Shown here: one piece after another, positions 1-64,000 of the stretch
Numbering within the stretch: position 1 is the stretch's first letter
How the letters are laid out: each line of letters begins with the position of its first letter
Virus record (IMG/VR): IMGVR_UViG_3300013121_000017
Coordinates: 160,001-224,000 of that record
Source: a virus
Taxonomy: Duplodnaviria > Caudoviricetes
Strand: one strand, 5' to 3'
Length of the DNA stretch: 64,000 bases
The notes under the pieces: generated by a model
What the model was told of the DNA's origin: nothing
Database searches by the model: none
The model's input: only the letters and a program-made list of their open reading frames with translations
Position numbers and translations under genes: made by a program

Positions 1-2
1 TA

Positions 3-233
3 GACGGATTCAGGACCAACAAAGAAGCAGCTTACCGGCCAGTCCTGTTCCGGTCGCAAAACGGCATTACCAACTGGAAGAGTGAAAATGTCGATATGGC
101 CCCCTCGGAGAACGAGTGGGACAGCATCATGACTGCTTACGGCATCCTCTATTCCCACCACGCCAAGAATTACCTTTTCTACAACGGTAATGGGTTTGGC
201 AAAACCGGCATTGGGATCGCGGTGGAGACATGA
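3..233 (+). CDS. C-terminal part of a beta-propeller glycoside-hydrolase-like protein (partial)
   Basis: Open frame from the window edge ends ...YLFYNGNGFGKTGIGIAVET*, a C-terminal motif seen in GH-like proteins next to wbqC; ATGA overlap with the next gene. Confidence 0.55.
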   Translation, partial: DGFRTNKEAAYRPVLFRSQNGITNWKSENVDMAPSENEWDSIMTAYGILYSHHAKNYLFYNGNGFGKTGIGIAVET

Positions 234-934
234 TTACAACCGTCTTGCAACCGGCCTTCTTGCCCTGGCTCGGCTATCTGTCCATGATCAGGATGTCCGA
301 CACGTTCGTCTTATATGATGACGTGCAGTTCTTTCGTTGGTTCGTCAACAGAAACAAACTCAAAGTTGACGGCAAAGAGAAGTGGCTAACTGTGCCTGTA
401 TGCAGTCACCGCGACTTGATTAGCCAGACGAATATCTCCTACAGCACAGACTGGATGAATCAGCATCTTGAAACCATCCGGCATGCTTACAGCAGGGCCA
501 CAAATTTCAAGGAGGGCTTCGATTTGGTGAGAACAATATACAAAAAGTTCGACACCATTTCGGAGTTGGCTGTTCACTCGGTGAGAACGACCTGTGATTA
601 TCTCGGGTTGAAAACCAAGCTGACGCTTTCCTCAGAGCTTGCTGTCTCAGACAGTGGCAAAACACAGAGACTTATCGACATCTGCCACGCAACAAATGCC
701 AGGATTTACCTGACGGGCTATGGGTCCAGTAATTACATCGAGCCGGACCTGTTTGAAAAAGCGGGCATGAGAATGCTCTTTTTCAAATACGAGGAGAAAC
801 CACGACGCCAGCTTGGGGAAGGATTTGTGCCGTATCTTTCGTCCATCGACGCGATCATGAACAACTCCAAGGAAGAGGTCTTGTCTCTCATTTCAATGAG
901 GCCAGTTCTCAAAATCCAAGCGGAACTTACATGA
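230..934 (+). CDS. WbqC family protein
   Basis: QPAFLPWLGY, FVLYDDVQF, NRNK..WLTVPV, C-terminal YLSSIDAI motifs. Confidence 0.9.
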   Translation: MITTVLQPAFLPWLGYLSMIRMSDTFVLYDDVQFFRWFVNRNKLKVDGKEKWLTVPVCSHRDLISQTNISYSTDWMNQHLETIRHAYSRATNFKEGFDLVRTIYKKFDTISELAVHSVRTTCDYLGLKTKLTLSSELAVSDSGKTQRLIDICHATNARIYLTGYGSSNYIEPDLFEKAGMRMLFFKYEEKPRRQLGEGFVPYLSSIDAIMNNSKEEVLSLISMRPVLKIQAELT

Positions 935-1653
935 AACTCATCAGGAAAAAGAAAGAGATCTTCTTCGGAATCGAGATCATCACATGTAACCGGAAAAAGT
1001 ACCGGCCCATCAAAGAACTTGTTTCCGAAACGCTGAGATCCGTTGTAGAACAGCGGTATCCGCATTGGCGTGTCTATCTCGTCGGCGACCATTACGAACC
1101 CGAGGAAGAGTTTCGTCAATACACAAAAATCATTCCGCGCGAAAAGCTGGTGGCCTACAACTTGAAAGGCCACACTCCAGAAAGAGAGATTTTCAAGAAC
1201 CCAAACCATCTAGCACGCATTGGCGGCAACAAAGCCATCAATTTCTGTCTCGACCTGATGGAGTCTACCGGCATACGCTACACCGCGCGTCTTGACGATG
1301 ACGATCTGTGGACCCCATATCACTTGGAAGCATTACGGGATGAGTTCGTCAAATTCCCATCTCCAGCCTTTGTGTGTACGATGAGCAACTTCAAGTACAC
1401 TGGTATCTTGCCGGCATTCAAACCAGACGAAGAAAGAAGACCAAGAATCACAACGCTGGCGTGCAATGTTGCTGCGTCATCGGTTGCCTGGGACATGAAG
1501 AGGGTTCCGTTGAGATACAGACGAAACCTGATAGACATAGCGTGGGAAGGTCAATACGGTGATGCCGACATGTGGACATCGATAGAACAACATTGTCACA
1601 GACACGGATACGGAATGTCGATTTCACCCAATGTGACCGTGGAGGTTAGATGA
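931..1653 (+). CDS. GT2-like glycosyltransferase
   Basis: SVVEQRYPHW and RLDDDDLW DxD motif; ATGA coupling. Confidence 0.75.
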   Translation: MKLIRKKKEIFFGIEIITCNRKKYRPIKELVSETLRSVVEQRYPHWRVYLVGDHYEPEEEFRQYTKIIPREKLVAYNLKGHTPEREIFKNPNHLARIGGNKAINFCLDLMESTGIRYTARLDDDDLWTPYHLEALRDEFVKFPSPAFVCTMSNFKYTGILPAFKPDEERRPRITTLACNVAASSVAWDMKRVPLRYRRNLIDIAWEGQYGDADMWTSIEQHCHRHGYGMSISPNVTVEVR

Positions 1654-2396
1654 AGAACGTTTGTTTTGGCGTCAAGATTCTGACGTTCAACAACCCAAAC
1701 AAACTGAAGCCGATGAAGGAATATGTCGAGGAAGCTATCGACTGCGTTCGGCGGCAAACCTATCCACACTGGAAGATCCTTCTGATTGGCGATCACTACG
1801 AGCCTCACAGCGAGTTCGTTCAACTGTCACGTCTCGCACCCAAGGACAAAATCGTAGCCGTGAACCTGCCGCGCTCTCCAGAAAGAGAGATTCACACCGG
1901 CTATAACCTCTGGTCGTGCGGCGGCATGACTGCCTTCAACTTCTCACTAGACTTGGCGAACGAGCTTGACCTTACACACATCGCCAATTTGGACGATGAC
2001 GACATTTGGTTTCCACGCCATCTGGAATTCCACGCCGATAGCTACAACACAGACCCGAACGTCGTGATGGTACTGACGCATGGCCATTTCAAGTTGCCAA
2101 ACAACATTTTGCCCAAACACTGTGACGCGCCGCGTCCGTTCTTCGACCAGTCCCCGGTATGGCCGGAAAAAATGGGCAGCATAGCTGGCAACTCTTGTAA
2201 CTGTGCTTGCTCATGGGATTTCAAGCGAGTGCCACTGCGAATAAAGAATACAGTCGAAACGACTCCTTGGGCCAAACAGGCTGGAGATTTTTGGTTTTGG
2301 AAGGAATTTGAGACGATGGCTGTGAAGGGAGGGTATCGAATGGTTCTGCGTCCCGAGATCACGGTTTTCCAGAGACACACCCATCGGGAAAGTTGA
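1650..2396 (+). CDS. GT2-like glycosyltransferase, tandem paralog of the upstream gene
   Basis: QTYPHW..GDHYEP, NLDDDDIW; collinear similarity with 931..1653. Confidence 0.75.
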   Translation: MKNVCFGVKILTFNNPNKLKPMKEYVEEAIDCVRRQTYPHWKILLIGDHYEPHSEFVQLSRLAPKDKIVAVNLPRSPEREIHTGYNLWSCGGMTAFNFSLDLANELDLTHIANLDDDDIWFPRHLEFHADSYNTDPNVVMVLTHGHFKLPNNILPKHCDAPRPFFDQSPVWPEKMGSIAGNSCNCACSWDFKRVPLRIKNTVETTPWAKQAGDFWFWKEFETMAVKGGYRMVLRPEITVFQRHTHRES

Positions 2397-2398
2397 CT

Positions 2399-2435
2399 TT
2401 GTGCCGCGACAACAACTGTGCTATGCTACTAGATA
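2399..2435 (+). promoter_or_regulatory. Sigma70-like promoter plus TAGATA motif upstream of the tRNA/HNH locus
   Basis: TTGTGC-N17-TATGCT with extended TG; TAGATA at 2430-2435. Confidence 0.45.
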
Positions 2436-2442
2436 GCCATGC

Positions 2443-2482
2443 GGAGGGTTAGCTGGCGGTCCAGCAGGCGGACTTATACTGC
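2443..2482 (+). pseudogene. Degenerate 5' half of a tRNA(UAU)
   Basis: TA-GCTG-GCGGTC-CAGC-AG-GCGGA-CTTATA aligns with the 5' half of the tRNA at 2859; no T arm follows. Confidence 0.6.
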
Positions 2483-2513
2483 GAAGAAGGTAGATGAGCC
2501 GCATAGATAGGAC

Positions 2514-2894
2514 ATGCCATCAAAATCCCCCGAGAAGAACCGAGAGTACCAGCGAGCATGGTTTGCGAAGCACAAGGAAGTCCAAAAAGCTCGCAACAAA
2601 GACAACCGCAAGAAGAAGCTGCAATGGTTTTCCGAATACAAATCAACTCTGAAGTGCGTTAAGTGCGGCGAATCTCACGTCGCCACGCTTGACTTTCACC
2701 ATCGCGACCCGACTATAAAAGAAGACGGAATCGGCCTCCTGATACGGAGAGCCTGGAGTATCGAACGGATACTCGAAGAAATCGCCAAGTGCGATGTGCT
2801 TTGCAGCAACTGTCACCGGAAGCTACACTACGAGGAATGCACTGGACAGTTTGCTTATCGAGCGGTAGCTGACGGCCAGCACGCAGCCTTATAA
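2514..2894 (+). CDS. HNH endonuclease
   Basis: CVKCG..LDFHHRDP..KCDVLCSNCHRKLH. Confidence 0.85.
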   Translation: MPSKSPEKNREYQRAWFAKHKEVQKARNKDNRKKKLQWFSEYKSTLKCVKCGESHVATLDFHHRDPTIKEDGIGLLIRRAWSIERILEEIAKCDVLCSNCHRKLHYEECTGQFAYRAVADGQHAAL

Positions 2895-2947
2895 ACTGCT
2901 TAGGGTCTGATAAACCCGAGAAGTGGGTTCGACTCCCACCCGCTCGA
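2859..2947 (+). tRNA. tRNA with UAU anticodon (nominally Ile) and long variable arm; CCA not encoded
   Basis: Acceptor CGAGCGG/CCGCTCG+A; D stem GCTG/CAGC; anticodon arm GCAGC-CTTATAA-ACTGC; V arm GGGT/ACCC; T arm GTGGG-TTCGACT-CCCAC. Confidence 0.8.
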
Positions 2948-3016
2948 CTTAACTCCCTTGCCCTCTACTTCAAACACCCGCTCGTCTTCCTATATACCGC
3001 AAAGGAAGGTGAGCGG

Positions 3017-3652
3017 GTGCTTTCATTTCAACAGTACATCAGACAGGCCGGCGACGAGCGACTGCTGGAGCAGATCGCCCGGAACATGGTCGTGTCCGGC
3101 CACACGATAGAAGACACTTTTCAGTTCCTGCCACAGACCTTGAATGAAGGCTTCTTCCGCCGCCTGGGCGCAGCCTGGAGGGCTTTCTGGAACCCTGATC
3201 AAGAAACCTACACACGCCAGCAAGTCGAAGAATACGTCGCCAAACAAACCCAGGCTATTCAAGCACAACTCCAAACCATGCTGAACGAGCTTGGAAAGGC
3301 TGGTACGGACAAAGCAGCTATTCAGCGGATGCTGGAAAAAATGAACGCACACTTCTCTGGTGTTGCGGCCACGCTTGACCATGCAGCAGAAGTGGATCGA
3401 GCTATGGCTACTCGATCCGGCGGTGGCGAATCCGCAGACGTGACATTGCCGCCAGACCCAGGCGGTGCATGGGATGCTTTGCAAAAGATTCCGGCAATCC
3501 AAAGATCTGAAGCACTAAATACTTGGTGGAACGGTCTGCCGGCTCCAGACAAAGAGAAGATCCTGAAGCTACTGGGACTCGAAGGAGTCGCGGTAGAGGG
3601 TCGTCACTTGAGAAAGCCGCTTGAAGCCGCACGGGCTGCGGGAAAGATTTGA
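3017..3652 (+). CDS. Hypothetical protein, possible internal head protein
   Basis: RBS AAGGAAGG; N-terminus MLSFQQYI; LNEG protease-site-like motif. Confidence 0.65.
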   Translation: MLSFQQYIRQAGDERLLEQIARNMVVSGHTIEDTFQFLPQTLNEGFFRRLGAAWRAFWNPDQETYTRQQVEEYVAKQTQAIQAQLQTMLNELGKAGTDKAAIQRMLEKMNAHFSGVAATLDHAAEVDRAMATRSGGGESADVTLPPDPGGAWDALQKIPAIQRSEALNTWWNGLPAPDKEKILKLLGLEGVAVEGRHLRKPLEAARAAGKI

Positions 3653-3683
3653 CCATCCCTCATAGATAACCCAAGAGGTGAAC

Positions 3684-4331
3684 ATGACAGATTTCGGTCG
3701 TAAAGACTTCGGGGCAGCCCTGAAGATGCTTCTCGAAGCCAAGCCAGCACCAGTTCCGGCAGAAGACGACCCGGAGGCTGATGAAATTGGCGTTGGTGGA
3801 GGAGCATTTTCTGCCTCTGCCAAGGCCAAGGTGAAGGGAGCGGGAGAACTCGACGCCCTCACTGACAACAAGACAGGCATCGCCGCACAACTCAAGGAAT
3901 TCGCAAAGCTCTGGAAGGGCGTAAAGAAGGTCATTGTTGACCAGTCTGAGAACGCCGCCAAGCAACTCGAAGCATTCGCCGCCGCCAACCCAGGCATGGT
4001 CTACTCTGGCAAGAAGACAACCAGGGCTGATGCTACGGCAGCAGCCGGCCTCGGTAAAGAGGCGGAAGCAGGTGCTGTGGATAAGTTTGACCGCGCCGCA
4101 GCCGCCGGGGACCGTGAAACAGCTACCACAAGCACTGGCAAGGTCAGCAAGCTCAGTGGTGCAGACATTGCTGGTTCGAGAAAGGGCAAGAGGGTTTCGA
4201 CCTTCGCGGCTCCTGACGCCGGTGCGACAGACAAGGCTGTGGATGATCTCGCCGCATCGCAACGGACTGGTCCTGCGGTTGAACGTGAGCGGGCGAGACG
4301 CAACATTGCCGCGAAGAGGGGGACAGTATGA
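3684..4331 (+). CDS. Ala/Lys-rich hypothetical protein, possible virion protein
   Basis: GAGG RBS, TAGATA upstream, coupled to the next gene. Confidence 0.65.
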   Translation: MTDFGRKDFGAALKMLLEAKPAPVPAEDDPEADEIGVGGGAFSASAKAKVKGAGELDALTDNKTGIAAQLKEFAKLWKGVKKVIVDQSENAAKQLEAFAAANPGMVYSGKKTTRADATAAAGLGKEAEAGAVDKFDRAAAAGDRETATTSTGKVSKLSGADIAGSRKGKRVSTFAAPDAGATDKAVDDLAASQRTGPAVERERARRNIAAKRGTV

Positions 4332-5089
4332 AAGACTTCGCAGATCTACTCAACGAGATGGTCGTCCTCGGCAACGGTATTGCCGTGGTCTTGAACGAAG
4401 AAGGCGAGGGCGACGATGATGCCGCAGAAGTGCCGGGGAAGGCATTGTCGCTGCCGGCCATGATCAAGATGCTCCGCAAGATGGCCATCAAGGTCAAGGA
4501 GCAGGCCGACATCATGGACCAGAAGATGGACGGCATGCTCACCGCACTCGGCGTCAGCATTGACGATGTGGAAACCCAATTCTCCGGTCTGAGACACTTG
4601 ACCGATGAACAGCAGGCACACATCACCAAGATCACGACCGAAGCGAACACCCGCATCAAGAAGCTGAAGAAGGATCTGGCTCCGTTGGCGAAGCTCAAGG
4701 GTCTGAAAGACATGGACAGCGTTGACAAGCTCATCCAGCGTGTCAACACCCTCGACGCCGAATTGAAGCAGAAGCAACTGGAAATGGATACCCAGAAGCA
4801 GGAGTACGAGGATCTGCTCGACTACTACGAAGACATCATGATCGACATGAAACATGCCGAGATGGAAGCGAAGCGTCAACTCCAGAACGCCAACGCCGCC
4901 ATGACAGGTGCGTGGGAACACGCTGTCGCCGAATTGGAAGAGGAAACAAAGAAGCCGCTGACCGAGTCGGCCAAGCCCAAGAAGAAAAAGAAGCGTCCCA
5001 AGGACTACCAGCACTACGGCACGTTCAACCTGAACGAGCATCTGGCAAAAGCCAGAGAAAAGCTGCCAAAGGCCAAGGGCGACTGGTAA
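4328..5089 (+). CDS. Coiled-coil protein, possible prohead core/internal protein
   Basis: MKDFADLLNE start; several LxE motifs; heptad-rich. Confidence 0.65.
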   Translation: MKDFADLLNEMVVLGNGIAVVLNEEGEGDDDAAEVPGKALSLPAMIKMLRKMAIKVKEQADIMDQKMDGMLTALGVSIDDVETQFSGLRHLTDEQQAHITKITTEANTRIKKLKKDLAPLAKLKGLKDMDSVDKLIQRVNTLDAELKQKQLEMDTQKQEYEDLLDYYEDIMIDMKHAEMEAKRQLQNANAAMTGAWEHAVAELEEETKKPLTESAKPKKKKKRPKDYQHYGTFNLNEHLAKAREKLPKAKGDW

Positions 5090-5095
5090 CAACGA

Positions 5096-5124
5096 AAGAG
5101 CGGCGAGCAATCGCCGCTCTTTTT
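5096..5124 (+). terminator. Intrinsic terminator
   Basis: AAAGAGCGGCGA-GCAA-TCGCCGCTCTTTTT. Confidence 0.8.
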
Positions 5125-5138
5125 GCATAGATAGTTGC

Positions 5139-5549
5139 ATGATCTCTTGGAAAGAATGGCAGGGCGAAAAGCCAGCCAACGTCAACCCTGATGCGCCAAA
5201 GCAGAAGAAGTGGAAGGCGACCAAGGCGGAAGTAATGGAGTTCTGGAAGAAGACCAGACCCGACACCCCGCTGATGATGACGCCTATCCCCTACGACCAC
5301 AAAGGCTCGACCTACCAGAAGGACGGAATCCGCGTCACTGGCAGCAAGGAATTCATTGCGTCTACAATCGCAAGGCTAAAGGAATTCATCGCTTACGAAA
5401 ACCCGGAAACGAAGCTCATGCTCGTCTACCGGGAGACTCAGCCGGCCATCAATCCCGGCGACCGTGCCACATACGTCTTCTACCTTCAAACCAAGCAAAG
5501 AGGTAAGAAAGCGGAAAGAAATGACGTTGCATCACCCTCGATGACGTGA
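5139..5549 (+). CDS. Hypothetical phage protein
   Basis: TAGATA 5 nt before the ATG; MISWKEWQGE start. Confidence 0.7.
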   Translation: MISWKEWQGEKPANVNPDAPKQKKWKATKAEVMEFWKKTRPDTPLMMTPIPYDHKGSTYQKDGIRVTGSKEFIASTIARLKEFIAYENPETKLMLVYRETQPAINPGDRATYVFYLQTKQRGKKAERNDVASPSMT

Positions 5550-5659
5550 TAGCCTCAAATTAAGTCATGGAGGCCACACGTCCTCCGTTGTAGCCGCTAC
5601 AATTCAGGTGAGCCGCCCGAGTACGGAACCGGCAGAAGCCAAAAACTGGAGGAACTACC

Positions 5660-5851
5660 ATGCTCGTTTTGAGCCGCAAGAAGGGTGAGAAGATCATCAT
5701 TGACGAGAGGATCACCATCGAGGTGGTCGAGATCAAAAACAAGCAGATCCGTCTCGGATTCGAGGCTGACAAGAACATCCCGATCCGCCGGGCCGAAGTG
5801 CCGGCACGGGAAGGTCAAGTCCCGCCTCCTGCGAACAACTCTGACCAGTGA
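5660..5851 (+). CDS. csrA: Carbon storage regulator CsrA
   Basis: MLVLSRKKGEKIII..IRLGFEA..IRRAEV; GGAGGA RBS. Confidence 0.9.
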   Translation: MLVLSRKKGEKIIIDERITIEVVEIKNKQIRLGFEADKNIPIRRAEVPAREGQVPPPANNSDQ

Positions 5852-5860
5852 AGTCATCGC

Positions 5861-5909
5861 TGCTTCCGGCAGGATTTGATCTTGTCAATCCTGCCGGAAG
5901 CGGTAGACT
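5861..5909 (+). promoter_or_regulatory. Inverted repeat overlapping a sigma70-like promoter
   Basis: GCTTCCGGCAGGATT..AATCCTGCCGGAAGC; TTGTCA-N16-TAGACT. Confidence 0.45.
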
Positions 5910-5927
5910 GTTCGCCGAAGGGATACG

Positions 5928-6365
5928 ATGCCTGAAATCTTCGAGGTCAGCCCCGGACTATACCAGGGCAGCCATCATCGTCACCTGCCAGATTACATCG
6001 AAGCAGTGCTGAACGTTGATTCGCGGGCCGCGTTCTACAAGACCGAGAACCTGCAATACACCCACATGCCGATCATCGACGGGCCGGACCCCGGCGAAGA
6101 ATGGCTTGAGCGAGCGTTGACGGTTCTGCGTGACTACCGGACTGCCAACCTGAAGACGTTCATCCATTGCCAAGCGGGCATGTCCCGCAGTGTATTCGTA
6201 ACCGCTGCTCTGTTGATGCGTGAACAAGGCATCACCCGAAGAGAGGCCATCAAGCTGATCGATTCCAAGTCGCACTTCGCCGACCCAGCACCGGCCTTCC
6301 TCATGGCACTGGACAAGTTCTACGAGAAGGAACGGAAGGCAAGGGAAGCCGAAGCATCCTCGTAG
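5928..6365 (+). CDS. Dual-specificity protein phosphatase
   Basis: HCQAGMSRS (HCX5R) active site. Confidence 0.88.
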   Translation: MPEIFEVSPGLYQGSHHRHLPDYIEAVLNVDSRAAFYKTENLQYTHMPIIDGPDPGEEWLERALTVLRDYRTANLKTFIHCQAGMSRSVFVTAALLMREQGITRREAIKLIDSKSHFADPAPAFLMALDKFYEKERKAREAEASS

Positions 6366-6375
6366 GATCTATGCT

Positions 6376-6771
6376 ATGTCGCTACACGATGTTGAAGACA
6401 TCCTCGATTCCTGGGAATCAACCGGACTACTTCAGGACTGTCCTGATCGTTTCAACATGGCCCTCTGCCTGGACACGCAACGCCGGGCCAACGAAAAGTA
6501 CGATCACACGCCGCAGTTCAACCGGGTATCCATCCCGGCCATCCTCAACATCTGCAAGAAATCTCCCGATACATTCCAGGGTCTGGTAGAGAGCGAATGC
6601 TCTGACGTTTATCGTCTCGGGCCAATGCCATGTGGCGATGACGCCGACGTGTGCGCCAAACTCGTCATGCGAGTCCTGAACCTCAAGCTCGACATGATGT
6701 ACTTCGGCGGCATGACGCTCAAAGACGGGATGGTCTACATCCTCACGGATCGCGTTGATTCCAGCACATGA
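6376..6771 (+). CDS. Protein with an N-terminus resembling that of gp23-type major capsid protein
   Basis: W..TGLL / A.CLDTQRRANE / QFNRVSIP resembles MCP W..TGLL / A.LLENQ / F..I.IP (recalled, not searched). Confidence 0.55.
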   Translation: MSLHDVEDILDSWESTGLLQDCPDRFNMALCLDTQRRANEKYDHTPQFNRVSIPAILNICKKSPDTFQGLVESECSDVYRLGPMPCGDDADVCAKLVMRVLNLKLDMMYFGGMTLKDGMVYILTDRVDSST

Positions 6772-7163
6772 CGACGGAACCGTCCGTCCATGTCGCCGAG
6801 AGCCGAATCCTGGGTCGGCTTCGGAACCTTGCCGCCGATCTCGGAATCAATTCGTCGCAACAAGCCAGACAGCATGTAGCGACGTAAACTCGGATCGGAT
6901 TCAGATACGGCTTCGTCGGCCTCGCCGCTGAGTGAGTTGAAGATAGAGACAAGATCATGGGCCAGGGCGTCATCGTCGCTCTGGCTCGCTTTGTTTGAAC
7001 ACCGTTGAAGGGCGTCCTTGAAGTTGTTGATGTGAGGTAGAATGTCCATGCCGGATGATTCGCGACTGGTGGACTGTACCAGGGCGCGACCGAGATTGAC
7101 CTTGGCGTCCATCAAGTCTTCATCGAAAGGCTTCAGTGTGAGCCACTGGGTAAATTCGAGCAT
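6735..7163 (-). CDS. Hypothetical protein
   Basis: TACATA 5 nt before the ATG; MLEFTQWL start. Confidence 0.6.
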   Translation of the reverse strand: MLEFTQWLTLKPFDEDLMDAKVNLGRALVQSTSRESSGMDILPHINNFKDALQRCSNKASQSDDDALAHDLVSIFNSLSGEADEAVSESDPSLRRYMLSGLLRRIDSEIGGKVPKPTQDSALGDMDGRFRRHVLESTRSVRM

Positions 7164-7234
7164 GCAGGTATGTAGAGAAAGAAGCACTCGAAAACGGGGA
7201 TGACATCAAGCCCTAAAAGTGAGAAAATAGACCG

Positions 7235-8053
7235 ATGGACAAGATCATCCTGAAAACCCCCGAGCAGATTGACGGCATACGCCGAAGCTGTCAAGTTGCC
7301 GTCAACGTGTTGAAAGGCATCAAAGACTATGTCCTGCCCGGAATGCGGACCTGTGAACTCAATACCTTGATTGACATAGCCATGCGTCGGATGAATGCCG
7401 TCCCGGCGACCCTAAATTACAAGGGCTATCCCGCCTCGGCATGCGTGTCGGTCAACAACGTGATCTGTCACGGGGTTCCCAACAAAAGAGTCCTCGAATG
7501 GGGTGATGTTGTCAAGATTGATGTGACCACCATCGTCAACGGCTACTACGGAGACACCTGCTACACCTGGGTCGTTGGACAACCCACCTCAGAATCGCAC
7601 AGGATCGTCGCTGCGGCCCGCGCCTGCCTCTGGGCGGGCATACGGGCCGTTCAGCCTGGGAAGCCGCTAGGAGCGATTTCCAGGGCCGTCAGGTTGACCG
7701 CCGACCAATACCGTTGTTCGGTGGTACACCAGTTCTGCGGCCACGGAGTAGGAATCGCCTTCCATGAACCGCCAAATGTGGTGTATGACTCGCTGGTGGG
7801 GTCTGCGGGGCCAATAATGACGCCTGGAATGACGTTCACCATCGAACCTATGATCAACGCCGGTGTCGCAGAAGCGGTGGTGGATGCGGCGGACGGCTGG
7901 TCGGCTTACACGGCTGACGGCAAGTTGTCAGCACAGTTTGAACACACTGTTCTTGTTACCCGAACCGGCTGTGAGGTTCTGACAGACTGGGGTGACGAGA
8001 AGACCTTGTTACCCCAACTGAGGCTACCGGAGGAAATATGGCGATCACACTGA
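7235..8053 (+). CDS. map: Methionine aminopeptidase type I
   Basis: SVNNVICHGVP, DVT..GYYGDT, GHGVG..FHEPP, TIEPM, SAQFEHT. Confidence 0.95.
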   Translation: MDKIILKTPEQIDGIRRSCQVAVNVLKGIKDYVLPGMRTCELNTLIDIAMRRMNAVPATLNYKGYPASACVSVNNVICHGVPNKRVLEWGDVVKIDVTTIVNGYYGDTCYTWVVGQPTSESHRIVAAARACLWAGIRAVQPGKPLGAISRAVRLTADQYRCSVVHQFCGHGVGIAFHEPPNVVYDSLVGSAGPIMTPGMTFTIEPMINAGVAEAVVDAADGWSAYTADGKLSAQFEHTVLVTRTGCEVLTDWGDEKTLLPQLRLPEEIWRSH

Positions 8054-9111
8054 CCGATGAACAGAAAGACGTTGTTCGCAAGATCGTCAAGGGCGTCAAG
8101 ACCGGCAACGAACAAGTTCAGACCTTGGGCGGCTACGCCGGTACGGGCAAAACCACGATCACGACGACGCTACACGCCTTCTTCCCGAACTTCGCAACCT
8201 GTGCCTTCACCGGCAAGGCAGCGTCCGTGATGCGTAGTAAAGGCATGGAGTCAGCAGCTACGATCCACAGCACCATCTACTTCCCACAGAAGGACGAGGA
8301 CGGCAAAACGTTCTTCTACCCGAAGCCGAAAAGCATGCTCGGTTGCGACGGCTTCCTTGTCGATGAAGCATCGATGGTCGGTCGAGACGAATACAACGTG
8401 ATGCTCGACTACGGTCTGCCCATCGTGTTCATTGGCGACCACGGACAGTTGGAGCCGGTCGGGTCCGACGTGAACGTGATGAAAGACCCAATGTACACCC
8501 TGGAGAAGATCCACAGGAACGCCGGTGAGATTGCACACTTTGCCGAACACATCCGCAAGGGCGGCGATGTTCGCCGCTTCCACACCAGCGGCAAGGTTCA
8601 AGTTGCGGACGCATCGGACGCGACGGACGACATCATCACCAACACGGATCAAATCATCTGCGCCTTCAACTCGACACGCAAGGGCGTGAACAACAACATC
8701 CGCCGGCTACATGGTCGAGGCGAAACGGTGGAAGAGGGCGACCGCATCATCTGCCTGAGAAACAACAAACAGGATCAGGTCTTCAACGGCATGCACGCCA
8801 CGGTGTATCAGGTGGACTTGAAACGTCGCAAGATCACTATCGACCTTGACGACGGCGAACGAAAGTGGGATCTGCCATTCTGGCCCAAGCAGTTTGACTC
8901 CGAGTCCACGTTGACTGATGTGGACTACCAGATCAATCTGTTCGACTTCGGCTACTGCATCACCGCGCACAAAAGCCAGGGGTCAGAATGGGACAACGTA
9001 ATCGTGTATGAACAGGTCTGCAAGAAGTGGGATCATGCTCGATGGGCTTACACAGCGGCCAGCCGCGCCAAGAACGGCCTCATCTGGCTCTGTCCTAGCA
9101 AGAGATGGTGA
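8038..9111 (+). CDS. Dda/RecD2-like SF1B helicase
   Basis: GYAGTGKT, VDEASM, GDHGQL, TAHKSQGSE, YTAASRA. Confidence 0.9.
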   Translation: MAITLTDEQKDVVRKIVKGVKTGNEQVQTLGGYAGTGKTTITTTLHAFFPNFATCAFTGKAASVMRSKGMESAATIHSTIYFPQKDEDGKTFFYPKPKSMLGCDGFLVDEASMVGRDEYNVMLDYGLPIVFIGDHGQLEPVGSDVNVMKDPMYTLEKIHRNAGEIAHFAEHIRKGGDVRRFHTSGKVQVADASDATDDIITNTDQIICAFNSTRKGVNNNIRRLHGRGETVEEGDRIICLRNNKQDQVFNGMHATVYQVDLKRRKITIDLDDGERKWDLPFWPKQFDSESTLTDVDYQINLFDFGYCITAHKSQGSEWDNVIVYEQVCKKWDHARWAYTAASRAKNGLIWLCPSKRW

Positions 9112-9114
9112 TTC

Positions 9115-9849
9115 ATGAGTGAGAAATACTACACCGTTCTGGAATACGCGAAGTTGAAGGGCATCGACATCGATGTCACTTCCGCATGTTCGCACGGAAG
9201 GATCTTGACCAAGATGTCCAAGGCGGACGGCAAGACGCCTGTTCCCGTCAAGGATGTCGATTACGGTTCCGTCAACTCCTACCCCGAGTACATCCTCGAC
9301 CTGTACCTCCAGGCTGGCAAGCTCGTCAAACGAATGCCAGAAATGCCCTTTGGCTGCTACAAAGGACAGCCCATCGACCGTGTGGATATTCAGTATCTGC
9401 AATGGTTCGCAGAGAACATCGACGGACACACCGCGTTGATAGAGACGATCAAAAAATACCTCGAAACCCCAGAGGTCGCAGCCAAAATCCAAGCGGCAGA
9501 AGAAGCGAAGGACAAAAGACGCGCGAAGGTCGAGGCCAAGGCAATGGCCATGTCTTCCCTGCGTAAGTTCGCGGACTTCAACGAGGCCACACTCGCCGAC
9601 ATGCGAACGAAAACCAAGTGGAAAGAGATGGGCTACAAGTTGATGCCGGGACAGTACCCATCTGGCCAAACTCAGGGGTGCGAACTGTACCACCGATCCC
9701 AGGTCGAGATGACAGTCGCCCTGAAACAAGAAGAAGAGGAACGCCTCAAGGCCATTGAGGTACTCGACCAGATTCGATCCCAGCAAAATGACAGCTTCAA
9801 TGACTTCGTTCGAGAAATAGAAGAGGCTCTCAACCCAGAGACTCTGTGA
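9115..9849 (+). CDS. Hypothetical protein containing a PFGxYKG (DUF3820-like) module
   Basis: MPFGCYKGQPIDRVDIQYLQWF. Confidence 0.6.
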   Translation: MSEKYYTVLEYAKLKGIDIDVTSACSHGRILTKMSKADGKTPVPVKDVDYGSVNSYPEYILDLYLQAGKLVKRMPEMPFGCYKGQPIDRVDIQYLQWFAENIDGHTALIETIKKYLETPEVAAKIQAAEEAKDKRRAKVEAKAMAMSSLRKFADFNEATLADMRTKTKWKEMGYKLMPGQYPSGQTQGCELYHRSQVEMTVALKQEEEERLKAIEVLDQIRSQQNDSFNDFVREIEEALNPETL

Positions 9850-9915
9850 AGCTTCTGTGAACTTACAGCCCGCCTCCTTTGTCGCGGTCTAAATACTGAG
9901 ACAAAGGAGGTCACA

Positions 9916-10674
9916 TTGGAAAACATACTCATCAGCGATATTCACCTTGGGAGCGATGTCTGTCAAGCAGATGACTTGTGCCATCTCCTAAAGGACATCG
10001 ACCCCGATGTCACAAAGAAGCTCATCATCGTAGGCGACATCTTCGACTCCATCGACCTGCGCCGGCTCAGGAAACACCACTGGAAGGTTCTGTCGCACAT
10101 CCGCCGGCTCGCCGACAAGATCGAAATCATCTGGCTGGCTGGCAACCACGACGGCCCCGCCGAGATCGTTTCTCACTTCCTGGGTGTGCGGGTGTACGAG
10201 GACTGCATTCTTGAGAGCGGCGGCAAGAACTTCTACATCTTGCACGGTCACAAGTACGACAAGTTCATCAACGACCGTCCGATCCTAACAGCAATCGGCG
10301 ACTTCTTCTATTGGCTGTTCCAGAAGATGGACCGCAGCCACTACGTCGCCCGCATGGCCAAGAAGAGCAGCAAGCACTACCTCCGTAACACCGTGTTGAT
10401 TCGGGAAGAAGCGGTGGAGGACGCCTTGAAGAACGGTTGTGACGGCGTGGTGTGTGGTCATACCCACTGTGCCGAGATCACGCCGGTGAAAGTCAACGGA
10501 AAGACCATCACTTATTGCAACACCGGATGTTGGACGGAGAAGCCCCCTACATACATCGTCATCGACGGTGGGGTTCCCCGTTTGGAGGTCTATGTCAGAA
10601 AAAGTGATCCCGTTCAGTGTGGGAGTGATCTCGGCGTACAACCCGCACGGGAAGAAAGCCAAGCCGAAGGATAA
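9916..10674 (+). CDS. Calcineurin-like metallophosphoesterase (LpxH-like)
   Basis: SDIHLG, GDIFD, GNHD, HGH, GHTH; AAGGAGG RBS with TTG start. Confidence 0.85.
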   Translation: MENILISDIHLGSDVCQADDLCHLLKDIDPDVTKKLIIVGDIFDSIDLRRLRKHHWKVLSHIRRLADKIEIIWLAGNHDGPAEIVSHFLGVRVYEDCILESGGKNFYILHGHKYDKFINDRPILTAIGDFFYWLFQKMDRSHYVARMAKKSSKHYLRNTVLIREEAVEDALKNGCDGVVCGHTHCAEITPVKVNGKTITYCNTGCWTEKPPTYIVIDGGVPRLEVYVRKSDPVQCGSDLGVQPAREESQAEG

Positions 10675-10963
10675 CAAGACGGCCCAGGACATGTTGAAGT
10701 CCGAGATCGACGGCATGCGACTGAAGTATGTCGAGCGGGACGGCGCGTACATGGGGCATCAGGAAAAACACCTTCTCATCAAAAACATCTCTCGCCGTGA
10801 GCTTGTCAAGCTGGCCGGTAAGTACCTTCAAGTCGCCGTTCTTTATGGAGAAAGGGATGGAGAAGACTACCGTTTCGACTGGATCGAGGCAGGAAAAACG
10901 GTAAAATACAAGAAGGCGAAAGCGAAGTGGCCGGTCGATCTCCCACGGTTTGACAATACATAG
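10592..10963 (+). CDS. Hypothetical protein (DUF3293-like)
   Basis: ISAYNP motif; GGAGG RBS. Confidence 0.55.
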   Translation: MSEKVIPFSVGVISAYNPHGKKAKPKDNKTAQDMLKSEIDGMRLKYVERDGAYMGHQEKHLLIKNISRRELVKLAGKYLQVAVLYGERDGEDYRFDWIEAGKTVKYKKAKAKWPVDLPRFDNT

Positions 10964-10966
10964 GGT

Positions 10967-11110
10967 ATGGAAAAAATCAGATGTGTGTGGGCCTCACTTG
11001 ATGAAGCCCTGCAACACTGTAAGTGCAAAGACTTCAAGCCCATCAAACCGAAGGTGCGGCCCGTGACGAAGCCCCGAAAACCAGTGAAGACGGGCGGAAA
11101 TGGCAAGTAG
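10967..11110 (+). CDS. Small basic protein (47 aa)
   Basis: TACATA 4 nt before the ATG; fills the gap before the helicase. Confidence 0.4.
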   Translation: MEKIRCVWASLDEALQHCKCKDFKPIKPKVRPVTKPRKPVKTGGNGK

Positions 11111-12530
11111 ACTCACGGTATTCAACGACTTCTCTTTTCTTCAGACGGACAACCTCCATCTGAAGTCGAAGCTCTACCACGCACTCAGACACCGTGAACG
11201 AAACTACTTCCACAGTGCCGCCTACAAGGCCAACCGCTGGGATGGGTTCATCAACTTCTTCACCATTGAGTCGGGAAAGTTCATGACCGGGCTTCTGCCT
11301 GAAGTCATGCTTGCCCTGAAGCGATCCGAAGAGGAATACGAGTTCATCGACAAGCGAAGTGACATAACCTTCGCCTACGAAGAGATCCCGGCCAACTTCC
11401 TCCAGCAGTGGCAACAACCCGGCCAGGATCTGATTACTCTCGAAGACTACCAGTGCCAACTCACCGAGGCTGCGATGAAGTATCGTCGCGGCATCATTTT
11501 CGCGCCTACATCTGCCGGCAAGACCCTGGTTATGGTCTGTATGGTGCGAGCCATCAAGCCCGGCACGCCCACCCTCGTTCTCCAGAATCGACGCGGCCTT
11601 GCCCAACAAAACTACGACGAGCTTGTCAGCCGTGGCGTACCCAACGTCGGAACGTGCTGGGGCGGTGCGATCAAGCCGAACGTCATCACCGTAGCAACCG
11701 TACAGTCGCTGGAGAAGATCAAGAACCTGCTGCCGCACTTCAAGGTGCTGCTGGTGGACGAGATTCACGACATGATGTCCACGCAGCCAAAGAACGTCTA
11801 CAAGGCGATGAAGGGTGCGTGCTTCCGTGTCGCCATGTCGGCCACGCCGTTCAAGTACGGCGAGACGGACAAGGTCCAGAAGTACATGGTGAAGGGTTTC
11901 TTCGGCCCGGAGCTTCTGATTGAAGCGGCGAAGGAAGATGGCGGCAGGCTGACCACCAAGGGCTTGCAGAAGCGTGGCCGGCTCTCGAAGAGTCACTGCA
12001 CCTTCTTCCCGGTGCGTGAGCCGAACCTCGAATACGAACTGTATCAGGACGCCGTCACTTTCGGCATCGCTGAGAACTTCGACTTCCACCACATGGTCAA
12101 GAAGCTGGCCCTGTCCCAGAAGGGTCGCACCTTGATCCTTGTGGAACGCATCGCACACGGGGACGCCCTCAACAACTTGATTCCTGGCTCCCTGTGGGTT
12201 CGCGGCCAGGACAACGACACGACTCGCAAAGAGGTCGTGAGGCAGCTTCAGGTCAACGAGAACTGCATCGCGATTGCGACACAGGGCATCTTCAACACCG
12301 GCATCAACGTCTTCATCCACTCGCTCATCAATGCGGCGGGCGGACAGGCCGAACACCAGATCATCCAGAGGATGGGTCGTGGTCTTCGTACCGCCAAGGA
12401 CAAGACGATGCTCCAGTATTACGACTTCATCTTCTACAACAACGAGTACCTGCTCAAGCACAGCAAGAAGCGTATCCGCACCCTCAAGCAGCAGGGCCAC
12501 GAAATCGAGTTCAAGGACTTCGACCTATGA
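11100..12530 (+). CDS. UvsW-like SF2 DNA helicase
   Basis: APTSAGKT, VDEIH, SAT, QRMGRGLR; WDG.I N-terminal motif. Confidence 0.88.
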   Translation: MASRLTVFNDFSFLQTDNLHLKSKLYHALRHRERNYFHSAAYKANRWDGFINFFTIESGKFMTGLLPEVMLALKRSEEEYEFIDKRSDITFAYEEIPANFLQQWQQPGQDLITLEDYQCQLTEAAMKYRRGIIFAPTSAGKTLVMVCMVRAIKPGTPTLVLQNRRGLAQQNYDELVSRGVPNVGTCWGGAIKPNVITVATVQSLEKIKNLLPHFKVLLVDEIHDMMSTQPKNVYKAMKGACFRVAMSATPFKYGETDKVQKYMVKGFFGPELLIEAAKEDGGRLTTKGLQKRGRLSKSHCTFFPVREPNLEYELYQDAVTFGIAENFDFHHMVKKLALSQKGRTLILVERIAHGDALNNLIPGSLWVRGQDNDTTRKEVVRQLQVNENCIAIATQGIFNTGINVFIHSLINAAGGQAEHQIIQRMGRGLRTAKDKTMLQYYDFIFYNNEYLLKHSKKRIRTLKQQGHEIEFKDFDL

Positions 12531-12874
12531 ACCCAGTCTGGCTTTTGATGATCCCGGCGTTCGCATTCTTCTGTGCCGGCGCGTACTGCTCGTACACCAA
12601 AACAGTCCGCGACAGTTGGATGTACTTGCCGAGCTTCGTGATCTTGACCATGCTGTGCGGCTGGTTGTGGGTTGTAGGTTCTCGCCATCTGGGTAAAGAC
12701 GGAGACGCCACCAAGGAGATCATGTTCTTCTCCTTGGTGTGGGACGTACTAATGATCGCAGCTTACTATGCTCTGCCCTTGATTTTCAAGGGGGAGGGCT
12801 TCAACTGGCAGGCATACGTTGCCGCCGGTCTTGCCATGATCGGCATTGTCTGGTTCAAGCTGGCCACTGGCTGA
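12527..12874 (+). CDS. Small membrane protein with ~4 TM helices
   Basis: ATGA overlap; four hydrophobic segments. Confidence 0.7.
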   Translation: MNPVWLLMIPAFAFFCAGAYCSYTKTVRDSWMYLPSFVILTMLCGWLWVVGSRHLGKDGDATKEIMFFSLVWDVLMIAAYYALPLIFKGEGFNWQAYVAAGLAMIGIVWFKLATG

Positions 12875-13672
12875 AATGACCTTCCGAACCATGTTTCCCT
12901 GCACCTCAACCAAGCCCTTCATCAAGCATCGCTTGAGAGCGGCCTTATAGAGGACACGCAACGCCCGCCGCAGACTTTTCTCCTGCGAGCATGTCGGCCT
13001 CACCTGAGCGTTGTTTTTCTTTGCCGAATAAGATCTCTCCCACTGCTGTCTCTGTGTCGAGATCGTGAGCAGATTGTCCGTGCTTTCGATCTTGCGGATG
13101 CCCTCTTGCACACTGGCCTGACTTGTCCAAACGGTAGGAAAGTATTTCTCAGTGTCGAGGTAGATGCCAGCCATCTTGATGACACCTGGGCTGGCATTCT
13201 TCATGACACACTTGTCCTCATCAAGAGGAGTCGTGATGGCCTTCTCGAATGTCCACCCCTGGCTTAGTCGCTTGTGAATGGTGTTAGCCTTGATCTTCAC
13301 GACCTTGCTCCACCCCGTCACAGTAAGAGACTTACCTTGGTAGGTGTACTTGATGTTCTTCCTAATGTTCTGTCGCCTGAGCCTGATGTTGATCTTGGCA
13401 GGATCGAACTCCTTGCACATGTAGCTCTCGATCAGACGCGCGATACGGCGTCGGCCACGATCAATCTTGATAGACAGTGGTTCGGACTTTTTCGGGTTCT
13501 TGGATCGACTGAGTTCTTGCTCTCTGGCGCGACAAGCGACGATGTCGTCCACCATAGGTAGGAAAAGCATGTAAAACACACGCCTTGAAACCCAGCCTTC
13601 CTCGTTCAACCAGTTTTTCTTGTCAAGAAGAATAGCCTCAGCCATTCGCTTGAGATCTGATGTATCGAGCAT
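12749..13672 (-). CDS. Basic DNA-binding protein with a homing-endonuclease-associated helical module
   Basis: YQGKSLTVTGWS..NTIHKRLSQGWTFEKAITTP; GGAGG RBS. Confidence 0.55.
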   Translation of the reverse strand: MLDTSDLKRMAEAILLDKKNWLNEEGWVSRRVFYMLFLPMVDDIVACRAREQELSRSKNPKKSEPLSIKIDRGRRRIARLIESYMCKEFDPAKINIRLRRQNIRKNIKYTYQGKSLTVTGWSKVVKIKANTIHKRLSQGWTFEKAITTPLDEDKCVMKNASPGVIKMAGIYLDTEKYFPTVWTSQASVQEGIRKIESTDNLLTISTQRQQWERSYSAKKNNAQVRPTCSQEKSLRRALRVLYKAALKRCLMKGLVEVQGNMVRKVISASGQLEPDNADHGKTGGNVCLPVEALPLENQGQSIVSCDH

Positions 13673-13737
13673 GTTGTGATCCTCCGAAATTGCACCAACC
13701 GACACGGGCAGTTTCCGTGTCGGTTGGTGCGAATTGG

Positions 13738-14736
13738 TTATCCGACGACCGGCTTTTTGCCCTGGCACTTGCCGAGCAATTCGCCGAGTTCCTTGTGGAG
13801 AACACTCACCCGAGTAACCTCCTCGGGAGTGAGGGTCTGGGCGGTGTTGCTGTTTGGCATGCGGAGGATGGCGATCAGCTTGTCCACTCGGTTGAGAAGC
13901 TCGGTCTTGGAGAGGACGTTCCGGCCACTCTTGAGAGGCAGATCACCGCCGTTGGTTTTCTGCTTGTGAATGGCCACGAAGCGGTTGGGGATGTCAGCGA
14001 GCAAGGCGCGTTGCTCGTCCGGGGTCTTGCAGGCCCGGTACGCATCACTGAACGCCTTGATCTGATTCGCGGTGACACCCGGAGAAGCGATTGCGGCCTT
14101 GGTCATCTCCTCGGCCACGATCAGGGTGACCTGTCGTTTCGCTTCGCCCAGAGCCTTCTTCACCGTCTCATGCAGCGTGCCGGCCTTGGGAAGCGTGCCG
14201 AAACACTGCTGGAAGGTGCGTTCGTCAATCACGTCACGAAGCTGACTGCGGGAAACCCCGAACAGCTTGGCGGCGTGGTCCACGGACATGCCGAACGTTT
14301 CGACTTCCGTTGCGGCGTGGTTGAGCTTCACCGCAGGCATGTTGCGTTCGCCATTCTTGTCGTTGGCGGTCTTGGTGAAGTGACGCCTCATCGTGTCGGA
14401 AGGGAAATTCACGACGTAGGCGTTCACAAACTCGGCGTCCTTGCTCAACTCGTAGCGGTGGTTGGTTACGACGATTGCAGGGAACTTCTTTCCCTTCTGC
14501 AAGTCCTTCTCCATCGTGTCGAGCCAGTCCTGAATCAACGGCTGTTCCAGCCGCGCCTGATTCTTCAGACTGGCAGAGCGGTCGATTCTTGACCGCTTGA
14601 GCTTCACGAAGTTCCACTGACCGGAGGGCGGGTCGATGTCCTTGGCACATTCGGTGAGGCCGAGCCTCAGCAGTTCCTGCTCCAGCACCTCATCACGCAG
14701 AAGGCTGGAATGGGCGATGCTGATCGAGTTCTTCAT
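13738..14736 (-). CDS. ParB-like protein
   Basis: M..G.KFPAIVV and an HTH-like AAKLFGVSRSQL; AGGAG RBS. Confidence 0.5.
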   Translation of the reverse strand: MKNSISIAHSSLLRDEVLEQELLRLGLTECAKDIDPPSGQWNFVKLKRSRIDRSASLKNQARLEQPLIQDWLDTMEKDLQKGKKFPAIVVTNHRYELSKDAEFVNAYVVNFPSDTMRRHFTKTANDKNGERNMPAVKLNHAATEVETFGMSVDHAAKLFGVSRSQLRDVIDERTFQQCFGTLPKAGTLHETVKKALGEAKRQVTLIVAEEMTKAAIASPGVTANQIKAFSDAYRACKTPDEQRALLADIPNRFVAIHKQKTNGGDLPLKSGRNVLSKTELLNRVDKLIAILRMPNSNTAQTLTPEEVTRVSVLHKELGELLGKCQGKKPVVG

Positions 14737-14877
14737 GTGATCTCCTGATTAGAAGACTTGAAGGGTGGGCAGATGACAATGAAAACACTACATGTCAATC
14801 ACCTTCATTGCTGATTGACAGTATAATGGACTGCGCTGACCAAGGCAAATCGAAAAAGCTGAATTTGGGGGAAGGTC

Positions 14878-15279
14878 ATGAAAAGGACGGTCGAGGAGTG
14901 GTGTGCGAGAATGTGGAGAGGCATGAAGAGCCGGGTGAAAAATCGGCCCACCTACGCGGACGTGGAGATCAGATGCAGCCGCAGCGAATTCATGATCTGG
15001 GCAATGCCCAGAGTGCGTGCCTTCCTGTACTTCAACCCCGACCAGACGCCCTCCCCAGATCGAATCAATGACGGCCACTACGATTTGGGGGACATGCGGA
15101 TAATCGACGCAGACGAGAACCGGCGGCGATCACGGTTCATCGCTAAGTACCTGAAGCTAGACAAGTTAGAGACGGAAGACGAGAAAATTGAGGTGCTGGC
15201 AATCAATACTGTAGCGACAATGAAGCACGCCGGAATCGACAAGAAGAAGTTCATCGATTTCTTGCAGACCAGAATATAA
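14878..15279 (+). CDS. HNH-like endonuclease
   Basis: W.GMKSR, PSPDRIND.HY..GDMRII...EN. Confidence 0.65.
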   Translation: MKRTVEEWCARMWRGMKSRVKNRPTYADVEIRCSRSEFMIWAMPRVRAFLYFNPDQTPSPDRINDGHYDLGDMRIIDADENRRRSRFIAKYLKLDKLETEDEKIEVLAINTVATMKHAGIDKKKFIDFLQTRI

Positions 15280-15282
15280 TGA

Positions 15283-15477
15283 TCAGATGTATCGTGGGCC
15301 GTGCTTTCTCTCGAACTCTTCTTCCTCGGCGTTCGCGCGATCCACTTCTTTCTTCTCTTTGATGCCGGCGTTCCAGGCCATCTTCAAGAGGATCTCCAAT
15401 GCGTCCCGGCTGAAAGTGTATTCCTTCTTGCCGGGAGGCACGGATTCTTTCATCCACCGCTCGAATGCGTAGCTCAT
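15283..15477 (-). CDS. Small hypothetical protein
   Basis: ATGA coupling with the upstream kinase. Confidence 0.55.
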   Translation of the reverse strand: MSYAFERWMKESVPPGKKEYTFSRDALEILLKMAWNAGIKEKKEVDRANAEEEEFERKHGPRYI

Positions 15478-16142
15478 AGGTAGTTTTTTTCGAGCTTCCT
15501 TGCCCGCCCTTTCATCTCTTCGAGTTCCCTCTCCAGTGCAAGCACACGCTGCTGCGTGGCATCGAAGTAGTCGTCATAGCTGACCCACTGGAACCGCATG
15601 AGCATGTCCGAGATGGTCTGCTCGGGTACGCCGTGGACGGTCTTTTCGCACAGCATCTTGGCGATCTCGCCCGCCTTGACGCGGTCCTGCTCCATATTCT
15701 CCTGCTTCTTGGCCAGGAGGAACGGCAAAACCGTTTCCTTCCACCACGGAGAATCCGGGTAGACGAAGTGGACCGCGTAGCCGTGATCCAGGGCGTAGTC
15801 GAGGTAGATGCGGAAGCCCTGAAGCGAGATGTTCGTGTTGTCCACGATGATGGACTTCGGGAACGTCTTGTCCTTCCACGGTTCCTTCATGCAGGCCAAC
15901 ACTTTGGCCTCGCAGTCGCGGTGGCCCAGGTGAGCCTTCTGAGGCGTCCAGTTCTTCCGGTACTCCTCACCCTCACCGTAGAAGTGATCCGCCGAGAAGA
16001 TCGGGGCGTTGCGAAGCCGCTCGGACAGACGCTGGGCGCGGTGGCTCTTCCCCGTGCCGGGGATGCCACGCATGACGTAGAGATCCAGAGCCTGCCCCTG
16101 ACCGCACATGAACAGTTCCATGTCGAAACCGTGCGTCAACAT
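15474..16142 (-). CDS. P-loop kinase (AAA_33/N4BP2-like)
   Basis: MRGIPGTGKS, SADHF, IIVDNTN, HGVP; GGAGG RBS. Confidence 0.8.
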   Translation of the reverse strand: MLTHGFDMELFMCGQGQALDLYVMRGIPGTGKSHRAQRLSERLRNAPIFSADHFYGEGEEYRKNWTPQKAHLGHRDCEAKVLACMKEPWKDKTFPKSIIVDNTNISLQGFRIYLDYALDHGYAVHFVYPDSPWWKETVLPFLLAKKQENMEQDRVKAGEIAKMLCEKTVHGVPEQTISDMLMRFQWVSYDDYFDATQQRVLALERELEEMKGRARKLEKNYL

Positions 16143-16339
16143 GAAGTATCCTCCATTGATTCCCATTCGAGACTCCACCACGGCGCATCTACGTCACGAT
16201 AGACAAGACGCGGCTTCTTGTAAAGAGGTTCGTCTTGTTTTCGCTCGCCGTACTTGAACTTGTGGTAGAAGATCAGCCCCTTGGGAGACGGCAAAGGCTG
16301 TACGGCCAACAACTTACCGGCGATGAGGGTCGAGTTCAC
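16136..16339 (-). CDS. Mini-protein resembling the Gol region of gp23 major capsid protein
   Basis: LIAGKLLAVQPLPSPKGLIFY vs T4 gp23 LIAFDICGVQPMNSPTGQVF; GTGA-coupled within an operon. Confidence 0.65.
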   Translation of the reverse strand: MNSTLIAGKLLAVQPLPSPKGLIFYHKFKYGERKQDEPLYKKPRLVYRDVDAPWWSLEWESMEDTSC

Positions 16340-16530
16340 TTGTCCTTCTTTTCGACCTGGGCCTCAAGCTGTTTGACTCGTTCCTTCAAGTCCTTGTAGT
16401 CCTCACCGGCAGTCCTGATCATGAAGATCAACAGGCCGAAAATAAGTAACGTCATGATTGCACCAAGGCAACCGGGGCTATTTGCCTCACGCTCTTTGCG
16501 GATGATCTCTTTGACATCCCATTCAGTCAT
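16336..16530 (-). CDS. Small single-TM protein
   Basis: GCLGAIMTLLIFGLLIFMI followed by a coiled coil. Confidence 0.6.
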   Translation of the reverse strand: MTEWDVKEIIRKEREANSPGCLGAIMTLLIFGLLIFMIRTAGEDYKDLKERVKQLEAQVEKKDK

Positions 16531-16532
16531 GG

Positions 16533-17447
16533 TTAGTTCCCGTGCCAGGATTCGATGAAGCGGACAGTGCCGCTGTTTGACCGCATGAAGACACTGTGGG
16601 TGATCGGCCCGCGACCGTCCCACCGCACGCCCTTGAGCATCGAGCCATTCGTGATGCCGGTCCCCACGAAGCAGCAAGGCCCAGCAACCAGATCTTCAAT
16701 TCCCAGGATAGGCTCGCCCCAGTCTGGACAATCGTTCGGCCAGACCTGTCCTTGGAAGTGGCCTCCCATGCACTTGATTGCAGCCGCCGTGATGACGGCC
16801 TCGGGTGCGCCACCGATACCGTACTGAATGTCGATGCCAGAGTCAGGCAGACATGCAGCGATACCGGCTGACACGTCACAGTCCTGAATCAGCTTGAGAC
16901 GAACACCCAGCTTGCGAGCCACGGCGACGAAGACATCATGACGGGGACGCTTCAACATGCACACCGTCAACTGGTTTAATGGCTTGTTGAGCCAGTCGGC
17001 AGCGAGCTTCAGATTGTAATCTAGCGGGTGTTCCAGAGATAGACCGGCTTTGGCGAGCCTGGGACCACACGCCAGCTTGAGCATGTAGTGGGCTTCGGTC
17101 GTGAACATAGTGTTGTGGCCAGAGAAAGCCATAACACTCAGGGCTTCAGGTCCGCCCTCGGCAGTAGGTGTCGTTCCCTCGATTGGGTCCACGGCGATGT
17201 CGTAGAGAAGGTCGGGACCAGACCCCACGAACTCACCCTGAAAGAGGCCGGCTGACTTGTCTTTCTTGCCTTCGCCGATCTTGATCTCGGCGCGAATGTT
17301 GAGAGAATCGAGACGCTTTCGCATGGCATCGACTGCCGCTGTGTCTGCGGCAATCTTGTCGCCAGATCCAACCCACCGAGATGCCGAAATAGCGGCAGCC
17401 TCGGTTACACGAACCATTTCAAGTCCGATGTTCTTCAGAGAGTCCAT
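16533..17447 (-). CDS. glpX: Fructose-1,6-bisphosphatase class II
   Basis: VRVTEAAA, IGEG, DIAVDPIEGT, GIGGAPE, TGITNG.ML.GV. Confidence 0.93.
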   Translation of the reverse strand: MDSLKNIGLEMVRVTEAAAISASRWVGSGDKIAADTAAVDAMRKRLDSLNIRAEIKIGEGKKDKSAGLFQGEFVGSGPDLLYDIAVDPIEGTTPTAEGGPEALSVMAFSGHNTMFTTEAHYMLKLACGPRLAKAGLSLEHPLDYNLKLAADWLNKPLNQLTVCMLKRPRHDVFVAVARKLGVRLKLIQDCDVSAGIAACLPDSGIDIQYGIGGAPEAVITAAAIKCMGGHFQGQVWPNDCPDWGEPILGIEDLVAGPCCFVGTGITNGSMLKGVRWDGRGPITHSVFMRSNSGTVRFIESWHGN

Positions 17448-17526
17448 ACACGATCCCCAAGATGAAGTGTTACTTGTGCTACAGGTCGGCAACAAGTACC
17501 AACCTCGCACGACGGGTTACTTCATT

Positions 17527-17916
17527 CTACGGAGCGGTAGGCGTTGGAGTCGGAGATGGAGGCGGCGTGCCAGGAGCGGGCTTCTGAGCCGATGAGTCAT
17601 CATCCTTGCCCATGACCTTGCCGATGTTGACAGGCTCGGCGGTCAGCACATCGAGCAGTTCACCAAGCCGCTTGTTCTGCGGTTCGTTGAAGAGTGCCTG
17701 GGCGTTTTTCTGGACTTTGGGAGAGAGTTTCTTCCAGAGAGCGGAAGACATCAAGGTCTTCGACACGTTGTCGAGATCGAGTTGTTCGAGCGGGATGTCC
17801 TCGCCGGTCTTGTCGTTGATGGTATCGTCAAGACCCATGTTGGAAATAAGAACTGTACGGAGGTGCTTGCTCTCGTCAGCCTCCCGCAGTATGCAGTAAT
17901 CGCGAAACGTCTTCAT
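17527..17916 (-). CDS. Hypothetical protein, possible internal head protein
   Basis: MKTFRDYCILRE start; TATAAT 6 nt upstream. Confidence 0.65.
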   Translation of the reverse strand: MKTFRDYCILREADESKHLRTVLISNMGLDDTINDKTGEDIPLEQLDLDNVSKTLMSSALWKKLSPKVQKNAQALFNEPQNKRLGELLDVLTAEPVNIGKVMGKDDDSSAQKPAPGTPPPSPTPTPTAP

Positions 17917-17953
17917 GCCTGTATTATATGGTCCTGGGCCGCTAAATAAGACG

Positions 17954-18793
17954 ATGAGAACCACGACATTCCGAGAATGGTTGGCAAAGTCCCCTGAAGA
18001 CTTGTACGGAATCGACCCGGAACAAAACATTCCGGCTGAGATCCGTCGTATGCGCCGCGCCGAGAACTACGACAAGCCCGGCGGCAACCTGTCGCCATCC
18101 AAGCTCATGTCTGAGCTTGTGAAGATGGGTCCGGTCAACAACAAACAGCCGCAACGGTTATGGAATGACGTGGTGGGCTATGGCGATCACGAACGCCCTG
18201 GAGCTTTGCTGGCAACCATGACGCCGGCAGGAAGTATCCGCATCAACATCCGCAAGTTGGCCATCGACCTCGAAGGTACAAAGGTGTGGACGTTGAAGAA
18301 AGTGATTCCGTTGGTCGATCAGATAGATGTCAAGGATCGTGGCGACATCGCCGAAACTGGCCTCGCTTACGAATACCATGAAGCCATCGAGCGGATTGAC
18401 GGCGCAGAACATGACGCACCCAAGAACGACTTCAAGAATACCGAAACACTCGCTTTGAAGATCGCGGCGGCTGCCAGGAGGAATCATCCCTCGGTGATGC
18501 ACTACGCCGGCATCCGCAAACATGATGAACACCACTATCAGATCTACTTCCAGTACCGTGGTCACGGGGCTGGTGGCGACACGCCGGGGCAGAGCTTCCT
18601 TGAACAATTTGACATCCATGTCAAGTATTACCCCCAGCGTGGGGTGCTACGGTCGTGGGGTGGTGAGGTTCAGTCCCCCAAGAAAGGTCACAGATGGAAA
18701 CTGATGCCATCTGAGTGGGACGAGTATTTCATGCCGACCCAGCCGATGGAAGAGATCACCGAGGCCGTCATCCAGTCTTTTGTGATTTACTGA
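17954..18793 (+). CDS. Hypothetical phage protein
   Basis: TAAATA 5 nt before the ATG; MRTTTFREWL start. Confidence 0.7.
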   Translation: MRTTTFREWLAKSPEDLYGIDPEQNIPAEIRRMRRAENYDKPGGNLSPSKLMSELVKMGPVNNKQPQRLWNDVVGYGDHERPGALLATMTPAGSIRINIRKLAIDLEGTKVWTLKKVIPLVDQIDVKDRGDIAETGLAYEYHEAIERIDGAEHDAPKNDFKNTETLALKIAAAARRNHPSVMHYAGIRKHDEHHYQIYFQYRGHGAGGDTPGQSFLEQFDIHVKYYPQRGVLRSWGGEVQSPKKGHRWKLMPSEWDEYFMPTQPMEEITEAVIQSFVIY

Positions 18794-19458
18794 TCTTTCG
18801 GAAACAAGTTCCTGTACTCTTCGATCACTTCCGGCTTTGTCACGCCCGAGAGTACCGTCACCTTTGCCCCCAACCTCTGAAGGGTGGGAGATAGTGCGAC
18901 AAAGTAGGGCCGGATGAACCCGAACTTGAGCCACTTGTCAATCTCGCCTGACGTGAACCGCTTCTCAAGAAATTGAGGGGTGATGTCTTCGCCGTACTTC
19001 TTGAGGAAGGCCAGACTGGTTTTCAGATCGGAACGAACCATCTCCATCGAGACTTTTTCTTCTTGTGGATCAGCATTGCCAGCCCGACGTTCGCGGGCTG
19101 CCTTGATCCACTTCTGGTAGAGTCCCCAACGACGTTCGGCTGCCGGGCCGACACACATGTTCGGGGTGACGTAGCACTCCTCATCGTTCTTCTTGCAGAC
19201 GTACAGTTGCGCCCTCATCCAGAACTTCAAATCGGCCAGGGCAACGATACCTCTGGTCCGCCGAATCATTCTGATCATGGCCTTGAATAGTGCTGATTTC
19301 CTTGGATCGCCTGTCCTTCTGAGCGTGTTGCCCGGCCCGAGCCTCATGTCTGGAAAATACTCAACAGTCAGCTTCTGCCATAGCAGCGAAAGCTGGTACG
19401 CCTGAGTTTCCTCTTCTGTCATCTCGAACTGAAGAGGGATGCTGAATAGATCGTCCAC
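18787..19458 (-). CDS. Hypothetical protein
   Basis: 223-aa ORF with GAGG RBS and GTG start. Confidence 0.65.
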   Translation of the reverse strand: MDDLFSIPLQFEMTEEETQAYQLSLLWQKLTVEYFPDMRLGPGNTLRRTGDPRKSALFKAMIRMIRRTRGIVALADLKFWMRAQLYVCKKNDEECYVTPNMCVGPAAERRWGLYQKWIKAARERRAGNADPQEEKVSMEMVRSDLKTSLAFLKKYGEDITPQFLEKRFTSGEIDKWLKFGFIRPYFVALSPTLQRLGAKVTVLSGVTKPEVIEEYRNLFPKDQ

Positions 19459-19636
19459 GTCGCACCTCGCCTTTGGCCTTCCCGGTCACCTTCAGCTTAT
19501 GTAGACGCGCACCCGCCTCTAGCGAATTCGCCAGTTCGGAGTCCGACATAACCTCAAGAGAGGCAATGTACTCGGATTCGGTTTGCATGTCTAGTTCCCT
19601 TCTTTCAAAAAGCGCTCTTGCCAGGAGAGCAGCCAT
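19361..19636 (-). CDS. Small hypothetical protein (start may be 19588)
   Basis: ORF upstream of the 18787 gene; TATAAT-like sequence upstream on the minus strand. Confidence 0.4.
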   Translation of the reverse strand: MAALLARALFERRELDMQTESEYIASLEVMSDSELANSLEAGARLHKLKVTGKAKGEVRRGRSIQHPSSVRDDRRGNSGVPAFAAMAEADC

Positions 19637-19753
19637 GACGTATTATACCACAAACCCGTCTTCTCCTTCAAGACGAAGACAGGGTTCCCGTCCATGTTAC
19701 GCGCCTTCATGACTAGATGCAAAAGTGTACAGTAGTGTACACGTCATTTGGAA

Positions 19754-19782
19754 TTGACGACGTAAAACATGGGGACTACACT
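19754..19782 (+). promoter_or_regulatory. Sigma70-like promoter
   Basis: TTGACG-N17-TACACT. Confidence 0.65.
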
Positions 19783-19830
19783 ACCACTACCGACACTACC
19801 GACTACTACCGACTACTACCCAACTACTTC
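19780..19830 (+). repeat. Short ACTACC(G) tandem repeats
   Basis: ACTACC at 19780, 19786, 19795, 19805, 19815 plus a degenerate copy. Confidence 0.85.
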
Positions 19831-20282
19831 GACTCGGAGTGCATCCGCCTAAAGATGCCTTGTGCCTACCGTGGCTAGTACCCGCTGTTGTAGGTGCATG
19901 TCAAGCCGTGCGGCTGAAACCTGTGAGGGGCTTCGCTCTACTTAGCCAAAGAAAAGGTGTCGGCGTCCTGCGCCGGCATGGATCGGACCACCGGGGCCAA
20001 TCCTATCCTCACAAGTGTTACGAGGTCAGCGGCTGACCACCCCCTAAAAAAGCTGTCGGGGGGCTTGTACTGTCGTCTCGTCACTTTAGGCTCACTTTCT
20101 TCGTGATCCGTCGAGCCGCGAAGTCTAACAGACGGGTAATGCTTGAACGCATAAGCGACGGTTTGGTCAGAAACGTTCCAGTAGCACAAAAAACAGGTAC
20201 GCATGCTCAGAGTACCCATCCTGGGTAATCTCCAAGGTATGCCTTTGCAGTAGGAGTGGGTTCAATTCCCACTCCATTTTTT
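19789..20282 (+). ncRNA. Candidate ~490-nt structured noncoding RNA
   Basis: Promoter upstream, many hairpins, terminal hairpin GGAGTGGG-TTCAATT-CCCACTCC plus T run, no convincing ORF. Confidence 0.55.
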
Positions 20283-20478
20283 ACTTGCAAAGTCAACTCC
20301 CTTAGAGACAGCCACCCGGTATGCGCAGAATAAGATTAGAAGGGAAAAACCCGAACAGGTGTACACTCCCCTTCACTCCCCTCACACACCCGTATCTATT
20401 CCTATCTCCCCTTGAGTGCGGACTGGTGAAGTGGCCTGGAATCGCCTATGATGGTGAGGACATCATGAGGCGAGAAAA

Positions 20479-21819
20479 TTGGATAGCACCTACACCGAAC
20501 TCAGTTTCCTGTTGAATGCTGCGACGAAAGAGGGGAAGGCGATCTACCTTCACCTTGAACCGGCGGTGTGGGACATTACGGACCCGAAGTCGGAAAAGAA
20601 CCTTGCTGTCTGCACGCCCGAGTCTCGCTTCACGATCCCTTTGGTTGACAATCTGCCGTTCATTTTCGCGGCACTCAAGCATTCAATCCTGGCCGAGGGT
20701 CGCATCGTCATCGGGTGGGATCTCAAGCCGATGTTCTCATGGTTCAAGAGGAACCTCAAGAATGCCGATCTGCCCAAGCTGAAATACTTCGATTTGAAGT
20801 TGCTGGAACACTACTCGGGTGTGAAGCTGGCAAAGCCAGCGACGTTTGATGAAGCTCAGACCCGCGTCAATTCGGTAACGAAGCAGGACAACTGGACCCA
20901 GGCTACGACCATCTGGCAGAAGGTGATGAAGCCTTTGGCCATGACGGTGATTCCGTCCATCGAGTGCGAAGGCGTCTTGAACATCGAGCGTGAGGCCCGT
21001 GTACACCCGTGCTACGAGATTGAAGCCCAGGAGAACGGGCGGATGTCTTGTACGGCTGCGTTCCAGTGGGGCGTCAATGCCTTGACCATTGGCGATGAGC
21101 TTGGCTCAAAGCTCAGACCGCGTCACCTTGATGATGTCTTCATGTACTTCGACTACCAGAACATGGAAGTCGCGGTGTTGCAGTGGCTGGCCGAGGATGA
21201 CGACCTTGGCGAGATCCTGGCCGGCGATGCCGATGTGTACGAGACTTTGTTCAAGAGGATCATCGGCGGTCAGCACCAAAATGCGCGTAAGTTCGCCAAA
21301 AGTTTCTTCTTGCCGACTATCTATGGTATGTCGGCATCGGGGCTTGCTGAGAAATGCAAGCTGCCGGAACGGCTCGCTCAGACTGTCATCCACCGTCTCA
21401 ACGAGCAGTTTGCGAAATCCTTCCGTTATGTCGAACGCTTCCAAGAGGACGCCAAACAAGGCGTCGTCCGTGACCACTTCGGGCGTAAACGTTTCTTTTC
21501 AGATGCGTACCACAAGGCCCGAAACACTGCCATCCAATCCCCGGCCACGGCAATTTGCCTTGAGCGATTAGTCGCTCTACACACACTTAATGTCTCCCCT
21601 GTCCTGATGTCGATTCACGACGGTTTCGTTGTGTCGGCTAACCCCAGGAACGTCACCGACGTGTACATGGCGGTGAAAGAGTGCCTGCAAGCCGAGTCAA
21701 GCTTGGCTCCGGGCCTGAAGTTGAAGGTGTCTTGCAAAGCAGGACGTAGCCTCGCAGACAAGGAGATGACGCCTATAATTGCACATGGTTCCCCTACGGT
21801 CCCAGAAGGAGAAAGTTGA
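20479..21819 (+). CDS. Short family A DNA polymerase with degenerate exonuclease and apparent thumb deletion
   Basis: GRMSC; motif A FDYQNME; motif B RKFAKSFFLPTIYG; NTAIQ; motif C IHDG. Confidence 0.85.
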   Translation: MDSTYTELSFLLNAATKEGKAIYLHLEPAVWDITDPKSEKNLAVCTPESRFTIPLVDNLPFIFAALKHSILAEGRIVIGWDLKPMFSWFKRNLKNADLPKLKYFDLKLLEHYSGVKLAKPATFDEAQTRVNSVTKQDNWTQATTIWQKVMKPLAMTVIPSIECEGVLNIEREARVHPCYEIEAQENGRMSCTAAFQWGVNALTIGDELGSKLRPRHLDDVFMYFDYQNMEVAVLQWLAEDDDLGEILAGDADVYETLFKRIIGGQHQNARKFAKSFFLPTIYGMSASGLAEKCKLPERLAQTVIHRLNEQFAKSFRYVERFQEDAKQGVVRDHFGRKRFFSDAYHKARNTAIQSPATAICLERLVALHTLNVSPVLMSIHDGFVVSANPRNVTDVYMAVKECLQAESSLAPGLKLKVSCKAGRSLADKEMTPIIAHGSPTVPEGES

Positions 21820-22373
21820 AGTCAATCCTTGATGTTTGGAAAGTAACACCAGACGAATACAACCAGTTGGACAAGGCATTCGGACAACTCTGCTACTACG
21901 CGGCGTGGCAACTCTCAAGGAAGAACACGAAGAACAATCACCAGAACGACCTCGAAGACTTCTACCAAGAACTCGTCTTCTCGTTGCTCAGGGCAGGAGC
22001 CTACACCAAGCGTCAGGTCTACATCGAGGCAAGCCTCGCTGCCTGCGCGGAACACGTCAAGGACGACTTCTGCCGTAAGATCCTTGACGGACTTCAGGAT
22101 CTTTGGAACAATCGCACCCGTCACGGGGCCAACAGGCAGAAGTTTGGCCCACGCCAGGAAAAGATGCTCGACCGTCTTCTTGCGAAGGTCGTGCCGGTCG
22201 AGCAGAGGCCGTCGAAGGACCGTCCGCTTGAAATCGACGCCAAGTTCGCACGATACTGCAAGCAGATCGTGTGGAACCAGCAGCGGTCGATGGGCAAGAA
22301 GATCACCCGTGAAAAGCCGCTCCGTGTCGGCATGGTTTCTCTCTCGGAGTTCGATTACCTGGGGAGTCTGTAA
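21816..22373 (+). CDS. Hypothetical protein, sigma-factor region 2-like
   Basis: DLEDFYQE..LLRA and FARYCKQIVWN resemble sigma region 2. Confidence 0.45.
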   Translation: MKSILDVWKVTPDEYNQLDKAFGQLCYYAAWQLSRKNTKNNHQNDLEDFYQELVFSLLRAGAYTKRQVYIEASLAACAEHVKDDFCRKILDGLQDLWNNRTRHGANRQKFGPRQEKMLDRLLAKVVPVEQRPSKDRPLEIDAKFARYCKQIVWNQQRSMGKKITREKPLRVGMVSLSEFDYLGSL

Positions 22374-22909
22374 TGGAAGAGGTCAAGAAGAAGTTCGTCG
22401 TCATCTACGCCTACGATCCGTCATACCCGGACAAAGTGCTGCTCGTTCAGAAGGACCGACCCGCATGGCAAAAGGGATGCCTGAATCTCCTGGGCGGCAA
22501 GGTAGAGCCGGGGGAGTCGGAGCTTGAGACGGCCCTGCGTGAACTGAAAGAAGAGAGTGGCTTGACGGTCAAGTCAATTCATCGCAAGCGGCGTGGCGGA
22601 CACCCTGACGTGAAGTTGATGGGTGCTATTGTCAGCGAAACCAGTATGGTGTATTGTGTGTCATTGCCCGTTGACAGCACAGTCACGCTGAAGCCTCGTA
22701 AGGGCGAGACGGAAGTAGCGCAGTGGCACGATTGGGAAGTTGTGAAATCCGACCCCCGACTGATGCCGAACCTACGATGTGTTATCCCCATGATCAAAGC
22801 CGGCGTCACCGGCTGGTTCCTTAGTGGGGGTGCAATAGCCGAGGCGGTGTACGAGGCGAACATTCGGTTTCTGCTGGATGCGCCAGTACCACACAAGCCA
22901 GAGGAATGA
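22373..22909 (+). CDS. Nudix hydrolase
   Basis: GGKVEPGESELETALRELKEESG Nudix box. Confidence 0.92.
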   Translation: MEEVKKKFVVIYAYDPSYPDKVLLVQKDRPAWQKGCLNLLGGKVEPGESELETALRELKEESGLTVKSIHRKRRGGHPDVKLMGAIVSETSMVYCVSLPVDSTVTLKPRKGETEVAQWHDWEVVKSDPRLMPNLRCVIPMIKAGVTGWFLSGGAIAEAVYEANIRFLLDAPVPHKPEE

Positions 22910-24543
22910 CAATGGCGAACCTCATGCCGGAAGAAGAACAAGTCATCCAGAACCTGCTCGCTTCCGTCAAGGGGGAAAATCCCGTCCGCTTCGGGTGGGA
23001 CGAAAACTTCCAACGGCGGCTCCTGTCCTTGTTGCTCACCGACACCTACTTCCTCATCCAGTCACAGTCCCTGATCAAGTCGTCGTACTTCACCAATGAA
23101 GCACACGTTTTGGCGTGTGACGCCCTCTTCGAGTTGTTCGCGAAGTACAAGTCAATCCCTGAGAAGTTCATCTTGCTCCAGGCGGTGCAAGACAAATTGA
23201 AGGGGCGTGATGATGCTGTCAAACTCGCCTTCATGGCCGAGGTTGAGAGTGTCTACGACTACTACGTTCCCGGCCTCAGCACCCGCGAAGTGTTGTTGGA
23301 TCGTCTGACGACCTTCAGTCGCGCCCAGTCCACACGCATGGCCTGCAACAAGGTCATGAAGATGATCCTCGACAAGCCGGAAGACGAAAAGACGTGGACC
23401 GAGGTCGATGAGATCCTGCGAGAGTCGTTGCTCGTCCAACGCGGCATGGATGTCGGCTTCGAGTATTTCCTTTCGATTGACGAGATGTTCCGCAAGATGA
23501 AGGAGCAGCAGGAAGCAGGCGAGAAGTTCACCACCGGCATCGACTGGATCAATGAGCGGTTGTCTGGCGGCACGCCGAAACGCGGCGAGCTTTATGCCTG
23601 GATTGGTCTGCCTGGACGCGGCAAGTCCATGCTGTTGGCCCAGGCCGCGACTGACAACGCCAAGCTCGGCCACAAGGTCTGTTACATCTCGTTGGAGATG
23701 GACGATCTCGAAGTGGCGAAGCGTATTACGGCCCAGTTCACCGGCAGCGATGTGAACTACCTGTGGGACAACCGGGAAACGATCAAGCAGGAGATCGATT
23801 TCAGAAACAAGACTGCCACGGAGCAGGGCGGTGAAGTCAACAATCTCATCATCCGCCAGTTCCCAGGCGGCACGGTCGATGTCAACTTCGTTCGCGCCTA
23901 CGTTGCCCACCTGAAACTCTACGGCTTCAAGCCGGACGTTCTGATCATCGACTACGCCGGTGAGTTCAAGGAAGATCCGAATATCCCAGGCTGGGAAGCC
24001 AAGTACCGCATCATGCGTGACCTGCGGGCGATGGCGATCATGGAGAACATGGTCATCTTCACCGCCGTCCAGCCGAACAAGACCGCTGCCGAATTGACGG
24101 AACTGCATCAGTACATTGACGAATCCAACATCGGCGGTTCGTTCGACCAGTTCAAGCCGCTCGACGGCTTCTGGTCGATCAACCAGTTGACGTGTGAGAA
24201 AGTGGCGAAAGTTGGCCGGGTCTTCATCATCAAACACCGCTCTGGCAAAAGCCAGGAAGCGTGTTGCGTGGAGTTTGACTATTCGTCTATGCGAATCAGT
24301 CGTATCGGAAATGACACGCACACGAAGCGTGTGCAAGCTCACGCCGCGAATGCGGCTCAAGACATCGACAACTCATCGAAGTTCAGCCCGAAGGGCGGCG
24401 GTGCGAAACGCAAGAAGCAGGAACCTTACGACCCCAACAAGTCAGACAAGATAGAGCCAGATACTTGTACATACGATCCGGGTGAAGGGAAGACGGATTC
24501 CGCCGGCCAACCACCCAAAGAAAACCCACAAGAACAGGAGTAA
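22906..24543 (+). CDS. DnaB/gp41-like replicative helicase
   Basis: TTGIDWIN..GG, GLPGRGKS, YISLEM, IIDY, TAVQ, IKHRSG. Confidence 0.9.
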   Translation: MTMANLMPEEEQVIQNLLASVKGENPVRFGWDENFQRRLLSLLLTDTYFLIQSQSLIKSSYFTNEAHVLACDALFELFAKYKSIPEKFILLQAVQDKLKGRDDAVKLAFMAEVESVYDYYVPGLSTREVLLDRLTTFSRAQSTRMACNKVMKMILDKPEDEKTWTEVDEILRESLLVQRGMDVGFEYFLSIDEMFRKMKEQQEAGEKFTTGIDWINERLSGGTPKRGELYAWIGLPGRGKSMLLAQAATDNAKLGHKVCYISLEMDDLEVAKRITAQFTGSDVNYLWDNRETIKQEIDFRNKTATEQGGEVNNLIIRQFPGGTVDVNFVRAYVAHLKLYGFKPDVLIIDYAGEFKEDPNIPGWEAKYRIMRDLRAMAIMENMVIFTAVQPNKTAAELTELHQYIDESNIGGSFDQFKPLDGFWSINQLTCEKVAKVGRVFIIKHRSGKSQEACCVEFDYSSMRISRIGNDTHTKRVQAHAANAAQDIDNSSKFSPKGGGAKRKKQEPYDPNKSDKIEPDTCTYDPGEGKTDSAGQPPKENPQEQE

Positions 24544-24546
24544 ACC

Positions 24547-25176
24547 ATGTCTGATCTGCCCGGATTCGGAGAGAAGCGAACATTCACCCTGGACGGCAAC
24601 GAGATCGTCCTTGACCCCGCGAACCTCAAGTTCTCGGACCCCACCCTGAACCAATTCTTCGAGTTGGTGTCAGGATACTGTGACTACTACGGCCAGAAGC
24701 TGGCCGACGCCAACCGTGCCGTCGCCAAGGCGGAAGCCCTTTTTGAGCGACTGTACATCCAGAAGTTCAGGGAGTTCCGTGAAGGTGTCGGCGGCGAGTC
24801 TGGCAAGAGCGAGAAAACCAGCGAACTCTACGCCAAGTCTGAACCCGAGGTCGTCAAGGCAAAGGCCGGCGTCCACGAAGCGACGTTCATCCGCGACTCG
24901 GTCTGGAACCACCTGAAAGCCTTGAACGCCGCTCGGGAAGACGCTCACAATCGCGGCCACTTCCTTCGCAAGGAGCTTGACAAGCTCAACATGGAGGTGC
25001 GTGCCACGACGTATGAGATGTCGCATTCAGCCGAAGAGCCGCAACAAGGGCCAACCATCAGCGAGCCGGTTCAACAGCGAAGTGGCGTTCAGAAGAAACG
25101 AAGCTGGCCCCGTGAAGACGACCCGGAAATGGAAGCCCTGTTCCAGCAGGCACAGGCAAAACAGAATGGAGGGTGA
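24547..25176 (+). CDS. UvsY-like recombination mediator (putative)
   Basis: Helical coiled protein in the replication block; YYGQKLA..A pattern. Confidence 0.45.
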   Translation: MSDLPGFGEKRTFTLDGNEIVLDPANLKFSDPTLNQFFELVSGYCDYYGQKLADANRAVAKAEALFERLYIQKFREFREGVGGESGKSEKTSELYAKSEPEVVKAKAGVHEATFIRDSVWNHLKALNAAREDAHNRGHFLRKELDKLNMEVRATTYEMSHSAEEPQQGPTISEPVQQRSGVQKKRSWPREDDPEMEALFQQAQAKQNGG

Positions 25177-26762
25177 AGATGACCAAGCCGTTCTACATCA
25201 CCACGGCAATCGACTACCCCAATGCACTGCCGCACATCGGAACCGCCTTCGAGAAGGTCGGGGCCGATGTGCAGGCTCGCTTTCAGGAGATGCTCGACCG
25301 CAAGGTCTACTTCCTGATGGGGAACGACGAGAACACCCAGAAGGTCGCCCGTGCTGCTCACAAGCAAGGCGAGGAAGTCTGTCGCTACGTCAACGGCATG
25401 GCGGCGAACTTCAAGCACGCATGGCGACGGCTGGACATCGGGTACAGTCGATTCTGCCAAACCTCAGAGATCGTTCATCACGACTTCTGCAAGAAGTTCG
25501 CCCAGCGGGTGATGGACAATGGGTACATCTACTCGAAGCTTTACGAGGGGCTGTACTGCGCCGAGTGCGAGGAGTTCAAGCAGTCGGTTGTCAACGGTGA
25601 ATGCGAAACACACCCAGGCATTCCACTCCAGACTCGCAAGGAGCGGAACTGGTTCTTCGCCTGGAATCTGTTCAGGGAGAAACTGCTCCAACTGTATGCC
25701 GACAAGAAAATCAGGATCTACCCGGAGCATCGCCAAACGGAGATGGTCAAGTTCATCGAGAGCGATCTCAAGGACATCTCGATCAGCCGCCAGAACCAGG
25801 GGTGGGGTATCGAGGTTCCGTGGGACCAGTCCCAGGTTCTGTACGTCTGGTTCGACGCCTTGTTGAATTACCTGACGTTTGCAAACGGCAACTGGCCTGC
25901 GGACGTGCATGTGATCGGCAAGGACATCGTCCGATTCCACGGTGCGTTGTTGCCTGCCATGATCATGGCGTACAACGCCAACGTCATGGAGGAGACTCAC
26001 AAGGACGCCCTGGCTTTGCCGCACACGATCTTCTCGCACGGGTTCATCTGCAAGAAGACGGCGACGGGCTTGACGAAGTTCAGCAAGTCGGGGGAGAACC
26101 TCGGCCCGGCTGGGCTGGTGGATGCGTTCGGCTCGGACGGCTACCGTTATACGTTCATGAAGGCCGCGAATTTCGCCGACGACGGCGAATACGAGTTCGG
26201 CATCTTCGCCGAGACTTACAACGCGGACCTCGTCAACAAGTACGGCAACTTGTTCAGCCGCGTCTGCCGTCTTGGTCTGACGAAGCTTGGCGGTGTCATT
26301 CCCGGCGTTACCTACGTTCCGACACAGGGGTTGCCGCCGGGCGGCAAGAACTTCAACCCGCCGACGCTCGGTGCGGTCAACGTGTGGGCTGATCACATGA
26401 GGAAGTTCGAGTACCGGGACGCCCTCGTCCTTGTCATGGACATCGTGGATCAGACGAACAAGATGCTGGATGAACGGAAGCCGTGGGCCGAGGACGCGGT
26501 GGATGTTCCTGGGACGTTGGCCATCGCTGCCCGCGCCGTCAAGGCGGTGGCTGGCATGCTCGGGCCAGTCTGTCCCCAGACCAGCAAGATCGTCTGGGAC
26601 ACCCTTCAGTACGACGGCGACCCAGGCTTTGACAAGCTCTGTGTTGAGACGATTGAAGGGTACGTCATTTCCAGTCTGCCATTGACTATTGACCAGAATC
26701 GGGTACAAGAAGGGAAGGTTCCTATCTTGTTTCCCCGATTCAAGGTCAAGGAAAATGGTTGA
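25173..26762 (+). CDS. metG: Methionine--tRNA ligase
   Basis: YITTAIDYPN..HIG, G.DEN..K, YC..CE, YVWFDAL.NY, IGKDI, KFSKS. Confidence 0.93.
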   Translation: MKMTKPFYITTAIDYPNALPHIGTAFEKVGADVQARFQEMLDRKVYFLMGNDENTQKVARAAHKQGEEVCRYVNGMAANFKHAWRRLDIGYSRFCQTSEIVHHDFCKKFAQRVMDNGYIYSKLYEGLYCAECEEFKQSVVNGECETHPGIPLQTRKERNWFFAWNLFREKLLQLYADKKIRIYPEHRQTEMVKFIESDLKDISISRQNQGWGIEVPWDQSQVLYVWFDALLNYLTFANGNWPADVHVIGKDIVRFHGALLPAMIMAYNANVMEETHKDALALPHTIFSHGFICKKTATGLTKFSKSGENLGPAGLVDAFGSDGYRYTFMKAANFADDGEYEFGIFAETYNADLVNKYGNLFSRVCRLGLTKLGGVIPGVTYVPTQGLPPGGKNFNPPTLGAVNVWADHMRKFEYRDALVLVMDIVDQTNKMLDERKPWAEDAVDVPGTLAIAARAVKAVAGMLGPVCPQTSKIVWDTLQYDGDPGFDKLCVETIEGYVISSLPLTIDQNRVQEGKVPILFPRFKVKENG

Positions 26763-27528
26763 TCCAGTCAACTGCACAAACTTCTCCAGGGACCAATACG
26801 CCCTGGAGGAGTATGCACTCTTCAGCATATTGGTAGCGAACAAGCCCGCCCTCCGTACCGCGTCGATGCTGGACAAGCTGCTCAAATCGCTTCCAGGCAA
26901 GCTCCCCTTCAAGAAACTAGCCAAGTACAGTCTCGCTGAGATGCAGGAACTGCTCAAGAAGTGGCGGTTCGGCTGCCATACAATGAAGGGGCGGGGTCTT
27001 CACCAACTTGTCAACAAAGGTCTTGACCTGAAGACGTGTTCTGTGGATGATCTTGAAGAGATATGTGGGATCAGCAAGAAGACATCCCGCTTCTTTTTGC
27101 TTCATAGTCGGGAAGGTCAACAGTACATTCCGCTCGACACCCACATCCTGAAGTTTCTGCGGGATCAGGGGATTAAGAAAGTCCCCAAGACGACGCCGTC
27201 GTCCAACAAGAGATACTGTGAACTAGAAGCTCACGCCTTACGATTTGCGAAGGAGCGGAACATGACGCCCGCCGAATTCGACTTGTCTGTTTGGCGGCAT
27301 TACAGCGGCAACACGAAAGCCGAGGAACGTCATGACGCAGATCAAGGAACACCACGTCAAGAAGTACATGCGACTCGCCAAACAGGTCGGCGAGGACAAC
27401 AACCCGTGCTACTCAAGACACATCGGGGTCGTGATCGTCAATCCAGCCCACCACAGGATCGTGGGGACCGGGTACAACGGCCCGCCAAGGGACACGCCTC
27501 ACTGCGACGACGCGGAGTACCTGCGTGA
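26755..27528 (+). CDS. HhH-GPD-like DNA glycosylase fold protein
   Basis: L..ICGISKKTSRFFLL, PLDTHILKFL; the C-terminal ~65 aa overlap the next gene. Confidence 0.7.
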   Translation: MVDPVNCTNFSRDQYALEEYALFSILVANKPALRTASMLDKLLKSLPGKLPFKKLAKYSLAEMQELLKKWRFGCHTMKGRGLHQLVNKGLDLKTCSVDDLEEICGISKKTSRFFLLHSREGQQYIPLDTHILKFLRDQGIKKVPKTTPSSNKRYCELEAHALRFAKERNMTPAEFDLSVWRHYSGNTKAEERHDADQGTPRQEVHATRQTGRRGQQPVLLKTHRGRDRQSSPPQDRGDRVQRPAKGHASLRRRGVPA

Positions 27529-27952
27529 TGTCGTCTATCCTCAACTGACCGAAGACGAGAAGGCGTACTTCCGACAGAACAGCAATCCAATCAATTTCGA
27601 GACGCTGGAGTGCGAAGGCTTTGTCGCAACCGCCGCCAACTGCAAGACGTGTCCGAGAAAGCTGGTCGGTGCAAAGTCAGGGCAGCGACTTGAATTATGT
27701 TCGTGCGCCCATGCCGAAACGAACGCGATCACGAACTCAGGACAGGATCTGAAGGACTGCGTGATGTTTTGCTGGTGCGGCGTGCCGTGCTACGAATGCA
27801 CCAAGCTCATCATCAATTCTGGAATCAAGACTGTCTACGTCATTAACTGGGGAGCCGACTACAGCACGGGTAGTCGCTGGCTCTTCAAGAAGGCTGGCGT
27901 GACGATACACGAACACCTGCCTGCCTACTACCTCGAAGGAGAGGCCGCATGA
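27332..27952 (+). CDS. dCMP deaminase
   Basis: GTGYNGPP, HAETNAI, PCYEC. Confidence 0.9.
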   Translation: MTQIKEHHVKKYMRLAKQVGEDNNPCYSRHIGVVIVNPAHHRIVGTGYNGPPRDTPHCDDAEYLRDVVYPQLTEDEKAYFRQNSNPINFETLECEGFVATAANCKTCPRKLVGAKSGQRLELCSCAHAETNAITNSGQDLKDCVMFCWCGVPCYECTKLIINSGIKTVYVINWGADYSTGSRWLFKKAGVTIHEHLPAYYLEGEAA

Positions 27953-28185
27953 TCGTGCTTCACGAAGACGACACCCAGATTCTCCGTTGGAATGGCCGCA
28001 GTGTTCAGCTTGAGAACAAGAAAACTGGGGTCGTCGGCGTGATGGAGATTGATGGCCCCACGGTCATTTTCGGCAGTCTGAGCCGGATGGAGTTGCTCCA
28101 CATCCAGGGAAATGTGGTTGTTAGCTGCTTTGCCGATGAACCTGCGGGAAATGACGACGAAGAATACGAAGATGAGGACGTGTGA
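27949..28185 (+). CDS. Small hypothetical protein
   Basis: ATGA overlap, GGAG RBS. Confidence 0.55.
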   Translation: MIVLHEDDTQILRWNGRSVQLENKKTGVVGVMEIDGPTVIFGSLSRMELLHIQGNVVVSCFADEPAGNDDEEYEDEDV

Positions 28186-28196
28186 GAATAGATAGA

Positions 28197-28376
28197 GTAC
28201 CTGTCTTCGTGCGAGCTACCAACTGTTCACCCCGTTCGTGAAAGCGGGAGAGATCAGATGCCGCACCGGAATTAGGCCGTCACGACCTTGTTGGCGCGTT
28301 GCCATCCAGGGGCCGAATGCCAATAGTCTGAAAAAGACGAGTAAGGGGTGCAGAGTGCTGCACCCCTTACTTTTTT
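28197..28376 (+). ncRNA. Candidate ~180-nt small RNA
   Basis: TAGATA at 28189, internal hairpins, strong terminator. Confidence 0.45.
28340..28376 (+). terminator. Intrinsic terminator
   Basis: AGTAAGGGGTGCAG-AGTG-CTGCACCCCTTACT plus T run. Confidence 0.85.
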
Positions 28377-28382
28377 ACAGGC

Positions 28383-29003
28383 ATGACCACCGCCGAACTC
28401 AAGTCCCAGATCGAAGACTTTCTCTCGAAGCCGTTCAATGCCAGGGTACTTCTCAACACCGCCCGGCTCATCAACGAGAACGACCGCCGTGCCTCGGCCT
28501 ATACCGATCCCAACTACATTCCCTTCTATTACCATCTCGGCAAGCTGATCAAACCCAAATCCGTGGTCGAGATTGGAGTGCGTCTGGGCCTCACCGGGTC
28601 TGCATTGGCGTGGTCTTGTGGTTCCATCGAGCGGTATTTGGCTTTACAGGAGTCGAACGCGACGGACTATTACTCGATTAGGCTGGCCAGGGCTAACATC
28701 CGCGATCATTTCAAGGGTGAGCTATATACCCACGTCGGATCTGTTGAGGATGACGAGTTTTCGGCTCTGCTGGAGGCTCAGGAGTGGGATCTGGCGATCA
28801 TTAACGACGAGGTCAGTTATGATCGCCACCTGCTCCTCCTTGAAACGGTGTGGGAACGAATTGCGATGGGTGGGTGGCTCGTATGCGACTATGTCGAGAG
28901 TCACCGTCCTGCGAGACGAGCATGGGATGGATTCTGTAAGGCTAGGAACCGGACACCCGAGTTCATCAGCACCAGATACGGCGTATCCATCGTGCAGAAA
29001 TGA
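28383..29003 (+). CDS. Class I SAM-dependent methyltransferase-like protein
   Basis: PKSVVEIGVRLG, WDLAIIN, GGWLVCD. Confidence 0.7.
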   Translation: MTTAELKSQIEDFLSKPFNARVLLNTARLINENDRRASAYTDPNYIPFYYHLGKLIKPKSVVEIGVRLGLTGSALAWSCGSIERYLALQESNATDYYSIRLARANIRDHFKGELYTHVGSVEDDEFSALLEAQEWDLAIINDEVSYDRHLLLLETVWERIAMGGWLVCDYVESHRPARRAWDGFCKARNRTPEFISTRYGVSIVQK

Positions 29004-29009
29004 AAGGGG

Positions 29010-29768
29010 ATGAGACAAATGGGATATGAAATCGTTTTCAGCTACTTCGAGGAGATCGAAGGTAGCGATGGCGAGTACAATCGGGACGAGACGAAGACCA
29101 TGAAGAAGCGGATCGGTGATCCGTATGAAGAGGTCACGCTCGACAGGTGTGCTGGCGCTATCCTGGCACAACTGGCACGTCGCGACATCTGGGTAAAAGA
29201 TGTTGATGTGTACGAGGTGTCAAAGAAGAAGATCGCCTACAAGGCATCCAAAGGGTCCATAATCCTGAAGAACAAGAAATACCGCATGGACGGAAGTGCG
29301 GAGATCATCTCTCAGGAAATTCAAGAAGGCCCAACAACTCCCTCTAATACTGCCGTTGCCCTGGTCCCCGAAGGCGGGCAGCAAATGGTTCCCGCACCTG
29401 CCAGTGGCGGTGGACACCCGCACAATCGTGGTGTTCTCAGACCAATCAAGTGGGTCATGTTCCAGCCGTCCTACAAGCCGGACGACGCGGCAGTCAAGGC
29501 GAAGCTAAAATTACTCAGGTTCACCGTGGACAAGAAGTATCCTGTGTTTGCCGAGCAACTTCAGGCCAATCAAGTTGGGATGGCCTATCGGACCATTGAT
29601 GACTTGGGTCGCGAACAGTTGGTTTCCGACGAGTATTTTGTTCCGGCGGACGCTCAGTTGCTTATGGACAGGGAACTTGGCTTCAGCGAAAGCCCGGACA
29701 AGCGAGATGGTGGCGTCCTCCAGTGGGGCGGGGCCATCCGAGAAGACAACATGCCGAAACTGAGGTGA
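29010..29768 (+). CDS. Hypothetical protein
   Basis: Long ORF in operon. Confidence 0.7.
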   Translation: MRQMGYEIVFSYFEEIEGSDGEYNRDETKTMKKRIGDPYEEVTLDRCAGAILAQLARRDIWVKDVDVYEVSKKKIAYKASKGSIILKNKKYRMDGSAEIISQEIQEGPTTPSNTAVALVPEGGQQMVPAPASGGGHPHNRGVLRPIKWVMFQPSYKPDDAAVKAKLKLLRFTVDKKYPVFAEQLQANQVGMAYRTIDDLGREQLVSDEYFVPADAQLLMDRELGFSESPDKRDGGVLQWGGAIREDNMPKLR

Positions 29769-29772
29769 TTGA

Positions 29773-30234
29773 ATGGCAAGTGAAAAGCAAAAGTTCAAGA
29801 AGCGGAAGGAACGCGAACGGGCCGTAGCCGCCAAGATGTTGCGTCGGCGTGAGGCCATCCGCAAGGCCAAGAAGGAAGAGCAGGCGAAGGAAGCGGCTCT
29901 GGAGAAGGAATACTTCGAGCGGCGCGGCGACCCGACTTTGACGGAAGAGCAACGTAACGACATGTTGGAAAAGCTCACCGGCAAGGCGGTCAAGAAGTTG
30001 ACGCCAGAGGAAGTCGCCCAGCGTGACCAAGTCATCATTGCCCGCCTCAAGGCAAACATCGCCTATCTCGAAGAGCTTGAGAAGCAGTACCTCGCCGAGA
30101 AGGAAGCTCGGGAATCGACCAACAAGATCCTTGAGACTCAAGGGGCTGTTACAATGGAAGAGAAGCTCGAACTGATGAAGAAGATGCAGCAGGACAAGCT
30201 GAAAGACAAACCGCCCGAGATCATCATCCCGTAG
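29773..30234 (+). CDS. Charged coiled-coil protein
   Basis: GAGG RBS; K/E-rich. Confidence 0.7.
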   Translation: MASEKQKFKKRKERERAVAAKMLRRREAIRKAKKEEQAKEAALEKEYFERRGDPTLTEEQRNDMLEKLTGKAVKKLTPEEVAQRDQVIIARLKANIAYLEELEKQYLAEKEARESTNKILETQGAVTMEEKLELMKKMQQDKLKDKPPEIIIP

Positions 30235-30242
30235 GAGGAAGA

Positions 30243-30635
30243 ATGTTTGCTTGGCTAAGAAAGCTGTACTGGAAAGGTGAGATCCCACCGAAGCCGTGTG
30301 AAAAGACCCTCGACTGGCCAGATGAAGAGGAATGGGTCTTCAACTACGAGACGTGGCGTTGGGAGGCTGAGTTGAAGGAAAATCCCTTCAGCGACGGATG
30401 GGAAGAGAGATGGGAAGCGGTTGAAGAAAACGCCCCCGTCAACCTCGATGACATCCCCCACGCCGTTATTGTGGAAGACAAACCTTCACACGTTTGTTGC
30501 GGGGGCCACTGTCATATCGTTCAAGCACCTCCGGTTGTGTCTGTAGTCCAGACGGAGCCGCCGCCGGTCTTGTCTGTCGTGGAAACTGACGTGCCAAAAG
30601 CCCCGAGTCAGGAACCAGTCATCGTTTCGCGCTGA
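30243..30635 (+). CDS. Hypothetical protein
   Basis: AGGAGG RBS. Confidence 0.6.
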   Translation: MFAWLRKLYWKGEIPPKPCEKTLDWPDEEEWVFNYETWRWEAELKENPFSDGWEERWEAVEENAPVNLDDIPHAVIVEDKPSHVCCGGHCHIVQAPPVVSVVQTEPPPVLSVVETDVPKAPSQEPVIVSR

Positions 30636-30659
30636 AACCCCCTTCAAGAGTAGAAAACA

Positions 30660-30695
30660 GGAGCGACCAGAAAAATCTGGTCGCTCCTTCTTTTT
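30660..30695 (+). terminator. Intrinsic terminator
   Basis: GGAGCGACCAGA-AAAA-TCTGGTCGCTCC plus T run. Confidence 0.8.
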
Positions 30696-30776
30696 GGTCT
30701 TTACAAGTCAGGGGTATTGGACGATTATTGTGGTTGTCACGGAGACGTGACGCCCTGTCATGTTTGACGGGGCCAA

Positions 30777-30836
30777 CCGACTACTACCGTCTCCACTACC
30801 GTCTCACTACCGTCACACTACGAAAGGACTACCGTC
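30777..30836 (+). repeat. ACTACCGTC repeats in the SSB leader
   Basis: Copies at 30783, 30795, 30806, 30828; the last lies between the SD and ATG. Confidence 0.85.
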
Positions 30837-31904
30837 ATGGCCAAGATCGAATTCGAGGCATTGGACCTCAACGAGATCGCCAACGAAGCACAGCGGGCCA
30901 ACACCGACCCGCGCCAGAAGAAGGGCAACGCCGACTACTTCTTCATGGAGAAGGATGGCTATGCCATCATTCGCTTCCTCCCCAAGATCAAGGGAACCCG
31001 CTTCTTCCAAGAGACGCGGATACACGCCCTCAACAGCGGCTCCAACAAGCGTCAATTCCACTGCACCCGTGTCCTGACCAAGAAGCCGGACGGCAAGACC
31101 GTCTGGATGCCGCCCCAGGACGGCCCGGACTGCGTCATCTGCAAGTATTACAACCACCTCTGGCAGAAGGGCGACCGCCTCTCTGGCAAGGCGAAGGAAG
31201 ACATGCAGAACGCGGCTCGCAAGCTGCGTCCCTACGAGCGGTACTACTACAACGTCATCGTTCGTGAGTACCTCAACCCCACCACGAAGAAGGTCGAGAA
31301 GAACGCCGGCCCGCTCATCTTCTCCTGCGGCAAGGAACTGCACGCCAAGATCATGACCGCTATGGTCGGCGACACGCAGACCGGCATCAAGAAGCTCGGC
31401 GACATCTCGCACCCGGTCACGGGCCGCGACTTCCGCTACGTCAAGAAGACGGTCACTGGTTCGGGCGGCATGCAGTACGCCAGCTACGACCAGTCCACGT
31501 TCGAGGATGTCTGCCCGCTCGGCTCGGACGACGAGATCCAAGACTGGATGGGCAAGCTCCACAACCTCGCTGGCCTCCGCAAGCTGGCCGACGAAGCGAC
31601 GATGAACCGCGCCCTGAAGGTCCACCTGGGCGTTCTGCCGCCGGAAGACGACGACTTCGACTACAGCCAGTTCGAGGGCGGTTCCGCCGGCAACGGCGGT
31701 GAGTCCGAGTTCGCGGAGATGGACCGCAAGTCCACCTCCACCACCGTGGCAGTGACCGAAGCCCCGCCGGCTGCCAAGAAGCCGCTGGTCAAGCAGGAGA
31801 AGACCGAGAAGCCCGTCTCCGACAAGAAGGAGAAGGGCGCACCGCTCGATCTCGCCGCCGACCCGGAGTTCATGGCGGAACTCGACAAGCTCGACAATGA
31901 ATGA
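30837..31904 (+). CDS. gp32-like single-stranded DNA-binding protein
   Basis: IIRFLP, C..C.IC, RYYYNVIVR, GRDF, YDQS.F, acidic C-terminal tail. Confidence 0.85.
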   Translation: MAKIEFEALDLNEIANEAQRANTDPRQKKGNADYFFMEKDGYAIIRFLPKIKGTRFFQETRIHALNSGSNKRQFHCTRVLTKKPDGKTVWMPPQDGPDCVICKYYNHLWQKGDRLSGKAKEDMQNAARKLRPYERYYYNVIVREYLNPTTKKVEKNAGPLIFSCGKELHAKIMTAMVGDTQTGIKKLGDISHPVTGRDFRYVKKTVTGSGGMQYASYDQSTFEDVCPLGSDDEIQDWMGKLHNLAGLRKLADEATMNRALKVHLGVLPPEDDDFDYSQFEGGSAGNGGESEFAEMDRKSTSTTVAVTEAPPAAKKPLVKQEKTEKPVSDKKEKGAPLDLAADPEFMAELDKLDNE

Positions 31905-32093
31905 TTTCTGGCGGTGCTGTGACCCAAGTGGCGTCGTCTTACTGACCCAGAACTCGATGTCCAGTACCGCCAGTCAATCAGTCGGATGGCGATGATGGCC
32001 GTCTGTTGCGGTGGCATGGTCTTACCCGTCTTGTTCAAGACCTGATACCCACTGCCTGCCACCGTCGAAAGAAAGAAAGCGTGAACGACACCC

Positions 32094-32134
32094 AAGACGG
32101 GTGATCATCCGTGTGATGATCACCCGTCTTTTTT
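32094..32134 (+). terminator. Intrinsic terminator
   Basis: AAGACGGGTGATCATC-CGTGT-GATGATCACCCGTCTTTTTT. Confidence 0.8.
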
Positions 32135-32156
32135 CGTATACACACAAAGGTGGAAC

Positions 32157-33395
32157 ATGGCCAAGAAGAAGAAAGACGCTGACACCCTCGCCAGTCTCTG
32201 TGCGGACATTGCTGCCAACACGGGCGGCGACGTGGTTGACGATCTTGAGAACGTCACCTACTACATCGACACTGGCAGCCTTTCCCTGAACTATTCCTGC
32301 TCTGGTCGCTTCATGGGCGGCGGCATTCCCGGTGGACGGCTCACCGAGATCTACGGCCCGTCCAGTTCTTCCAAGTCCCTCATCGGGTCCAACCTCCTGT
32401 TCGCGACACAGCGGCTGGGCGGCGTGGCCGTGCTGCTGGACGTGGAGAACGCGATCAACAAGGAGTTCATGAAGAAGGCGTCTCACCTCGATCTGAAGAA
32501 GGTGATTCGCTACACCCCGCCGACCCTGGAAAAGTGCTTCCACAAGATGTACACCCTGATCGAAGCCGTCAGGAAGCGGGACAAGAACGTTCCAATCGTC
32601 ATCATCTATGACTCGCTCACGTCGTCGCCGTGCGAACGCGAACTGCGTGAGATCAAGCTGCCGGACAACTACACCGAAGCCGACTTCAAGCGGATCGTGA
32701 AGGCCCACCGGCAACCCGGCGAACACGCCAAGGCGTGCAGCCAGGAACTGAAGAAGCTCAACACCGTGATGGAACAAAACAACGCCACGGTGGTGATCCT
32801 CAACCAGACGCGCGACAAGATCGGCGTCATGTACGGCAACCCAGAGCAGTCCGGGGCCGGCGGCAACTCGCTTCCCTTCTACGCTTCGCTGCGGCTCCGT
32901 CCGCAGACGCAGAAGAAGATCGAGTACACGCTCATCGGCAAGAAGAAGAAGTGCGTCGGCGTGAACGTCAAGTACAAGAACGTCAAGAACCGCACCTACC
33001 GGCCCTTCGTGGAAGTCGAAGGTATTCAACTGACGTTCGAGAAGGGCATCAACCCGATCTCGGGCCTGATGCTCGCTCTGCTCGACGCAGGCCGCATTCA
33101 GGTTGACGGCAAGTGGTATCGCGTCTGTGACGCCTGGAAGCCGGACGGCGAAGAAGTCAAGTTCCAGACCACGCTGGACGCCAACGAAGTGCCGCTGGAC
33201 GTTCTGCTCAAGTGTCCGCAACTGATCGACGCCGACAGCAAGGAGCAGGTTGAGGAGTACCTCGCTCCGTTCATGGAAGCTGTCCGCTACCTCAAGGAAG
33301 ACGGCGTCTCGGAAACCAAGGTTGCCGAAGACGATGACGAAATGGATCTCGAAGAGGAGATCGAGAAGGCTCTGGAAGATGAAGAGGGCAAATGA
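32157..33395 (+). CDS. UvsX/RecA-like recombinase
   Basis: IDTGSLSLN, GGIP.GRLTEIYGPSSSSKS, DVENA, LNQTRDKIG, GGNSLPFYASLR. Confidence 0.92.
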   Translation: MAKKKKDADTLASLCADIAANTGGDVVDDLENVTYYIDTGSLSLNYSCSGRFMGGGIPGGRLTEIYGPSSSSKSLIGSNLLFATQRLGGVAVLLDVENAINKEFMKKASHLDLKKVIRYTPPTLEKCFHKMYTLIEAVRKRDKNVPIVIIYDSLTSSPCERELREIKLPDNYTEADFKRIVKAHRQPGEHAKACSQELKKLNTVMEQNNATVVILNQTRDKIGVMYGNPEQSGAGGNSLPFYASLRLRPQTQKKIEYTLIGKKKKCVGVNVKYKNVKNRTYRPFVEVEGIQLTFEKGINPISGLMLALLDAGRIQVDGKWYRVCDAWKPDGEEVKFQTTLDANEVPLDVLLKCPQLIDADSKEQVEEYLAPFMEAVRYLKEDGVSETKVAEDDDEMDLEEEIEKALEDEEGK

Positions 33396-33676
33396 GCAAG
33401 GCAATCTCGCTGACGGATCTGCTGTCCGAGTTGGCAGCAGATCCTTCGTTGTATGACGAAGAGGATGAGCATCAGGTTTACTGGGGCGATGTAGATGATC
33501 TGCCATGCAGGAATCGGCATTCCTGTGGCTTCTACTCCAGCATGCGGCTGCGTGTAGAGCCGATGTACCATCTCGGCGATGAGGTGGGCTTCGTGTCGGT
33601 CACCACCAAGAATCGAATCTATCGCCCTTACGTCGAAACAGTTGGTGAGCTTCATGATCAGCCGAAGAGAGTATGA
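33392..33676 (+). CDS. Hypothetical protein
   Basis: ATGA overlap. Confidence 0.55.
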   Translation: MSKAISLTDLLSELAADPSLYDEEDEHQVYWGDVDDLPCRNRHSCGFYSSMRLRVEPMYHLGDEVGFVSVTTKNRIYRPYVETVGELHDQPKRV

Positions 33677-33900
33677 AGCGATTGCGGCCCGGTCCAGAGA
33701 GTGGACCGGGCCGAATACTTGGGGTTGGAACGCCGGCTACCGGCTCGGCCTCAAGCAGACTATCGAGTTGCCCGGCTTTGGGTGACCGAGCTACACTCTC
33801 GCACAGTTGCGCGGGTCGCTGACCGAGATGACGGTCATTCAAGCTCTTCGAGACATCTACAACGCCTACTACAAACTCACCGGCGAGTCTTACATCAAGA

Positions 33901-34473
33901 CTACGTCAAGTGAGCGATGGCAAGCGTTTCATCTGTTGGCCCAAGAGGTCCAGACAGGAAGATCCCTGGTTCGTGGGCCGAGAAGCCTTCCATGCCAACC
34001 TGTGCGCCAAAATCCACACACCAGTAGAGGCGACCGTCAGCCGACGCCACTCCAAACCCAGCCTCTTTGTATTGAGACTTCAGAATGTTGGCTCGATGCC
34101 CAGGTGAGTTCATCCACGCCGTCATCACCGCCTGAACTGTCGGCTGACCCATTGCAATGTTTTCGCCGGCAGACCAGAAGTGGTATCCTTCTGCCGTCAG
34201 CCGCTTGTCGAACGTAACGCCGTTCTCGTCATGACTCATCTTCCGGTTTGCCGCCATCCAGTTAGCGTGCTTCTGTGCCGCCGCGTTCAGCTTCGCGTTC
34301 ATTGCCAGGGGCGAGATGTTTCGCGAAGCCCGTTCTTGGTTGTGGGCGTTCAGTAGCTCCTGCTGTTTGTTGACCGGCGGCACGGGTGGGGGCGTGGGCG
34401 GCTTCGGTGGCTCAGGCGGCTTGGGCTTGGGCTTGGGTTTGAATATGTTGATCAACCAGTCGAGAATGCTCAC
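33901..34473 (-). CDS. CAP/SCP domain protein with Pro-rich N-terminus
   Basis: HNQER, AAQKHA, MSH, GENIA, WMNSPGHRANIL; AAGGAG RBS with GTG start. Confidence 0.88.
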   Translation of the reverse strand: MSILDWLINIFKPKPKPKPPEPPKPPTPPPVPPVNKQQELLNAHNQERASRNISPLAMNAKLNAAAQKHANWMAANRKMSHDENGVTFDKRLTAEGYHFWSAGENIAMGQPTVQAVMTAWMNSPGHRANILKSQYKEAGFGVASADGRLYWCVDFGAQVGMEGFSAHEPGIFLSGPLGPTDETLAIAHLT

Positions 34474-35251
34474 GTTGCTCCTTTGCGTGTGGTGAAACCA
34501 GGGTGAATCCGACCACACTCATTCGCAGGTTGTCGCCAGCAGCGGAATCCACTCGATTGACCATGTGGCAAGTACCCGATTTCATCAAGACGAGGCGGTT
34601 CGGTTTTGGGACGATCATGTGGCCGAGGCCGTAGGCGTTGATCCAGGCGTCGATTCGGCTGTGGTCCACTCCTGGGGCCACGTCGTAATCGAGTGTGGGG
34701 ATCAGGCTCTCACGGGGCGTTTCTGCAACCAGAAGCTCACCGCCCCAGTGTGGACTCCAGCGTGGATGGCAATAGTAGGTCAAGGCTCCGGTGTATACGT
34801 CGCCGTCGCCGTGCCAACTTAACCGTGTTCCACATGGGTAGATATAAGACGACAGCGTCATCCGGTTCCAGTCGCGCGGGTTGAGGCCGCACAGTTCCGG
34901 GTGCATCAGGCAGACCTCGGTCATGATCTCGTAGACCTTGTCCAGAGGCGTCTTGGTCGGAAAATTCTCGCTGAAGTATCCCTTGGTCCGCATGCACTCG
35001 CCGTCTGTGGATTTCCAGACACTCTCCCAGCAGTCCTTGTGTGGACTGAAGAACCTTTCCTTGGAAACGAACGCCATCAGGTTGCCAAAGTCATTGGGTG
35101 ACAGCACATCGTCCCAGACTATGAACTTCGAGGTCTTGATGACCTCTCTTAGTCTTTGCGTTGATAGACCCCGTGGCCCACCCTCTGGACGTTCATCCCC
35201 TTGGTCTTCAACTGGCGGCGTATGAATGCGTAGTGGTTGCTGATCGTGCAT
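34412..35251 (-). CDS. 2OG-Fe(II) oxygenase (start uncertain)
   Basis: LSWHGD, WGGEL, KPNRLV, HMVNRV, R.S. Confidence 0.82.
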   Translation of the reverse strand: MHDQQPLRIHTPPVEDQGDERPEGGPRGLSTQRLREVIKTSKFIVWDDVLSPNDFGNLMAFVSKERFFSPHKDCWESVWKSTDGECMRTKGYFSENFPTKTPLDKVYEIMTEVCLMHPELCGLNPRDWNRMTLSSYIYPCGTRLSWHGDGDVYTGALTYYCHPRWSPHWGGELLVAETPRESLIPTLDYDVAPGVDHSRIDAWINAYGLGHMIVPKPNRLVLMKSGTCHMVNRVDSAAGDNLRMSVVGFTLVSPHAKEQREHSRLVDQHIQTQAQAQAA

Positions 35252-35622
35252 GTCCGTAATCCGTGTTTGGAGAAGTGTCGTCTGATGGTCATGAGAGATA
35301 CTGGCTTGCCCTTCATCAGTTGTTCTCGAATGAAGGCCCGGATCTGCCCTGCCAGTTTTTGTTCGTCGCGACGTTTACTGGCTCGTTCAGTGGCCGGCAA
35401 GTGCTTTTTGACGATCTCATACTTGACCTGACCCCTGATGCCATCCCCCTCGCACAGGTTGGTTGCTAATTCATTCATGTCCAACAGATGGACAGGAACT
35501 TCGGTATCGACCGTGTAAAGCCTGCCGCCAAACGTGTTCGCGTACTCGATTAGAAGAGGGTAGTTCTTGCAGGCGGTGAGGAACTCTTTCTTTTCGGGTG
35601 TTCGGACCAAAAGACAACGCAT
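35149..35622 (-). CDS. Hypothetical protein with a C-terminal wHTH-like region
   Basis: GGAGG RBS; VQRVGHGVY wing motif. Confidence 0.6.
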   Translation of the reverse strand: MRCLLVRTPEKKEFLTACKNYPLLIEYANTFGGRLYTVDTEVPVHLLDMNELATNLCEGDGIRGQVKYEIVKKHLPATERASKRRDEQKLAGQIRAFIREQLMKGKPVSLMTIRRHFSKHGLRTCTISNHYAFIRRQLKTKGMNVQRVGHGVYQRKD

Positions 35623-35703
35623 GAAGCCTCCATTGATTTCCTTTGTCATTCTAGTCTCCGCAGGCGGGGTAGAATGCAGTAGTATCTGTGAACTGGAGAT
35701 GAC

Positions 35704-36630
35704 GTGAGATTCGATTATTGTCGCAGGTTTGGCCTAGAGGCTGAAGTCAACGCATTCGACGGGCTGAGTCATCCGGCCCAGGAAGGCGCTTTGCCGGCTG
35801 GAATCCAGGCTGTGGCCAACATTGTGGCCCAGACGCTCAAAACGCGGTGCGAGATTTACAACTGGATCAACGGGCAGAAGGCAACCGACTTCAACCCATT
35901 CTGGGTCGTCAAACCGGATGGCAGTTGCGGGATGGAAGTTTGTTCTCCCGTTAGCAAGGGCTTGCGTGGCATTGATCAGGGGGCCGCTGTTGTGGCAGCC
36001 TTACGGGACAGTCGTCTGGTCAAAGCAGACGGGCGGTGTTCGCTTCACGTTCACACCGAAGTAGCAGACCTGGGAACCGAGCAGATTGCCTCGGTGTTGG
36101 CGCACTGGGTCAAGTGCGAGTATACGATGCTTCTGGCAATGCCCGACCGTCGCAAGAAAAACCGCTACTGTCAACCAATCGGCATGTCAGATTTGCTTCG
36201 CGCCGATCAGTTGTTGCCGCCGGCCATGCTCATCAACCGTCTGGGAGCGTACAAATACTACACCGCAAACGCCTTCCATTACAGCCGAAGCAAGCGACCG
36301 ACCATAGAATTCCGCATCGCCGACGAAGAGGCGTGTCTGAATCCGTACTACTTCAGAAACTGGTGCAAGCTGATCATTCATTTTGTGGAGCTTGCGTCTG
36401 AAATCCCATATCCAAAGGATTACAACCCGAACGATCCCAACTCGGGGTACTTGTGGTTGTTCCCAGAGGACGTGTTGAAGCTGTTGAAGTTTGACAGACG
36501 CGACAAACTTTGCCCGGAACTTCAAGAAACGTGTGACTGGTTCGTGAAGCGGATCAATGACAATAGACACAGTCAGCTTGGCGGCATCTGGGATGACAAG
36601 GTCGTTGATGCCGTGTGGCAGCCTAAATAA
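35704..36630 (+). CDS. Putative amidoligase (COOH-NH2 ligase family)
   Basis: FGLEAE, W.VKPDGS, EVCSP, CSLHVH, TIEFR. Confidence 0.82.
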   Translation: MRFDYCRRFGLEAEVNAFDGLSHPAQEGALPAGIQAVANIVAQTLKTRCEIYNWINGQKATDFNPFWVVKPDGSCGMEVCSPVSKGLRGIDQGAAVVAALRDSRLVKADGRCSLHVHTEVADLGTEQIASVLAHWVKCEYTMLLAMPDRRKKNRYCQPIGMSDLLRADQLLPPAMLINRLGAYKYYTANAFHYSRSKRPTIEFRIADEEACLNPYYFRNWCKLIIHFVELASEIPYPKDYNPNDPNSGYLWLFPEDVLKLLKFDRRDKLCPELQETCDWFVKRINDNRHSQLGGIWDDKVVDAVWQPK

Positions 36631-36643
36631 CGCGGAGGCTAAC

Positions 36644-37111
36644 ATGCTGCTGGTATACAAACAAGAACCACTCGAAAAAATGGTAGCTCAGATGCGTCGG
36701 ATGGGTGAGATGCTCATTCCTCACACCTACCCGATGACGCCCAAGTCTGAAGCTGAGGACATCGCTCCTCTCAAACTGCGTGAGATGATGGTGGACGGCT
36801 ACCAGATCTACGTCCAGTACAACAAGGGAAACTACGGCGAGTATTTCCTTGAGTCGGTTGAGATCATCAACAAGAACGCGCCATTTTTGCCGTTCGTACT
36901 CGTTTGCAAGATAGGAAAAGCTTTCCTTGGTGACAAGCACTTGGCTTACGTTTCTTTCTGGACTGACAACCGTCGCCACTACGTCTGGACTTTAGCCAAG
37001 GATGAGGAAGATCAGCCCATGCCTGGGCCGTACAAGGTGGAAATGGAATCGAACCAGTATGAAGGGCTAGAATACGATGTCTTGCCCAACGGTGGCGTGA
37101 ACTTTCACTAA
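36644..37111 (+). CDS. Hypothetical protein
   Basis: TAAATA and GGAGG upstream. Confidence 0.7.
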   Translation: MLLVYKQEPLEKMVAQMRRMGEMLIPHTYPMTPKSEAEDIAPLKLREMMVDGYQIYVQYNKGNYGEYFLESVEIINKNAPFLPFVLVCKIGKAFLGDKHLAYVSFWTDNRRHYVWTLAKDEEDQPMPGPYKVEMESNQYEGLEYDVLPNGGVNFH

Positions 37112-37176
37112 TTTACTGGGGTACAAACGTGTCCACAGTTGACACCACTAGAATGAAGTACCCGAATGGAGGATAC

Positions 37177-38511
37177 ATGAGCAAGAACGAATGGCTCAAA
37201 AGAGCCGAACAACGTAAGGCAACAACCACCAAGAGCGTCCGCGAACGAGCCGCTGAATCCAAGAAGGTGGTAGAGAACATCAAGAAGGCCGTTCCCGATG
37301 CAACTGTCTTCGTGAACTGCTGCACCCGCGACAAGATCCAGATCAAAGACGGTCGGGTCGAGTTTCTGGAGCCTGGAACGCCGCCGGCTCGCCGTGTGTA
37401 CACGTCCGAGGCTCTCGAAGAGAGCCTCAGCCAAGATGATCTACTCCACGAACGCTGGCATCAGCCAGCTACAGATGAGGACATCTGCGTTCCGATTCGC
37501 CCGACTGCGGAAGCCAAAAGGTACGACCACCTTCAACTGATGGAAGACGCGATGGTCGTCTACCAAGTTGGCAGAAGCGAACCCAAGGGTCCGACTGGTC
37601 CAGTCGGAGAGCCAGGGCCGCAGGGCTGTCCCGGCGAAGACTATCTGGGCGAAACCGAAGATGTGGCTTACTTCAAGAACAAGCTGTTCAACGCCATGAA
37701 GATGCCGAAGGAAGTCTCGAAGAAGCTGGCTTCCGAGGACATCAAGTTCGCGCGGGAGTACGAGAAGCAGACTGGCGAATCGCTGTGTGAGTGGAAGGAG
37801 TTGAACTCCAAGGAACTGATGCAGCAGGCCAAGCTTCAGAAGTTGGAAGAACTGAAGATCCAAGTCATGTCGCAGAACCCGTCTTACCTGGGTGTGCCTG
37901 CGTCCCAGTTCAGCAGTTCGGTTTCTATTGGGAGCCAGGGTTTCCAGGGGTGCATGACGCTAAGTGGTCAGAACAACAATCAGCAGTTCCACTACAGCGG
38001 CTCATGTGACACCCTCCAGAAGGGAACTCCGATTCATTTCCAGCCAGAGCAGATCAGCTACCACACCATCGGGGAAGACCGTCGCGTCTTCAGCATCGAG
38101 GTGAAGCCCGAGAACTCTGAGAAGTTCATCGAGAAGCTGAAGGCTGAGTTCAGGAAGAAGGCGTTGAAGAACGTCGAGGCTCAGGCTGCTGATTCTGAGA
38201 TGTGGTTCGCCCCGAACGGTCTGAATCGGGGCAACATCCCCAACATCATCGACGTGTTCGCTGACATCGCGGCGGAAGCCTACATTCAGGTGTCTGCTAA
38301 GGTGGACAAGATGTGCAACGAGGTCTTTCTCGACACCGGCTTCACGATCAACACGCCGCCTCCAGAGGGTATCGTCGGGGCCGGCAGTATCACGATCACC
38401 GCGACATCGCCGACCCTGATGGCAGACTCGATGATCGGCGGAAGCATCATCAGTGGGCCTACTCTGTCGCCGGTCAACGGGGACTATAACATCAACATCG
38501 GCGGATGTTGA
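37177..38511 (+). CDS. Mosaic protein of shuffled gp20-type portal motifs with a collagen-like linker
   Basis: LQLMEDAMVVY, LGETEDVAYFKNKLFNAMKMP, EDIKFAR, RRVFSIEV out of canonical order; GGAGG RBS. Confidence 0.7.
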   Translation: MSKNEWLKRAEQRKATTTKSVRERAAESKKVVENIKKAVPDATVFVNCCTRDKIQIKDGRVEFLEPGTPPARRVYTSEALEESLSQDDLLHERWHQPATDEDICVPIRPTAEAKRYDHLQLMEDAMVVYQVGRSEPKGPTGPVGEPGPQGCPGEDYLGETEDVAYFKNKLFNAMKMPKEVSKKLASEDIKFAREYEKQTGESLCEWKELNSKELMQQAKLQKLEELKIQVMSQNPSYLGVPASQFSSSVSIGSQGFQGCMTLSGQNNNQQFHYSGSCDTLQKGTPIHFQPEQISYHTIGEDRRVFSIEVKPENSEKFIEKLKAEFRKKALKNVEAQAADSEMWFAPNGLNRGNIPNIIDVFADIAAEAYIQVSAKVDKMCNEVFLDTGFTINTPPPEGIVGAGSITITATSPTLMADSMIGGSIISGPTLSPVNGDYNINIGGC

Positions 38512-38546
38512 TGGAATCGCTTCGAGCGATTTTTGGAATCTTTCTG

Positions 38547-38660
38547 ATGCTCATTATTGACGGGCATCCGAAGGAAAAAGCCTGGGGCTGCGGATGTTTG
38601 GTCGCGGTCCTGGGTATTTTGAGTTTGGCTGGTTACGGCCTGTACAAGCTCTTGTTGTAA
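38547..38660 (+). CDS. 37-aa membrane peptide
   Basis: GCGCLVAVLGILSLAGYGLY hydrophobic stretch. Confidence 0.4.
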   Translation: MLIIDGHPKEKAWGCGCLVAVLGILSLAGYGLYKLLL

Positions 38661-38703
38661 GCCTACCGGCGGGTAATCACCGGATTTGTGTCCGATAATT
38701 GGA

Positions 38704-38735
38704 AACGGCGATGACAGAGGTCATCGCCGTTTTTT
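38704..38735. terminator. Bidirectional terminator
   Basis: AAACGGCGATGAC-AGAG-GTCATCGCCGTTTTTT between convergent genes. Confidence 0.8.
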
Positions 38736-39150
38736 ATTCTTCCTTCGGCTTCTTTGGCTTCTCGCCCGCGCCGGGCTTGTACTCTTTGCCAACTTTCCAG
38801 TTTCGCTTCACATCTTTGTGATCCCAGTATTTGCAGCACATACGCTCGGTGACAACCAGTTCAAGGTCTGGGTGCTTGCAGAACATCATGCCGCCGCTCT
38901 TGTCGGCGGCATACTTGCAGTTGCCGCAGTTCGTGCCTTCGATCTTCTCAGGCAGCACAATCAGGTCGGCGTGCTTGAATTTCTTGACCTGTTCTTCGGT
39001 GGTTGGACGGATGCCGTGATCCGGCGTGAACTCGCCGGGCGTCTCCGGTGTCTTCGCGTCTTTTTCGGCTTTGAGCCAGTCCTTGAAGGTTCCCATGACA
39101 GTAGTTATGCCGAAGCCGAGGGGCATTTTTTTGAAACTTTTTGGGTCCAT
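38734..39150 (-). CDS. Protein with a HiPIP-like Cys motif
   Basis: NCGNCKY..FC..V....CCKYW; TATAAATA 7 nt upstream. Confidence 0.6.
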   Translation of the reverse strand: MDPKSFKKMPLGFGITTVMGTFKDWLKAEKDAKTPETPGEFTPDHGIRPTTEEQVKKFKHADLIVLPEKIEGTNCGNCKYAADKSGGMMFCKHPDLELVVTERMCCKYWDHKDVKRNWKVGKEYKPGAGEKPKKPKEE

Positions 39151-39157
39151 CTTCGTC

Positions 39158-39165
39158 TATTTATA
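39158..39165 (-). promoter_or_regulatory. T4-type late promoter
   Basis: Exact TATAAATA on the minus strand. Confidence 0.6.
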
Positions 39166-39233
39166 TTGACGGGAATGACTGGATAGTCAGCCCGTAACCA
39201 AGTGATACGTCATTGGTAACCAAAGGAGGCAAT

Positions 39234-39734
39234 ATGACCAATGCCCTTGCGCGTAGGCGCAACCCCAACTCGTCTCTTGTTCCCTTTCGTGACGAGTTCT
39301 TCTATCCCTTTCAGCAAGCGTTCGACAGCATCTTCAACGACTTCTTCTCTGAGTCGGGGATGTCCTCCGTGCGTGGCCGATTCGGCTATCCGAAGCTGGA
39401 CTCCTACGTCAGTGACGGCCTTTACGTCGTGGAGGTCGCAGTCCCCGGACATACCAAACAGGATGTTCGGGTTGAAGTCTCCGAGAGAGACGGAGCGAAG
39501 CTCCTCAAGATTTCGGGGAAGATGGCTGAAGACTACCAGAACAAGGACGAAACCACCTATTACGTTCGTGAACTACGGCGAAGCAACTTCGAGCGGTGGC
39601 TCACCGTACCCGAGAACGTTGAAGGCGACCCGGATGCGGTTGTGAAGGACGGCATCCTGCGGCTTACTTGGAAGCTCAAGAAGGAAGAGGTTCCAAAGCT
39701 GGCGGGCCGCGAAATCGAGGTTCGCGAAGAATAA
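39234..39734 (+). CDS. Hsp20 small heat-shock protein
   Basis: YPKLD..VAVPG, REL..S.FER, A.VKDGIL; AAGGAGG RBS. Confidence 0.92.
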   Translation: MTNALARRRNPNSSLVPFRDEFFYPFQQAFDSIFNDFFSESGMSSVRGRFGYPKLDSYVSDGLYVVEVAVPGHTKQDVRVEVSERDGAKLLKISGKMAEDYQNKDETTYYVRELRRSNFERWLTVPENVEGDPDAVVKDGILRLTWKLKKEEVPKLAGREIEVREE

Positions 39735-39743
39735 CGGAAACGC

Positions 39744-39778
39744 AAACAGGGCATGGACAAACCATGCCCTGTTTGTTT
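39744..39778 (+). terminator. Intrinsic terminator
   Basis: AAACAGGGCATGG-ACAAA-CCATGCCCTGTTTGTTT. Confidence 0.75.
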
Positions 39779-39789
39779 ATGATGCGTCG

Positions 39790-40071
39790 ATGAGAACGCC
39801 ATTCCGAAAGGGCGTTCGCGTCGTTATCGCGAACGACATGATGATGATCGCTGGCCGCGTTACCGACCCCAAGTACGACCTCGGGGAAGGAAAATGGGGC
39901 GTGTGGGTCATGATCCACCCACAGCCCCAGTTCGATGATTTTGTGCGTGATACAGGCCAGTTCCAATGCGAAGTTGACGTGTGCCACGCCCACGGTGTAT
40001 TCAAGGGTTACACTGGGCCGAGCAAACCTGAGCCAGACGGCAGCATGGAAGTGTTTGTCGTGCCTCAGTGA
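39790..40071 (+). CDS. Hypothetical protein
   Basis: ORF filling the gap. Confidence 0.5.
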   Translation: MRTPFRKGVRVVIANDMMMIAGRVTDPKYDLGEGKWGVWVMIHPQPQFDDFVRDTGQFQCEVDVCHAHGVFKGYTGPSKPEPDGSMEVFVVPQ

Positions 40072-40569
40072 TTACTGACCGTAATTGCAGCCTTCCATGT
40101 CATACTCGTAGCTGATCACGATCCTGTGACGACCCGGCGGCTTGTTGAAGGTGAGGCTTAGTTCCCCAGTCGTCAGATTCAATTCACCAGTCTTGGCAAA
40201 CACGTCCGAAACGTCAAGGGCAAACTTGACGGCCCCAAACTCAAACTTGCCGCTTGAGGAGACAGTAAAAGTCTGGATGGGTTTGGTTCCTGGGTCTTCC
40301 AACTGGATCGTACCAGTTAGCGTACCGGCCAGAACTGGTGTATGTTCAAGGATGAAATAGGAGAACTTTTCGTGGCCATTGTTGTACTGGGTTTCGCCCT
40401 GAACGAATTGGCTGGAGTAGAAGATGTCGAGGTTGGCGCAACCGTAGTCGCCCTGCATCATGCTGAATTCGTCGTCCTGGGGGAATCCTCTGTTCTTTTC
40501 TTTGGATTTCTTCAGCCAGTAGTTGTCAGGCTGTTGGGTGTAAAGACGTTCTCGGTCAAAGATGGACAT
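40072..40569 (-). CDS. Beta-rich protein resembling a major capsid protein insertion region
   Basis: GFP.DD..ANLDIFYSSQFVQ, LEHTPVLAGT.TG, LTTGEL, SYEY.ME (recalled MCP similarity); AAAGGA RBS. Confidence 0.55.
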   Translation of the reverse strand: MSIFDRERLYTQQPDNYWLKKSKEKNRGFPQDDEFSMMQGDYGCANLDIFYSSQFVQGETQYNNGHEKFSYFILEHTPVLAGTLTGTIQLEDPGTKPIQTFTVSSSGKFEFGAVKFALDVSDVFAKTGELNLTTGELSLTFNKPPGRHRIVISYEYDMEGCNYGQ

Positions 40570-41060
40570 TCTTTCCTTTCGTGATTGACGTAAGTGGCTT
40601 CCATGAACCGCCAGACGATGTTGATTTCCACGTCGGCCCGCGACGAGTAACAAAGCTCGCCGAAGTCCACGGTATGGGGCCATAGTCCCTTGAGGGTCCA
40701 CTCCTCAATCATAGTGCCGGACTGCTTGTGCCAGCGTTGAAGGATGCCCTCACCTAACTTACACGCCACAGACTTCATCAACTCGTCGGGGTCTTTGGCG
40801 GTCTTGAATACTTCAGCGCCAATCTCGTAACAGTTGACGAGGATCGGGCAGATGTCAGGGAACTCGCTAGGTATCTCTTCCGGCCAGAAGTATTCGACGC
40901 GGAGCGGCAGCCAGCGGGTCTTCCCAGGACGTTTTGTGCCGTCCGGGTCAACGATTTCCTCAACGAGCATCTTGGGACGCTCGGGGACTTGAACGACGTG
41001 GTTCTTGGTGGTGTGGTTTGGGAACTTCGCCTGGAAGTAGTAAATGAAGGTGTCACGCAT
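40512..41060 (-). CDS. Divergent gp19-like tail tube protein paralog
   Basis: RP....EE..PGK.RW, IEEWTLKGLWP..VDFGEL.YSS. Confidence 0.7.
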   Translation of the reverse strand: MRDTFIYYFQAKFPNHTTKNHVVQVPERPKMLVEEIVDPDGTKRPGKTRWLPLRVEYFWPEEIPSEFPDICPILVNCYEIGAEVFKTAKDPDELMKSVACKLGEGILQRWHKQSGTMIEEWTLKGLWPHTVDFGELCYSSRADVEINIVWRFMEATYVNHERKECPSLTENVFTPNSLTTTG

Positions 41061-41089
41061 CCCTTAAAGAGAGTCGCGACACCTTCGTT

Positions 41090-42373
41090 TTACTGTTCGC
41101 CGTAGCGGAAGTAGTTGTCCCGCTCGGCAGCGGACATTGCCTTGCCACGCTGGGCCGGCTCAAGGTGCATGAAGTCAGACGACTTCGCCACCGGCTCGTA
41201 AGCCAGGAACTTCTCCATGCGGGCTTCCATGCCTGCGATCCGTGCGAAGTCCATTACGTCTTTTCGCATGGCCTCGGCCTTCTGCTTCTGAAGCTCCAGT
41301 TCCGCCTCCTGTTTGTACAGGTCACGCCGACGCAGCATGTTGGCCAGCCGGTCGGGGTTCAACTCGTACAGGTGCAGCAGGAACTCCACGACCTCGAAGA
41401 CGGTTCCGGGGTACTTCTGCTTGGTCAGGGCGTTCTTCACCTTCTTCGGATCGCCGTTGGACTTGAGAATCCAGGCGATGACCGCGTTCGGGTTCCGCAC
41501 GTCTTTGACGCTTGCGAAGTCCTTCACGTCCACATGCAGGTTCGGGAAGGTCGCCGGGAACAGTCCCAGCGACTCGTAGTTGCGGAGGAACATGGCCGGC
41601 TTCAGCGACTGCTTCAGTCCTGCCATGAATTCCATCGCGATACGTTCTCCCGACACACCGGGCAGGGCGCGAAATTCCCAGACCGCTTCCAGGGTTTTCT
41701 CGTCCAGAGCCTTCAGGATGTCGCCCTCGTTGAAGCGGCAGAAGAACCGCACCAGCCGAGGGATACGCAGCCGGTCCTCACGGAAACGGTCGCGCGGGTT
41801 GCCCGGAGTGCGGACAACCTTGTTCTTGATGTCCTGAATGCCCATGCCCTGGCCCTCGCTGTCAAGGTTGTAATCCCTGACTTCGCGGGCGTTGATGTCG
41901 TAGAAGAGGGCGTTGATGGTCAGGTCACGCCGCTTCGCGTCCTTCGCCGGGGTCGAGAAGGCAACCTTGTCGGGACGCCGACCGTCGCCGGAATCCGGGT
42001 CGTACCAGTCCTCACGGAAGGTAGCGATCTCGAATTCCTGCTTGTTCAGCATCGCCGAGATGACGCCGAACGAGATTCCCTTGGGGAATACGCTGACGCC
42101 TGCCTCTTTGGCCTCCCGAGACGATAGAATCTCAACAACACGCTCGGGCTGTGCCGAGGTGGAGAGATCCACGTCCTTGGGCTTGTACGAAGTCCCAGGA
42201 AGATGGAAGTCCTTGTACAGCTTGTCCCTTACGGCTCCACCGACGACGAACAGACTTTCCCCGGCGTCCTTGAACAGGCGTGCCAGTACGCGCACCTCGT
42301 CGGGGAGCGGAATTTCGACAGACAGGCTGTCGAATCGCTCTTCCTCGTTCTCCAGAAAGGTCTTGAAGCTCAT
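41090..42373 (-). CDS. cca: CCA tRNA nucleotidyltransferase (class II)
   Basis: VVGGAVRD, KDVDLST, EIATFRED, RRDLTINAL, RFREDRLR, SGERI; GGAGG RBS. Confidence 0.9.
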   Translation of the reverse strand: MSFKTFLENEEERFDSLSVEIPLPDEVRVLARLFKDAGESLFVVGGAVRDKLYKDFHLPGTSYKPKDVDLSTSAQPERVVEILSSREAKEAGVSVFPKGISFGVISAMLNKQEFEIATFREDWYDPDSGDGRRPDKVAFSTPAKDAKRRDLTINALFYDINAREVRDYNLDSEGQGMGIQDIKNKVVRTPGNPRDRFREDRLRIPRLVRFFCRFNEGDILKALDEKTLEAVWEFRALPGVSGERIAMEFMAGLKQSLKPAMFLRNYESLGLFPATFPNLHVDVKDFASVKDVRNPNAVIAWILKSNGDPKKVKNALTKQKYPGTVFEVVEFLLHLYELNPDRLANMLRRRDLYKQEAELELQKQKAEAMRKDVMDFARIAGMEARMEKFLAYEPVAKSSDFMHLEPAQRGKAMSAAERDNYFRYGEQ

Positions 42374-42546
42374 GGTTTTAACCTCCGTCCAGGGTCTTTC
42401 CAGACTAGACACGCCGGTCGAATCAAAGGCTCTGAAACCTTGCAGCTTTTTCGGTCTTCTCTGCATGAAGGGTATATACCTCGTCGCCGCGTAACGTGGC
42501 GTCTCCTCGTAGCCAAAACCTACGGTTACTCATAGCGAGGTACAAA

Positions 42547-42846
42547 ATGAGCAAGCAGAAAATCCAGTCACTCCTGATCTCCCACTTACTTCAGCACGGT
42601 CACATCGACCTCCGTTTGCCAGACGGCATGGTCCTTGAAATCGGCATCGATCAGGAAGGCACAAACGGAAATTTGGTCAAGAAGGACGACTACTGCTGGG
42701 TTATCGCCTCGCATGGCAACCGGGCAACGACAATCGATTCGTACAACCTCGGCCTTCGGTTCGAGGATGACGCCAGCAAACTGATCTTCGAGGATCGTTT
42801 CACCGACAACGCCGGCCTTGAGGTGCGCCGGTTAGACGTTATCTGA
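42547..42846 (+). CDS. Hypothetical protein
   Basis: GAGG RBS. Confidence 0.65.
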   Translation: MSKQKIQSLLISHLLQHGHIDLRLPDGMVLEIGIDQEGTNGNLVKKDDYCWVIASHGNRATTIDSYNLGLRFEDDASKLIFEDRFTDNAGLEVRRLDVI

Positions 42847-43233
42847 CGTGACGGGCTTACAATAGAGGTTGCCAGACACCTTTTCGACTGTCAGGCTCCC
42901 TTCAAAGGTCAAGATGGCCTCCACCGTGCCGACCGCGACGTGCGTGTCATACGGGATGGTGAAGTCGATCCAGATCAGGAACCCGGATCGTTGAAGTTGA
43001 CAGCGGGAAAGAGTAATTTGGTTGCCCCTATTGGTAAAGTCGGCGTCGGACACAACAATGAAGTTGGTGTCGAGGTTGGCGCGAACCTGCTGCATCGTCC
43101 AAGCCATGAGTCTGGTTGGATTGATGAAGCCGGCCCAGTGAGCTACGAGGAACTCTTCAAGCTTCCCGACATCAACCATGTTCCCTGACGCCGGCATTGC
43201 CCGACACGCAGGTGGGATAAATTCGTTGTTCAT
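42832..43233 (-). CDS. Hypothetical protein
   Basis: ORF between neighbouring genes. Confidence 0.5.
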   Translation of the reverse strand: MNNEFIPPACRAMPASGNMVDVGKLEEFLVAHWAGFINPTRLMAWTMQQVRANLDTNFIVVSDADFTNRGNQITLSRCQLQRSGFLIWIDFTIPYDTHVAVGTVEAILTFEGSLTVEKVSGNLYCKPVTSDNV

Positions 43234-43284
43234 GTGACCCCTTCGGTTACAGGACACTGGCTTCCGTTGTGACGGAGGTATTGT

Positions 43285-43572
43285 ATGGCTGAGAACACAC
43301 GCCCCCAGGAAGAGAAGGGCAAGAAGGGCAAGAAGGGCGATAACTTCTTGAAGGACTACGCAAGTCGCCTTTCTGACGAGCATCTTCGATTTCTCGACAT
43401 GCGTCTCAAGCATCGCCTGACCGGCGACTTGGCCGACGCTGTCACACTCCTCTCAAGCTCGAATGACATGGACCGTCATCTGTCGAGTGCGAAGGGCGCG
43501 GAGGAGTTTTACGACATGCTTGACGCCATTCAGAAGCAGATCGAAAGAGAGTCTCGTCGGCGTCACAGTTGA
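43285..43572 (+). CDS. Hypothetical protein
   Basis: GGAGG RBS. Confidence 0.65.
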   Translation: MAENTRPQEEKGKKGKKGDNFLKDYASRLSDEHLRFLDMRLKHRLTGDLADAVTLLSSSNDMDRHLSSAKGAEEFYDMLDAIQKQIERESRRRHS

Positions 43573-43653
43573 CAACTTGACCGATCTTTGCGAGAATTAC
43601 CCCTGCCATGACAGCAGGGGATTCTTCGCCTATTTCGGCCATTGAGGTGATTC

Positions 43654-45702
43654 ATGCCGCCGCTCATCAAAGTCGGCGACCAGCCACAACTGGTCGAGAC
43701 TTCCAAATACCCATACGCAACATTCCCGTTCGCCAAATTCAATCCGGTCCAGAGCCGTATCTTCGAGTTCTACGATCAGGACTGCAACGCGGTTATCGCG
43801 GCGGCAACGTCCGCCGGCAAGACCATCGTTGGCGAGATGTTTGCCAACCACGAACTACAGGTTCGTGGCGGTTCCTTCATGTACCTCTGTCCTCTCCGCG
43901 CCTTGGCCCAGGAGAAGGTGGATGACTGGACCGACCCAACGCACCCCTTCAGCAAGAAGAAAGTCGCCATCTGCACCGGCGACTACCGGCTGACCAAAGA
44001 GCGGGCGGAAGAAATTGCCGCCGCCAATGTCATCATCATGACATCGGAAATGCTCAACCACCGCTGCCGCAACCACAAGTCGGAAGGCAACACTTTCCTC
44101 CAGAACATCGGGACCATCGTCGTTGACGAAAGTCACCTTCTGACCGTCCCAGGTCGTGGCGACCATCTTGAAGTCGGCCTCATGAAGCTGACCGCGATGA
44201 ACCCGAAGTGCCGCGTCATCATGCTTTCGGCCACGATGCCGAATGTGGACGAGATCGCGGAGTGGGTCAGCTACAACCTCACCAAGCGGAACACCTACGT
44301 TCTTGTTTCCAACTACCGGCCCTGCCCGCTCACCAAGTATTTCGAGAAGTACGCCGACGACGAGAAGACCTACGAGCGGAAGGAAGAGAATAAGATCGAC
44401 AAGGCTCTCGACATCGTCAAATACTACCCCGACGACAAGTTTCTCATCTTCACGCACACGAAGCGTACCGGCGAACGCATGTCGAAAGACTTGACCGCCG
44501 CCGGGATCAAGAACGAGTTCCACAACGCGGATCTCGACAAGGAGAAACGAATTGCGTTGGAGAAGCGGTTCAAGACCGATCCGGCTCTGCGATGCGTCGT
44601 GGCTACGTCTACGCTGGCCTGGGGTGTGAACATGCCCGCTCGCCGCGTTATCGTTCTCGGTGTCCACCGTGGGATGAGCGAGGTAGCGACCTACGACATT
44701 TTCCAGATGATCGGTCGTGCGGGCCGTCCTGCCTTCGACCCCGCCGGTGACGCCTACATCCTCGTTCCCGAGTCGCAAGCGTCCATGTGGAAGGCGAGGC
44801 TGGCAGCCCAGCAACGCATCGACAGCCAACTGCTGGAGAACTATGCTGGCAACTACAAGCTGCTGGCTTTCCACGTCGTCTCGGAGATCCACCACGGCAA
44901 CATCACCTGCGAGGATGACGTGCGTTCGTGGTTTGAGCGGACGCTCGCCCACTTCCAGAGTAAGGAACTGGACGACACCGCCGTGGACAACGTCATCAAG
45001 TTGCTCAAGGAGTGTTTCGCGATTGTGGAAGAGGACGGCAAGCTGAAAGCCACATCCATTGGGGTAATCAGCAGCATGTTCTACTTCAGCCCGTTCGACG
45101 TGAGCCACCTGAAGCGAAACTTCAAGTCGCTCTTCGAGCATGGTCGGGAGAACGATGACCTGTTCGTTTCCATCGCACTGGCGAACATCGACAGCAACCG
45201 CATGGGCTTCGCCAGCCGCGCCGAGAAGGAAGAGCTTGCTGGTTTTGAGCGACGTGTCCGCAACGCCGTCCCGCCCGAAGAGCAGGAGAAGATGAACCTG
45301 ACGGACGGCGCGATGAAGGCCGCGTTCATGTACAACTGCTTGCTGACCGGCTCGCCGACCAACATCATGGCCGGGGCCATGCGTGGCATGCAACACGATT
45401 CGCCGCGTCTTCTGGCCGTCGTTCAGGCTCTGGATAGCATGGGCAGCAAGTGGGGCCAGCGGGCCTTCCTTGAGACGCTGGAGAAGCGTATTCGGTACGG
45501 CGTGCCGCAGCACCTGATCGAACTGGTCAGCATCCCTCACCTTGGGCATGTTCGCGCCAACAACCTCTACAAGGCGGGCATCAAGAATCTCGAAGAGCTT
45601 GTCGAGGCGAAGCCGGAAGACCTGATGCGGATCACGAAGATGAGTCGTAAGCTCGTTGACGAAGTGATCGAGGAAGCCAACATCAAGATGGCGACGACTT
45701 GA
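43654..45702 (+). CDS. Ski2/Hel308-like DExH helicase with C-terminal HhH
   Basis: ATSAGKT, PLRALAQEK, VDESH, LSAT, TSTLAWGVN, QMIGRAGRP. Confidence 0.92.
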   Translation: MPPLIKVGDQPQLVETSKYPYATFPFAKFNPVQSRIFEFYDQDCNAVIAAATSAGKTIVGEMFANHELQVRGGSFMYLCPLRALAQEKVDDWTDPTHPFSKKKVAICTGDYRLTKERAEEIAAANVIIMTSEMLNHRCRNHKSEGNTFLQNIGTIVVDESHLLTVPGRGDHLEVGLMKLTAMNPKCRVIMLSATMPNVDEIAEWVSYNLTKRNTYVLVSNYRPCPLTKYFEKYADDEKTYERKEENKIDKALDIVKYYPDDKFLIFTHTKRTGERMSKDLTAAGIKNEFHNADLDKEKRIALEKRFKTDPALRCVVATSTLAWGVNMPARRVIVLGVHRGMSEVATYDIFQMIGRAGRPAFDPAGDAYILVPESQASMWKARLAAQQRIDSQLLENYAGNYKLLAFHVVSEIHHGNITCEDDVRSWFERTLAHFQSKELDDTAVDNVIKLLKECFAIVEEDGKLKATSIGVISSMFYFSPFDVSHLKRNFKSLFEHGRENDDLFVSIALANIDSNRMGFASRAEKEELAGFERRVRNAVPPEEQEKMNLTDGAMKAAFMYNCLLTGSPTNIMAGAMRGMQHDSPRLLAVVQALDSMGSKWGQRAFLETLEKRIRYGVPQHLIELVSIPHLGHVRANNLYKAGIKNLEELVEAKPEDLMRITKMSRKLVDEVIEEANIKMATT

Positions 45703-46507
45703 GCATCCGCATCTTTTGCTGAAGCTTCTGTTTCCGAACGGCGGCAACCTTCTGGACCACAGCTTTGCGGTCCAGAACGATCTTGTCGTTTCTCATCATC
45801 GCTGCCATTCGCATGGTCAATCCGCATGGGTTGGACGTGCCGGTTTGCGCACACGGACAGCAGACAGGGTCGGCACTTTCAACCGTGATGGTGAGCGAAG
45901 TGCCGTCTGTGACGTAGACTGGTGGGATCTGACCATTGATCTTGACGGTGAAGACTGTGCAAGAGCCGGTTGGCGGCGGCAGTGTTCCCGTGTAGTTGAC
46001 ATAACCGTTGCCGACCGCTCTGAAAGATCCGCCGAGGTACTCGATGCAGCAAATGCCACTGGCCTGTGGCCCTTGGCCACCCTGCGTGCCAGTATCGCTG
46101 CTGCCGCCTTGCTGGTAGCTCGCCGGCACGATGCCTAGCGTCATGACAGATATTGATACGGCAGCTTCCTGGCCAACGATAGTTGTACCGTCTTCTTTGA
46201 GGATAAAGTCGGCGTAACTGGTTTCCTTGGTGATGGGGTCGGTACAACCCTGGACGCCCTGGCTGCCGCAGGTGAAATCAACAGTTACTGAGGAACAACA
46301 TGGTGGCGGACAGCACGGGCAAGGGCAGCAGCCAGCACCAAATCCGCCGGTTCCCTGGACTCCGTAGGCATACGGACCCTGACACCCCTGCGTGGCCGGA
46401 ACGGCAATCTGATCGCCGTTGATCCCCAGTTGGGCGGGAATGTCGAGTGGGTTGATCTCTCCCAGGAGGCCGGTGTAGCCCTGGTATCCGAACCAGCGAG
46501 CTTCCAA
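45683..46507 (-). CDS. Cys/Gly-rich protein with QG repeats, possible virion fibre-like protein
   Basis: GYQG, TQGCQG, GCCPCPCCPPPCC, GSQGVQG. Confidence 0.55.
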   Translation of the reverse strand: MEARWFGYQGYTGLLGEINPLDIPAQLGINGDQIAVPATQGCQGPYAYGVQGTGGFGAGCCPCPCCPPPCCSSVTVDFTCGSQGVQGCTDPITKETSYADFILKEDGTTIVGQEAAVSISVMTLGIVPASYQQGGSSDTGTQGGQGPQASGICCIEYLGGSFRAVGNGYVNYTGTLPPPTGSCTVFTVKINGQIPPVYVTDGTSLTITVESADPVCCPCAQTGTSNPCGLTMRMAAMMRNDKIVLDRKAVVQKVAAVRKQKLQQKMRMLKSSPS

Positions 46508-46508
46508 A

Positions 46509-46793
46509 TTACCGCCTTTCGGTCCCGAAGAAGTCCGCTGGGTATTCCATCTTCACGACACCGTTGCCAGTTGTAGGTTTGCCGTCTTCGCCCTCAACCC
46601 ACCAGCGGACCTGTTTCACTTCGATCCCCAGTTGTTCCATGTGGCATTTGTCGCCAGGGAACACCGGCATGTGGTACTCGTTGCCGTCGATCAGGACGGC
46701 AACTTTGCACTCACCTTTGTCGCGGTTGTAGAGCAAGCAGTTGTTGCAGATGTGTTCCACCGGCTTCTTCTGCTTCTTGTTTTCGTCTTCCAT
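46509..46793 (-). CDS. Small Cys-containing protein
   Basis: CNNC..C..C; TAAATA upstream. Confidence 0.6.
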   Translation of the reverse strand: MEDENKKQKKPVEHICNNCLLYNRDKGECKVAVLIDGNEYHMPVFPGDKCHMEQLGIEVKQVRWWVEGEDGKPTTGNGVVKMEYPADFFGTERR

Positions 46794-46866
46794 TTCAACC
46801 CCTTCTTTCGTTATAATCACGTCATCGTCAACGTCATCGGCCCCGTCTTCTATTTAGGAGCCTGCC

Positions 46867-47496
46867 ATGAAGCACATAGTCTTTTCTGGTCAACTCGCCA
46901 ACGGCAAGGATGTCCTGGCCGACATGACCCATGAGATTCTAAACGGAATGAATGGTCCGGTCTGGAAGCGGTCAGCTTTCGCGGGGGCTGTGAAGGACAT
47001 TTACTGCCATGCTTTCGACGTGGACCGTGACTTCGTGGAGAAATGGAAGCGAGATCCTTCACCGCCACCCGGCTTCCTTCAGACCGTCCGCAAAAGCCTC
47101 CAGTTCATCGGAGACGGCTTCCGCACCATCCAGGCCGAAGTCTGGATCAATCTTGCTCTGCGTGGCGAGTATCTCATTCTGAGCGACGGACGCTATATCA
47201 ATGAAGCGAGGGCTGCGAAGAAACTGGGCGGGGTCAACATCCTTGTCTGGCGTCCTGGGTTCGAGAACAACGATCCCAACCTGTCAGAGGCCCAGATTCT
47301 GCCGATTGTCCAGTGGGCGGTCGCTACGGAGCAGAATGGCCCAATCGACCACAGCCGGAAGAACCCGCTGACGGGAACGATCCCCGAGGGTGTCGAAAAC
47401 TACGACTACTTCTTCCGCAATGACGTGCCGCTTGAAGCCCTCGAAGCCAAAGTGAAGCGCGAATTGATTCCCTTCCTGCGGCATAGATACCAGTGA
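46867..47496 (+). CDS. dNMP kinase-like P-loop protein
   Basis: SGQLANGKD, FAGAVK, R..LQ.IG, SDGRY.NE. Confidence 0.8.
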   Translation: MKHIVFSGQLANGKDVLADMTHEILNGMNGPVWKRSAFAGAVKDIYCHAFDVDRDFVEKWKRDPSPPPGFLQTVRKSLQFIGDGFRTIQAEVWINLALRGEYLILSDGRYINEARAAKKLGGVNILVWRPGFENNDPNLSEAQILPIVQWAVATEQNGPIDHSRKNPLTGTIPEGVENYDYFFRNDVPLEALEAKVKRELIPFLRHRYQ

Positions 47497-47517
47497 GGGT
47501 CCAACAAGCGAGGGTCT

Positions 47518-47889
47518 GTGGCCAATCATTTCATTCCCCAAGGGGAACAACATTTTGTGCCGAAGGGCTGGGGCTTCGAGCGGTGGATCGTGAACAACGA
47601 CCTCTACTGCGGGAAGCTACTGGGTTTCAATGCAGGAAAGTGTTGCAGTTGGCACTACCACGCAATCAAGGATGAAGTGCTGCTCTTGAACTCGGGTTCG
47701 ATCAAGGTGCTGTACTCCGATCAAGACGACATCTCCAGGGCCGAGGAAGTGATTCTCAAGCCGGGCGATGCGTTTCACGTCCCGACCGGACTCAGACATC
47801 GAATGGTGGCGCTCAAGGATAGCGAAATCTACGAATTCTCGACCCATCACGAAGATTCGGACTCTATCCGCTTGCAGCACGGAGACTGA
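47518..47889 (+). CDS. Cupin protein (mannose-6-phosphate isomerase-like)
   Basis: KGWG.E, SWHYH.IKDE, H.M..EFST. Confidence 0.85.
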   Translation: MANHFIPQGEQHFVPKGWGFERWIVNNDLYCGKLLGFNAGKCCSWHYHAIKDEVLLLNSGSIKVLYSDQDDISRAEEVILKPGDAFHVPTGLRHRMVALKDSEIYEFSTHHEDSDSIRLQHGD

Positions 47890-47898
47890 GGAGGCGTT

Positions 47899-48150
47899 AT
47901 GCACTACGTCGGACTGAATATGGCGGGTTCCACCACCCACTTCAAGACGAAGGAAAGGCGGTATTTGGGGGACATTGAGATCTTGGACGAACACATCCTC
48001 TACCAGAATGGTTGTTTCAAGCGAGTCAAGAGATGGCTACGCGGCAAACACCCTCAGCTTGGCATCCTGCATCAGGGCTACACCGGCTGGGAAACGATTC
48101 AAGAAGTGGATGTCATCATGGCAATGAAGACATTCACTGTCGTTGATTGA
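47899..48150 (+). CDS. Hypothetical protein
   Basis: GGAGG RBS. Confidence 0.55.
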   Translation: MHYVGLNMAGSTTHFKTKERRYLGDIEILDEHILYQNGCFKRVKRWLRGKHPQLGILHQGYTGWETIQEVDVIMAMKTFTVVD

Positions 48151-48436
48151 CCAGCACAGCCTCACAATTACTGTAGAGGCTGTCATGTTTTGTGGCATGA
48201 AAACCACGCTGGCCTTCATTCCAAACGACCAAGATTTCAAATTGGTCGAACGGGTAGCGTGTTGTGAAGACCTCCATTGCCGATTCCAAATCTTCACCAA
48301 CAGGCTCGTATAGCGATTCCGTCTTGGGAAACTTCCTATCGCCGATTTCGTGGAACTCGCCGGTTTCGCGGAATGTTTGGACGTACCACATCAACGCACT
48401 TTCTCGAAGGTCATCTTTTTGGTGTCGAATTTCCAC
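48134..48436 (-). CDS. Hypothetical protein
   Basis: ORF; start uncertain. Confidence 0.45.
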   Translation of the reverse strand: MEIRHQKDDLRESALMWYVQTFRETGEFHEIGDRKFPKTESLYEPVGEDLESAMEVFTTRYPFDQFEILVVWNEGQRGFHATKHDSLYSNCEAVLVNQRQ

Positions 48437-48684
48437 TGATTGGCAATGTCAGGGGTGATGCCGAATTGATTTGCGAATTCACTGATCTTGTCCACCAACG
48501 CACGTTCGGCGTTGACGACTTCCTGAGCGGTTTGAAGCTGCTGGATAGTCAAATTGGCCAGCTTGCACTTCAAGTCAACGACTGCTTTTTCGGCGGCGTA
48601 CACTTGCTCCGCTTGAGCAGCGTTCAGTTGAATCGGCTCGTCGGGCGGCGTAACTGGGTCGGTGGTTTTGGTTTTCTTTCTCAT
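48391..48684 (-). CDS. Coiled-coil hypothetical protein
   Basis: ORF divergent from 48702. Confidence 0.55.
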   Translation of the reverse strand: MRKKTKTTDPVTPPDEPIQLNAAQAEQVYAAEKAVVDLKCKLANLTIQQLQTAQEVVNAERALVDKISEFANQFGITPDIANQWKFDTKKMTFEKVR

Positions 48685-48701
48685 GAAGATAGTATAGTCT
48701 C

Positions 48702-48968
48702 ATGGCACAAGTAAAGAACATCTCCCAGTATGACGTGTGCATCATCACCGACTCCATGCGTGACGCGCGGATGAAAGTGACTCACACCATCAAGCCCGGC
48801 CAGACCATGAACATCCCTCTCAGTCCAGGCTTGAAACGCTTGGTGGAAGAGGGCCACGTTCAACTCATCAAAGGTGGGGAGATTCTTGACATTCCTGGGG
48901 GACTTCGTCACAAGCTACCGGAGCCGCTGCCGCCCCTTCGTTCAGTGGATGATGACTGGTCTGCTTAG
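48702..48968 (+). CDS. Small hypothetical protein
   Basis: TATAGT 3 nt upstream; ORF. Confidence 0.55.
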   Translation: MAQVKNISQYDVCIITDSMRDARMKVTHTIKPGQTMNIPLSPGLKRLVEEGHVQLIKGGEILDIPGGLRHKLPEPLPPLRSVDDDWSA

Positions 48969-49617
48969 ACCGCTGCTGTTGCTGGATCTTCGCCCTCAGC
49001 TTGTTCATTCCCTTCTCGGTCAAAACCATGAAACGCCACTGGCGGGCCAAACAGTATTGGTGACAGGCTTCCCACTTGGCTTTGTTCTTGCCGATCTGGG
49101 TCTGGCTGGAGGGCTTCACTTCCCACACCTCGACCGTGCCGTCCTTGAAAGTGATCCTCAGATCGGGGAAGTAGTCGTGTGATATTCCCAGGAAGGAATA
49201 CTTCACCGGGAAAGGTTCCTCTTCGTATTTGTGAACCTCGTCCCACCGTTCCAGCAGTTCGTAGACCTCACATTCCATGCCCGAGCGGTAGTGCATCTCT
49301 CGCTGGTTCTTTTCACTGATCATGTAGCCTTCACGGAAATGAGGCATCTTGGTGTTCATCTTCCCCTTCTTGGTGGAGATGTCTTTCCAAACCATCGCGC
49401 GGCTCGCACAAGTTTTCGGCAGTTTGTCGTATGGGTGCTTGGCCTTGAAGTGAGCTTTCATGTCACGGACAGGAGCTTGGCAGCGTGCCAGCGGACAAAC
49501 GACGTACTCACGACCTTCTTCGTGGTTCTTGGTGATGTGTTCCTTGAACAGATCGAAAGTGTCGAGACGCTCGCCGCAGACGAAGCACTGGTAGACTCGT
49601 TTTTCTTCCTTTGGCAT
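48868..49617 (-). CDS. Two C2H2 zinc fingers fused to a TnsA/gp4-like PD-(D/E)XK nuclease
   Basis: CFVC..H..H, CPLARC..H..H, YRSGME, YFPD, EVKP, KAKW. Confidence 0.8.
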   Translation of the reverse strand: MPKEEKRVYQCFVCGERLDTFDLFKEHITKNHEEGREYVVCPLARCQAPVRDMKAHFKAKHPYDKLPKTCASRAMVWKDISTKKGKMNTKMPHFREGYMISEKNQREMHYRSGMECEVYELLERWDEVHKYEEEPFPVKYSFLGISHDYFPDLRITFKDGTVEVWEVKPSSQTQIGKNKAKWEACHQYCLARQWRFMVLTEKGMNKLRAKIQQQQRSKQTSHHPLNEGAAAAPVACDEVPQECQESPHL

Positions 49618-50084
49618 CAGTCCTCCCTGCGGAGCGGGCGGCGGTCATCTTCTTGGTCTGCATCCATGTCGTGGATGTTGGCTGGCTTGATTTTCTTGCT
49701 GTTCTTCTTCAGGTGCTTCTCCAGCATGGATGCACATTTTTCCTGGCTGATGATCTTGATCTTCTTCATGTCCTTCTTGGTGAAGAGGGCTTGGGTAGCC
49801 TTACCCAGTAGAGCGTCGTAGAGGTTGATGGCTGCGAAGCGGGCCTCGGCGAGATCAGCGTCGTCCTTGTTGGGATGCTTGATTCGCGCGAAGGTAAGCC
49901 GGCTCTCCTCGGGACAGCCGTAAACGACCTTGTCCTTGGTAAAGAACATGATGAGGTTCTGGCCGTCGAGAAGCATCTTGATCTTGCTTGAGGCGTCGTC
50001 CTCGGCCAGATAGTTGTCCCAGATGTCCATCAAATGGCGGAAATCAGAAAAAGCCGGTGACTGTCTCAAATTCGCTTCACGCAT
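49617..50084 (-). CDS. Hypothetical protein
   Basis: TAAATA and GGAGG upstream. Confidence 0.7.
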   Translation of the reverse strand: MREANLRQSPAFSDFRHLMDIWDNYLAEDDASSKIKMLLDGQNLIMFFTKDKVVYGCPEESRLTFARIKHPNKDDADLAEARFAAINLYDALLGKATQALFTKKDMKKIKIISQEKCASMLEKHLKKNSKKIKPANIHDMDADQEDDRRPLRRED

Positions 50085-50157
50085 ATTGTTCCCTCCGTTC
50101 TATTTAGAGGGTGGACTGAAGAATGCTGGTGGGCAACGTGTAAGAATAGGGGGATGA

Positions 50158-50604
50158 ATGACTTGTCGAGACTGTGGCCAGCCCTGTGAAGGCTCCCGCT
50201 GTGATCTACACCGCAAGCTCCAGGCGGACGCTCGCAAGAGGCTGCTGGCCAAGCTGACGGCGGCAGAACGCAAGTATCGCCAGATCAGGTACAACGGCAG
50301 GCGAAGGAAAGCCTTGACTATCTCGAAAGAGGAGTTCATCAACTGGTTCGATTCTGCCCCGAAGGTGTGCTGCTACTGCGGCATCCCAGAGGAACGGTTG
50401 GCCGGCAACCCCGACAAGAAGAAGCGAAAGCTGACTGTGGATCGGAAGGACAGTTCAGGAGACTACTCCCTTGGGAACCTGTGCTTGGCCTGCTTCAGAT
50501 GCAACAACAGCAAGAGCGACTTCTTCACTCACGAAGAGTGGAAGCAGATCGCGGAGAAGTTTGTTCAGCCACGACTTGATGAGTATCACCGACTGGCTGG
50601 ATAG
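50158..50604 (+). CDS. HNH endonuclease
   Basis: CCYCG, LTVDRKD..Y..GN..LACFRCNNSK. Confidence 0.85.
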   Translation: MTCRDCGQPCEGSRCDLHRKLQADARKRLLAKLTAAERKYRQIRYNGRRRKALTISKEEFINWFDSAPKVCCYCGIPEERLAGNPDKKKRKLTVDRKDSSGDYSLGNLCLACFRCNNSKSDFFTHEEWKQIAEKFVQPRLDEYHRLAG

Positions 50605-50612
50605 ATAGAGGT

Positions 50613-51107
50613 ATGGCAACCGTAAGCTTTGCAGGGTTCCGTACCTTCCTTGAGAAATACGAGGCGAAGACCGAGAAGGACAAGGAAGAGGCCAGGGAAC
50701 GCTCAGATGACCGACAACCGATGGACAGCCTCGGAGGCGAGGAGTACCACTTCATGCGCGGTCCAAAGAAAACGAAGGCCAGTACCTACCGCAAAATCAA
50801 GAAGAGTGATCCGCAGCTTTCTGTGAATACGGATCTTCAAGACCCGGACCTGAAGGCCAATTATGTGCCACTCCAGATTACACCTGGGTTGCGTGGTGGC
50901 AAGGTCGAGCCGATTGACGCCGGCTATTCGATGCAGGCAACAGACGGCAGTGGACGCGATCTTGATCCTGATGAAATTCTAGCCAGGGTTGGCAAACGCC
51001 ACATGCGTCGAAAAGACATGACGAGTGGCGTGTACGATAGATGGGCCGCAGCCGCAGCCGGCGGTGCAGCCGGGGCTGGTCCAGGCCCAGCCCCAGGTCC
51101 AATGTAA
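50613..51107 (+). CDS. Hypothetical protein, possible internal head protein
   Basis: TAGATA 5 nt upstream; GFRTFLE motif. Confidence 0.65.
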   Translation: MATVSFAGFRTFLEKYEAKTEKDKEEARERSDDRQPMDSLGGEEYHFMRGPKKTKASTYRKIKKSDPQLSVNTDLQDPDLKANYVPLQITPGLRGGKVEPIDAGYSMQATDGSGRDLDPDEILARVGKRHMRRKDMTSGVYDRWAAAAAGGAAGAGPGPAPGPM

Positions 51108-51118
51108 AGAAGGATGAG

Positions 51119-51400
51119 ATGATCAAATTCAAAGAGTGGCTTCAGAAGTTTGAGGCAGATCTGGCAGCGGAGACGGCAACCACCTCTGGCGGCGGCGTTT
51201 CCACGACCACAAGTGACATCGCAGGCAATCCGTATGGTGCTGGCCCTACTTACGCCAACAAAGAGCGTGCCGGCTGGGTCAGAGACATGAACGGCGGCAG
51301 AAGCACTCGCTGCACCAAAGACAACGGCAAGTGTGGCCTCGCCGGTGACGGCAAGATCATGATGAAATTCAACAAGCCGACGCTCCACGACACGCCATGA
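51119..51400 (+). CDS. Small protein, possible internal head protein
   Basis: MIKFKEWLQKFE start. Confidence 0.6.
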   Translation: MIKFKEWLQKFEADLAAETATTSGGGVSTTTSDIAGNPYGAGPTYANKERAGWVRDMNGGRSTRCTKDNGKCGLAGDGKIMMKFNKPTLHDTP

Positions 51401-51417
51401 CATGACTATGATATGGC

Positions 51418-51759
51418 ATGCACCAATTCGCACTCGTCATCTGGGGGACACCCCAGCCATCCCAAGACGCTTCCCTCCCTTTGCCGAAAAACCCCTGGCT
51501 TCTACGTCGCCGGGTGGGCGGCGTGAAGTATGAGGTCGAGCGTCTTTTTTCACGTTTCGCTGAGAAGAGGCTCTCCCCTCAACAGGCGAAAGACCAGATC
51601 CTGACATTCCTGTCTTCCGAATACCAGCGGAACGAGGTATACTACCGATTCATCAACATGAGGATCGGCATCCGCCGGATGGCCGTATACCTTCTGGGCC
51701 GCTACATTCAGGAGTTTGAGCAATGTCGGAAGAACAGGTCCACGAACACTACGACGTGA
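51418..51759 (+). CDS. Hypothetical protein
   Basis: ORF. Confidence 0.45.
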   Translation: MHQFALVIWGTPQPSQDASLPLPKNPWLLRRRVGGVKYEVERLFSRFAEKRLSPQQAKDQILTFLSSEYQRNEVYYRFINMRIGIRRMAVYLLGRYIQEFEQCRKNRSTNTTT

Positions 51760-52628
51760 TGACCCTGGTCCCCAACCGGACCCACAAGCTGCTTGACTAT
51801 GGTCACGTCACGCTCGTTGACTGTATGCCGCGTTTTGCCCCGGTGGGCTTCACGGCAGACGCTGCCATTGTGCAGGCGGCACGGGTGTCCTACGGCGACG
51901 GCACGAAGAAAACCTCTGAAGACAGAGGTCTGATTCGTTATCTGATGCGTCACGGTCACACCACGCCGTTCGAGATGGTCGAGTTCAAGTTCCACTGCAA
52001 GATGCCCATCTTCGTCGCACGGCAGTGGATACGCCATCGCACCGCCAACGTCAACGAGATCTCGGGCCGCTACTCGATCATGAAGGACGAGTTCTACAAG
52101 CCGGATGCCGCCGGCATTCGCGCACAATCCAAGACGAACAAGCAGGGCGGCACAGATCCCATCGACGTGGAGACGGCCAAGGACTTTCTCGCCTATCTGG
52201 ACGAGATCTGCATCAAAGCCTACCAGACCTACGAGCAGTACGCGAAAGAGGGCGTGAGCCGCGAACAGGCTCGTATGGTCTTGCCACTCAACCTGTACAC
52301 GGAATGGTACTGGAAGATTGACCTCCACAACCTCTTCCACTTCCTCGGCCTCCGCTGTGACGCCCACGCTCAGTACGAAATCCGCGTCTTCGCCGATGCG
52401 ATGCTAGAATTGATTAAGCCTCTCGTACCGTTCGCGGTCGAGGCTTGGAACGACTATCACTTCCGCCGGCAAGCCGTTCTGCTGACCCGTCTGGAAGTGG
52501 ACGCTCTCAAGAAGATGCTCGGCGAAGACTGCAAGGGCGTCATGATTGACAGCGACAACAGTCGTGAAAAGGAAGAGTGGAAAGCCAAGCTGATTCGCCT
52601 GGGTCTGACCCTCGAATCAGGCTTCTAG
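51723..52628 (+). CDS. thyX: Flavin-dependent thymidylate synthase
   Basis: AARVSYG, HTTPFE, RQWIRHR..NEISGRY, AQYEIR. Confidence 0.96.
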   Translation: MSEEQVHEHYDVMTLVPNRTHKLLDYGHVTLVDCMPRFAPVGFTADAAIVQAARVSYGDGTKKTSEDRGLIRYLMRHGHTTPFEMVEFKFHCKMPIFVARQWIRHRTANVNEISGRYSIMKDEFYKPDAAGIRAQSKTNKQGGTDPIDVETAKDFLAYLDEICIKAYQTYEQYAKEGVSREQARMVLPLNLYTEWYWKIDLHNLFHFLGLRCDAHAQYEIRVFADAMLELIKPLVPFAVEAWNDYHFRRQAVLLTRLEVDALKKMLGEDCKGVMIDSDNSREKEEWKAKLIRLGLTLESGF

Positions 52629-52636
52629 GAGGTTTC

Positions 52637-53092
52637 ATGAGCGATAGAGTTGGCAAGTTTGTACTTGCCGTGTCTTGCCTTACGCTGCTGTCCGTCGCGT
52701 TCCTGACGTACCGCAGTTTTTCCCCGTTGGCGTTCGTTGCCAACGAATACAGCCCGACTTCTGACCAAGTGACCACGGACTTGCTCGGCAAGTCTGTGGG
52801 CCTCCCACAGGGCCAGATCTGGGGTTTCAATCCCGATCAGGCTTTGACGGTGAAGACGGTCGGGAAGAAGCAGTTGGACCCGGATACTGTCGTTGTGACG
52901 GTTGATGTCAACGCCGTTGTCAAGTTCCCACCGCCGCCGAAGGAAGGCCCGAATGCACCAAAGGCCAACGACCCGCCCGCGCCTAAGAAGGCGACGTTGA
53001 CTGGGTTGGCCAAGGTCTACTACGAGCGACACCAGGGACAGTGGTACTGTACCAGCGTGGACGGCATCAACCTCAAGGTGACAGCGGAATGA
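52637..53092 (+). CDS. Membrane-anchored or secreted protein
   Basis: AGGAGG RBS; N-terminal TM. Confidence 0.7.
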   Translation: MSDRVGKFVLAVSCLTLLSVAFLTYRSFSPLAFVANEYSPTSDQVTTDLLGKSVGLPQGQIWGFNPDQALTVKTVGKKQLDPDTVVVTVDVNAVVKFPPPPKEGPNAPKANDPPAPKKATLTGLAKVYYERHQGQWYCTSVDGINLKVTAE

Positions 53093-53298
53093 CGATTCGT
53101 CAGTCCTTCTACCTTGTGTGTTGCAACTGCAACAACCAGTTTATTGACCCGCAGTATGGAGGTCAGTTTTGCAGTCCCGAGGAAGCCAAAGAGACGGCTA
53201 TGAAGAGGGGCTGGAAGATCGATGTCCCAGTGCCTAATGGATCACTGTGGGATTTCTGTCCGAGATGTGCAACAAAAAACCCCGCGTCAGATGACTGA
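53089..53298 (+). CDS. Small Zn-ribbon protein
   Basis: CCNC..GW..FCPRC; ATGA overlap. Confidence 0.6.
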   Translation: MTIRQSFYLVCCNCNNQFIDPQYGGQFCSPEEAKETAMKRGWKIDVPVPNGSLWDFCPRCATKNPASDD

Positions 53299-53316
53299 CG
53301 CGGGGTTTCCTTTTTC
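53276..53316. terminator. Bidirectional terminator
   Basis: AAAACCCCGCGTCAG-ATGA-CTGACGCGGGGTTT. Confidence 0.8.
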
Positions 53317-53326
53317 AGGGCCGGTA

Positions 53327-54064
53327 TTAGCGGCGGATGACGACTCTGTTGCCGAAGAGGCCGTTGCGGACAACGACCGCGTTGTTACCGACGACGACTC
53401 TGTTGCCAAAGACACCGTTGCGGACGGCAACCACGTTGTTGTGGCCGAAGCCGACGTTGCGGACGGCAACCACGTTGTTGTGGCCGAAGCCGACACCGTA
53501 GTTACCGAAGCCGACACCGTAGTTACCGAAGCCGACACCGTAGTTACCGAAGCCGACACCGTAGTTACCGAAGCCGACACCGTAGGTCGGGGTGGCAACC
53601 ACACCAACCGGGCAAACCGGGGCTGCGTAGACAGGTGCTGCGACCGGGCAGGGTGCTGCGACAGGTGCTGCGACCGGGTAGCTGTAAGGAATCGGGGCTG
53701 CGATGGTCGGAACAGCGACCGCGACGGGCGGTGCGTAGGCGACCGGGACAGCGACCGGGTAGGCATACGGAACAGCAGCGAAGGCGTTGTAGCCGTAGCC
53801 ACCGAAGCCGACACCGTAGTTGCCGAAGCCGAAGCCGAAGTTGTTGTAGCCGTGGTTGAAGCTGCGAACAGCGACCACGTTGTTGTGGAAGCCGACGTTG
53901 CGGACGGCGACCACGTTGTTGTGACCGAAGCCGACGTTGCGGACGGCGACTACGTTGTGGCCATTACCCACACGGACAGCCACTGTTCCGTGTGCTTGGG
54001 CAGCAGTTGCCGATCCGCAGATCAGCGCCACCACCAGGGCCATCGAGGCGAAAAACTTGTTCAT
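53327..54064 (-). CDS. Secreted low-complexity Gly/Val/Asn/Tyr repeat protein
   Basis: Signal peptide ending AQA; NNVVAVRNVGFGH and GFGNYGV repeats; AAGGAG RBS. Confidence 0.8.
   Translation of the reverse strand: MNKFFASMALVVALICGSATAAQAHGTVAVRVGNGHNVVAVRNVGFGHNNVVAVRNVGFHNNVVAVRSFNHGYNNFGFGFGNYGVGFGGYGYNAFAAVPYAYPVAVPVAYAPPVAVAVPTIAAPIPYSYPVAAPVAAPCPVAAPVYAAPVCPVGVVATPTYGVGFGNYGVGFGNYGVGFGNYGVGFGNYGVGFGHNNVVAVRNVGFGHNNVVAVRNGVFGNRVVVGNNAVVVRNGLFGNRVVIRR
53484..53585. repeat. Coding 21-bp tandem repeat (4 full copies plus partial)
   Basis: GCCGACACCGTAGTTACCGAA repeated without spacers. Confidence 0.9.
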
Positions 54065-54131
54065 GTTAGCTCTCCTTGTGAGTTCGAGTTCAGAGTTGAC
54101 CTCAAGAGTATGTATGCCGCTGACTCACTAT

Positions 54132-54998
54132 TTAGCGGCCCTCAAGCCAAGCCGTAATGACTTGGTACTCTTGCTGGGTCAGGGCGAAGTTAGACTGACG
54201 CGGGGGCATCCGGCCTCCCTTGATCTCACTGAGCATTGACCTGAACGGGGCGTCCGGGTTCAACTGATTCAACTGACTGAAGATCACGACCTCGCCCTTG
54301 GACCCAGGCCCGGTGTGACAGTTCATGCAGTTCTTCGCCAGGGCGTTAATAGCCGGCTGTGCGAAGGGCGATTGCGGGTTGGGGCGACCACCAAGGTTTC
54401 CAACGGGCGGGTTTGTTGGTCCACCCACGGGCGGTGTGACCGGCGGCGTCACAGGAGCCTGTGCGCCAGGGTAGATTGCCATTGGAGGTCCGTCGTCTGT
54501 GCCGCCATTATCAATGGCGTCCTGACGCCGCATTTCTTCCAAGAGCAGCTTGGCAAGTTCCTTCAGCTTGGCGTTGCCGTTATCAGCACCGGGCATAACC
54601 GGCTGAGGCTGTGCAACTGGTTGCTGGTAGGGACCGTTGTACTGAACCGGCGGTGCATAGCTGGGGCCGGCAGGCATGCCTCCTGGCTGAACCGGGTATG
54701 GCGATCCATAACCGGGAGCAGGTGCGCCTGGGTAGACTGGTACGCCTGGGGCCACAGCGACAGGCGGAACGTACTGGTATGTGAAGGCAGGCACGATGAC
54801 CGGGAGGGCCACAGGCACTGCGATGGGGGTAATAACTTCAGCGACTGGCGTAACCACAGCAGGCTTGTGAACCACGACCGGAGTGTGGCACACAGGATTG
54901 CCTCGGACGACTACGCCACGTCCACACGACTGAGCAAACACTGGTGACGCTGCAAACGCCAGCAGGAATGCACAGAGAAAAGCGATCTTCGTTTTCAT
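54132..54998 (-). CDS. Secreted Pro-rich protein with a C-terminal cytochrome c domain
   Basis: Signal peptide; CMNCH and GRMPP. Confidence 0.8.
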   Translation of the reverse strand: MKTKIAFLCAFLLAFAASPVFAQSCGRGVVVRGNPVCHTPVVVHKPAVVTPVAEVITPIAVPVALPVIVPAFTYQYVPPVAVAPGVPVYPGAPAPGYGSPYPVQPGGMPAGPSYAPPVQYNGPYQQPVAQPQPVMPGADNGNAKLKELAKLLLEEMRRQDAIDNGGTDDGPPMAIYPGAQAPVTPPVTPPVGGPTNPPVGNLGGRPNPQSPFAQPAINALAKNCMNCHTGPGSKGEVVIFSQLNQLNPDAPFRSMLSEIKGGRMPPRQSNFALTQQEYQVITAWLEGR

Positions 54999-55022
54999 GG
55001 GGGTTCTCCTTGTTGAGAGTAT

Positions 55023-56681
55023 TTACTTCCTCAGTGGTAGTTTTTCAGGAACCACGATCCTTGGGACTTCGCCGGGCCGTAGCTTCGATGCAACGACGAT
55101 CAGCATAAACCCTTGGTACGATTCCTCAAACTGGTCACGTCTTAGTGGCCTGATCGGCTCCCTGAGCAGGCCAAGTAGGATCGGGTCGTTGGACAATTTC
55201 AACAGCCCGTCCAGATCCTTGAAGTTCAGGGCGAACTCCCTTGCCACGTCTTCCTTGTTCATCAGGTGTTCGAGGTAGTTGTCGTAGATGAGGCCATAGC
55301 TCTTCGAGAGAGCCTGGGTTTTCATGCCGTTTGTCAACGCCACGGCGTCCTGATAGATCTGCATGTCCTTCGTAACTTGACGTTCCAGATCCGATCCGAA
55401 CAAGTCTTGCACCTTGTAAGCGTCCTGCTCCTTGGTTATTAGCAACTGAATGCTGTCGTGGTTCGGGTTCCACTTGTTCAAAGCCCTGACTTCGTCGTCA
55501 ATGGTTTTGATTCCTTCGCTGTGACACACGATGCAGGATCTAGCACTTCTCACGACGCGATCCACCGCAGAGTTGTCCAACACAATGTTAATAGGAGCCT
55601 CATCTTGTCTCCCTCCGTTGCCGTCTGCCAGGAAGTAAGCCTGAAGTCCATTCGGCAAAGTACCGATGTATTCTGATGCGTCGTGCTTGTTGTCCAGCAG
55701 GTTGAGCAACGCCTTGTTGCCCTTGATGCTGTTCAGTACGTCGAAGGTTTCCCAGTAGTAGCCGCCGGTGAAGGTCGGGCTACGCTGTACTCTTCGGTTG
55801 TTTCTGGATATACCAGACATCACGATGACGGCACGGTCCTGGCTGCGAGCTTTCTCAGCCAAGGCTAGGTCCGTGAACACCAGCTTCTGAAAGTCCTCTA
55901 CCTTGTTTCCGAGGTTCAGGAAGTTGTAGTACGCTGGAGCCAGGGTTGCGTAAGTGATGAACCAATCCGCTCTAACAATCGGGGCTTCCGACTGAGTCAG
56001 CTTGATGAAGTCCGCCATTACGTCGGCGTTGATCCAGGGCGGCGATACCAGCTTCTCCTTCTTGATATTCTGCTCGATGGGAACTTGAATCTGTTCCTCG
56101 ATCTCAACGTCCTCTTTGACCAGCCGCTTCTCGTAATACGGTTGTCCTGTGTTCTGGTAGACGCCTACCTGTACGAGCTTTTCGACCTGTTTCGTTACTG
56201 TTTTCTTCTGGGTGATCGTCTTGAACTTGACCTCGGCCTTGTCCACGATCAGTGTGTGGAAGTAAGGTTCTGGGAATGGTCGAGGGCCGCTTCCTTCGCG
56301 GGCCAGTTTCTCCCAGGATTCTGGATTCCAGTCATAGTCCTTGATGTTGATGCGGATCACAGTTTTCTCACTGGCTCCGACAAACACAGGGATGTAGATC
56401 TTTCGCCTTGTCCCAAGCGAGTTCACCACGAACGATACAATTTTTGCGTACTCGTCACGTTTGGCAGCCGGGATGTTGTGCAGCGAAAGATAGCGAATGT
56501 ATGGCTGTTGTTCGACCGGCAGAGTCTTCAAGTCTGCCAGGGCGAAGAACACAGAGCTTTCTGGCGTCCATAGCTTCTCCTCGACAACAGGCGGCGGACC
56601 ATCAGGTTGCTGTGCCTGTACAGACAGAAGAGCGGTAAGGCCAAGGGCCAGTAGCATGATGCCACAAAACAGTTTCTTCAT
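55023..56681 (-). CDS. Secreted protein with a c-type haem motif
   Basis: Signal peptide; SE.I..LPNGLQAY, SCIVCH. Confidence 0.75.
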   Translation of the reverse strand: MKKLFCGIMLLALGLTALLSVQAQQPDGPPPVVEEKLWTPESSVFFALADLKTLPVEQQPYIRYLSLHNIPAAKRDEYAKIVSFVVNSLGTRRKIYIPVFVGASEKTVIRINIKDYDWNPESWEKLAREGSGPRPFPEPYFHTLIVDKAEVKFKTITQKKTVTKQVEKLVQVGVYQNTGQPYYEKRLVKEDVEIEEQIQVPIEQNIKKEKLVSPPWINADVMADFIKLTQSEAPIVRADWFITYATLAPAYYNFLNLGNKVEDFQKLVFTDLALAEKARSQDRAVIVMSGISRNNRRVQRSPTFTGGYYWETFDVLNSIKGNKALLNLLDNKHDASEYIGTLPNGLQAYFLADGNGGRQDEAPINIVLDNSAVDRVVRSARSCIVCHSEGIKTIDDEVRALNKWNPNHDSIQLLITKEQDAYKVQDLFGSDLERQVTKDMQIYQDAVALTNGMKTQALSKSYGLIYDNYLEHLMNKEDVAREFALNFKDLDGLLKLSNDPILLGLLREPIRPLRRDQFEESYQGFMLIVVASKLRPGEVPRIVVPEKLPLRK

Positions 56682-56700
56682 TCGTTTTCTTTCGGATTGC

Positions 56701-56724
56701 GGTGGGGGACGCAAGTCCCCCACC
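56701..56724 (-). terminator. Intergenic hairpin
   Basis: GGTGGGGGAC-GCAA-GTCCCCCACC. Confidence 0.55.
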
Positions 56725-56737
56725 TATGCCAGTCGTA

Positions 56738-57382
56738 TCAGGCGACGACAACGCCGGTGTGAACCACCGGATCAGTTGCCTTCGGCTTGATCGCGTTCAG
56801 GATGGCCTGGATCAGTGCTTCGATAAGTTGCGGGCCATACTTTTCCAGAATGACCGGGAGCAGCTTTTCGAGCAGCGTTGAGATGATGCTTGCGTCAAGC
56901 TTTGCCTGGGCCGACATCACTTCGCCGGCTTTCGGCTTGATTGCGTCGAGAACCATCTTGATGAGGTACTCGATCAGTTGCGGGCCGTACTTCTCAAGGA
57001 TCAGCGGCAGGAACTTCTCCAGCAAGGTCGTGATCAGGTTGGAGTCCAACCCTTCCACGATCTGGCCGTCGATCACGACGCCGGTCTGAGGCGAGCCGTC
57101 AACTGACAGTGGAACCTCGGCGATTGCCATGTTCCGTGTGAACAGATCCTGAAGGAACTGAAGCACGGTCGGGCCGAATTTGTTGAATGTGTCCATGATC
57201 CACTGGATGGTGAACCCGCTACGAGCGAGTTCTACCAGCAGGGCAAGGACATCCGGGCCGAACTTCTCCAGAATGTCGGCCACAGCACCGCTATCAAAAC
57301 CGAAGTCTTGGGCGGAAGCCTTCAGGATGTCGATCTGTTCGACCGACATCGCGCGAACTTCTTGGTTAGACATGTCTATCAC
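56738..57382 (-). CDS. Helical repeat protein (four K[F/Y]GP repeats)
   Basis: Internal ~40-aa duplication. Confidence 0.7.
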   Translation of the reverse strand: MIDMSNQEVRAMSVEQIDILKASAQDFGFDSGAVADILEKFGPDVLALLVELARSGFTIQWIMDTFNKFGPTVLQFLQDLFTRNMAIAEVPLSVDGSPQTGVVIDGQIVEGLDSNLITTLLEKFLPLILEKYGPQLIEYLIKMVLDAIKPKAGEVMSAQAKLDASIISTLLEKLLPVILEKYGPQLIEALIQAILNAIKPKATDPVVHTGVVVA

Positions 57383-57400
57383 CTTTTTCTAAGTAAGTGT

Positions 57401-58243
57401 TCAACCAGTCACAACGGGGACATCGTCCTCGGTGTTTTTGTCCTGCGGGTCATCGAACGCCGCTTGGATTGCGAATGCGTCAGGGTGCATCTGGCTGAAG
57501 TGTTCCCGACGAAGGTATGCGTGTCCCTTGATGCCGAATCTTTCGCCCCAAGAGTTTTGGATCTTGATCAGCCATCCGTAGCGTGGGTGCTTCTTGAGGC
57601 CGACGCCCAGGATGCAGTGACCGCCGCCGCCACTGGTGCGGAGCGGGCAGACGCCCTCGGAATCGACATTCGAGAAGTTGTCCCCGACCATGATGCCCAG
57701 TGGGCAGCAGAAGCCGAGGTTGATGGCCTGACAGATTTCATCGAAGCTGTTGCACTTGAACGCCAACGACAGTCGGAACCGCATGGCGGCGTCGTACATC
57801 TGCTGCGTGAACTGGCTCTGGTACATCACTCCCTGTCCCAACATTCCGTTGGGGCATGCACCATAACGCTTCAGAGCCATCAGGCCGTTGGAGATCATCG
57901 CGCCGGCATCCCGCCCGCCGTTGATCAGGCCGTAGGTGAAGTACGGCGTGAACTCTTGGGCTGGGTTGCCCAGTTGTTTCCACACCAACTCCATACCTGA
58001 TGCACAACCCTGGCCCACACACGAAGACGTGCTGCCCTGGTTGAGGATTCGGTTTTTGTAAACGACCGCAAGGTCGATCTCCCGCAAATCGTGCTGTGCC
58101 TGACCGAACAACTGATCGCCGAAGTTGGCGAAGTCGTGGTTGTTGTCAGACGGAATGCAGCCGAGAACGCGGTATTCGCCGTCGAATTTGATCGCCGGCA
58201 GTCTGCTGATTGAAAGTGGGCCGATTGGATGCCTCATGTTCAC
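57401..58243 (-). CDS. Papain-like C1 cysteine peptidase
   Basis: NQG..SSC, GHC..GVG, QNSWG. Confidence 0.9.
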   Translation of the reverse strand: MNMRHPIGPLSISRLPAIKFDGEYRVLGCIPSDNNHDFANFGDQLFGQAQHDLREIDLAVVYKNRILNQGSTSSCVGQGCASGMELVWKQLGNPAQEFTPYFTYGLINGGRDAGAMISNGLMALKRYGACPNGMLGQGVMYQSQFTQQMYDAAMRFRLSLAFKCNSFDEICQAINLGFCCPLGIMVGDNFSNVDSEGVCPLRTSGGGGHCILGVGLKKHPRYGWLIKIQNSWGERFGIKGHAYLRREHFSQMHPDAFAIQAAFDDPQDKNTEDDVPVVTG

Positions 58244-58980
58244 CTCACATACTTGTTCAGGATTGCGATGACATCTGCGTCCGTCCTCGGGACCAGAAGT
58301 TCGGTGGGGTTAAGCACCGCACCGGCCTGGGACTGGAGAATCATGGTCGGACCACCGCCATTCTTCGTGACCAGCCCGTCGAGTTTCTTTGCCGTAACAA
58401 CAGGCGACGACTTGTCGTAGATCCTCATGAACCCACCCTTGTCGCTGACCGTCTTTCGGAGGGTCGCACTGTTGAGCAACGCTGCCAGTTCTGGAGTGGC
58501 ATTGTTCATGTCCACCACGAACGTAAGGTGGAACTTCCCAGCAACCGGGGCCGGCGGGTTAGGTCCGGGCGGCTGTGGTCCAGGCGGGGTAGGCCCGTTA
58601 CCACCAACTTGAATTGAAGTTCTCACGAACTCGGTCATCTTGCCGTCAACCAACCCGACCGCAAACACAGTTACGACCGTGCCGGGCTGAGTTGGAACAG
58701 AGACGATGATTGAGTTGGTTGAGTCGTTGGAAACGTATTTGACTTTTACACTGCTGATGACCAGCCATTTGACTGATCCCTTGCAGGTAGCTGTGATGTT
58801 GACGAAGCCTTCATCAGGGGCGACAACTTGGTCCGGCGTCAATTCAATCCCGGTAGCCTTGTTGGCCGACGCGATTGGTGCTGGCGGTGTTGGCGGACCC
58901 TCTTGGGCCGACACAGTTGCGCCCATGAGTGCCAAGGCAACCAAGCCTGCCATCAAGCCTGCGGCTATTCTCTTGATCAT
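58240..58980 (-). CDS. Secreted protein with a Pro-rich linker
   Basis: Signal peptide; beta domain, PGP linker, alpha/beta domain; GGAGGAG RBS. Confidence 0.75.
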   Translation of the reverse strand: MIKRIAAGLMAGLVALALMGATVSAQEGPPTPPAPIASANKATGIELTPDQVVAPDEGFVNITATCKGSVKWLVISSVKVKYVSNDSTNSIIVSVPTQPGTVVTVFAVGLVDGKMTEFVRTSIQVGGNGPTPPGPQPPGPNPPAPVAGKFHLTFVVDMNNATPELAALLNSATLRKTVSDKGGFMRIYDKSSPVVTAKKLDGLVTKNGGGPTMILQSQAGAVLNPTELLVPRTDADVIAILNKYVR

Positions 58981-59099
58981 GGGTTCTCCTCCTGTCATGG
59001 GATTTTTCTTGAAATGCGGCGTGACCGCCTTCGGGTAATAGCACTTGTATGTATTCAGCAGATTCTGTTTTGTCTTCTTGGCGGGTTGCTATAATAAGG

Positions 59100-59274
59100 G
59101 TGTGCGGGACGGAAAACCCTGCACGCCAACCGTCGAGTCGTCTTGACGGCAGGCGACATAACTGACTCAAAAAAGGTCAGTTGTGTTCGTCGTTGGTTCT
59201 CCTTGTCAAGTTGTCGCATGCAGGGCAACTAGGGTTAGCCGGGTGGGCCTAAAGCCTGCTCGGCTAATCTTTTT
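59100..59274 (+). ncRNA. Candidate ~175-nt sRNA with an anti-SD segment
   Basis: Extended -10 TGcTATAAT at 59087-59095, serial hairpins, terminator at 59235-59274. Confidence 0.5.
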
Positions 59275-59298
59275 GGTAGTTGACACTCCTGTGTCTAT

Positions 59299-60621
59299 AT
59301 GGAAGAAAAAGCACGCTCTCTCATCGAGGCTTTCATTCGTAAAGACCTCAGTCATACATGCCAGATCTCAGTCGTCGGCGACGTGATGTTGGACGAGTAT
59401 TATGATGTTTCGGTGAGTCGAATTTCCCCAGAATTCCCTATCCCAGTCATGCGGTCACAATCTGACCGATGTACCCGCGTCCCAGGTGGTGCGGCAAATG
59501 TGGCTCTTCAATTCTCTAAGTTCAACACACATGTCTTCCTGACCGGCATCACTCATGATGTCATGCCGCTCATGCCTCTGAAGAAGATCACAAACCACAG
59601 CCCCCTGGACTGCGGGTTAGTCATCCCGGTCAAGAAACGCTTCTACCAGGGGGATTTCCCTGTGGCACGCTGGGATGTCGAGGAACCATGTTACGGTCAG
59701 ACCTCGCTGTGGATGTTCGATGACTTTGAGCTTCAGAGGACTGAGGTCACAGTCTTCAGTGACTACAACAAGGGCATTTTCGACAAGCCTTGGTACAAGC
59801 GGTTCCTCAAAGACCGCCTTACCATCGTTGATCCCAAGCACGATCTAACTCGCTGGGAAGGCTGCACCATCCTCAAGCCGAACAGCGTCGAGGCAGCCGC
59901 ACTCACCGGCGAGAAAGATTGGAAACGACAGGCAGAGAAGCTGAAGAAGATTGTTGGCTGTCGGGACGTGGTCATCACTCAGGGGTCCGAGGGCGTCGTG
60001 GGCATTACCCCGGCTGGTTTCTTCGAGTATCGCCCGAGTCGGAAGGACGAGGTGAATAGTGTGATTGGGGCCGGGGATTGCTTTATTGCGTTCCTGGCGA
60101 TGGCTGTGGCACACGGTATGTCCACTTACGAGGCTGCAATTATCGCGTATGAGGCGGGAGCCGTGTACGTTCAGAGTAAGCACAACAGGCCGTTGAAGCC
60201 TGCGGAATTGCTCGCACGGAAGGGTGGTAGTCAAGTCGTCTTTACAAATGGCTGTTTCGACTTGTTACACGCCGGACACATTCAGACCCTGGAATTTGCC
60301 AAGGATCAGGGTGATTTGTTGGTGGTGGGGATCAATTCGGACGAGAGCGTGAGACGTTTGAAGGGCGACAGCAGGCCGGTAAACAAACTGGCCGACCGCA
60401 TCCGTGTGCTGTCGGCCATGAAGTGTGTTGATTGTGTCGTTCCGTTTGACGCCGACACTCCGTTGGACCTGATCAAGTACGTCAGGCCAGACATCATCGT
60501 CAAGGGTGGGGACTATCGGGCCGAGGAAGTGGTCGGCCATGATTTGGCCGAGGTCATCATCGCCCCGATGTTGGCCGGGCTTTCGACCACCAGCTTGATT
60601 GCGAAAACGAGATCCAACTGA
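59299..60621 (+). CDS. hldE: Bifunctional heptose kinase/adenylyltransferase
   Basis: GDVMLD..RISPE.P.PV, GAGD, FTNGCFDLLHAGH, KGGDY. Confidence 0.92.
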   Translation: MEEKARSLIEAFIRKDLSHTCQISVVGDVMLDEYYDVSVSRISPEFPIPVMRSQSDRCTRVPGGAANVALQFSKFNTHVFLTGITHDVMPLMPLKKITNHSPLDCGLVIPVKKRFYQGDFPVARWDVEEPCYGQTSLWMFDDFELQRTEVTVFSDYNKGIFDKPWYKRFLKDRLTIVDPKHDLTRWEGCTILKPNSVEAAALTGEKDWKRQAEKLKKIVGCRDVVITQGSEGVVGITPAGFFEYRPSRKDEVNSVIGAGDCFIAFLAMAVAHGMSTYEAAIIAYEAGAVYVQSKHNRPLKPAELLARKGGSQVVFTNGCFDLLHAGHIQTLEFAKDQGDLLVVGINSDESVRRLKGDSRPVNKLADRIRVLSAMKCVDCVVPFDADTPLDLIKYVRPDIIVKGGDYRAEEVVGHDLAEVIIAPMLAGLSTTSLIAKTRSN

Positions 60622-60625
60622 TCTC

Positions 60626-60964
60626 TCACTTGTGGTTCTCGCAGCAGCCCTTCTTCGTGCCGCACTCCTTCTTCGGGTCTTGGTTCTGCTTGCCTGGGCA
60701 TGCCTGACAGGAACACTTCTCGCACTTGCAGCCGCCGACGCAGGTGCAAGGGTTGCAGGTGCAAGCCTTCTTGCCGGGGCATGACTTGCAAGCACAGTTG
60801 TCGCACTTGCAGTCCTTACAATCGCAATTCTTGCAGTCGCACTTGACCGCATGTGCGGCGTGAACGCCGAGTGCCTTCTGAACGTCAGGGCAATACTTTA
60901 CAGCCGCCCCCATGCCGACCAGACCCAGGACTACGCCCAGGACTAGGATTCCTAGTGTCTTCAT
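60626..60964 (-). CDS. Membrane-anchored or secreted metallothionein-like Cys-rich protein
   Basis: Hydrophobic N-terminus followed by many CxC motifs. Confidence 0.7.
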   Translation of the reverse strand: MKTLGILVLGVVLGLVGMGAAVKYCPDVQKALGVHAAHAVKCDCKNCDCKDCKCDNCACKSCPGKKACTCNPCTCVGGCKCEKCSCQACPGKQNQDPKKECGTKKGCCENHK

Positions 60965-61032
60965 CTTTGCTCCTTTGATTGGGTGTTGGGCGACTGAGTC
61001 GCCTACATACCCATACTGTAGTGGTCGGAGTT

Positions 61033-61314
61033 ATGAAAATGACCAAGAAGCGGTATTCACGCCAACAGATCAAGAAGCTCTTTGAGAAGAAATGCTACTT
61101 CTGCGGCGAGGACAATTACGACCTTCTCGATGCTCACCGGATTATTCCTGGCGAGCAGGGCGGTAAATACAACGACCACAACATCCTCGTCATTTGCAGC
61201 AACTGTCATCGCAAGTGCCACGCAGGAGTGATCAAGATCGACCGGAAGTACATGTCCACGACGGGCAGGTGGGTGCTTCACTACTGGATAGACGGAGAGG
61301 AAAAGTGGGCATGA
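61033..61314 (+). CDS. HNH endonuclease
   Basis: CYFCG..DAHRI..N..ICSNCHRKCH. Confidence 0.82.
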   Translation: MKMTKKRYSRQQIKKLFEKKCYFCGEDNYDLLDAHRIIPGEQGGKYNDHNILVICSNCHRKCHAGVIKIDRKYMSTTGRWVLHYWIDGEEKWA

Positions 61315-61541
61315 TGACCTTCGCAGAGTTCATGGCGCTTGACGAACAGAGCAAGCGAGTCACGCTCTACGGTATCGGCAAGAACCGTAAGAAGGATACT
61401 TCGCGTACCCCTGGCCGTCTTGGTGTTCTATTCAAGGCTGTCAATCCTGCCGATCTTGGCTTGCCTGTTGTCTGGAAATTCAACGCGGGGCGACTCGGTT
61501 ACAAGACCAAGAGAACCGGAGTCGTTGGAAAACCAAGATGA
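61311..61541 (+). CDS. Small basic protein, possible internal head protein
   Basis: MMTFAEFMALDE start; ATGA overlap. Confidence 0.6.
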   Translation: MMTFAEFMALDEQSKRVTLYGIGKNRKKDTSRTPGRLGVLFKAVNPADLGLPVVWKFNAGRLGYKTKRTGVVGKPR

Positions 61542-61714
61542 CAAAACCCTGCCACAAGTGCCGCCGCCACAAAGCTCCTGTCCCAATTCCTATCCCGCAG
61601 CAACCTCCAGCCAAACGCGAAGAGGCTCCCAGACTCGAACCGCCCAATCTATCGGGCGACATTCGTCGTGAAATCGTCGGCAAGACGATTCGTATTCGTT
61701 TGAAGAAAGACTGA
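61538..61714 (+). CDS. Small hypothetical protein (58 aa)
   Basis: ATGA overlap; MTKPCHKC start. Confidence 0.45.
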   Translation: MTKPCHKCRRHKAPVPIPIPQQPPAKREEAPRLEPPNLSGDIRREIVGKTIRIRLKKD

Positions 61715-61731
61715 CCGCTATCTCCTTTACG

Positions 61732-62319
61732 GTGATGATTTACACCGGAGAAGGCTTGCGGGTCATGATTTGCACATACCCGACGCCATACCACCATTGG
61801 ATGTCTTTCGCATGCTATTCCAGCATGCGTCATTTCCTGCCCGACGCCAAGATCGAACTTGCGGTCTTTGGGCGTAAGGGCTTTTTCTACGACTGGGCCT
61901 ATCGACTGCTGCTGAATGTGGTGCGTCGTCCAGATGTTTTAGCCGCGCCGCTGATCGAGGCCGAGCCTGGAATGTTGGTTGTGACTTCCGAGTGTGTGGC
62001 TGTCGAGCCTTGGAACGACGACATGTTGTCGAGGAGTTTGGTGAACCGCACAGGCACGGCTTGTTTGAGGCGTGACAAAGAATGTGAGATCAGCAATGTT
62101 TTGTGCGAGGATGCCAAGTACGACGGGTATACGCCACTGGTAAATGTGGCCGGCGGGGTGGGAGGGTTTGTCCCGAAGGACTGGATAGATAAGAGCGTTT
62201 GTTTCCTGACCTACGTCAATCGATTTAGGACGGGCAATGAAACGCAAATGGAACTGGCGGTGTTTGAAGAATGGCAGCGTGCCACGATGCTTGCATCCAG
62301 CCTGGGGCTTAATCAGTGA
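61732..62319 (+). CDS. Hypothetical protein
   Basis: ORF. Confidence 0.6.
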   Translation: MMIYTGEGLRVMICTYPTPYHHWMSFACYSSMRHFLPDAKIELAVFGRKGFFYDWAYRLLLNVVRRPDVLAAPLIEAEPGMLVVTSECVAVEPWNDDMLSRSLVNRTGTACLRRDKECEISNVLCEDAKYDGYTPLVNVAGGVGGFVPKDWIDKSVCFLTYVNRFRTGNETQMELAVFEEWQRATMLASSLGLNQ

Positions 62320-62325
62320 GGACAA

Positions 62326-62589
62326 ATGAAGAACGACGAACCGGAGTTCGGCTACTTTGAGGAGCCGGATATTCCCGACGAGCAGTTGGAAGCCATGATC
62401 GAAGAAGAGAGCAGCTACAAGGAGGAAGAGCTTCGTTTGACCCACGTTGCCCTGAGACACCAACTGCTAGAGAAAGCAAAAGCCTTCGTGAGCGAGGGCG
62501 TGCAGTGGCGTATGAAGCCACTGAAGCAACGATTGGCCGAGCTAACCGTAACGTACAGGATGATGACAAAACTAACCGAAGACGAGTGA
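62326..62589 (+). CDS. Hypothetical protein
   Basis: GAGGA RBS. Confidence 0.6.
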   Translation: MKNDEPEFGYFEEPDIPDEQLEAMIEEESSYKEEELRLTHVALRHQLLEKAKAFVSEGVQWRMKPLKQRLAELTVTYRMMTKLTEDE

Positions 62590-62640
62590 AGACGACGACC
62601 ATGTTTTCACCGCACTACAATCAAGAGCGAGGAGCGAGCA

Positions 62641-62940
62641 ATGCCGATGTATGAGTTCGAGTGCAAGAAGTGCCAAGAAAGGTACAGCGACCTGACAAAG
62701 TGGGACGAGACTGATGTTTACCCAGACACTGTCTGCCCCAAATGTGGTTCCGACAAGAAGACGAGACTGATGAGTTGCTGTGCGCCGATCCCGAACAAGG
62801 ACAGTCACGATCACAGGTTTTGGAGCAAGATCGAAAAGGATCGCGGAATCAGGGAGGCAGCCGAGGCGGCACAAGGTCCGGCTCCTTACAACTCGATTGA
62901 TGACATCAGCAGCGGCCAGTTCTTCGGGGAGGTTGAATAA
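62641..62940 (+). CDS. FmdB family zinc-ribbon protein
   Basis: MPMYEFECKKC..CPKCGS..RLMS. Confidence 0.85.
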   Translation: MPMYEFECKKCQERYSDLTKWDETDVYPDTVCPKCGSDKKTRLMSCCAPIPNKDSHDHRFWSKIEKDRGIREAAEAAQGPAPYNSIDDISSGQFFGEVE

Positions 62941-63114
62941 TTTTGGGGAAACGACTTGCATCAGGGGCTACCTTCGGTCTAGTATGAATTGAAGGTGGCC
63001 TTCAATCCAAAGACGAGAAAAGACACCCCCTTCTTCAGGACACGATGACTATGAAGACTAACGAAAACAACTCCGTCCAACCCACGATGGTCGTGCCGGC
63101 GAGAAGGAGACAAC

Positions 63115-64000
63115 ATGAACGAAGTTTCTACGAGCAACAAGAGCCTGTCCTTGTTGGACCGCGTTGCCGGACGATATGACCGCCGGCAGTTCCAGAAGCT
63201 CAACGAGGAAATGACCTTCGCGGAGTATCTGGACCGGGTCCAGAAAAACCCACGCATCGCCCGTTCCGCTTACCAGCGAATCTTCGACATGATCATGTCG
63301 AAGGGTTCCTACACCTACGAGCGGTATCGCAAGACCCTCACCCACTACAACTTCTTCGATGACGACGAGATTCCGATCTTCGACCTCGAAGACACGCTGG
63401 ACGAGTTCGTCAAGTTCATCAAGGGTGCTGCCGGCTGCTACGGCACTGAGAAGCGTATTCTGCTTCTGCACGGGCCGGTAGGCTCGGCCAAGTCCACCAT
63501 CCTCCGTTTGCTCAAGAAGGGCTTGGAGCGGTACAGCCGCACCGATGAAGGTGCGTGGTACACCTACAAGTGGGTGAACCTGCCGACTGGTTCGGACGGC
63601 ATCTACACGCACACCGAAGACGAATGCCCGATGAACGAAGACCCGCTCAAGCTCATCCCGCTTGATCTGCGGCGTCAGTTGATCAACGAACTCAATATCA
63701 CGCTGCTTGACAGCGTGCCGGAAGATCAGAAGGCAACGCAGTACACCCTCCAGACCAAGGGCGAACTGAACCCGCGTTGCAAGAAGTTCATGAACGAGCT
63801 TCTGAAGAAGTACGAGGGCGACTGGAAGAAGGTGGTCGAGAACCACATCGTCGTGATCCGCAAGGTTCACTCGGAAGCCGACCGAGTCGGCATCGCAACC
63901 TTCCAGCCGAAGGACGAGAAGAACCAAGACTCGACCGAACTGACGGGCGACATCAACTTCGCCAAGATCCCGCACTTCGGATCGGACTCTGACGCCCGCG
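63115..64000 (+). CDS. PrkA/YeaG family serine protein kinase (partial, runs off the window)
   Basis: AAGGAG RBS; MTFAEYL..P.IARSAYQR, LLHGPVGSAKST, CPMNEDPL, GIATFQPKDEKNQD. Confidence 0.9.
   Translation, partial: MNEVSTSNKSLSLLDRVAGRYDRRQFQKLNEEMTFAEYLDRVQKNPRIARSAYQRIFDMIMSKGSYTYERYRKTLTHYNFFDDDEIPIFDLEDTLDEFVKFIKGAAGCYGTEKRILLLHGPVGSAKSTILRLLKKGLERYSRTDEGAWYTYKWVNLPTGSDGIYTHTEDECPMNEDPLKLIPLDLRRQLINELNITLLDSVPEDQKATQYTLQTKGELNPRCKKFMNELLKKYEGDWKKVVENHIVVIRKVHSEADRVGIATFQPKDEKNQDSTELTGDINFAKIPHFGSDSDAR

Follow-up and report, generated by a model that had tools for sequence, protein, structure and literature searches.

Genomes of a T4-like megaphage and its relatives contain many small genes made from old, conserved segments of the phages' own shell, portal and tail proteins. 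We analysed a window of 64,000 nucleotides (positions 160,001 to 224,000 of IMG/VR record IMGVR_UViG_3300013121_000017), part of a 262-kb fragment of this phage, in which a sequence-only reading had proposed five ORFs derived from virion structural proteins. All five are present, intact and coding by score, and local alignment of the capsid, portal and tube ORFs to the genome's own proteins returned significant matches (a reversed-sequence control for the own-gene search gave 0 matches at E<=0.003). Pieces of the phage's own capsid protein (MCP) or portal occur in four of the five, the exception being gene 40512; PADLOC and NCBIfam had no match for any of the five proteins. The late-type motif TAnATA is enriched genome-wide, and no copy lies closer than 110 nt to any of the five starts, most of which are operon-internal. 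Acidobacteriaceae as host, suggested by one contig, was rejected, as the junction falls mid-phage, without a tRNA, and the contig is likely chimeric.

Capsid, portal and sheath pieces and a tube paralogue

The three MCP pieces are consecutive and non-overlapping, as had been proposed: MCP 8-70 in gene 6376, 74-103 in 16136 and 107-254 in 40072. No gene encodes a complete HK97-fold MCP chain (N-arm, E-loop, P- and A-domains); each spans 6-30% of the phage's own MCP, and the A-domain interval is in none of them.

Gene 6376 (6376..6771, + strand, 131 aa) encodes a mini-capsid protein, recognised by its match to the own MCP (33% to residues 8-70, E 7e-5), hhalign (probability 98.2%), predicted fold and dN/dS (0.14). 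It was first described as an MCP N-terminal segment, which the match upholds, but it carries more than that piece: a strand, a helix and a hairpin follow, and homologs fuse MCP 14-77 with MCP 257-333. The predicted model (pLDDT 91.7, pTM 0.86) weakly resembles six HK97-fold entries, encapsulins, the 80alpha capsid and gp24 among them (Z 3.1-3.8, rmsd 3.3-3.8 over 84-90 residues); Foldseek searches of the PDB and BFVD with the model found nothing at E<=0.001, and Atlas searches gave leads below 0.9 only. Judging by the model, the product is probably a deleted mini-capsid with a stand-alone P-domain-like fold.

Gene 16136 (16136..16339, − strand, 67 aa) has stop/start overlaps with its neighbours on both sides and two near-identical orthologs, and joins MCP 74-103 (50% to the own MCP, E 2e-7) to a C-terminal tag. 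We mapped the equivalent of the Gol region, which we take to be 94-122 in T4 numbering, to about residues 62-90 of the own MCP; the gene thus holds the second half of this region, from residue 74, and the following strand, then the tag. Its description as the MCP Gol segment stands for the C-terminal half, while the N-terminal half sits at the end of the 6376 match. No single chain in the window contains the whole 29-residue region, which is intact in a relative's gene (G003:58150).

The third piece, gene 40072 (40072..40569, − strand, 165 aa; start corrected to the ATG at 40569 on the evidence of its ortholog), is a stand-alone MCP insertion domain preceded by an N-terminal tag (residues 15-19), identified from the own MCP (44% to residues 107-254, E 3e-32), structure and orthologs. 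It folds as a beta-sandwich whose best structural matches are capsid insertions, in the P1 head (9ukm; Z 8.7, with an rmsd of 3.2 over 100) and the S6 capsid (7x30; Z 8.0); its earlier description as an MCP insertion-like domain is confirmed. Similar beta-sandwiches are present in many virion proteins. The gene is hypervariable (44-46% aa to orthologs, dN/dS 0.37-0.56), the borders of the piece are identical in seven genes, and identities concentrate at MCP-invariant columns (31/41, vs 39/93 elsewhere; p 0.0004).

Gene 37177 (37177..38511, + strand, 444 aa) is a mosaic, delineated by profiles and synteny, of an N-terminal tag, five shuffled portal segments (in order, profile positions 554-578, 491-507, 582-637, 715-777 and 508-561) and one tail-sheath segment (own sheath 614-648, at 38197..38301, + strand; 64% over 22 aa). 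The segments score 7-27 bits each, against 5.5 bits for the best of 20 shuffles searched with 169 profiles, and a collagen-like linker connects two stem-like segments. Unlike the collinear wing-stem-clip-crown chain of the T4 gp20 dodecamer, the mosaic covers 17% of the profile in segments that are out of order. The portal segments are indeed out of order, as the sequence-only reading had it, but a portal mosaic is too narrow a description: they are intermixed with the sheath segment and, in orthologs, with prohead-protease segments, portal N-terminal segments also being gained there. The gene is syntenic in L006, L007 and G001, and has 68% aa identity to its ortholog (dN/dS 0.32).

Gene 40512 (40512..41060, − strand, 182 aa), taken at first for a tail-tube piece, is a tube homologue by alignment to the own tube (33% over 144 columns, about 145 of 187 tube residues) and to phrog_4542 (E 7e-6), but a paralogue of the whole T4 gp19-like fold, by sequence, rather than a fragment. 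The N-terminal arm is missing, the hairpin is shorter by about three residues, and the gene shares 58 nt with the next one; it is 90% identical (aa) to its ortholog (dN/dS 0.13). In this clade, tube paralogues are commonly found away from the tail cluster, and 40512 probably lies outside the fragment-gene set. Beyond the window, the same genome holds two further MCP pieces and an ATPase-only copy of the terminase. A putative RecA piece (33392-33676; 36% over 53 columns) was dropped, having no profile match and being missing in L006.

Age, selection and two shared tags

MCP-piece genes number 18 in seven genomes. Because they keep 29-88% protein identity to their own MCP while synonymous sites are near saturation (91/302 identical, 30%), these pieces are old and protein-selected, not debris. 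Extra MCP matches occur in 8 of 12 relatives, with seven in a 533-kb genome and likewise five in the uncultured huge phage LR756511.1 (595 kb), the closest named record (MCP 78%). In the four window genes with ortholog DNA, dN/dS is 0.13-0.56; 37177 and 40072 change much faster than their neighbours (88-100% identical), with modules gained or lost. The fear that the ORFs might prove unalignable, neutrally evolving or unconserved is answered by significant alignments to virion proteins, syntenic orthologs and dN/dS below 1. A single broken second MCP gene scattered in the genome was also rejected: relatives hold other, overlapping pieces, and rates and architectures differ. These comparisons show the fragment genes to be domesticated duplicates, which arose by old and repeated copying into accessory operons and are kept by protein-level selection.

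Donors are skewed to virion and packaging proteins, with 39 matches vs 23 others for 27% of core residues, a rate ratio of 4.5 under our own classification of donors, or 2.6 without MCP, whose pieces are detected more readily as it is the most conserved core gene (87% vs <=71%). Scaffold, neck, protease and terminase pieces are present too, and MCP 40-120 is among the intervals copied most often. These alignments show that what was copied are the best-conserved regions of virion and packaging proteins, those that bind partners.

Most fragment genes show a bait-plus-tag build, as read from their translations. There are two protein-level tags, an N-terminal KNxWL (in the mosaic at 37183..37197, + strand, by motif match) and a C-terminal basic-YRSIDDPW, found on 13 of 18 MCP pieces vs 37 of 2811 (1.3%) other small genes. 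The C-terminal variant in 16136 (16178..16213, − strand; profile match E 0.008) scores 17.6, close to the top of the reversed control (18.1). The tags, absent from 6376 and 40512, connect three of the five window genes with about 50 others, although a single genome, G003, supplies 22 of the 29 C-tags; they also occur on SSB-like and PrkA (non-virion) pieces and on genes for which no donor could be detected. An exact search for the C-tag pattern in LR756511.1, which is unannotated, did not find it.

Two origins for the tag were rejected: a DNA repeat or recombination site, given synonymous codon variation with Ser encoded by both AGY and TCN; and a copied host motif, given that exact matching against 185,579 genomes gave three matches, two of them within binned phage DNA and the third unrelated. 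A sliding-clamp motif was not supported, as no replication or sigma gene was found among the tagged genes scanned. T4 internal proteins with a capsid targeting sequence (CTS) are likewise unrelated small proteins with a common terminal tag. Unlike the T4 CTS, KNxWL has no F at -3 and no acidic follow-on, basic residues coming next, and the megaphage's second tag is C-terminal. A CTS-like leader (in T4, F-x-x-aromatic-L with an acidic end) is carried by 121 clade genes; this genome has 19 of them, which include none of the five window genes, and the logos differ. The KNxWL and C-terminal tags presumably bind one shared partner, or else determine where the proteins go or how fast they are turned over.

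Possible functions

We favour, at a probability of about 0.4, the reading that the fragment genes encode bait-plus-tag competitive binders against host immune sensors. The pieces would act in the infected cell by binding those host proteins that detect capsid, portal, protease or sheath subunits before assembly, and sensors would be occupied or diverted without activation. Avs triggers include MCP, portal, tube and terminase, with monomers the bound form (10.64898/2026.01.04.697583), and prohead protease is a CBASS cue (PMC13728456). Competition for a trigger site is a known mode of inhibition: DSAD1, a small phage protein, competes with the tail-tube trigger for its site on DSR2 (PMC11087589), the mode proposed here. 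Unlike DSAD1, the megaphage proteins are putative inhibitors, and are sequence-derived trigger pieces, many per genome, with shared tags. The Gol region, the most conserved part of gp23, binds EF-Tu, and in the T4 gp23/Lit/EF-Tu system this short stretch works alone as a binding peptide (PMC3014915). Genes 16136 and 6376 overlap the equivalent MCP region; Gol, however, is part of gp23 and activates defence, whereas the megaphage region is divided between two free genes.

Avs sensors recognise folded cores through broad contact surfaces, and the MCP A-domain is what Avs7/8/10 bind (10.64898/2026.01.04.697583). The simple decoy reading is weakened because the window pieces lack this A-domain and divide the Gol region between them; the presence of tags on pieces of the non-virion SSB-like and PrkA proteins also speaks against it. 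A portal fold is unlikely to be rebuilt from shuffled 17-60-residue segments, and faithful pieces could activate sensors rather than block them. We put forward more tentatively a modular, renewable decoy library, in which conserved epitopes of the phage's immune-triggering proteins would be copied into mini-genes with a common tag that routes the sensor to inactivation or blocks oligomerisation, the mosaic being a multi-epitope decoy for several sensors.

Under assembly interference or control, which we consider rather improbable, the pieces would target unassembled subunits, scaffold or protease: those of a co-infecting relative, to exclude it, or the phage's own, for timing or quality control. 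The tag would recruit a protease or anchor. The pieces keep conserved, subunit-contact parts, scaffold, neck, protease and terminase are among the donors, and the 6376 model is a truncated capsid module; but with clade MCPs 82-96% identical a poison would strike self, the pieces are just 33-52% identical to their own proteins in the window genome, and tagged non-virion pieces are left unexplained. Satellite capsid-interference proteins (P4 Sid/Psu, SaPI CpmAB, PLE TcaP) are small and disturb head assembly by binding capsid subunits; unlike the megaphage pieces, they are satellite-encoded and not derived from the MCP or portal of their helper. A second capsid-derived gene is also represented by the T4 vertex protein gp24 and by other gp23 paralogues of full length (PF07068; PDB 1yue), but gp24 retains the whole HK97 fold and sits in the shell, whereas the megaphage pieces have 67-165 aa and lie outside the head cluster.

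Comparably doubtful is a mixed bag of exapted domains with no common system: 40512 would serve the tail as an accessory subunit, 40072 would be a free Ig-like domain for adhesion or decoration, and 6376 would be a new small fold. The five genes are unlike in age, rate and architecture, 6376 and 40512 are untagged, and tube paralogues outside the tail cluster and 40072-like sandwiches are widespread; against this, the tags join three of the genes to their many counterparts, and MCP pieces were captured repeatedly and independently. Less likely again is a role outside immunity, in which the pieces would titrate or redirect those housekeeping factors of the host (EF-Tu, chaperones, proteases) to which newly made virion proteins bind. 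EF-Tu binding by Gol, the frequent copying of MCP 40-120 and a small heat-shock gene at 39234 agree with it, but the Gol region is divided over two genes, and fast allele exchange and the sheath and portal segments are left unexplained. Duplication is frequent in large genomes, but neutral recombination debris, an assembly artefact or DNA/RNA decoys for CRISPR are very improbable given that independent samples show open frames, synteny and dN/dS below 1, and that synonymous sites are saturated, which rules out recent copying and mimicry of nucleic acids.

Searches of the literature turned up no description of fragment decoys or of the tags. Even if the genes are not decoys, the recurrent fragment-plus-tag design, with two undescribed motifs, is a new, testable class among the many small genes that lack annotation in huge phages. 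The virion proteins detected by pattern-recognition sensors leave phages little room for change, and known counter-measures are few. If the fragment genes are decoys, they would be a general phage answer to such sensors, and the copied segments would chart the epitopes sensed by hosts, those of undiscovered sensors included.

Virion-protein segments in dispersed genes

The virus record holding the window (its bases 160,001-224,000) is a T4-like megaphage (linear, 261,680 bp, ~52% complete) whose true genes for the major capsid protein (MCP; 490 aa), portal (852 aa with intein), protease, terminase, sheath and tube all lie outside the window. Its closest named record is LR756511.1, an uncultured phage of 595 kb (MCP 78%), and relatives are encoded on 372 viral stretches, the best 80 of these at 81-96%. 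Two bins give a weak hint of the host, and may instead be chimeric or misbinned: an Acidobacteriaceae chromosome joined, mid-phage-genome and with no tRNA at the join, to 45 kb of phage resembling the 533-kb genome G003 (G014 contig 5, from ~889 kb; L297-L299), and a Chloracidobacterium bin that likewise contains contigs of this clade. A DnaE-type polymerase is split over two separate open frames (231009-236396 of the record; the same in genome G004), and PolB was not found; G003 has no DnaE match, though rated complete. A tRNA at 2859-2948 (+) of the window has a TAT anticodon and is called Ile by ARAGORN.

Five window ORFs attributed to virion proteins by the sequence-only reading are all intact and coding-like. 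Three hold consecutive, non-overlapping MCP segments, as it had claimed: in a search against the genome's own proteins (reversed sequences gave no match at E<=0.003), 6376..6771 (+) matches MCP 8-70 at 33% identity, 16136..16339 (-) MCP 74-103 at 50%, and 40072..40569 (-), which starts at 40569, MCP 107-254 at 44%. Two further pieces, outside the window, match own MCP 287-322 in the spine-helix region (locus L004, 12023-12259, +; 78 aa, phrog_138 E 0.002) and MCP 419-474 (locus L002, 6920-7126, -; with the C-tag described below). The gene at 40072 is the MCP insertion domain, with identical cut borders in seven genes; its structure model is a beta-sandwich, matched best by the P1 (Z 8.7) and S6 (Z 8.0) capsid proteins. 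The 6376 family comprises ~30 clusters, mostly of 125-170 aa, and several members fuse MCP 14-77 to MCP 257-333. The predicted 6376 fold has pLDDT 91.7, and six of its top 30 structural matches are HK97-fold entries (Z 3.1-3.8, not significant alone); we read it, mainly from sequence, as a deleted capsid that would retain a P-domain-like core. Of the own-MCP region equivalent to Gol of T4 gp23 (PMC3014915), located by T4 numbering, 16136 contains no more than the second half. CsrA and a dual-specificity phosphatase lie upstream of 6376 (5660-6365), and glpX fructose-bisphosphatase (16533-17447) heads the operon of 16136.

The supposed portal mosaic at 37177..38511 (+) does contain five out-of-order portal segments, but a sheath segment follows them, so it is not portal only; every segment scores above the best shuffled-sequence score. 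An ortholog in a relative (~87% DNA identity) has an extra prohead-protease segment (E 3e-12) and two further portal segments; in genome G001, protease and portal segments are joined in an ortholog that is shorter but also syntenic. A small heat-shock protein gene (39234-39734, +) sits between the mosaic and 40072, and is absent in the syntenic relative L006. The fifth gene, 40512..41060 (-), is tube-related (33% to the own tube) but is a paralogue rather than a fragment, because the alignment spans most of the tube and genomes of this clade commonly have tube paralogues away from the tail cluster. A second dispersed tube paralogue (L002, 7566-8102, -; 178 aa, 25%) lies near the MCP 419-474 piece, and another relative has an unrelated 171-aa gene between nucleotidyltransferase and tube paralogue (L263, 457-972), a variable slot.

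Age and selection

The MCP pieces are old copies retained for their protein sequence. Eighteen such genes in seven genomes have 29-88% protein identity to their own MCP, and 91 of 302 synonymous third positions are identical, close to chance. Comparison with relatives gives dN/dS values of 0.13 (40512), 0.14 (6376), 0.32 (mosaic) and 0.37-0.56 (40072), where neighbouring genes have 0.03-0.31; for 16136, compared as protein only, one ortholog is identical and one ~90%. Where MCP columns are invariant, 40072 is 76% identical to MCP, compared with 42% over the remaining columns (p 0.0004). With dN/dS below 1 and third positions near chance, these genes do not behave as the neutral recombination debris named beforehand as the alternative, and fresh debris is ruled out; nucleic-acid decoys are ruled out because the copies are old and selected as protein. 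In amino-acid identity to relatives, the mosaic (68%) and 40072 (44-46%) fall far below most neighbours (88-100%); 40072 also has a two- to threefold higher dS, which points to allele exchange.

Recurrence and terminal tags

Of 12 long relatives, 8 contain additional MCP matches (the 533-kb genome has seven), and LR756511.1 has five. When all called genes were searched with profiles for 169 core families, fragment matches numbered 39 from virion or packaging donors, which account for 27% of core residues, vs 23 from other donors; the rate ratio is 4.5, or 2.6 without MCP (p 0.002), where MCP is the most conserved family, the donor classification is ours and a few targets are counted twice. An ATPase-only terminase copy (19048-19848 of the record, +; L001, 9048-9848; 266 aa) immediately follows the portal gene, with 41% identity to own TerL 74-313 and Walker-like motifs largely retained; no such extra copy occurs in the other seven genomes.

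Many pieces carry one of two tags. The C-tag, a basic stretch with YRSIDDPW, occurs in ~30 genes, nearly always a few residues from the C-terminus, and is conserved at the protein, not the DNA, level; the N-tag, KNxWL with basic residues, has 23 N-terminal occurrences vs 0 in reversed sequences. Tags mark 13 of 18 MCP pieces vs 37 of 2811 other small genes, an enrichment that is partly circular because the C-tag matrix was built starting from seven of the MCP pieces; the motif is nonetheless exact in most. Among the window's genes, the N-tag is present in 37177 and 40072, and 16136 ends in a weak variant of the C-tag. Beyond MCP, tagged genes include pieces of protease, SSB-like protein and PrkA, and genes without a detectable donor; C-tagged non-virion pieces (G003 13789, 36315; G004 99953; G003 247046) resemble gp32-like SSB (three) and a PrkA-like kinase (one). 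Four consecutive small genes of G003 (517817-518784; L168, 17817-18784) each end in the C-tag and overlap the next start, and two of them hold MCP pieces. The N-tag differs from a leader like the T4 capsid targeting sequence, found on 121 other genes in eight genomes vs 13 in the control; eight are in the window (6735, 17954, 38734, 41090, 50613, 51119, 61314, 63211), among them tRNA nucleotidyltransferase and a PrkA-like protein.

Possible role of the pieces

The origin, age, selection, recurrence and tags of the piece genes are established. Each piece would be a bait, binding whatever binds the unassembled subunit, and its tag may dock on a common partner. Host immune sensors are the first-candidate target, at a probability of roughly 40%, because MCP, portal, tube and terminase, read as monomers, are Avs triggers (10.64898/2026.01.04.697583), protease is a CBASS cue (PMC13728456), competition at a trigger site has precedent (PMC11087589) and two of the genes change fast. 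Counting against sensors, the A-domain, bound in MCP by Avs7/8/10 (10.64898/2026.01.04.697583), is missing from the window pieces, though present in those of relatives; shuffled short segments would suit motif-reading, not fold-reading, sensors; and pieces might activate them. That the pieces interfere with assembly is unlikely, and that they are unrelated exaptations equally so; titration of housekeeping factors is more doubtful still, and debris highly improbable.

No family model names the piece genes beyond their donor match, and we found no description of such genes in the literature. This analysis contributes the KNxWL and YRSIDDPW tags, the test for synonymous saturation and the interpretation of 6376 as a mini-capsid. 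We class the design that couples a piece to a tag as new in kind.

Follow-up and report, generated by a model that had tools for sequence, protein, structure and literature searches.

A conserved structured RNA gene ahead of a compact family-A DNA polymerase gene in huge uncultured phages

The divergent control region and the neighboring genes

The window analyzed in this work, i.e. the whole stretch of 64,000 nucleotides (positions 160,001 to 224,000 of the IMG/VR record IMGVR_UViG_3300013121_000017), belongs to a phage contig of 261 kb, and in it a conserved structured RNA gene occupies the gap that separates a leftward operon from the gene of a compact family-A DNA polymerase (PolA) (Table 1). 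The initial annotation had recognized here a long non-coding gap at a divergence point. Such a gap does exist, and its start has to be corrected: the non-coding part proper begins at 19589, the positions 19361-19588 being filled by a conserved 75-aa gene on the minus strand. This gene and a 223-aa gene are served by the leftward promoter, which forms the left boundary of this divergent control region. Apart from this site (read as 19671-19642), the promoter scan returned only one further promoter-like site on the minus strand (19593-19565), and none inside the RNA. The palindrome listed in Table 1 occurs once in the 261-kb contig and is a candidate operator.

The promoter proposed for the RNA in the initial annotation is present and conserved in the relatives, which keep the -35 hexamer TTGACG and a TAnnnT -10 element at a spacing of 17-18 nt; transcription would start at about position 19789. 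The unstructured 5' end with ACUACC repeats, proposed together with the promoter, is likewise found in every close relative, with 4-6 copies of the repeat in each member of the group defined below as group A. In the 261,680 bp of the contig, clusters of ACTACC occur at only two places, namely in the tail of the RNA and in the leader of an SSB gene of the gp32 family (30837-31904); in that leader the ACUACCG motif reaches up to the AUG. The SSB leader of the one relative examined has only ACCGAC/CACUAC remnants left. That the RNA tail has its repeat motif in common with the SSB leader would fit a protein-binding function of the tail.

On the other side of the RNA lies the PolA gene, whose true start is likely to be about 30 nt inside the start given in Table 1, since the relatives are 431-436 aa long. 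The genome also codes for a DnaE-type Pol III alpha, and the compact PolA can therefore be regarded as an accessory enzyme, like Pol I for ColE1.

Table 1. Features of the RNA gene and its surroundings in the window (positions are those of the window)
Feature	Position	Strand	Basis or remark
Leftward promoter TTGAAG-N18-TATAAT, TG before -10	19642..19671	-	Promoter scan, 10/12 matches; both hexamers kept in relatives
Palindrome TGTACA-GTAG-TGTACA (candidate operator)	19726..19741	.	Between the two divergent promoters; kept in 8/10 relatives
RNA promoter TTGACG-N17-TACACT, sigma-70-type	19754..19782	+	Promoter scan
G-poor unstructured 5' tail, five ACUACC(G) heptamer-type repeats about 10 nt apart	19780..19836	+	
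Folded core, helices H1-H16	19837..20231	+	RNAalifold on group-A alignment, pair counts and controls
Four-way-junction domain: AACCUG, closing helix H5, hairpins H6/H7/H8, then GAGGUCA	19918..20028	+	
H8 hairpin loop ACCGGG	19990..19995	+	5' strand of long-range helix PK2
Hairpin H12 (CCCCC/GGGGG), loop UAAAAAA-GCUGUC	20040..20063	+	Stem covaries C-G/U-A 5:5
Clamp helix, 5' strand UCUCCAAGG	20229..20237	+	Encloses variable region and terminator-like hairpin
Terminator-like hairpin, 8 bp, loop UUCAAUU, followed by U6	20253..20282	+	
Conserved 3' box CUCCCUUAGAGACAGCCACCCGGUAUGCGCA, 31 nt	20297..20327	+	Almost invariant in 11 copies; unique in genome
PolA gene	20479..21819	+	Pfam PF00476, 98.8 bits

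A fold supported by compensatory changes

Relatives of the locus were obtained by protein search and contig look-ups, and yielded ten distinct copies of the RNA (that of the window and nine others) plus one truncated copy, all in the corresponding position of contigs from related huge phages; we refer to them as group A. Wherever the polymerases are 58-82% identical, about 1 kb without any called gene separates the leftward gene from PolA, and these gaps align as invariant blocks separated by variable hairpins. In the homologous loci the RNA is always upstream of PolA and on the same strand. In the ten distinct homologs, the fold of 105 pairs in 16 helices is paired in 95.7% of the cells, versus 36-42% when the pairing partners are slid; 36 pairs show compensatory (double-sided) changes, versus 7-13 in the slid controls, and none of 500 shuffles matched this result. 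Folding of the single sequence against shuffles gave z = -2.4 for the plus strand and -1.25 for the minus strand. The group-A alignment contains no conserved ORF and no codon periodicity (variable columns by codon phase: 90/96/92). The large structured RNA upstream of PolA anticipated in the initial annotation is thus confirmed, including the covariation upstream of homologous short polymerase genes, and the comparative support is unusually clean for so few sequences. The stretch is a non-coding RNA gene of about 540 nt, running from the inferred start near 19789 through the 3' box to at least 20327.

The folded core is closed by H1 (19837-40 with 20205-08). Most of the stems drawn initially recur in the comparative fold: GCATC/GATGC is H2, TGTGAGG/CCTCACA is H5 (19922-28 with 20007-13) and encloses the three hairpins H6-H8, GGCTC/GAGCC is a variable hairpin within H14, and the ACCC/GGGT part of TACCCA/TGGGTA is H16. 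Two local hairpins fared differently. That formed by GGTCAG/CTGACC is not conserved, and CUGACCA pairs instead over a long distance with UGGUCAG in H11 (20033-39 with 20164-70), where four of the seven pairs show compensatory changes. The UUCG-capped hairpin is not conserved either; the hairpin GGCU...AGCC bears an invariant 11-nt loop. At the four-way junction ACCU may additionally pair with AGGU, and the locus L074 has ACUU/AAGU in place of the ACCU/AGGU of the others.

The most idiosyncratic part of the architecture is the 3' box, with which a single 3' strand ties two distant loops together. The initial annotation had let the RNA end at 20292; the box belongs to the fold and extends it beyond that point. 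It contains the 3' strand of the clamp (20300-08), the PK1 hexamer GACAGC (20307-12) and the PK2 hexamer CCCGGU (20315-20), and it thereby pairs back to the segment 5' of the terminator-like hairpin, to the H12 loop and to the H8 loop. In the pseudoknot PK1 the GCUGUC of the H12 loop (20052-20057) is the exact complement of the box GACAGC, and the hexamers occur at the homologous position in all clades in four pair types (GCUGUC/GACAGC, GCUGAC/GUCAGC, GCCGAC/GUCGGC and GCAGAC/GUCUGC). In PK2 the ACCGGG of the H8 loop is complementary to the box CCCGGU, with two covarying positions and the variants AACGGG/CCCGUU, ACGAG/CUCGU and ACCGAG/CUCGGU across the clades. The fourth pair of the clamp is C-G in four copies, U-A in six and G-C in one, and the clamp includes G-U pairs. 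Taken together, the box pairings would lock the domains of the RNA to each other. Two other roles for these sequences were considered and dropped: the box is not a repeated phage promoter, as it occurs only once in 261 kb, and a pairing of GGGGGR with the box UCCCUU, possible in itself, is invariant, competes with the covarying H12 and was set aside.

The 8-bp hairpin followed by a T run, which had been taken for the 3' end, is present, and a hairpin with a U-rich tract stands at this place in eight of the 11 copies, with a different sequence in each. However, it probably does not end the RNA: it lies inside the covarying clamp helix, and conserved pairing strands follow it. It may yield a shorter isoform of about 495 nt. 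Its loop had been likened to the T-loop of tRNA, and the tmRNA model (RF00023) does give a 17-nt T-arm match here, which would speak for a divergent tmRNA or another tRNA-like RNA; yet the match scores 15.2 bits where the gathering score is 47, ARAGORN found no tRNA, tmRNA or tag peptide at the locus, and there is no acceptor stem, no tag frame and no conserved open frame. Hairpin sequence and loop are changed in all relatives but one near relative, so that the T-loop is a chance likeness; the comparative data refute the tRNA-like reading, which we consider extremely improbable.

Family depth and placement

The four-way-junction topology recurs in distant clades: upstream of polymerases that are only 35-46% identical, the junction and the box pairings are found again, with compensatory changes, and the family is therefore deep. 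One such set, group B, has a fold with 26 compensatory pairs in six sequences, and further clades were found by the covariance model R2. We propose to define the family by AACCUG with the four-way junction, an A-rich GCNGNC that pairs with box GNCNGC, an H8-type loop that pairs with CYCGKU, and a position upstream of a compact PolA. All these features are present in the window and the nine other group-A copies, in group B, in the loci L094, L098 and L074, and in L062; in L085 and L102 PK1 is shifted or only partial. The group-A HMM and covariance model R1 did not detect group B, and model R2 and the group-B HMM did not detect group A, bar a weak genome-wide best match on the box: the group-B profile matches the 261-kb contig once, at 20297-20327. 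The proposed homology of the two groups rests on position, architecture and the covarying long-range pairs. The phages with this RNA are huge and uncultured, and come from wastewater, lakes and soils.

None of the 4227 models of Rfam 15 (including RNase P, SRP, 6S and the group I and II introns) matched the window locus at the gathering score or at E up to 10, and Rfam 15 gave nothing in the loci of the nine relatives or in the group-B RNA. No polA-associated RNA motif was found in the literature searched. A blastn search with the gap against 50,697 GenBank phages had no match, and a single-protein locus scan of IMG/VR gave no relatives. In the only GenBank record with this type of polymerase (LR756511.1), a coding sequence lies immediately upstream of it. 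The pattern-scan matches in L015-L017, and 19 bacterial or archaeal matches to an 18-mer, were rejected as chance hits in coding DNA: about 17 are expected by our own estimate, and nhmmer found the motif only. In agreement with the initial proposal of a new phage RNA, the molecule is conserved, covarying, non-coding, equipped with its own promoter and unmatched in Rfam; that such a structured RNA exists, that it is new and that it goes with the polymerase gene we regard as very likely. It founds an undescribed family at the head of the replication module in several clades of huge phages, ahead of a compact family-A polymerase.

PolA adjacency is retained in clades with differing upstream neighbors, which argues for a functional tie to PolA. 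It also bears on the idea that we deal with a large "ornate" RNA whose role has nothing to do with the polymerase. It might self-assemble into a particle, in the manner of ROOL or GOLLD, or might serve as a decoy or sponge that captures a host factor (Rho, Hfq or a defense protein), and its placement would only reflect an early-transcribed intergenic site. Its size, helix density and invariant loops do resemble those of orphan large RNAs of bacteria and phages (PMC12286853). The tail, about 55 nt long, rich in C and poor in G, has YC dinucleotides at intervals of about 10 nt and might be a loading site for Rho. However, the models of ROOL, GOLLD, OLE and HEARO remained unmatched even at E up to 10, the tRNA neighborhood typical for ROOL and GOLLD is missing, and the constant polymerase neighbor counts against the idea; we regard it as quite improbable.

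Possible roles in the replication module

The RNA probably acts with the DNA-copying machinery of these viruses, and each of the three roles suggested initially (replication primer, polymerase cofactor, protein sponge) may apply. It is better regarded as an independent unit than as a simple leader, because it has its own promoter and because in L007 and L011 a genuine minus-strand gene of 78 aa separates the box from PolA. Our preferred reading, tentative and with a probability of roughly 0.4, is that the RNA belongs to the replication module and acts in trans, as a ribonucleoprotein. Its compact pseudoknotted core would offer a replication protein a place to bind, the neighboring polymerase being the first candidate, and in the window's clade the gp32-type SSB of the phage would bind to the single-stranded ACUACCG tail. 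These repeats are also presumed to be the autoregulatory operator of the SSB mRNA; since they are present in both transcripts, the RNA would compete with this mRNA for free SSB, or carry SSB, and would thereby couple the supply or activity of SSB and polymerase to early transcription. The tail is limited to the window's clade (group-B RNAs begin about 30-40 nt before the first hairpin), and SSB binding therefore cannot be the core function of the family. This limitation, together with the remnants in the relative's SSB leader, counts against the SSB part of the trans-acting reading.

Coverage of the locus by contigs of three RNA libraries from wastewater and of one DNA library is patchy, at a depth of 2-8 and alike in the flanks, and the RNA-library contigs may derive from DNA. 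The phage is present in those libraries. Coverage of the RNA in the metatranscriptomes is no deeper than that of its neighbors, an observation that counts against the trans-acting reading as such.

The same libraries bear on the possibility that the RNA is a cis-acting leader of the replication operon, which would set either the stability of the mRNA further downstream or, through attenuation or put-like processive antitermination, the read-through of the internal terminator. RNA-library contigs cross the terminator-like hairpin and continue to 20369-20410, weak evidence as they may reflect DNA carry-over. The position on the same strand directly upstream of PolA is constant, and the group-A order of promoter, structured RNA, intrinsic terminator and replication genes is similar to that of lambda pR-nutR-tR1-O-P and of HK022 put. 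In group B there is no terminator or U-tract before the box and no evident terminator between the RNA and PolA, which is compatible with a leader as well as with a separate RNA. On the other hand, the box is transcribed after the terminator and is nonetheless needed for the conserved fold, so that the full fold cannot decide termination there, and group B keeps the fold without having the terminator. The convergent gene in L007 and L011 and a long insertion in L006 lie between box and PolA, a conserved TATGAT -10-like element stands directly before PolA, and the box is 100-340 nt away from the PolA start, clear of its ribosome site. A leader function seems rather unlikely to us.

Another explanation is an origin-linked primer of the ColE1 RNA II type: a transcript of the host RNA polymerase would, by virtue of its fold, remain attached to the DNA close to the box, the Pol I-like enzyme encoded by the neighboring gene would extend its 3' end, and the DnaE-type replicase would take over. 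A length of about 500-550 nt, a strong sigma-70-type promoter, the position at a divergence point and the constant adjacency of an accessory family-A polymerase beside a DnaE-type Pol III alpha would all suit a primer. Other family-A polymerases, namely T7 DNA polymerase, Pol I on ColE1 and mitochondrial Pol gamma, start from transcripts made by RNA polymerases. Segments complementary to the DNA just past the 3' end at the U-tract would covary equally if the pairing were between RNA and DNA. The cumulative GC skew at 180-181 kb is the lowest within the finely sampled stretch of 170-190 kb and rises steadily afterwards; however, the global minimum is at 138 kb, away from the RNA locus. Neither an AT-rich unwinding element nor iterons adjoin the box, the clamp includes G-U pairs, the RNA pairs with the sequence of the non-template strand, unlike RNA II, and no antisense promoter of the RNA I kind is found within it. 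Moreover, the box of group B is preceded by neither a terminator nor a U-tract, and the ornate, deeply conserved loops go beyond what a primer needs. All in all, we consider such a primer improbable.

It is also conceivable, and in our opinion decidedly unlikely, that the compact family-A polymerase itself forms a ribonucleoprotein with the RNA, in which the pseudoknotted core would recruit the polymerase and the polymerase would use the RNA as a primer or even as a template. The former would amount to RNA II/Pol I-like initiation at a phage origin, and the latter to telomerase- or DRT-like synthesis from the CA-rich repeats. If true, this would be the first viral family-A polymerase with an RNA-dependent mode of action that is defined by an RNA of its own, inherited along with it. 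The idea of a template for telomeres was rejected: the 261-kb contig has no GGTAGT clusters on either strand, and its ends are ordinary sequence.

Comparison with known systems

Bacteria and phages rarely have large non-coding RNAs with intricate folds, and RNase P, tmRNA, OLE, GOLLD, ROOL and HEARO/omega RNA have each opened new biology. The RNA described here has a fixed partner, PolA, so that the question whether giant phages start or regulate DNA replication with a dedicated RNA becomes testable, and the repeat common to its tail and to the leader of the gp32-type SSB gene provides a second directly testable link.

ColE1 RNA II is similar in being a folded transcript of about 550 nt with a strong host-type promoter, tied to a family-A polymerase, and in having an upstream G-containing segment complementary to a sequence about 250 nt downstream. 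In contrast to RNA II, our RNA has no shown origin, RNA I antisense partner or RNase H site, pairs with the RNA-sense strand, contains an internal terminator-like hairpin, is far more ornate and deeply conserved in its fold, and has no match by sequence or model.

The gene 32 operator of T4 and RB69 consists of a folded element (a pseudoknot) and more than 40 nt of repeated short motifs (UUAAA), and is bound cooperatively by gp32 (PMC535899). The window's RNA likewise has a folded element beside at least 50 nt of G-poor, unstructured short-motif repeats, i.e. both the folded nucleation element and the more than 40 nt of repeats of such an operator, and the leader of the phage's own gp32-family SSB has an identical ACUACCG motif. 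The differences are that the repeats precede the fold, that no ORF or start codon follows the tail and no ribosome site is covered, that the motif is another one, and that the tail is absent from distant clades.

With GOLLD, ROOL and OLE (Rfam; PMC12286853) the RNA shares a non-coding length of at least 500 nt, many helices, invariant loops and an occurrence in phages or prophages. Unlike them it has a four-way junction and a 3' strand making two long-range helices, it gives no covariance-model match, it lies beside a polymerase gene rather than near tRNA genes, and it is confined to huge uncultured phages. In group A it also resembles HK022 put and Bacillus EAR as a structured RNA between an early promoter and the first terminator. 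However, those elements are 70-120 nt long and act before the terminator, whereas here the conserved fold extends past it, and in group B the terminator is missing altogether.

Finally, telomerase RNA and the RNAs of retrons and DRT2 differ from the present RNA in the type of polymerase, which is a reverse transcriptase in their case and a family-A enzyme here; the 261-kb contig is devoid of GGTAGT repeats, and the repeat tail is missing in distant clades. Nonetheless, the likeness extends to both position and architecture: the RNA gene lies directly upstream of the polymerase on the same strand, and CA-rich single-stranded repeats stand beside a core with a long-range closing helix, a pseudoknot and a multi-way junction.

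A covarying non-coding RNA ahead of the polymerase gene

The stretch ahead of the compact PolA gene had been interpreted as encoding a new phage RNA, and this reading holds: the RNA is folded and covarying, no conserved reading frame is found in it (the variable columns split 90/96/92 over the three codon phases), and we found no Rfam family, GenBank phage annotation or paper that describes it. The element occurs once in the contig. The proposed promoter and the hairpin with its T run were both recovered by a consensus scan. Compared with shuffled sequences, the folding signal is z = -2.4 on the plus strand and weaker, z = -1.25, on the minus strand. However, it is the comparative evidence rather than the fold of the single sequence that is decisive for the RNA being real. 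Contigs whose polymerases are 58-82% identical to that of the window share its gene order, including a ~1-kb gap without a called gene; with three further copies added through two motif scans, and after removal of duplicates, the comparison set comprised 11 copies, 10 of them distinct and full-length and one truncated at the 5' end. The alignment of the gaps contains long invariant blocks, between which lie hairpins that differ in sequence yet remain paired. RNAalifold predicts 105 pairs in 16 helices (H1-H16), 36 of them with compensatory changes. The fraction of paired cells is 95.7%, versus 36-42% when the partners are slid by 1-3 columns; double-sided changes are observed in 36 pairs, versus 7-13 in the slid controls; and none of 500 column shuffles attains any observed measure.

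Several details of the initial annotation must be revised. The non-coding DNA begins at 19589, since a conserved 75-aa gene with its own promoter precedes the promoter of the RNA. The product of this gene has no Pfam or PHROG match, and in most relatives the gene callers miss it. The TGTACA palindrome between the divergent promoters is a candidate operator for some regulator; a single half-site lies near 20362 and recurs about 40 nt past the 3' box in several copies. In place of the local GGUCAG/CUGACC hairpin there is a long-range helix, H11, which covaries. The T-loop of the terminator-like hairpin is a chance resemblance, as the position is kept but stem and loop differ in all relatives except one near relative. 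ARAGORN and Rfam 15 return nothing beyond a T-arm look-alike of 17 nt (15.2 bits, versus a gathering score of 47), and Rfam contains no match for group A (the clade of the window) or group B (a distant polymerase clade); a tmRNA or tRNA-like RNA is extremely improbable. Two group-A relatives (L004 and L005, ~2300-2370) are devoid of hairpin H2 and of the 5' strand of H1 and carry extra ACUACC repeats instead; this lineage thus either dispenses with H1 and H2 or has replaced them.

Features discussed in the text (window positions unless a locus or contig is named)
Feature	Coordinates	Strand	Details
tRNA-Ile (UAU)	2859-2948		90 nt; only tRNA in window; long insertion (31 unaligned bases in Rfam alignment)
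75-aa gene	19361-19588	-	conserved; begins with the ATG at 19588 rather than at 19636, where a 91-aa ORF starts
Promoter of 75-aa gene			TTGAAG-N18-TATAAT with TG; ahead of RNA promoter
Palindrome	19726-19741		TGTACA-GTAG-TGTACA; between divergent promoters; kept in 8/10 relatives
RNA promoter	19754-19782		TTGACG-N17-TACACT
PK2 upstream strand	19990-19995		ACCGGG
PK1 upstream strand	20052-20057		GCUGUC
Clamp upstream strand	20229-20237		UCUNNAAGG
Terminator-like hairpin and T run	20253-20282		
3' box	20297-20327		CUCCCUUAGAGACAGCCACCCGGUAUGCGCA; 31 nt; starts fifteen bases past T run
C-rich, G-poor stretch	20367-20415		CACUCCCCUUCACUCCCCUCACACACCC...; ~50 nt
PolA gene	20479-21819	+	
Rightward replication module			compact family-A polymerase, 185-aa protein, NUDIX, DnaB-like helicase; gp32-family SSB ~10 kb on
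SSB gene leader	30700-30836		two hairpins with four or five ACUACCGUC repeats after them, reaching AUG
SSB gene	30837-31904		
Pol III alpha, DnaE-type	G000:C1:231009-236396		outside window
Clade-specific insert	L007 2696-2932; L011 same place	-	conserved 78-aa gene
Insert in L006	2730-3000		~270 nt; with CxxC...H-like (HNH-type) stretch

The 3' box and the deeper family

The most important correction concerns the 3' end: the RNA had been thought to end at the T run, but a conserved box that pairs with upstream RNA comes after it. The box is near-invariant across all 11 copies. Three of its parts find partners upstream. CCUUANAGA pairs with a strand directly past helix H16, forming a clamp that encloses the terminator-like hairpin; one pair of this clamp varies among the copies, with C-G found four times, U-A six times and G-C once. 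GACAGC is exactly complementary to a segment of the H12 loop (PK1), and CCCGGU is complementary to a segment of the H8 loop in the four-way junction (PK2). As PK1 and PK2 are invariant among the close relatives, their covariation test was drawn from distant ones. A repeated promoter, considered as another identity for the box, is ruled out because the box is unique in the contig.

Wastewater metatranscriptome contigs contain the RNA sequence and cross the terminator to 20369-20410, at low depth, with the flanks covered alike and DNA carry-over possible, which gives a weak hint of read-through past the terminator-like hairpin. The C-rich stretch between the box and PolA lies near the ends of these contigs; it resembles a Rho loading site, and its sequence is not kept in relatives. 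In contigs from three wastewater RNA libraries the G6 run of the H12 3' strand is one G short (20058), whereas a contig from a DNA run has it in full; this is probably strain variation.

The distant set comprised eighty IMG/VR loci with polymerases only 35-46% identical, none of which was matched by the group-A sequence profiles or covariance model. Many of them possess ORF-free gaps of 600-900 bp with clade-specific conserved blocks. Inspection revealed that group B (L085, L090, L102, L115, L116 and L120, joined by L094, L098 and L074 via nhmmer with E ~1e-8, and by L105 and L062 via R2, a model that finds further distant clades) keeps the motif order of group A: first AACCUG and a four-way junction bearing three hairpins, next GAGGUCA, then an A-rich run with GCNGNC behind it, and lastly the box G(A/U)C(A/G/U)GC..C(C/U)CG(G/U)U, 100-340 nt ahead of the polymerase gene. 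The long-range pairs covary from clade to clade. For PK1, the strand pairs are GCUGUC/GACAGC (group A), GCUGAC/GUCAGC (group B), GCCGAC/GUCGGC (L094, L098 and L074) and GCAGAC/GUCUGC (L062), and its 5' strand always lies 110-144 nt past the AACCUG anchor; in L085 and L102 the match is only shifted or partial. PK2 occurs as ACCGGG/CCCGGU, AACGGG/CCCGUU, ACGAG/CUCGU and ACCGAG/CUCGGU, and ACUU/AAGU in L074 stands against ACCU/AGGU in all others. For six group-B sequences, RNAalifold found a 10-bp version of PK1 unprompted, and 26 compensatory pairs. The group-B profile has its sole match in the whole 261-kb contig at the box of the window, in the correct orientation but weak (E = 0.17). We conclude on the basis of position, architecture and covariation, with no significant profile score, that the box is part of the RNA fold and that groups A and B constitute one old family.

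Genome setting and possible function

At 261,680 bp and a CheckV completeness of ~52%, the IMG/VR contig, of which the window covers bases 160001-224000, must derive from a huge phage. Among its genes is one for a DnaE-type Pol III alpha but none for a family-B polymerase; therefore, the compact PolA (Pfam PF00476, 98.8 bits) is an accessory polymerase. The Pol III alpha matches, to profile positions 3-98 and 100-259, fall in two separate open frames with ~4.5 kb between them, which points to either a split gene or an inserted element (intein, intron or homing endonuclease).

We tentatively favor, with a probability of about 0.4, a trans-acting ribonucleoprotein of the replication module, which in group A would carry an SSB-binding tail. 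This ranking follows from the evidence against a simple leader, for a link to replication, and against a bare primer. A cis leader, attenuator or antiterminator is unlikely: the RNA is adjacent to PolA, but it has its own promoter, a -10-like TATGAT precedes PolA, the last strands of the fold come past the terminator-like hairpin, and between box and PolA two relatives carry a real convergent gene and a third a long insertion (Table). The RNA stretch separates a leftward operon (a 223-aa gene, glpX and others) from the rightward replication module, which it heads, and the adjacency to the polymerase persists while every other neighbor changes. Seen from the RNA side, a motif scan recovered six true group-B copies; the polymerase gene follows five of them, and the other one extends past the end of its locus. 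The adjacency has an exception: in LR756511.1, which alone among GenBank phage records has such a polymerase, a coding region abuts the polymerase gene upstream. Within the finely sampled 170-190 kb, cumulative GC skew is lowest at 180-181 kb and then rises steadily, although the contig as a whole has its minimum at 138 kb. The complete curve traces a V: it declines between 20 and 140 kb, has a bump of +390 at 145-155 kb, perhaps a block that was inverted or acquired, and stays flat to ~181 kb before the steady rise. Given this link to replication, an unrelated ornate RNA or a decoy appears improbable. An RNA II-like primer or origin RNA would share the link and is nonetheless doubtful, as loops and junctions stay invariant among phages with polymerases as far apart as 63% identity. 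This argues against a bare primer and points to a tertiary fold or an interface with a protein.

The 5' tail and the SSB leader

As regards the SSB-binding part of the favored ribonucleoprotein, all group-A copies start with 4-6 ACUACCG units, spaced by ~10 nt, in a G-poor, unpaired stretch. Clusters of ACTACC occur in only two places of the whole contig, namely this tail and the leader of a gene for a gp32-family SSB (Pfam 30.6 bits versus a cut-off of 26.8; PHROG 1192, E = 7e-20). Since that leader has the layout of a gp32 operator and the tail carries its motif, binding of the SSB to the tail in group A is a specific and testable inference. On the other hand, the SSB leader of one relative retains only ACCGAC/CACUAC remnants, and the group-B RNAs are without the ACUACCG tail. 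The gp32 protein of T4 and RB69 is a repressor of its own mRNA: it nucleates on a pseudoknot and spreads cooperatively along an unstructured leader region of >40 nt in which UUAAA motifs recur (PMC535899). The SSB leader in the window exhibits the same layout as the T4 gene 32 operator but a different repeat motif, and it is this motif that it has in common with the tail of the RNA.

Follow-up and report, generated by a model that had tools for sequence, protein, structure and literature searches.

Bacterial immune sensors recognise conserved virion proteins, and to our knowledge few phage answers to this recognition have been described. The internal proteins of T4, which are small, polymorphic and fast-changing, carry a short shared N-terminal peptide that targets them to the capsid and is cut off by the prohead protease. 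Host STAND sensors have been reported to recognise monomeric virion proteins by binding to their conserved cores and oligomerisation interfaces, with a conserved helical segment being sufficient in one case (bioRxiv 10.64898/2026.01.04.697583). A phage mimic that traps such a sensor is also known, this being DSAD1 of SPbeta (PMC10973363).

Here we describe a fast-evolving accessory gene from a giant phage of the T4 type. Its product (hereafter the mosaic) strings together short pieces of several virion proteins. Like DSAD1, which is the best precedent for a decoy, the mosaic is a phage accessory protein that imitates conserved virion protein. However, DSAD1 is a single protein that imitates one target, with demonstrated binding to the sensor and with mimicry that is structural (PMC10973363), whereas the mosaic consists of linear, sequence-derived pieces of several virion proteins and resembles portal, protease and sheath at the sequence level. 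As in the T4 internal proteins there is a shared N-terminal peptide, but the leader of the mosaics has a different sequence and their bodies are copies of virion motifs. Seven segments are homologous to the gp20-type portal of the same phage (T4 gp20 family PF07230; PDB 3JA7), but in the mosaic these are reordered, interleaved with protease and sheath pieces, and encoded outside of the head module. Circularly permuted and domain-shuffled proteins likewise carry homologous segments out of their native order in one reading frame. Known permutations, however, keep the fold and involve one cyclic shift, whereas the mosaic has several breakpoints and several parents, lacks a conserved fold and belongs to a group in which block order varies. 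We found no description of proteins like these mosaics in the literature.

Location of the mosaic gene in a T4-type giant phage

The DNA analysed (the window) is a stretch of 64,000 nucleotides that corresponds to bases 160001-224000 of a 261,680-bp IMG/VR virus record with a CheckV completeness of 52%. The record derives from a T4-type giant phage, of which the 261 kb fragment represents about half a genome. Its nearest relative is LR756511.1, an uncultured phage of 595 kb with capsid proteins that are 78% identical, and DNA of the window was also found in activated-sludge and wastewater metagenomes. The same genome encodes a genuine full-length portal of 852 aa with an intein-like insert (genome positions 16475-19033), which is located near TerL, protease and MCP genes. 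The other parent genes in this genome were verified by Pfam as Peptidase_S77 (E 5.3e-28), Gp23, sheath (PF04984 and PF17482) and TerL. The mosaic gene is 180 kb away from the portal gene, where it is surrounded by gp32, helicase, tRNA nucleotidyltransferase and Hsp20 genes and does not occupy a head-packaging-module position next to terminase.

The mosaic gene spans 37177..38511 (444 codons plus stop) and, like its segments and the neighboring genes of the window described below, is on the + strand. The open reading frame extends from a GTG at 37129 to 38511; the true start is the ATG at 37177 since the homologues all begin at this same Met and since a GGAGGA ribosome-binding site is present 5 nt upstream. 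The gene is third in a transcription unit of four co-oriented and tightly spaced genes. Upstream are an Amidoligase_2 gene identified by Pfam (35704-36630) and a conserved ORF of 155 aa (36644-37111), and downstream is a hydrophobic ORF of 51 aa (within 38505..38734) that overlaps the mosaic stop codon. The unit is closed by a strong hairpin terminator with a 15-bp stem (38701-38734) that follows the 51-aa ORF. The sole T4-late-promoter-like motif in the window precedes another gene.

This gene order is also present in two related contigs, L004 and L011. Relative to L004, the genes flanking the mosaic are 65-82% identical (73% for Amidoligase_2 and 65% for the 155-aa ORF), whereas the mosaic itself is only 29% identical. 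Its positional orthologues also differ by whole blocks, with lengths of 444, 503 and 215 aa.

Permuted segments of the portal protein

The initial annotation had described a scrambled portal mosaic within one open frame, and all of the peptides it listed are indeed present in the ORF. The Pfam Portal_T4 profile (PF07230) matches the mosaic at 36.5 bits (E 3.2e-9), which exceeds the cut-off of 22.9 bits, with the match confined to two short stretches at profile positions 183-204 and 275-317 of 433. The portal profile phrog_213 also matches (E 3.7e-9). A profile built from four full-length mosaic homologues (the family HMM) detects the phage's own portal at E 3.1e-29 in seven permuted pieces. 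Direct comparison of the mosaic with this portal gave seven ungapped blocks with scores of 49-96; in 20 shuffles the maximum was usually 30-41, with one shuffle reaching 49, which equals the weakest block.

The order of these blocks along the ORF, in coordinates of the phage's own portal, is 555-579, 493-508, 584-642, 717-765, 450-475 and 510-541. We assigned them to domains by aligning the own portal to T4 gp20 (3JA7, E 3.5e-31) and applying the T4 gp20 domain limits from PMC4493910 to the mosaic blocks. Read by domain, the order is clip, stem helix, channel loop plus stem, tunnel loop plus wing helix, crown, wing strand and clip. The portal sequence between the blocks is deleted, so the reordering and loss of intervening sequence that had been proposed are both borne out. 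Overall about 145 of the roughly 520 portal core residues are retained, with about 70% missing.

The first portal block (C, 37444..37518, score 74) comprises the clip beta-strands and inner clip loop (own portal 555-579; T4 gp20 ~319-347). It is followed, out of order, by block B1 (37519..37581, score 54), which is stem helix alpha5 (own portal 493-508; T4 264-279). The HMM pieces at this location are portal 63-86 and 492-508, indicating that a remnant of a portal N-terminal motif precedes B1. Blocks D and E (37630..37779; own portal 584-642; T4 351-414; scores of 78 and 49) include the best Pfam Portal_T4 stretch (mosaic residues 168-209). Block D is the channel loop plus stem helix alpha7, and block E is a shortened tunnel loop plus the start of wing helix alpha8. 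The crown helix (block F, 37798..37902; own portal 717-749; T4 ~491-524) has the highest score at 96 and is the most often reused block of the family, recurring in about 14 members. Finally, blocks A and B2 (38014..38163; own portal 450-475 and 510-541; T4 222-247 and 281-312; scores of 59 and 57) are the last wing strand and the first clip strand plus helix alpha6, respectively. These two are fused directly, with the stem helix (B1) that separates them in the portal deleted. The wing strand-clip junction is located at a short direct repeat of the parent portal, Glu-Arg-x-x-Phe-Tyr, which is present there twice, and thus fits a deletion by illegitimate recombination.

One run of the mosaic (stem helix, linker, stem helix, wing helix and crown) is collinear with a portal that lacks its clip domain. 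The blocks taken together are not collinear with a genuine portal, and a single circular shift does not generate their order either, as the order has no fewer than three breakpoints and two other proteins have contributed pieces as well.

Within the blocks, identity to the own portal is about 40-62% at the protein level and 51-74% at the nucleotide level, and invariant portal residues are kept. The best-matching portal is that of the same genome (399 vs 385 for the next); we rejected a specific relationship to it given that this lead is only marginal. Conserved portal positions are enriched in the retained segments (0.63 vs 0.52), an enrichment that is modest, being reached by 112 of 5000 permutations (p about 0.02).

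Protease, sheath and other parts of the mosaic

The mosaic begins with a basic leader (37177..37218) of the pattern M-K-N-x-W-L-x-R followed by a Lys/Arg-rich stretch. This leader is common to many family members and is also found on a 266-aa paralogue in the same genome that contains only the TerL ATPase region and is encoded just after the portal. In LR756511.1 the leader exists as two leader-only ORFs of ~40 aa, and in family member P0033 it is internal instead of N-terminal. A search for a parent of these first 14 residues identified none, and a comparison with the TerL N-terminus was unconvincing.

After the leader is an N-terminal piece of a gp21-type prohead protease (37291..37428), with mosaic residues ~55-100 corresponding to the N-terminus of the Peptidase_S77 protein of the same genome. 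Specifically, positions 43-99 of the family HMM match residues 5-62 of that protease at E 9.1e-8, which supports the earlier suggestion that residues 88-98 derive from the prohead protease. The block is partly deleted in the mosaic and is present whole in homologue P0004, of which residues 46-117 match the protease gene at genome positions 25140-25337 (E 6e-9). An intein origin for the Cys-Cys block at residues ~60-66 was considered and rejected, as this block aligns with the protease N-terminus.

Two linkers are present among the portal blocks. A collagen-like Gly-X-Y linker of about 5 triplets (37582..37635) takes the place of the portal clip domain between the two stem helices; the Pfam collagen profile (PF01391) scores it at 10.5 bits against a cut-off of 27.2. 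A Gln/Ser/Gly-rich linker (37903..38013) has a weak and non-significant likeness to the collagen-like fibre genes of this phage (tblastn to genome 37.4-37.6 kb, low complexity, E 0.37). Matches of the mosaic to tail-fibre PHROGs are also weak.

Near the C-terminal end is a tail-sheath motif (38194..38259) that corresponds to residues 614-635 of the phage's own sheath, or to sheath residues 614-637 when the whole of mosaic residues 353-381 is considered. Mosaic residues 356-377 are 64% identical to it over 22 aa (E 0.004 by tblastn against the whole genome), and the family HMM matches the own sheath at E 0.0019. The initial annotation had interpreted residues 353-362 as a second copy of the clip block at residues 108-125 and residues 369-381 as a portal N-terminal motif; both belong instead to this sheath motif, and no portal block is duplicated. 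The remaining 83 residues (38260..38508), which end in Cys, are conserved in P0004 and have a pLDDT below 50. No parent for them was found in either the own genome or LR756511.1, and a screen of the own genome for an over-represented shared C-terminal tag found none.

A family of shuffled strings

When 1.84 billion representative proteins were searched with the profile, 75 matches were returned, many of which are true portals, often with inteins, and about 20 of which are short mosaics. These proteins of 70-420 aa contain the same blocks in other orders, so the proposed check of looking for differently arranged mosaics in relatives had a positive outcome. The mosaic is thus a member of an undescribed family of such strings. 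Additional family blocks match the capsid (three regions), the sheath N-terminus, the protease active-site region and the TerL ATPase domain of the mosaic's own genome, with members that include pieces of the sheath N-terminal arm and of the capsid C-terminus. The block boundaries recur, with the protease block always beginning at protease residue 31-34. Some derived features are common to the mosaics and absent from portals, which suggests a long history of block exchange among the mosaics.

A scan of IMG/VR with the back-translated protease block returned 75 true proteases and five other ORFs, one of which, from a 254-kb contig that encodes a true protease as well, is a mosaic of 209 aa. Another family member immediately follows TerL, with an Acb1-like anti-CBASS gene one gene away. 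A word-index search for shorter proteins found no relatives at E 1e-3, and an IMG/VR scan with family patterns also found no relatives. In a scan of species-representative genomes the only matches were true intein-bearing portals, the sole match among GenBank phages was the portal of LR756511.1, and a profile search of LR756511.1, the closest complete relative, found no mosaic gene.

Authenticity and selection

The gene is very probably a real, selected motif mosaic. Contigs that are 100% identical to the window exist in two independent wastewater DNA studies, and these span 37489-37648 (the clip/stem/linker junctions) and 37998-38148 (the wing/clip junction). In addition, homologue P0005 is identical in three separate assemblies. 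An assembly chimera, which the initial annotation had named as an outcome that would overturn its reading, is excluded by these independent sequences. Wastewater metatranscriptome libraries also hold contigs that are 90-97% alike to the mosaic, a result for which DNA carry-over is possible. In the 90-97% variant, 8 of the 11 listed in-gene differences are at third codon positions and the indels are in frame.

Full-length homologues with the same block order are P0004 (534 aa; 68% identity over aligned columns, 52% by BLASTP), P0005 (503 aa; 29% identity by BLASTP) and P0006. The open frame, the set of blocks and their order are preserved across homologues at 68%, 43% and lower identity, including orthologues at only 29%. 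Relative to the P0004 gene (the L007 orthologue) dN/dS is 0.233/0.772 = 0.30 over 425 codons. The suggestion of a selected string of conserved portal epitopes therefore stands as regards a selected string of conserved motifs, based on the preserved frame and blocks, on this ratio, on the enrichment described above, on the relatives with other block orders and on the exclusion of a chimera. It does not stand as regards the portal being the only source, since protease and sheath pieces are present here, and capsid and terminase pieces in relatives.

The blocks are kept at the protein level and not at the DNA level. Where the mosaic and the portal gene encode identical residues, the same codon is used in 48 of 87 cases vs 42.4 expected from codon usage, which together with the nucleotide identity of 51-74% rules out recent copying and a chimera. 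Recent gene conversion and a decoy at the DNA level are likewise ruled out, as synonymous sites between the two genes have reached saturation and no exact run exceeds 14 nt.

Predicted structure

An AlphaFold2 model of the mosaic based on seven sequences has a pLDDT of 42 and a pTM of 0.24, with helices only where the parent blocks are helical; its quality did not permit a fold search. For the ESM Atlas model the pLDDT is 0.36. A portal fold is seen in neither model, noting that a low-confidence model is weak evidence. Prediction of a complex between a portal (P0007, alignment A3) and mosaic residues 100-350 scored 0.00, which gives no verdict. The mosaic is thus organised as beads on a string and lacks a confident globular fold. 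Each block appears to act as an autonomous linear motif, given that there is no confident fold, that reordering is tolerated, and that whole blocks are gained and lost.

Function of the mosaic

We favor linear-motif mimicry, with the mosaic probably serving as a decoy that misleads host sensors or exerting its effect on virion subunits. Selection appears to favor likeness to conserved virion segments in itself. The initial annotation had put forward a decoy for Avs4-like sensors or interference with terminase or portal, both of which are hypotheses. The leading explanation, though tentative and short of probable, is that the mosaic would be a multi-target decoy for host sensors of virion proteins. 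The string would be made from a non-structural operon and not from the structural module, would display the conserved segments by which pattern-recognition defences detect unassembled virion proteins, and would occupy or mislead those sensors as DSAD1 of SPbeta does for the tail tube protein.

Several observations argue for a decoy. The gene behaves as a conflict gene, with positional orthologues that are 29% identical and 215, 444 and 503 aa long next to flanks that are 65-82% identical, and profile searches detect no such gene in the closest complete relative. It is among replication genes and is not preceded by the only T4-late-promoter-like motif of the window, and one family member is one gene from an Acb1-like anti-CBASS gene. 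The several parents, the other block orders in the family, the similarity at only the protein level and the absence of a confident fold also point in this direction. On the other side, Avs-type sensors are described as reading folded shapes over extended interfaces (bioRxiv 10.64898/2026.01.04.697583), a demand that a string without globular structure may fail to meet. A close mimic might also trigger a sensor instead of blocking it. Prohead protease and tail sheath are also not among the sensor targets listed in that study, and the enrichment of conserved positions in the retained blocks is only modest.

Action of the copied segments on the virion proteins themselves, by capping free subunits, is an explanation that we consider somewhat unlikely. 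The mosaic could in this case serve the phage's own proteins as a holdase or assembly hub, or could act as a dominant-negative poison against T4-type relatives that co-infect the cell. The premise is that each block packs against another subunit or partner in the assembled particle. Mapped onto T4 gp20, the portal blocks correspond to the clip, to which terminase and neck attach, to both stem helices, to the channel and tunnel loops and to the crown, and the sheath N-terminal arm and capsid C-terminal pieces of other members are in keeping with this. Retention of invariant portal residues also agrees with such action, order independence and lack of a fold would suit multivalent binding by short motifs, and fast evolution fits phage-phage competition. 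However, a needed chaperone should be conserved and universal, whereas this gene is patchy and changes by whole blocks. A poison would strike the phage's own proteins as well, given that the blocks match the own portal as well as any other. There is also no late promoter, and we know of no precedent for a protein that acts on virion subunits in this manner.

It is improbable that the mosaic is a cargo or accessory virion protein in which the leader is an address tag for the loading of variable proteins, whether inside the head or on the particle, with the virion-derived blocks being incidental. The occurrence of the leader on many mosaics, on the TerL-ATPase-only paralogue and as the two mini-ORFs of LR756511.1 is what one would expect from such a tag, and the Gly-X-Y and beta-rich tails recall fibre proteins. 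However, a cleavage site is not evident in the leader, which differs from the T4 capsid-targeting tag, and in P0033 the leader is inside the protein. The gene is also outside of the structural modules, and this explanation does not account for why it is precisely those islands of virion proteins that are conserved which selection retains.

A true permuted portal paralogue with a portal-like fold, such as a second ring protein, is very improbable. The score above the Pfam Portal_T4 threshold and the run that is collinear with a clip-less portal would be compatible with one, but only about 145 of roughly 520 core residues are present, no single circular shift relates the two, pieces of protease and sheath break up the series, the models lack a confident fold, and relatives have other orders. 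A functionless patchwork from illegitimate recombination, or an assembly chimera, is equally hard to credit, for although the short direct repeat at one junction points to illegitimate recombination as the origin of the mosaic, the 444-codon frame is kept open in divergent homologues under a dN/dS of 0.30, the junctions are bridged by identical contigs from independent studies, a homologue is identical in three assemblies, and there is no DNA-level identity to the parent genes.

Implications for phage biology

The decoy interpretation can be extended from this gene to the family, in a form that is conceivable and that we regard as rather doubtful. Giant T4-type phages would keep a recombining library of short cassettes that copy the most conserved segments of terminase, portal, protease, capsid and sheath, and would string these behind a common leader in ever-changing orders as broad-spectrum decoys against pattern-recognition immunity. 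If so, this would be counter-defence by the display of linear motifs and not of folded mimics.

There is also a practical consequence for annotation, as mosaic genes pass the Pfam portal threshold and would therefore be wrongly labelled as portals. A string of this sort, which is under selection, is indifferent to order and draws its conserved segments from several virion proteins, would be a phage protein of a new kind. It would also offer a direct experimental handle on which portal, protease, capsid and sheath segments matter for recognition or assembly, on whether linear mimics can blunt pattern recognition, and on the origin of new genes through the shuffling of parts of essential genes.

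Genes surrounding the mosaic

Within the mosaic operon, the gene preceding the mosaic (window 37177-38511, + strand) is a 155-aa ORF (36644-37111, + strand) for which a family match was sought and none was found. This ORF shows 60-65% identity to its counterparts in related phages, and its place is constant: the Amidoligase_2 gene invariably precedes it and the mosaic follows it. On the opposite strand, a 138-aa ORF (38734-39150, - strand) runs convergently toward the hairpin terminator of the mosaic operon, and immediately upstream of it is the T4 late-promoter-like sequence TATAAATA (39158-39165, - strand), which occurs nowhere else in the 64-kb window. Two further ORFs on the - strand exhibit weak matches: that of a 182-aa ORF (40512-41060) is to a tail-tube PHROG (E 6.8e-6), and that of its neighbor (40072-40701) is Ig-like; both ORFs are distant from any tail module.

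The surroundings of another mosaic were observed on L010, a 669-kb contig. There, a 155-aa mosaic immediately follows TerL, and one gene downstream of this mosaic is a gene with Acb1 / 2'-5' RNA ligase family matches (L010:10818-11339).

The true portal and mosaic-type leaders

The true portal of this genome is an 852-aa protein encoded outside the window (L001:553-3111, genome 16475-19033). It contains an intein-like insert of ~230 aa, which is preceded by a conserved N-terminal motif, has Cys as its first residue and ends with His-Asn before a Cys. Related portals range from 830 to 1665 aa and seem to carry one to three intein-like inserts each, at three conserved sites.

Directly after the portal is a 266-aa TerL paralogue (L008:8049-8849, genome 19048-19848, also outside the window) that consists of the ATPase domain alone, without the nuclease domain, and that shares its initial basic leader with the mosaics. 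Such a TerL piece is fused to protease and portal blocks in P0063, a related protein from the database. In LR756511.1, the nearest relative with a complete genome, two highly basic leader-like ORFs of ~40 aa each (L115 and L116, near 230.4 kb and 535.2 kb) contain hardly anything beyond the mosaic leader, and one of the two is close to the portal region.

Linkers and block order of the mosaic

Both low-complexity linkers of the window mosaic are weakly similar to long collagen-like Gly-X-Y coding repeats, probably fibre genes, that lie on the - strand at genome ~35.4-37.6 kb and so beyond the window. The mosaic orthologues P0005 (L004:10001-11512) and P0006 have a ~45-residue Cys/Asp-rich stretch in place of the Gly-X-Y linker. 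Furthermore, their protease-like Cys-Cys piece and portal clip/stem blocks are C-terminal, whereas these are N-terminal in the window mosaic; because of this placement, P0005 and P0006 look like a rotated form of the window protein.
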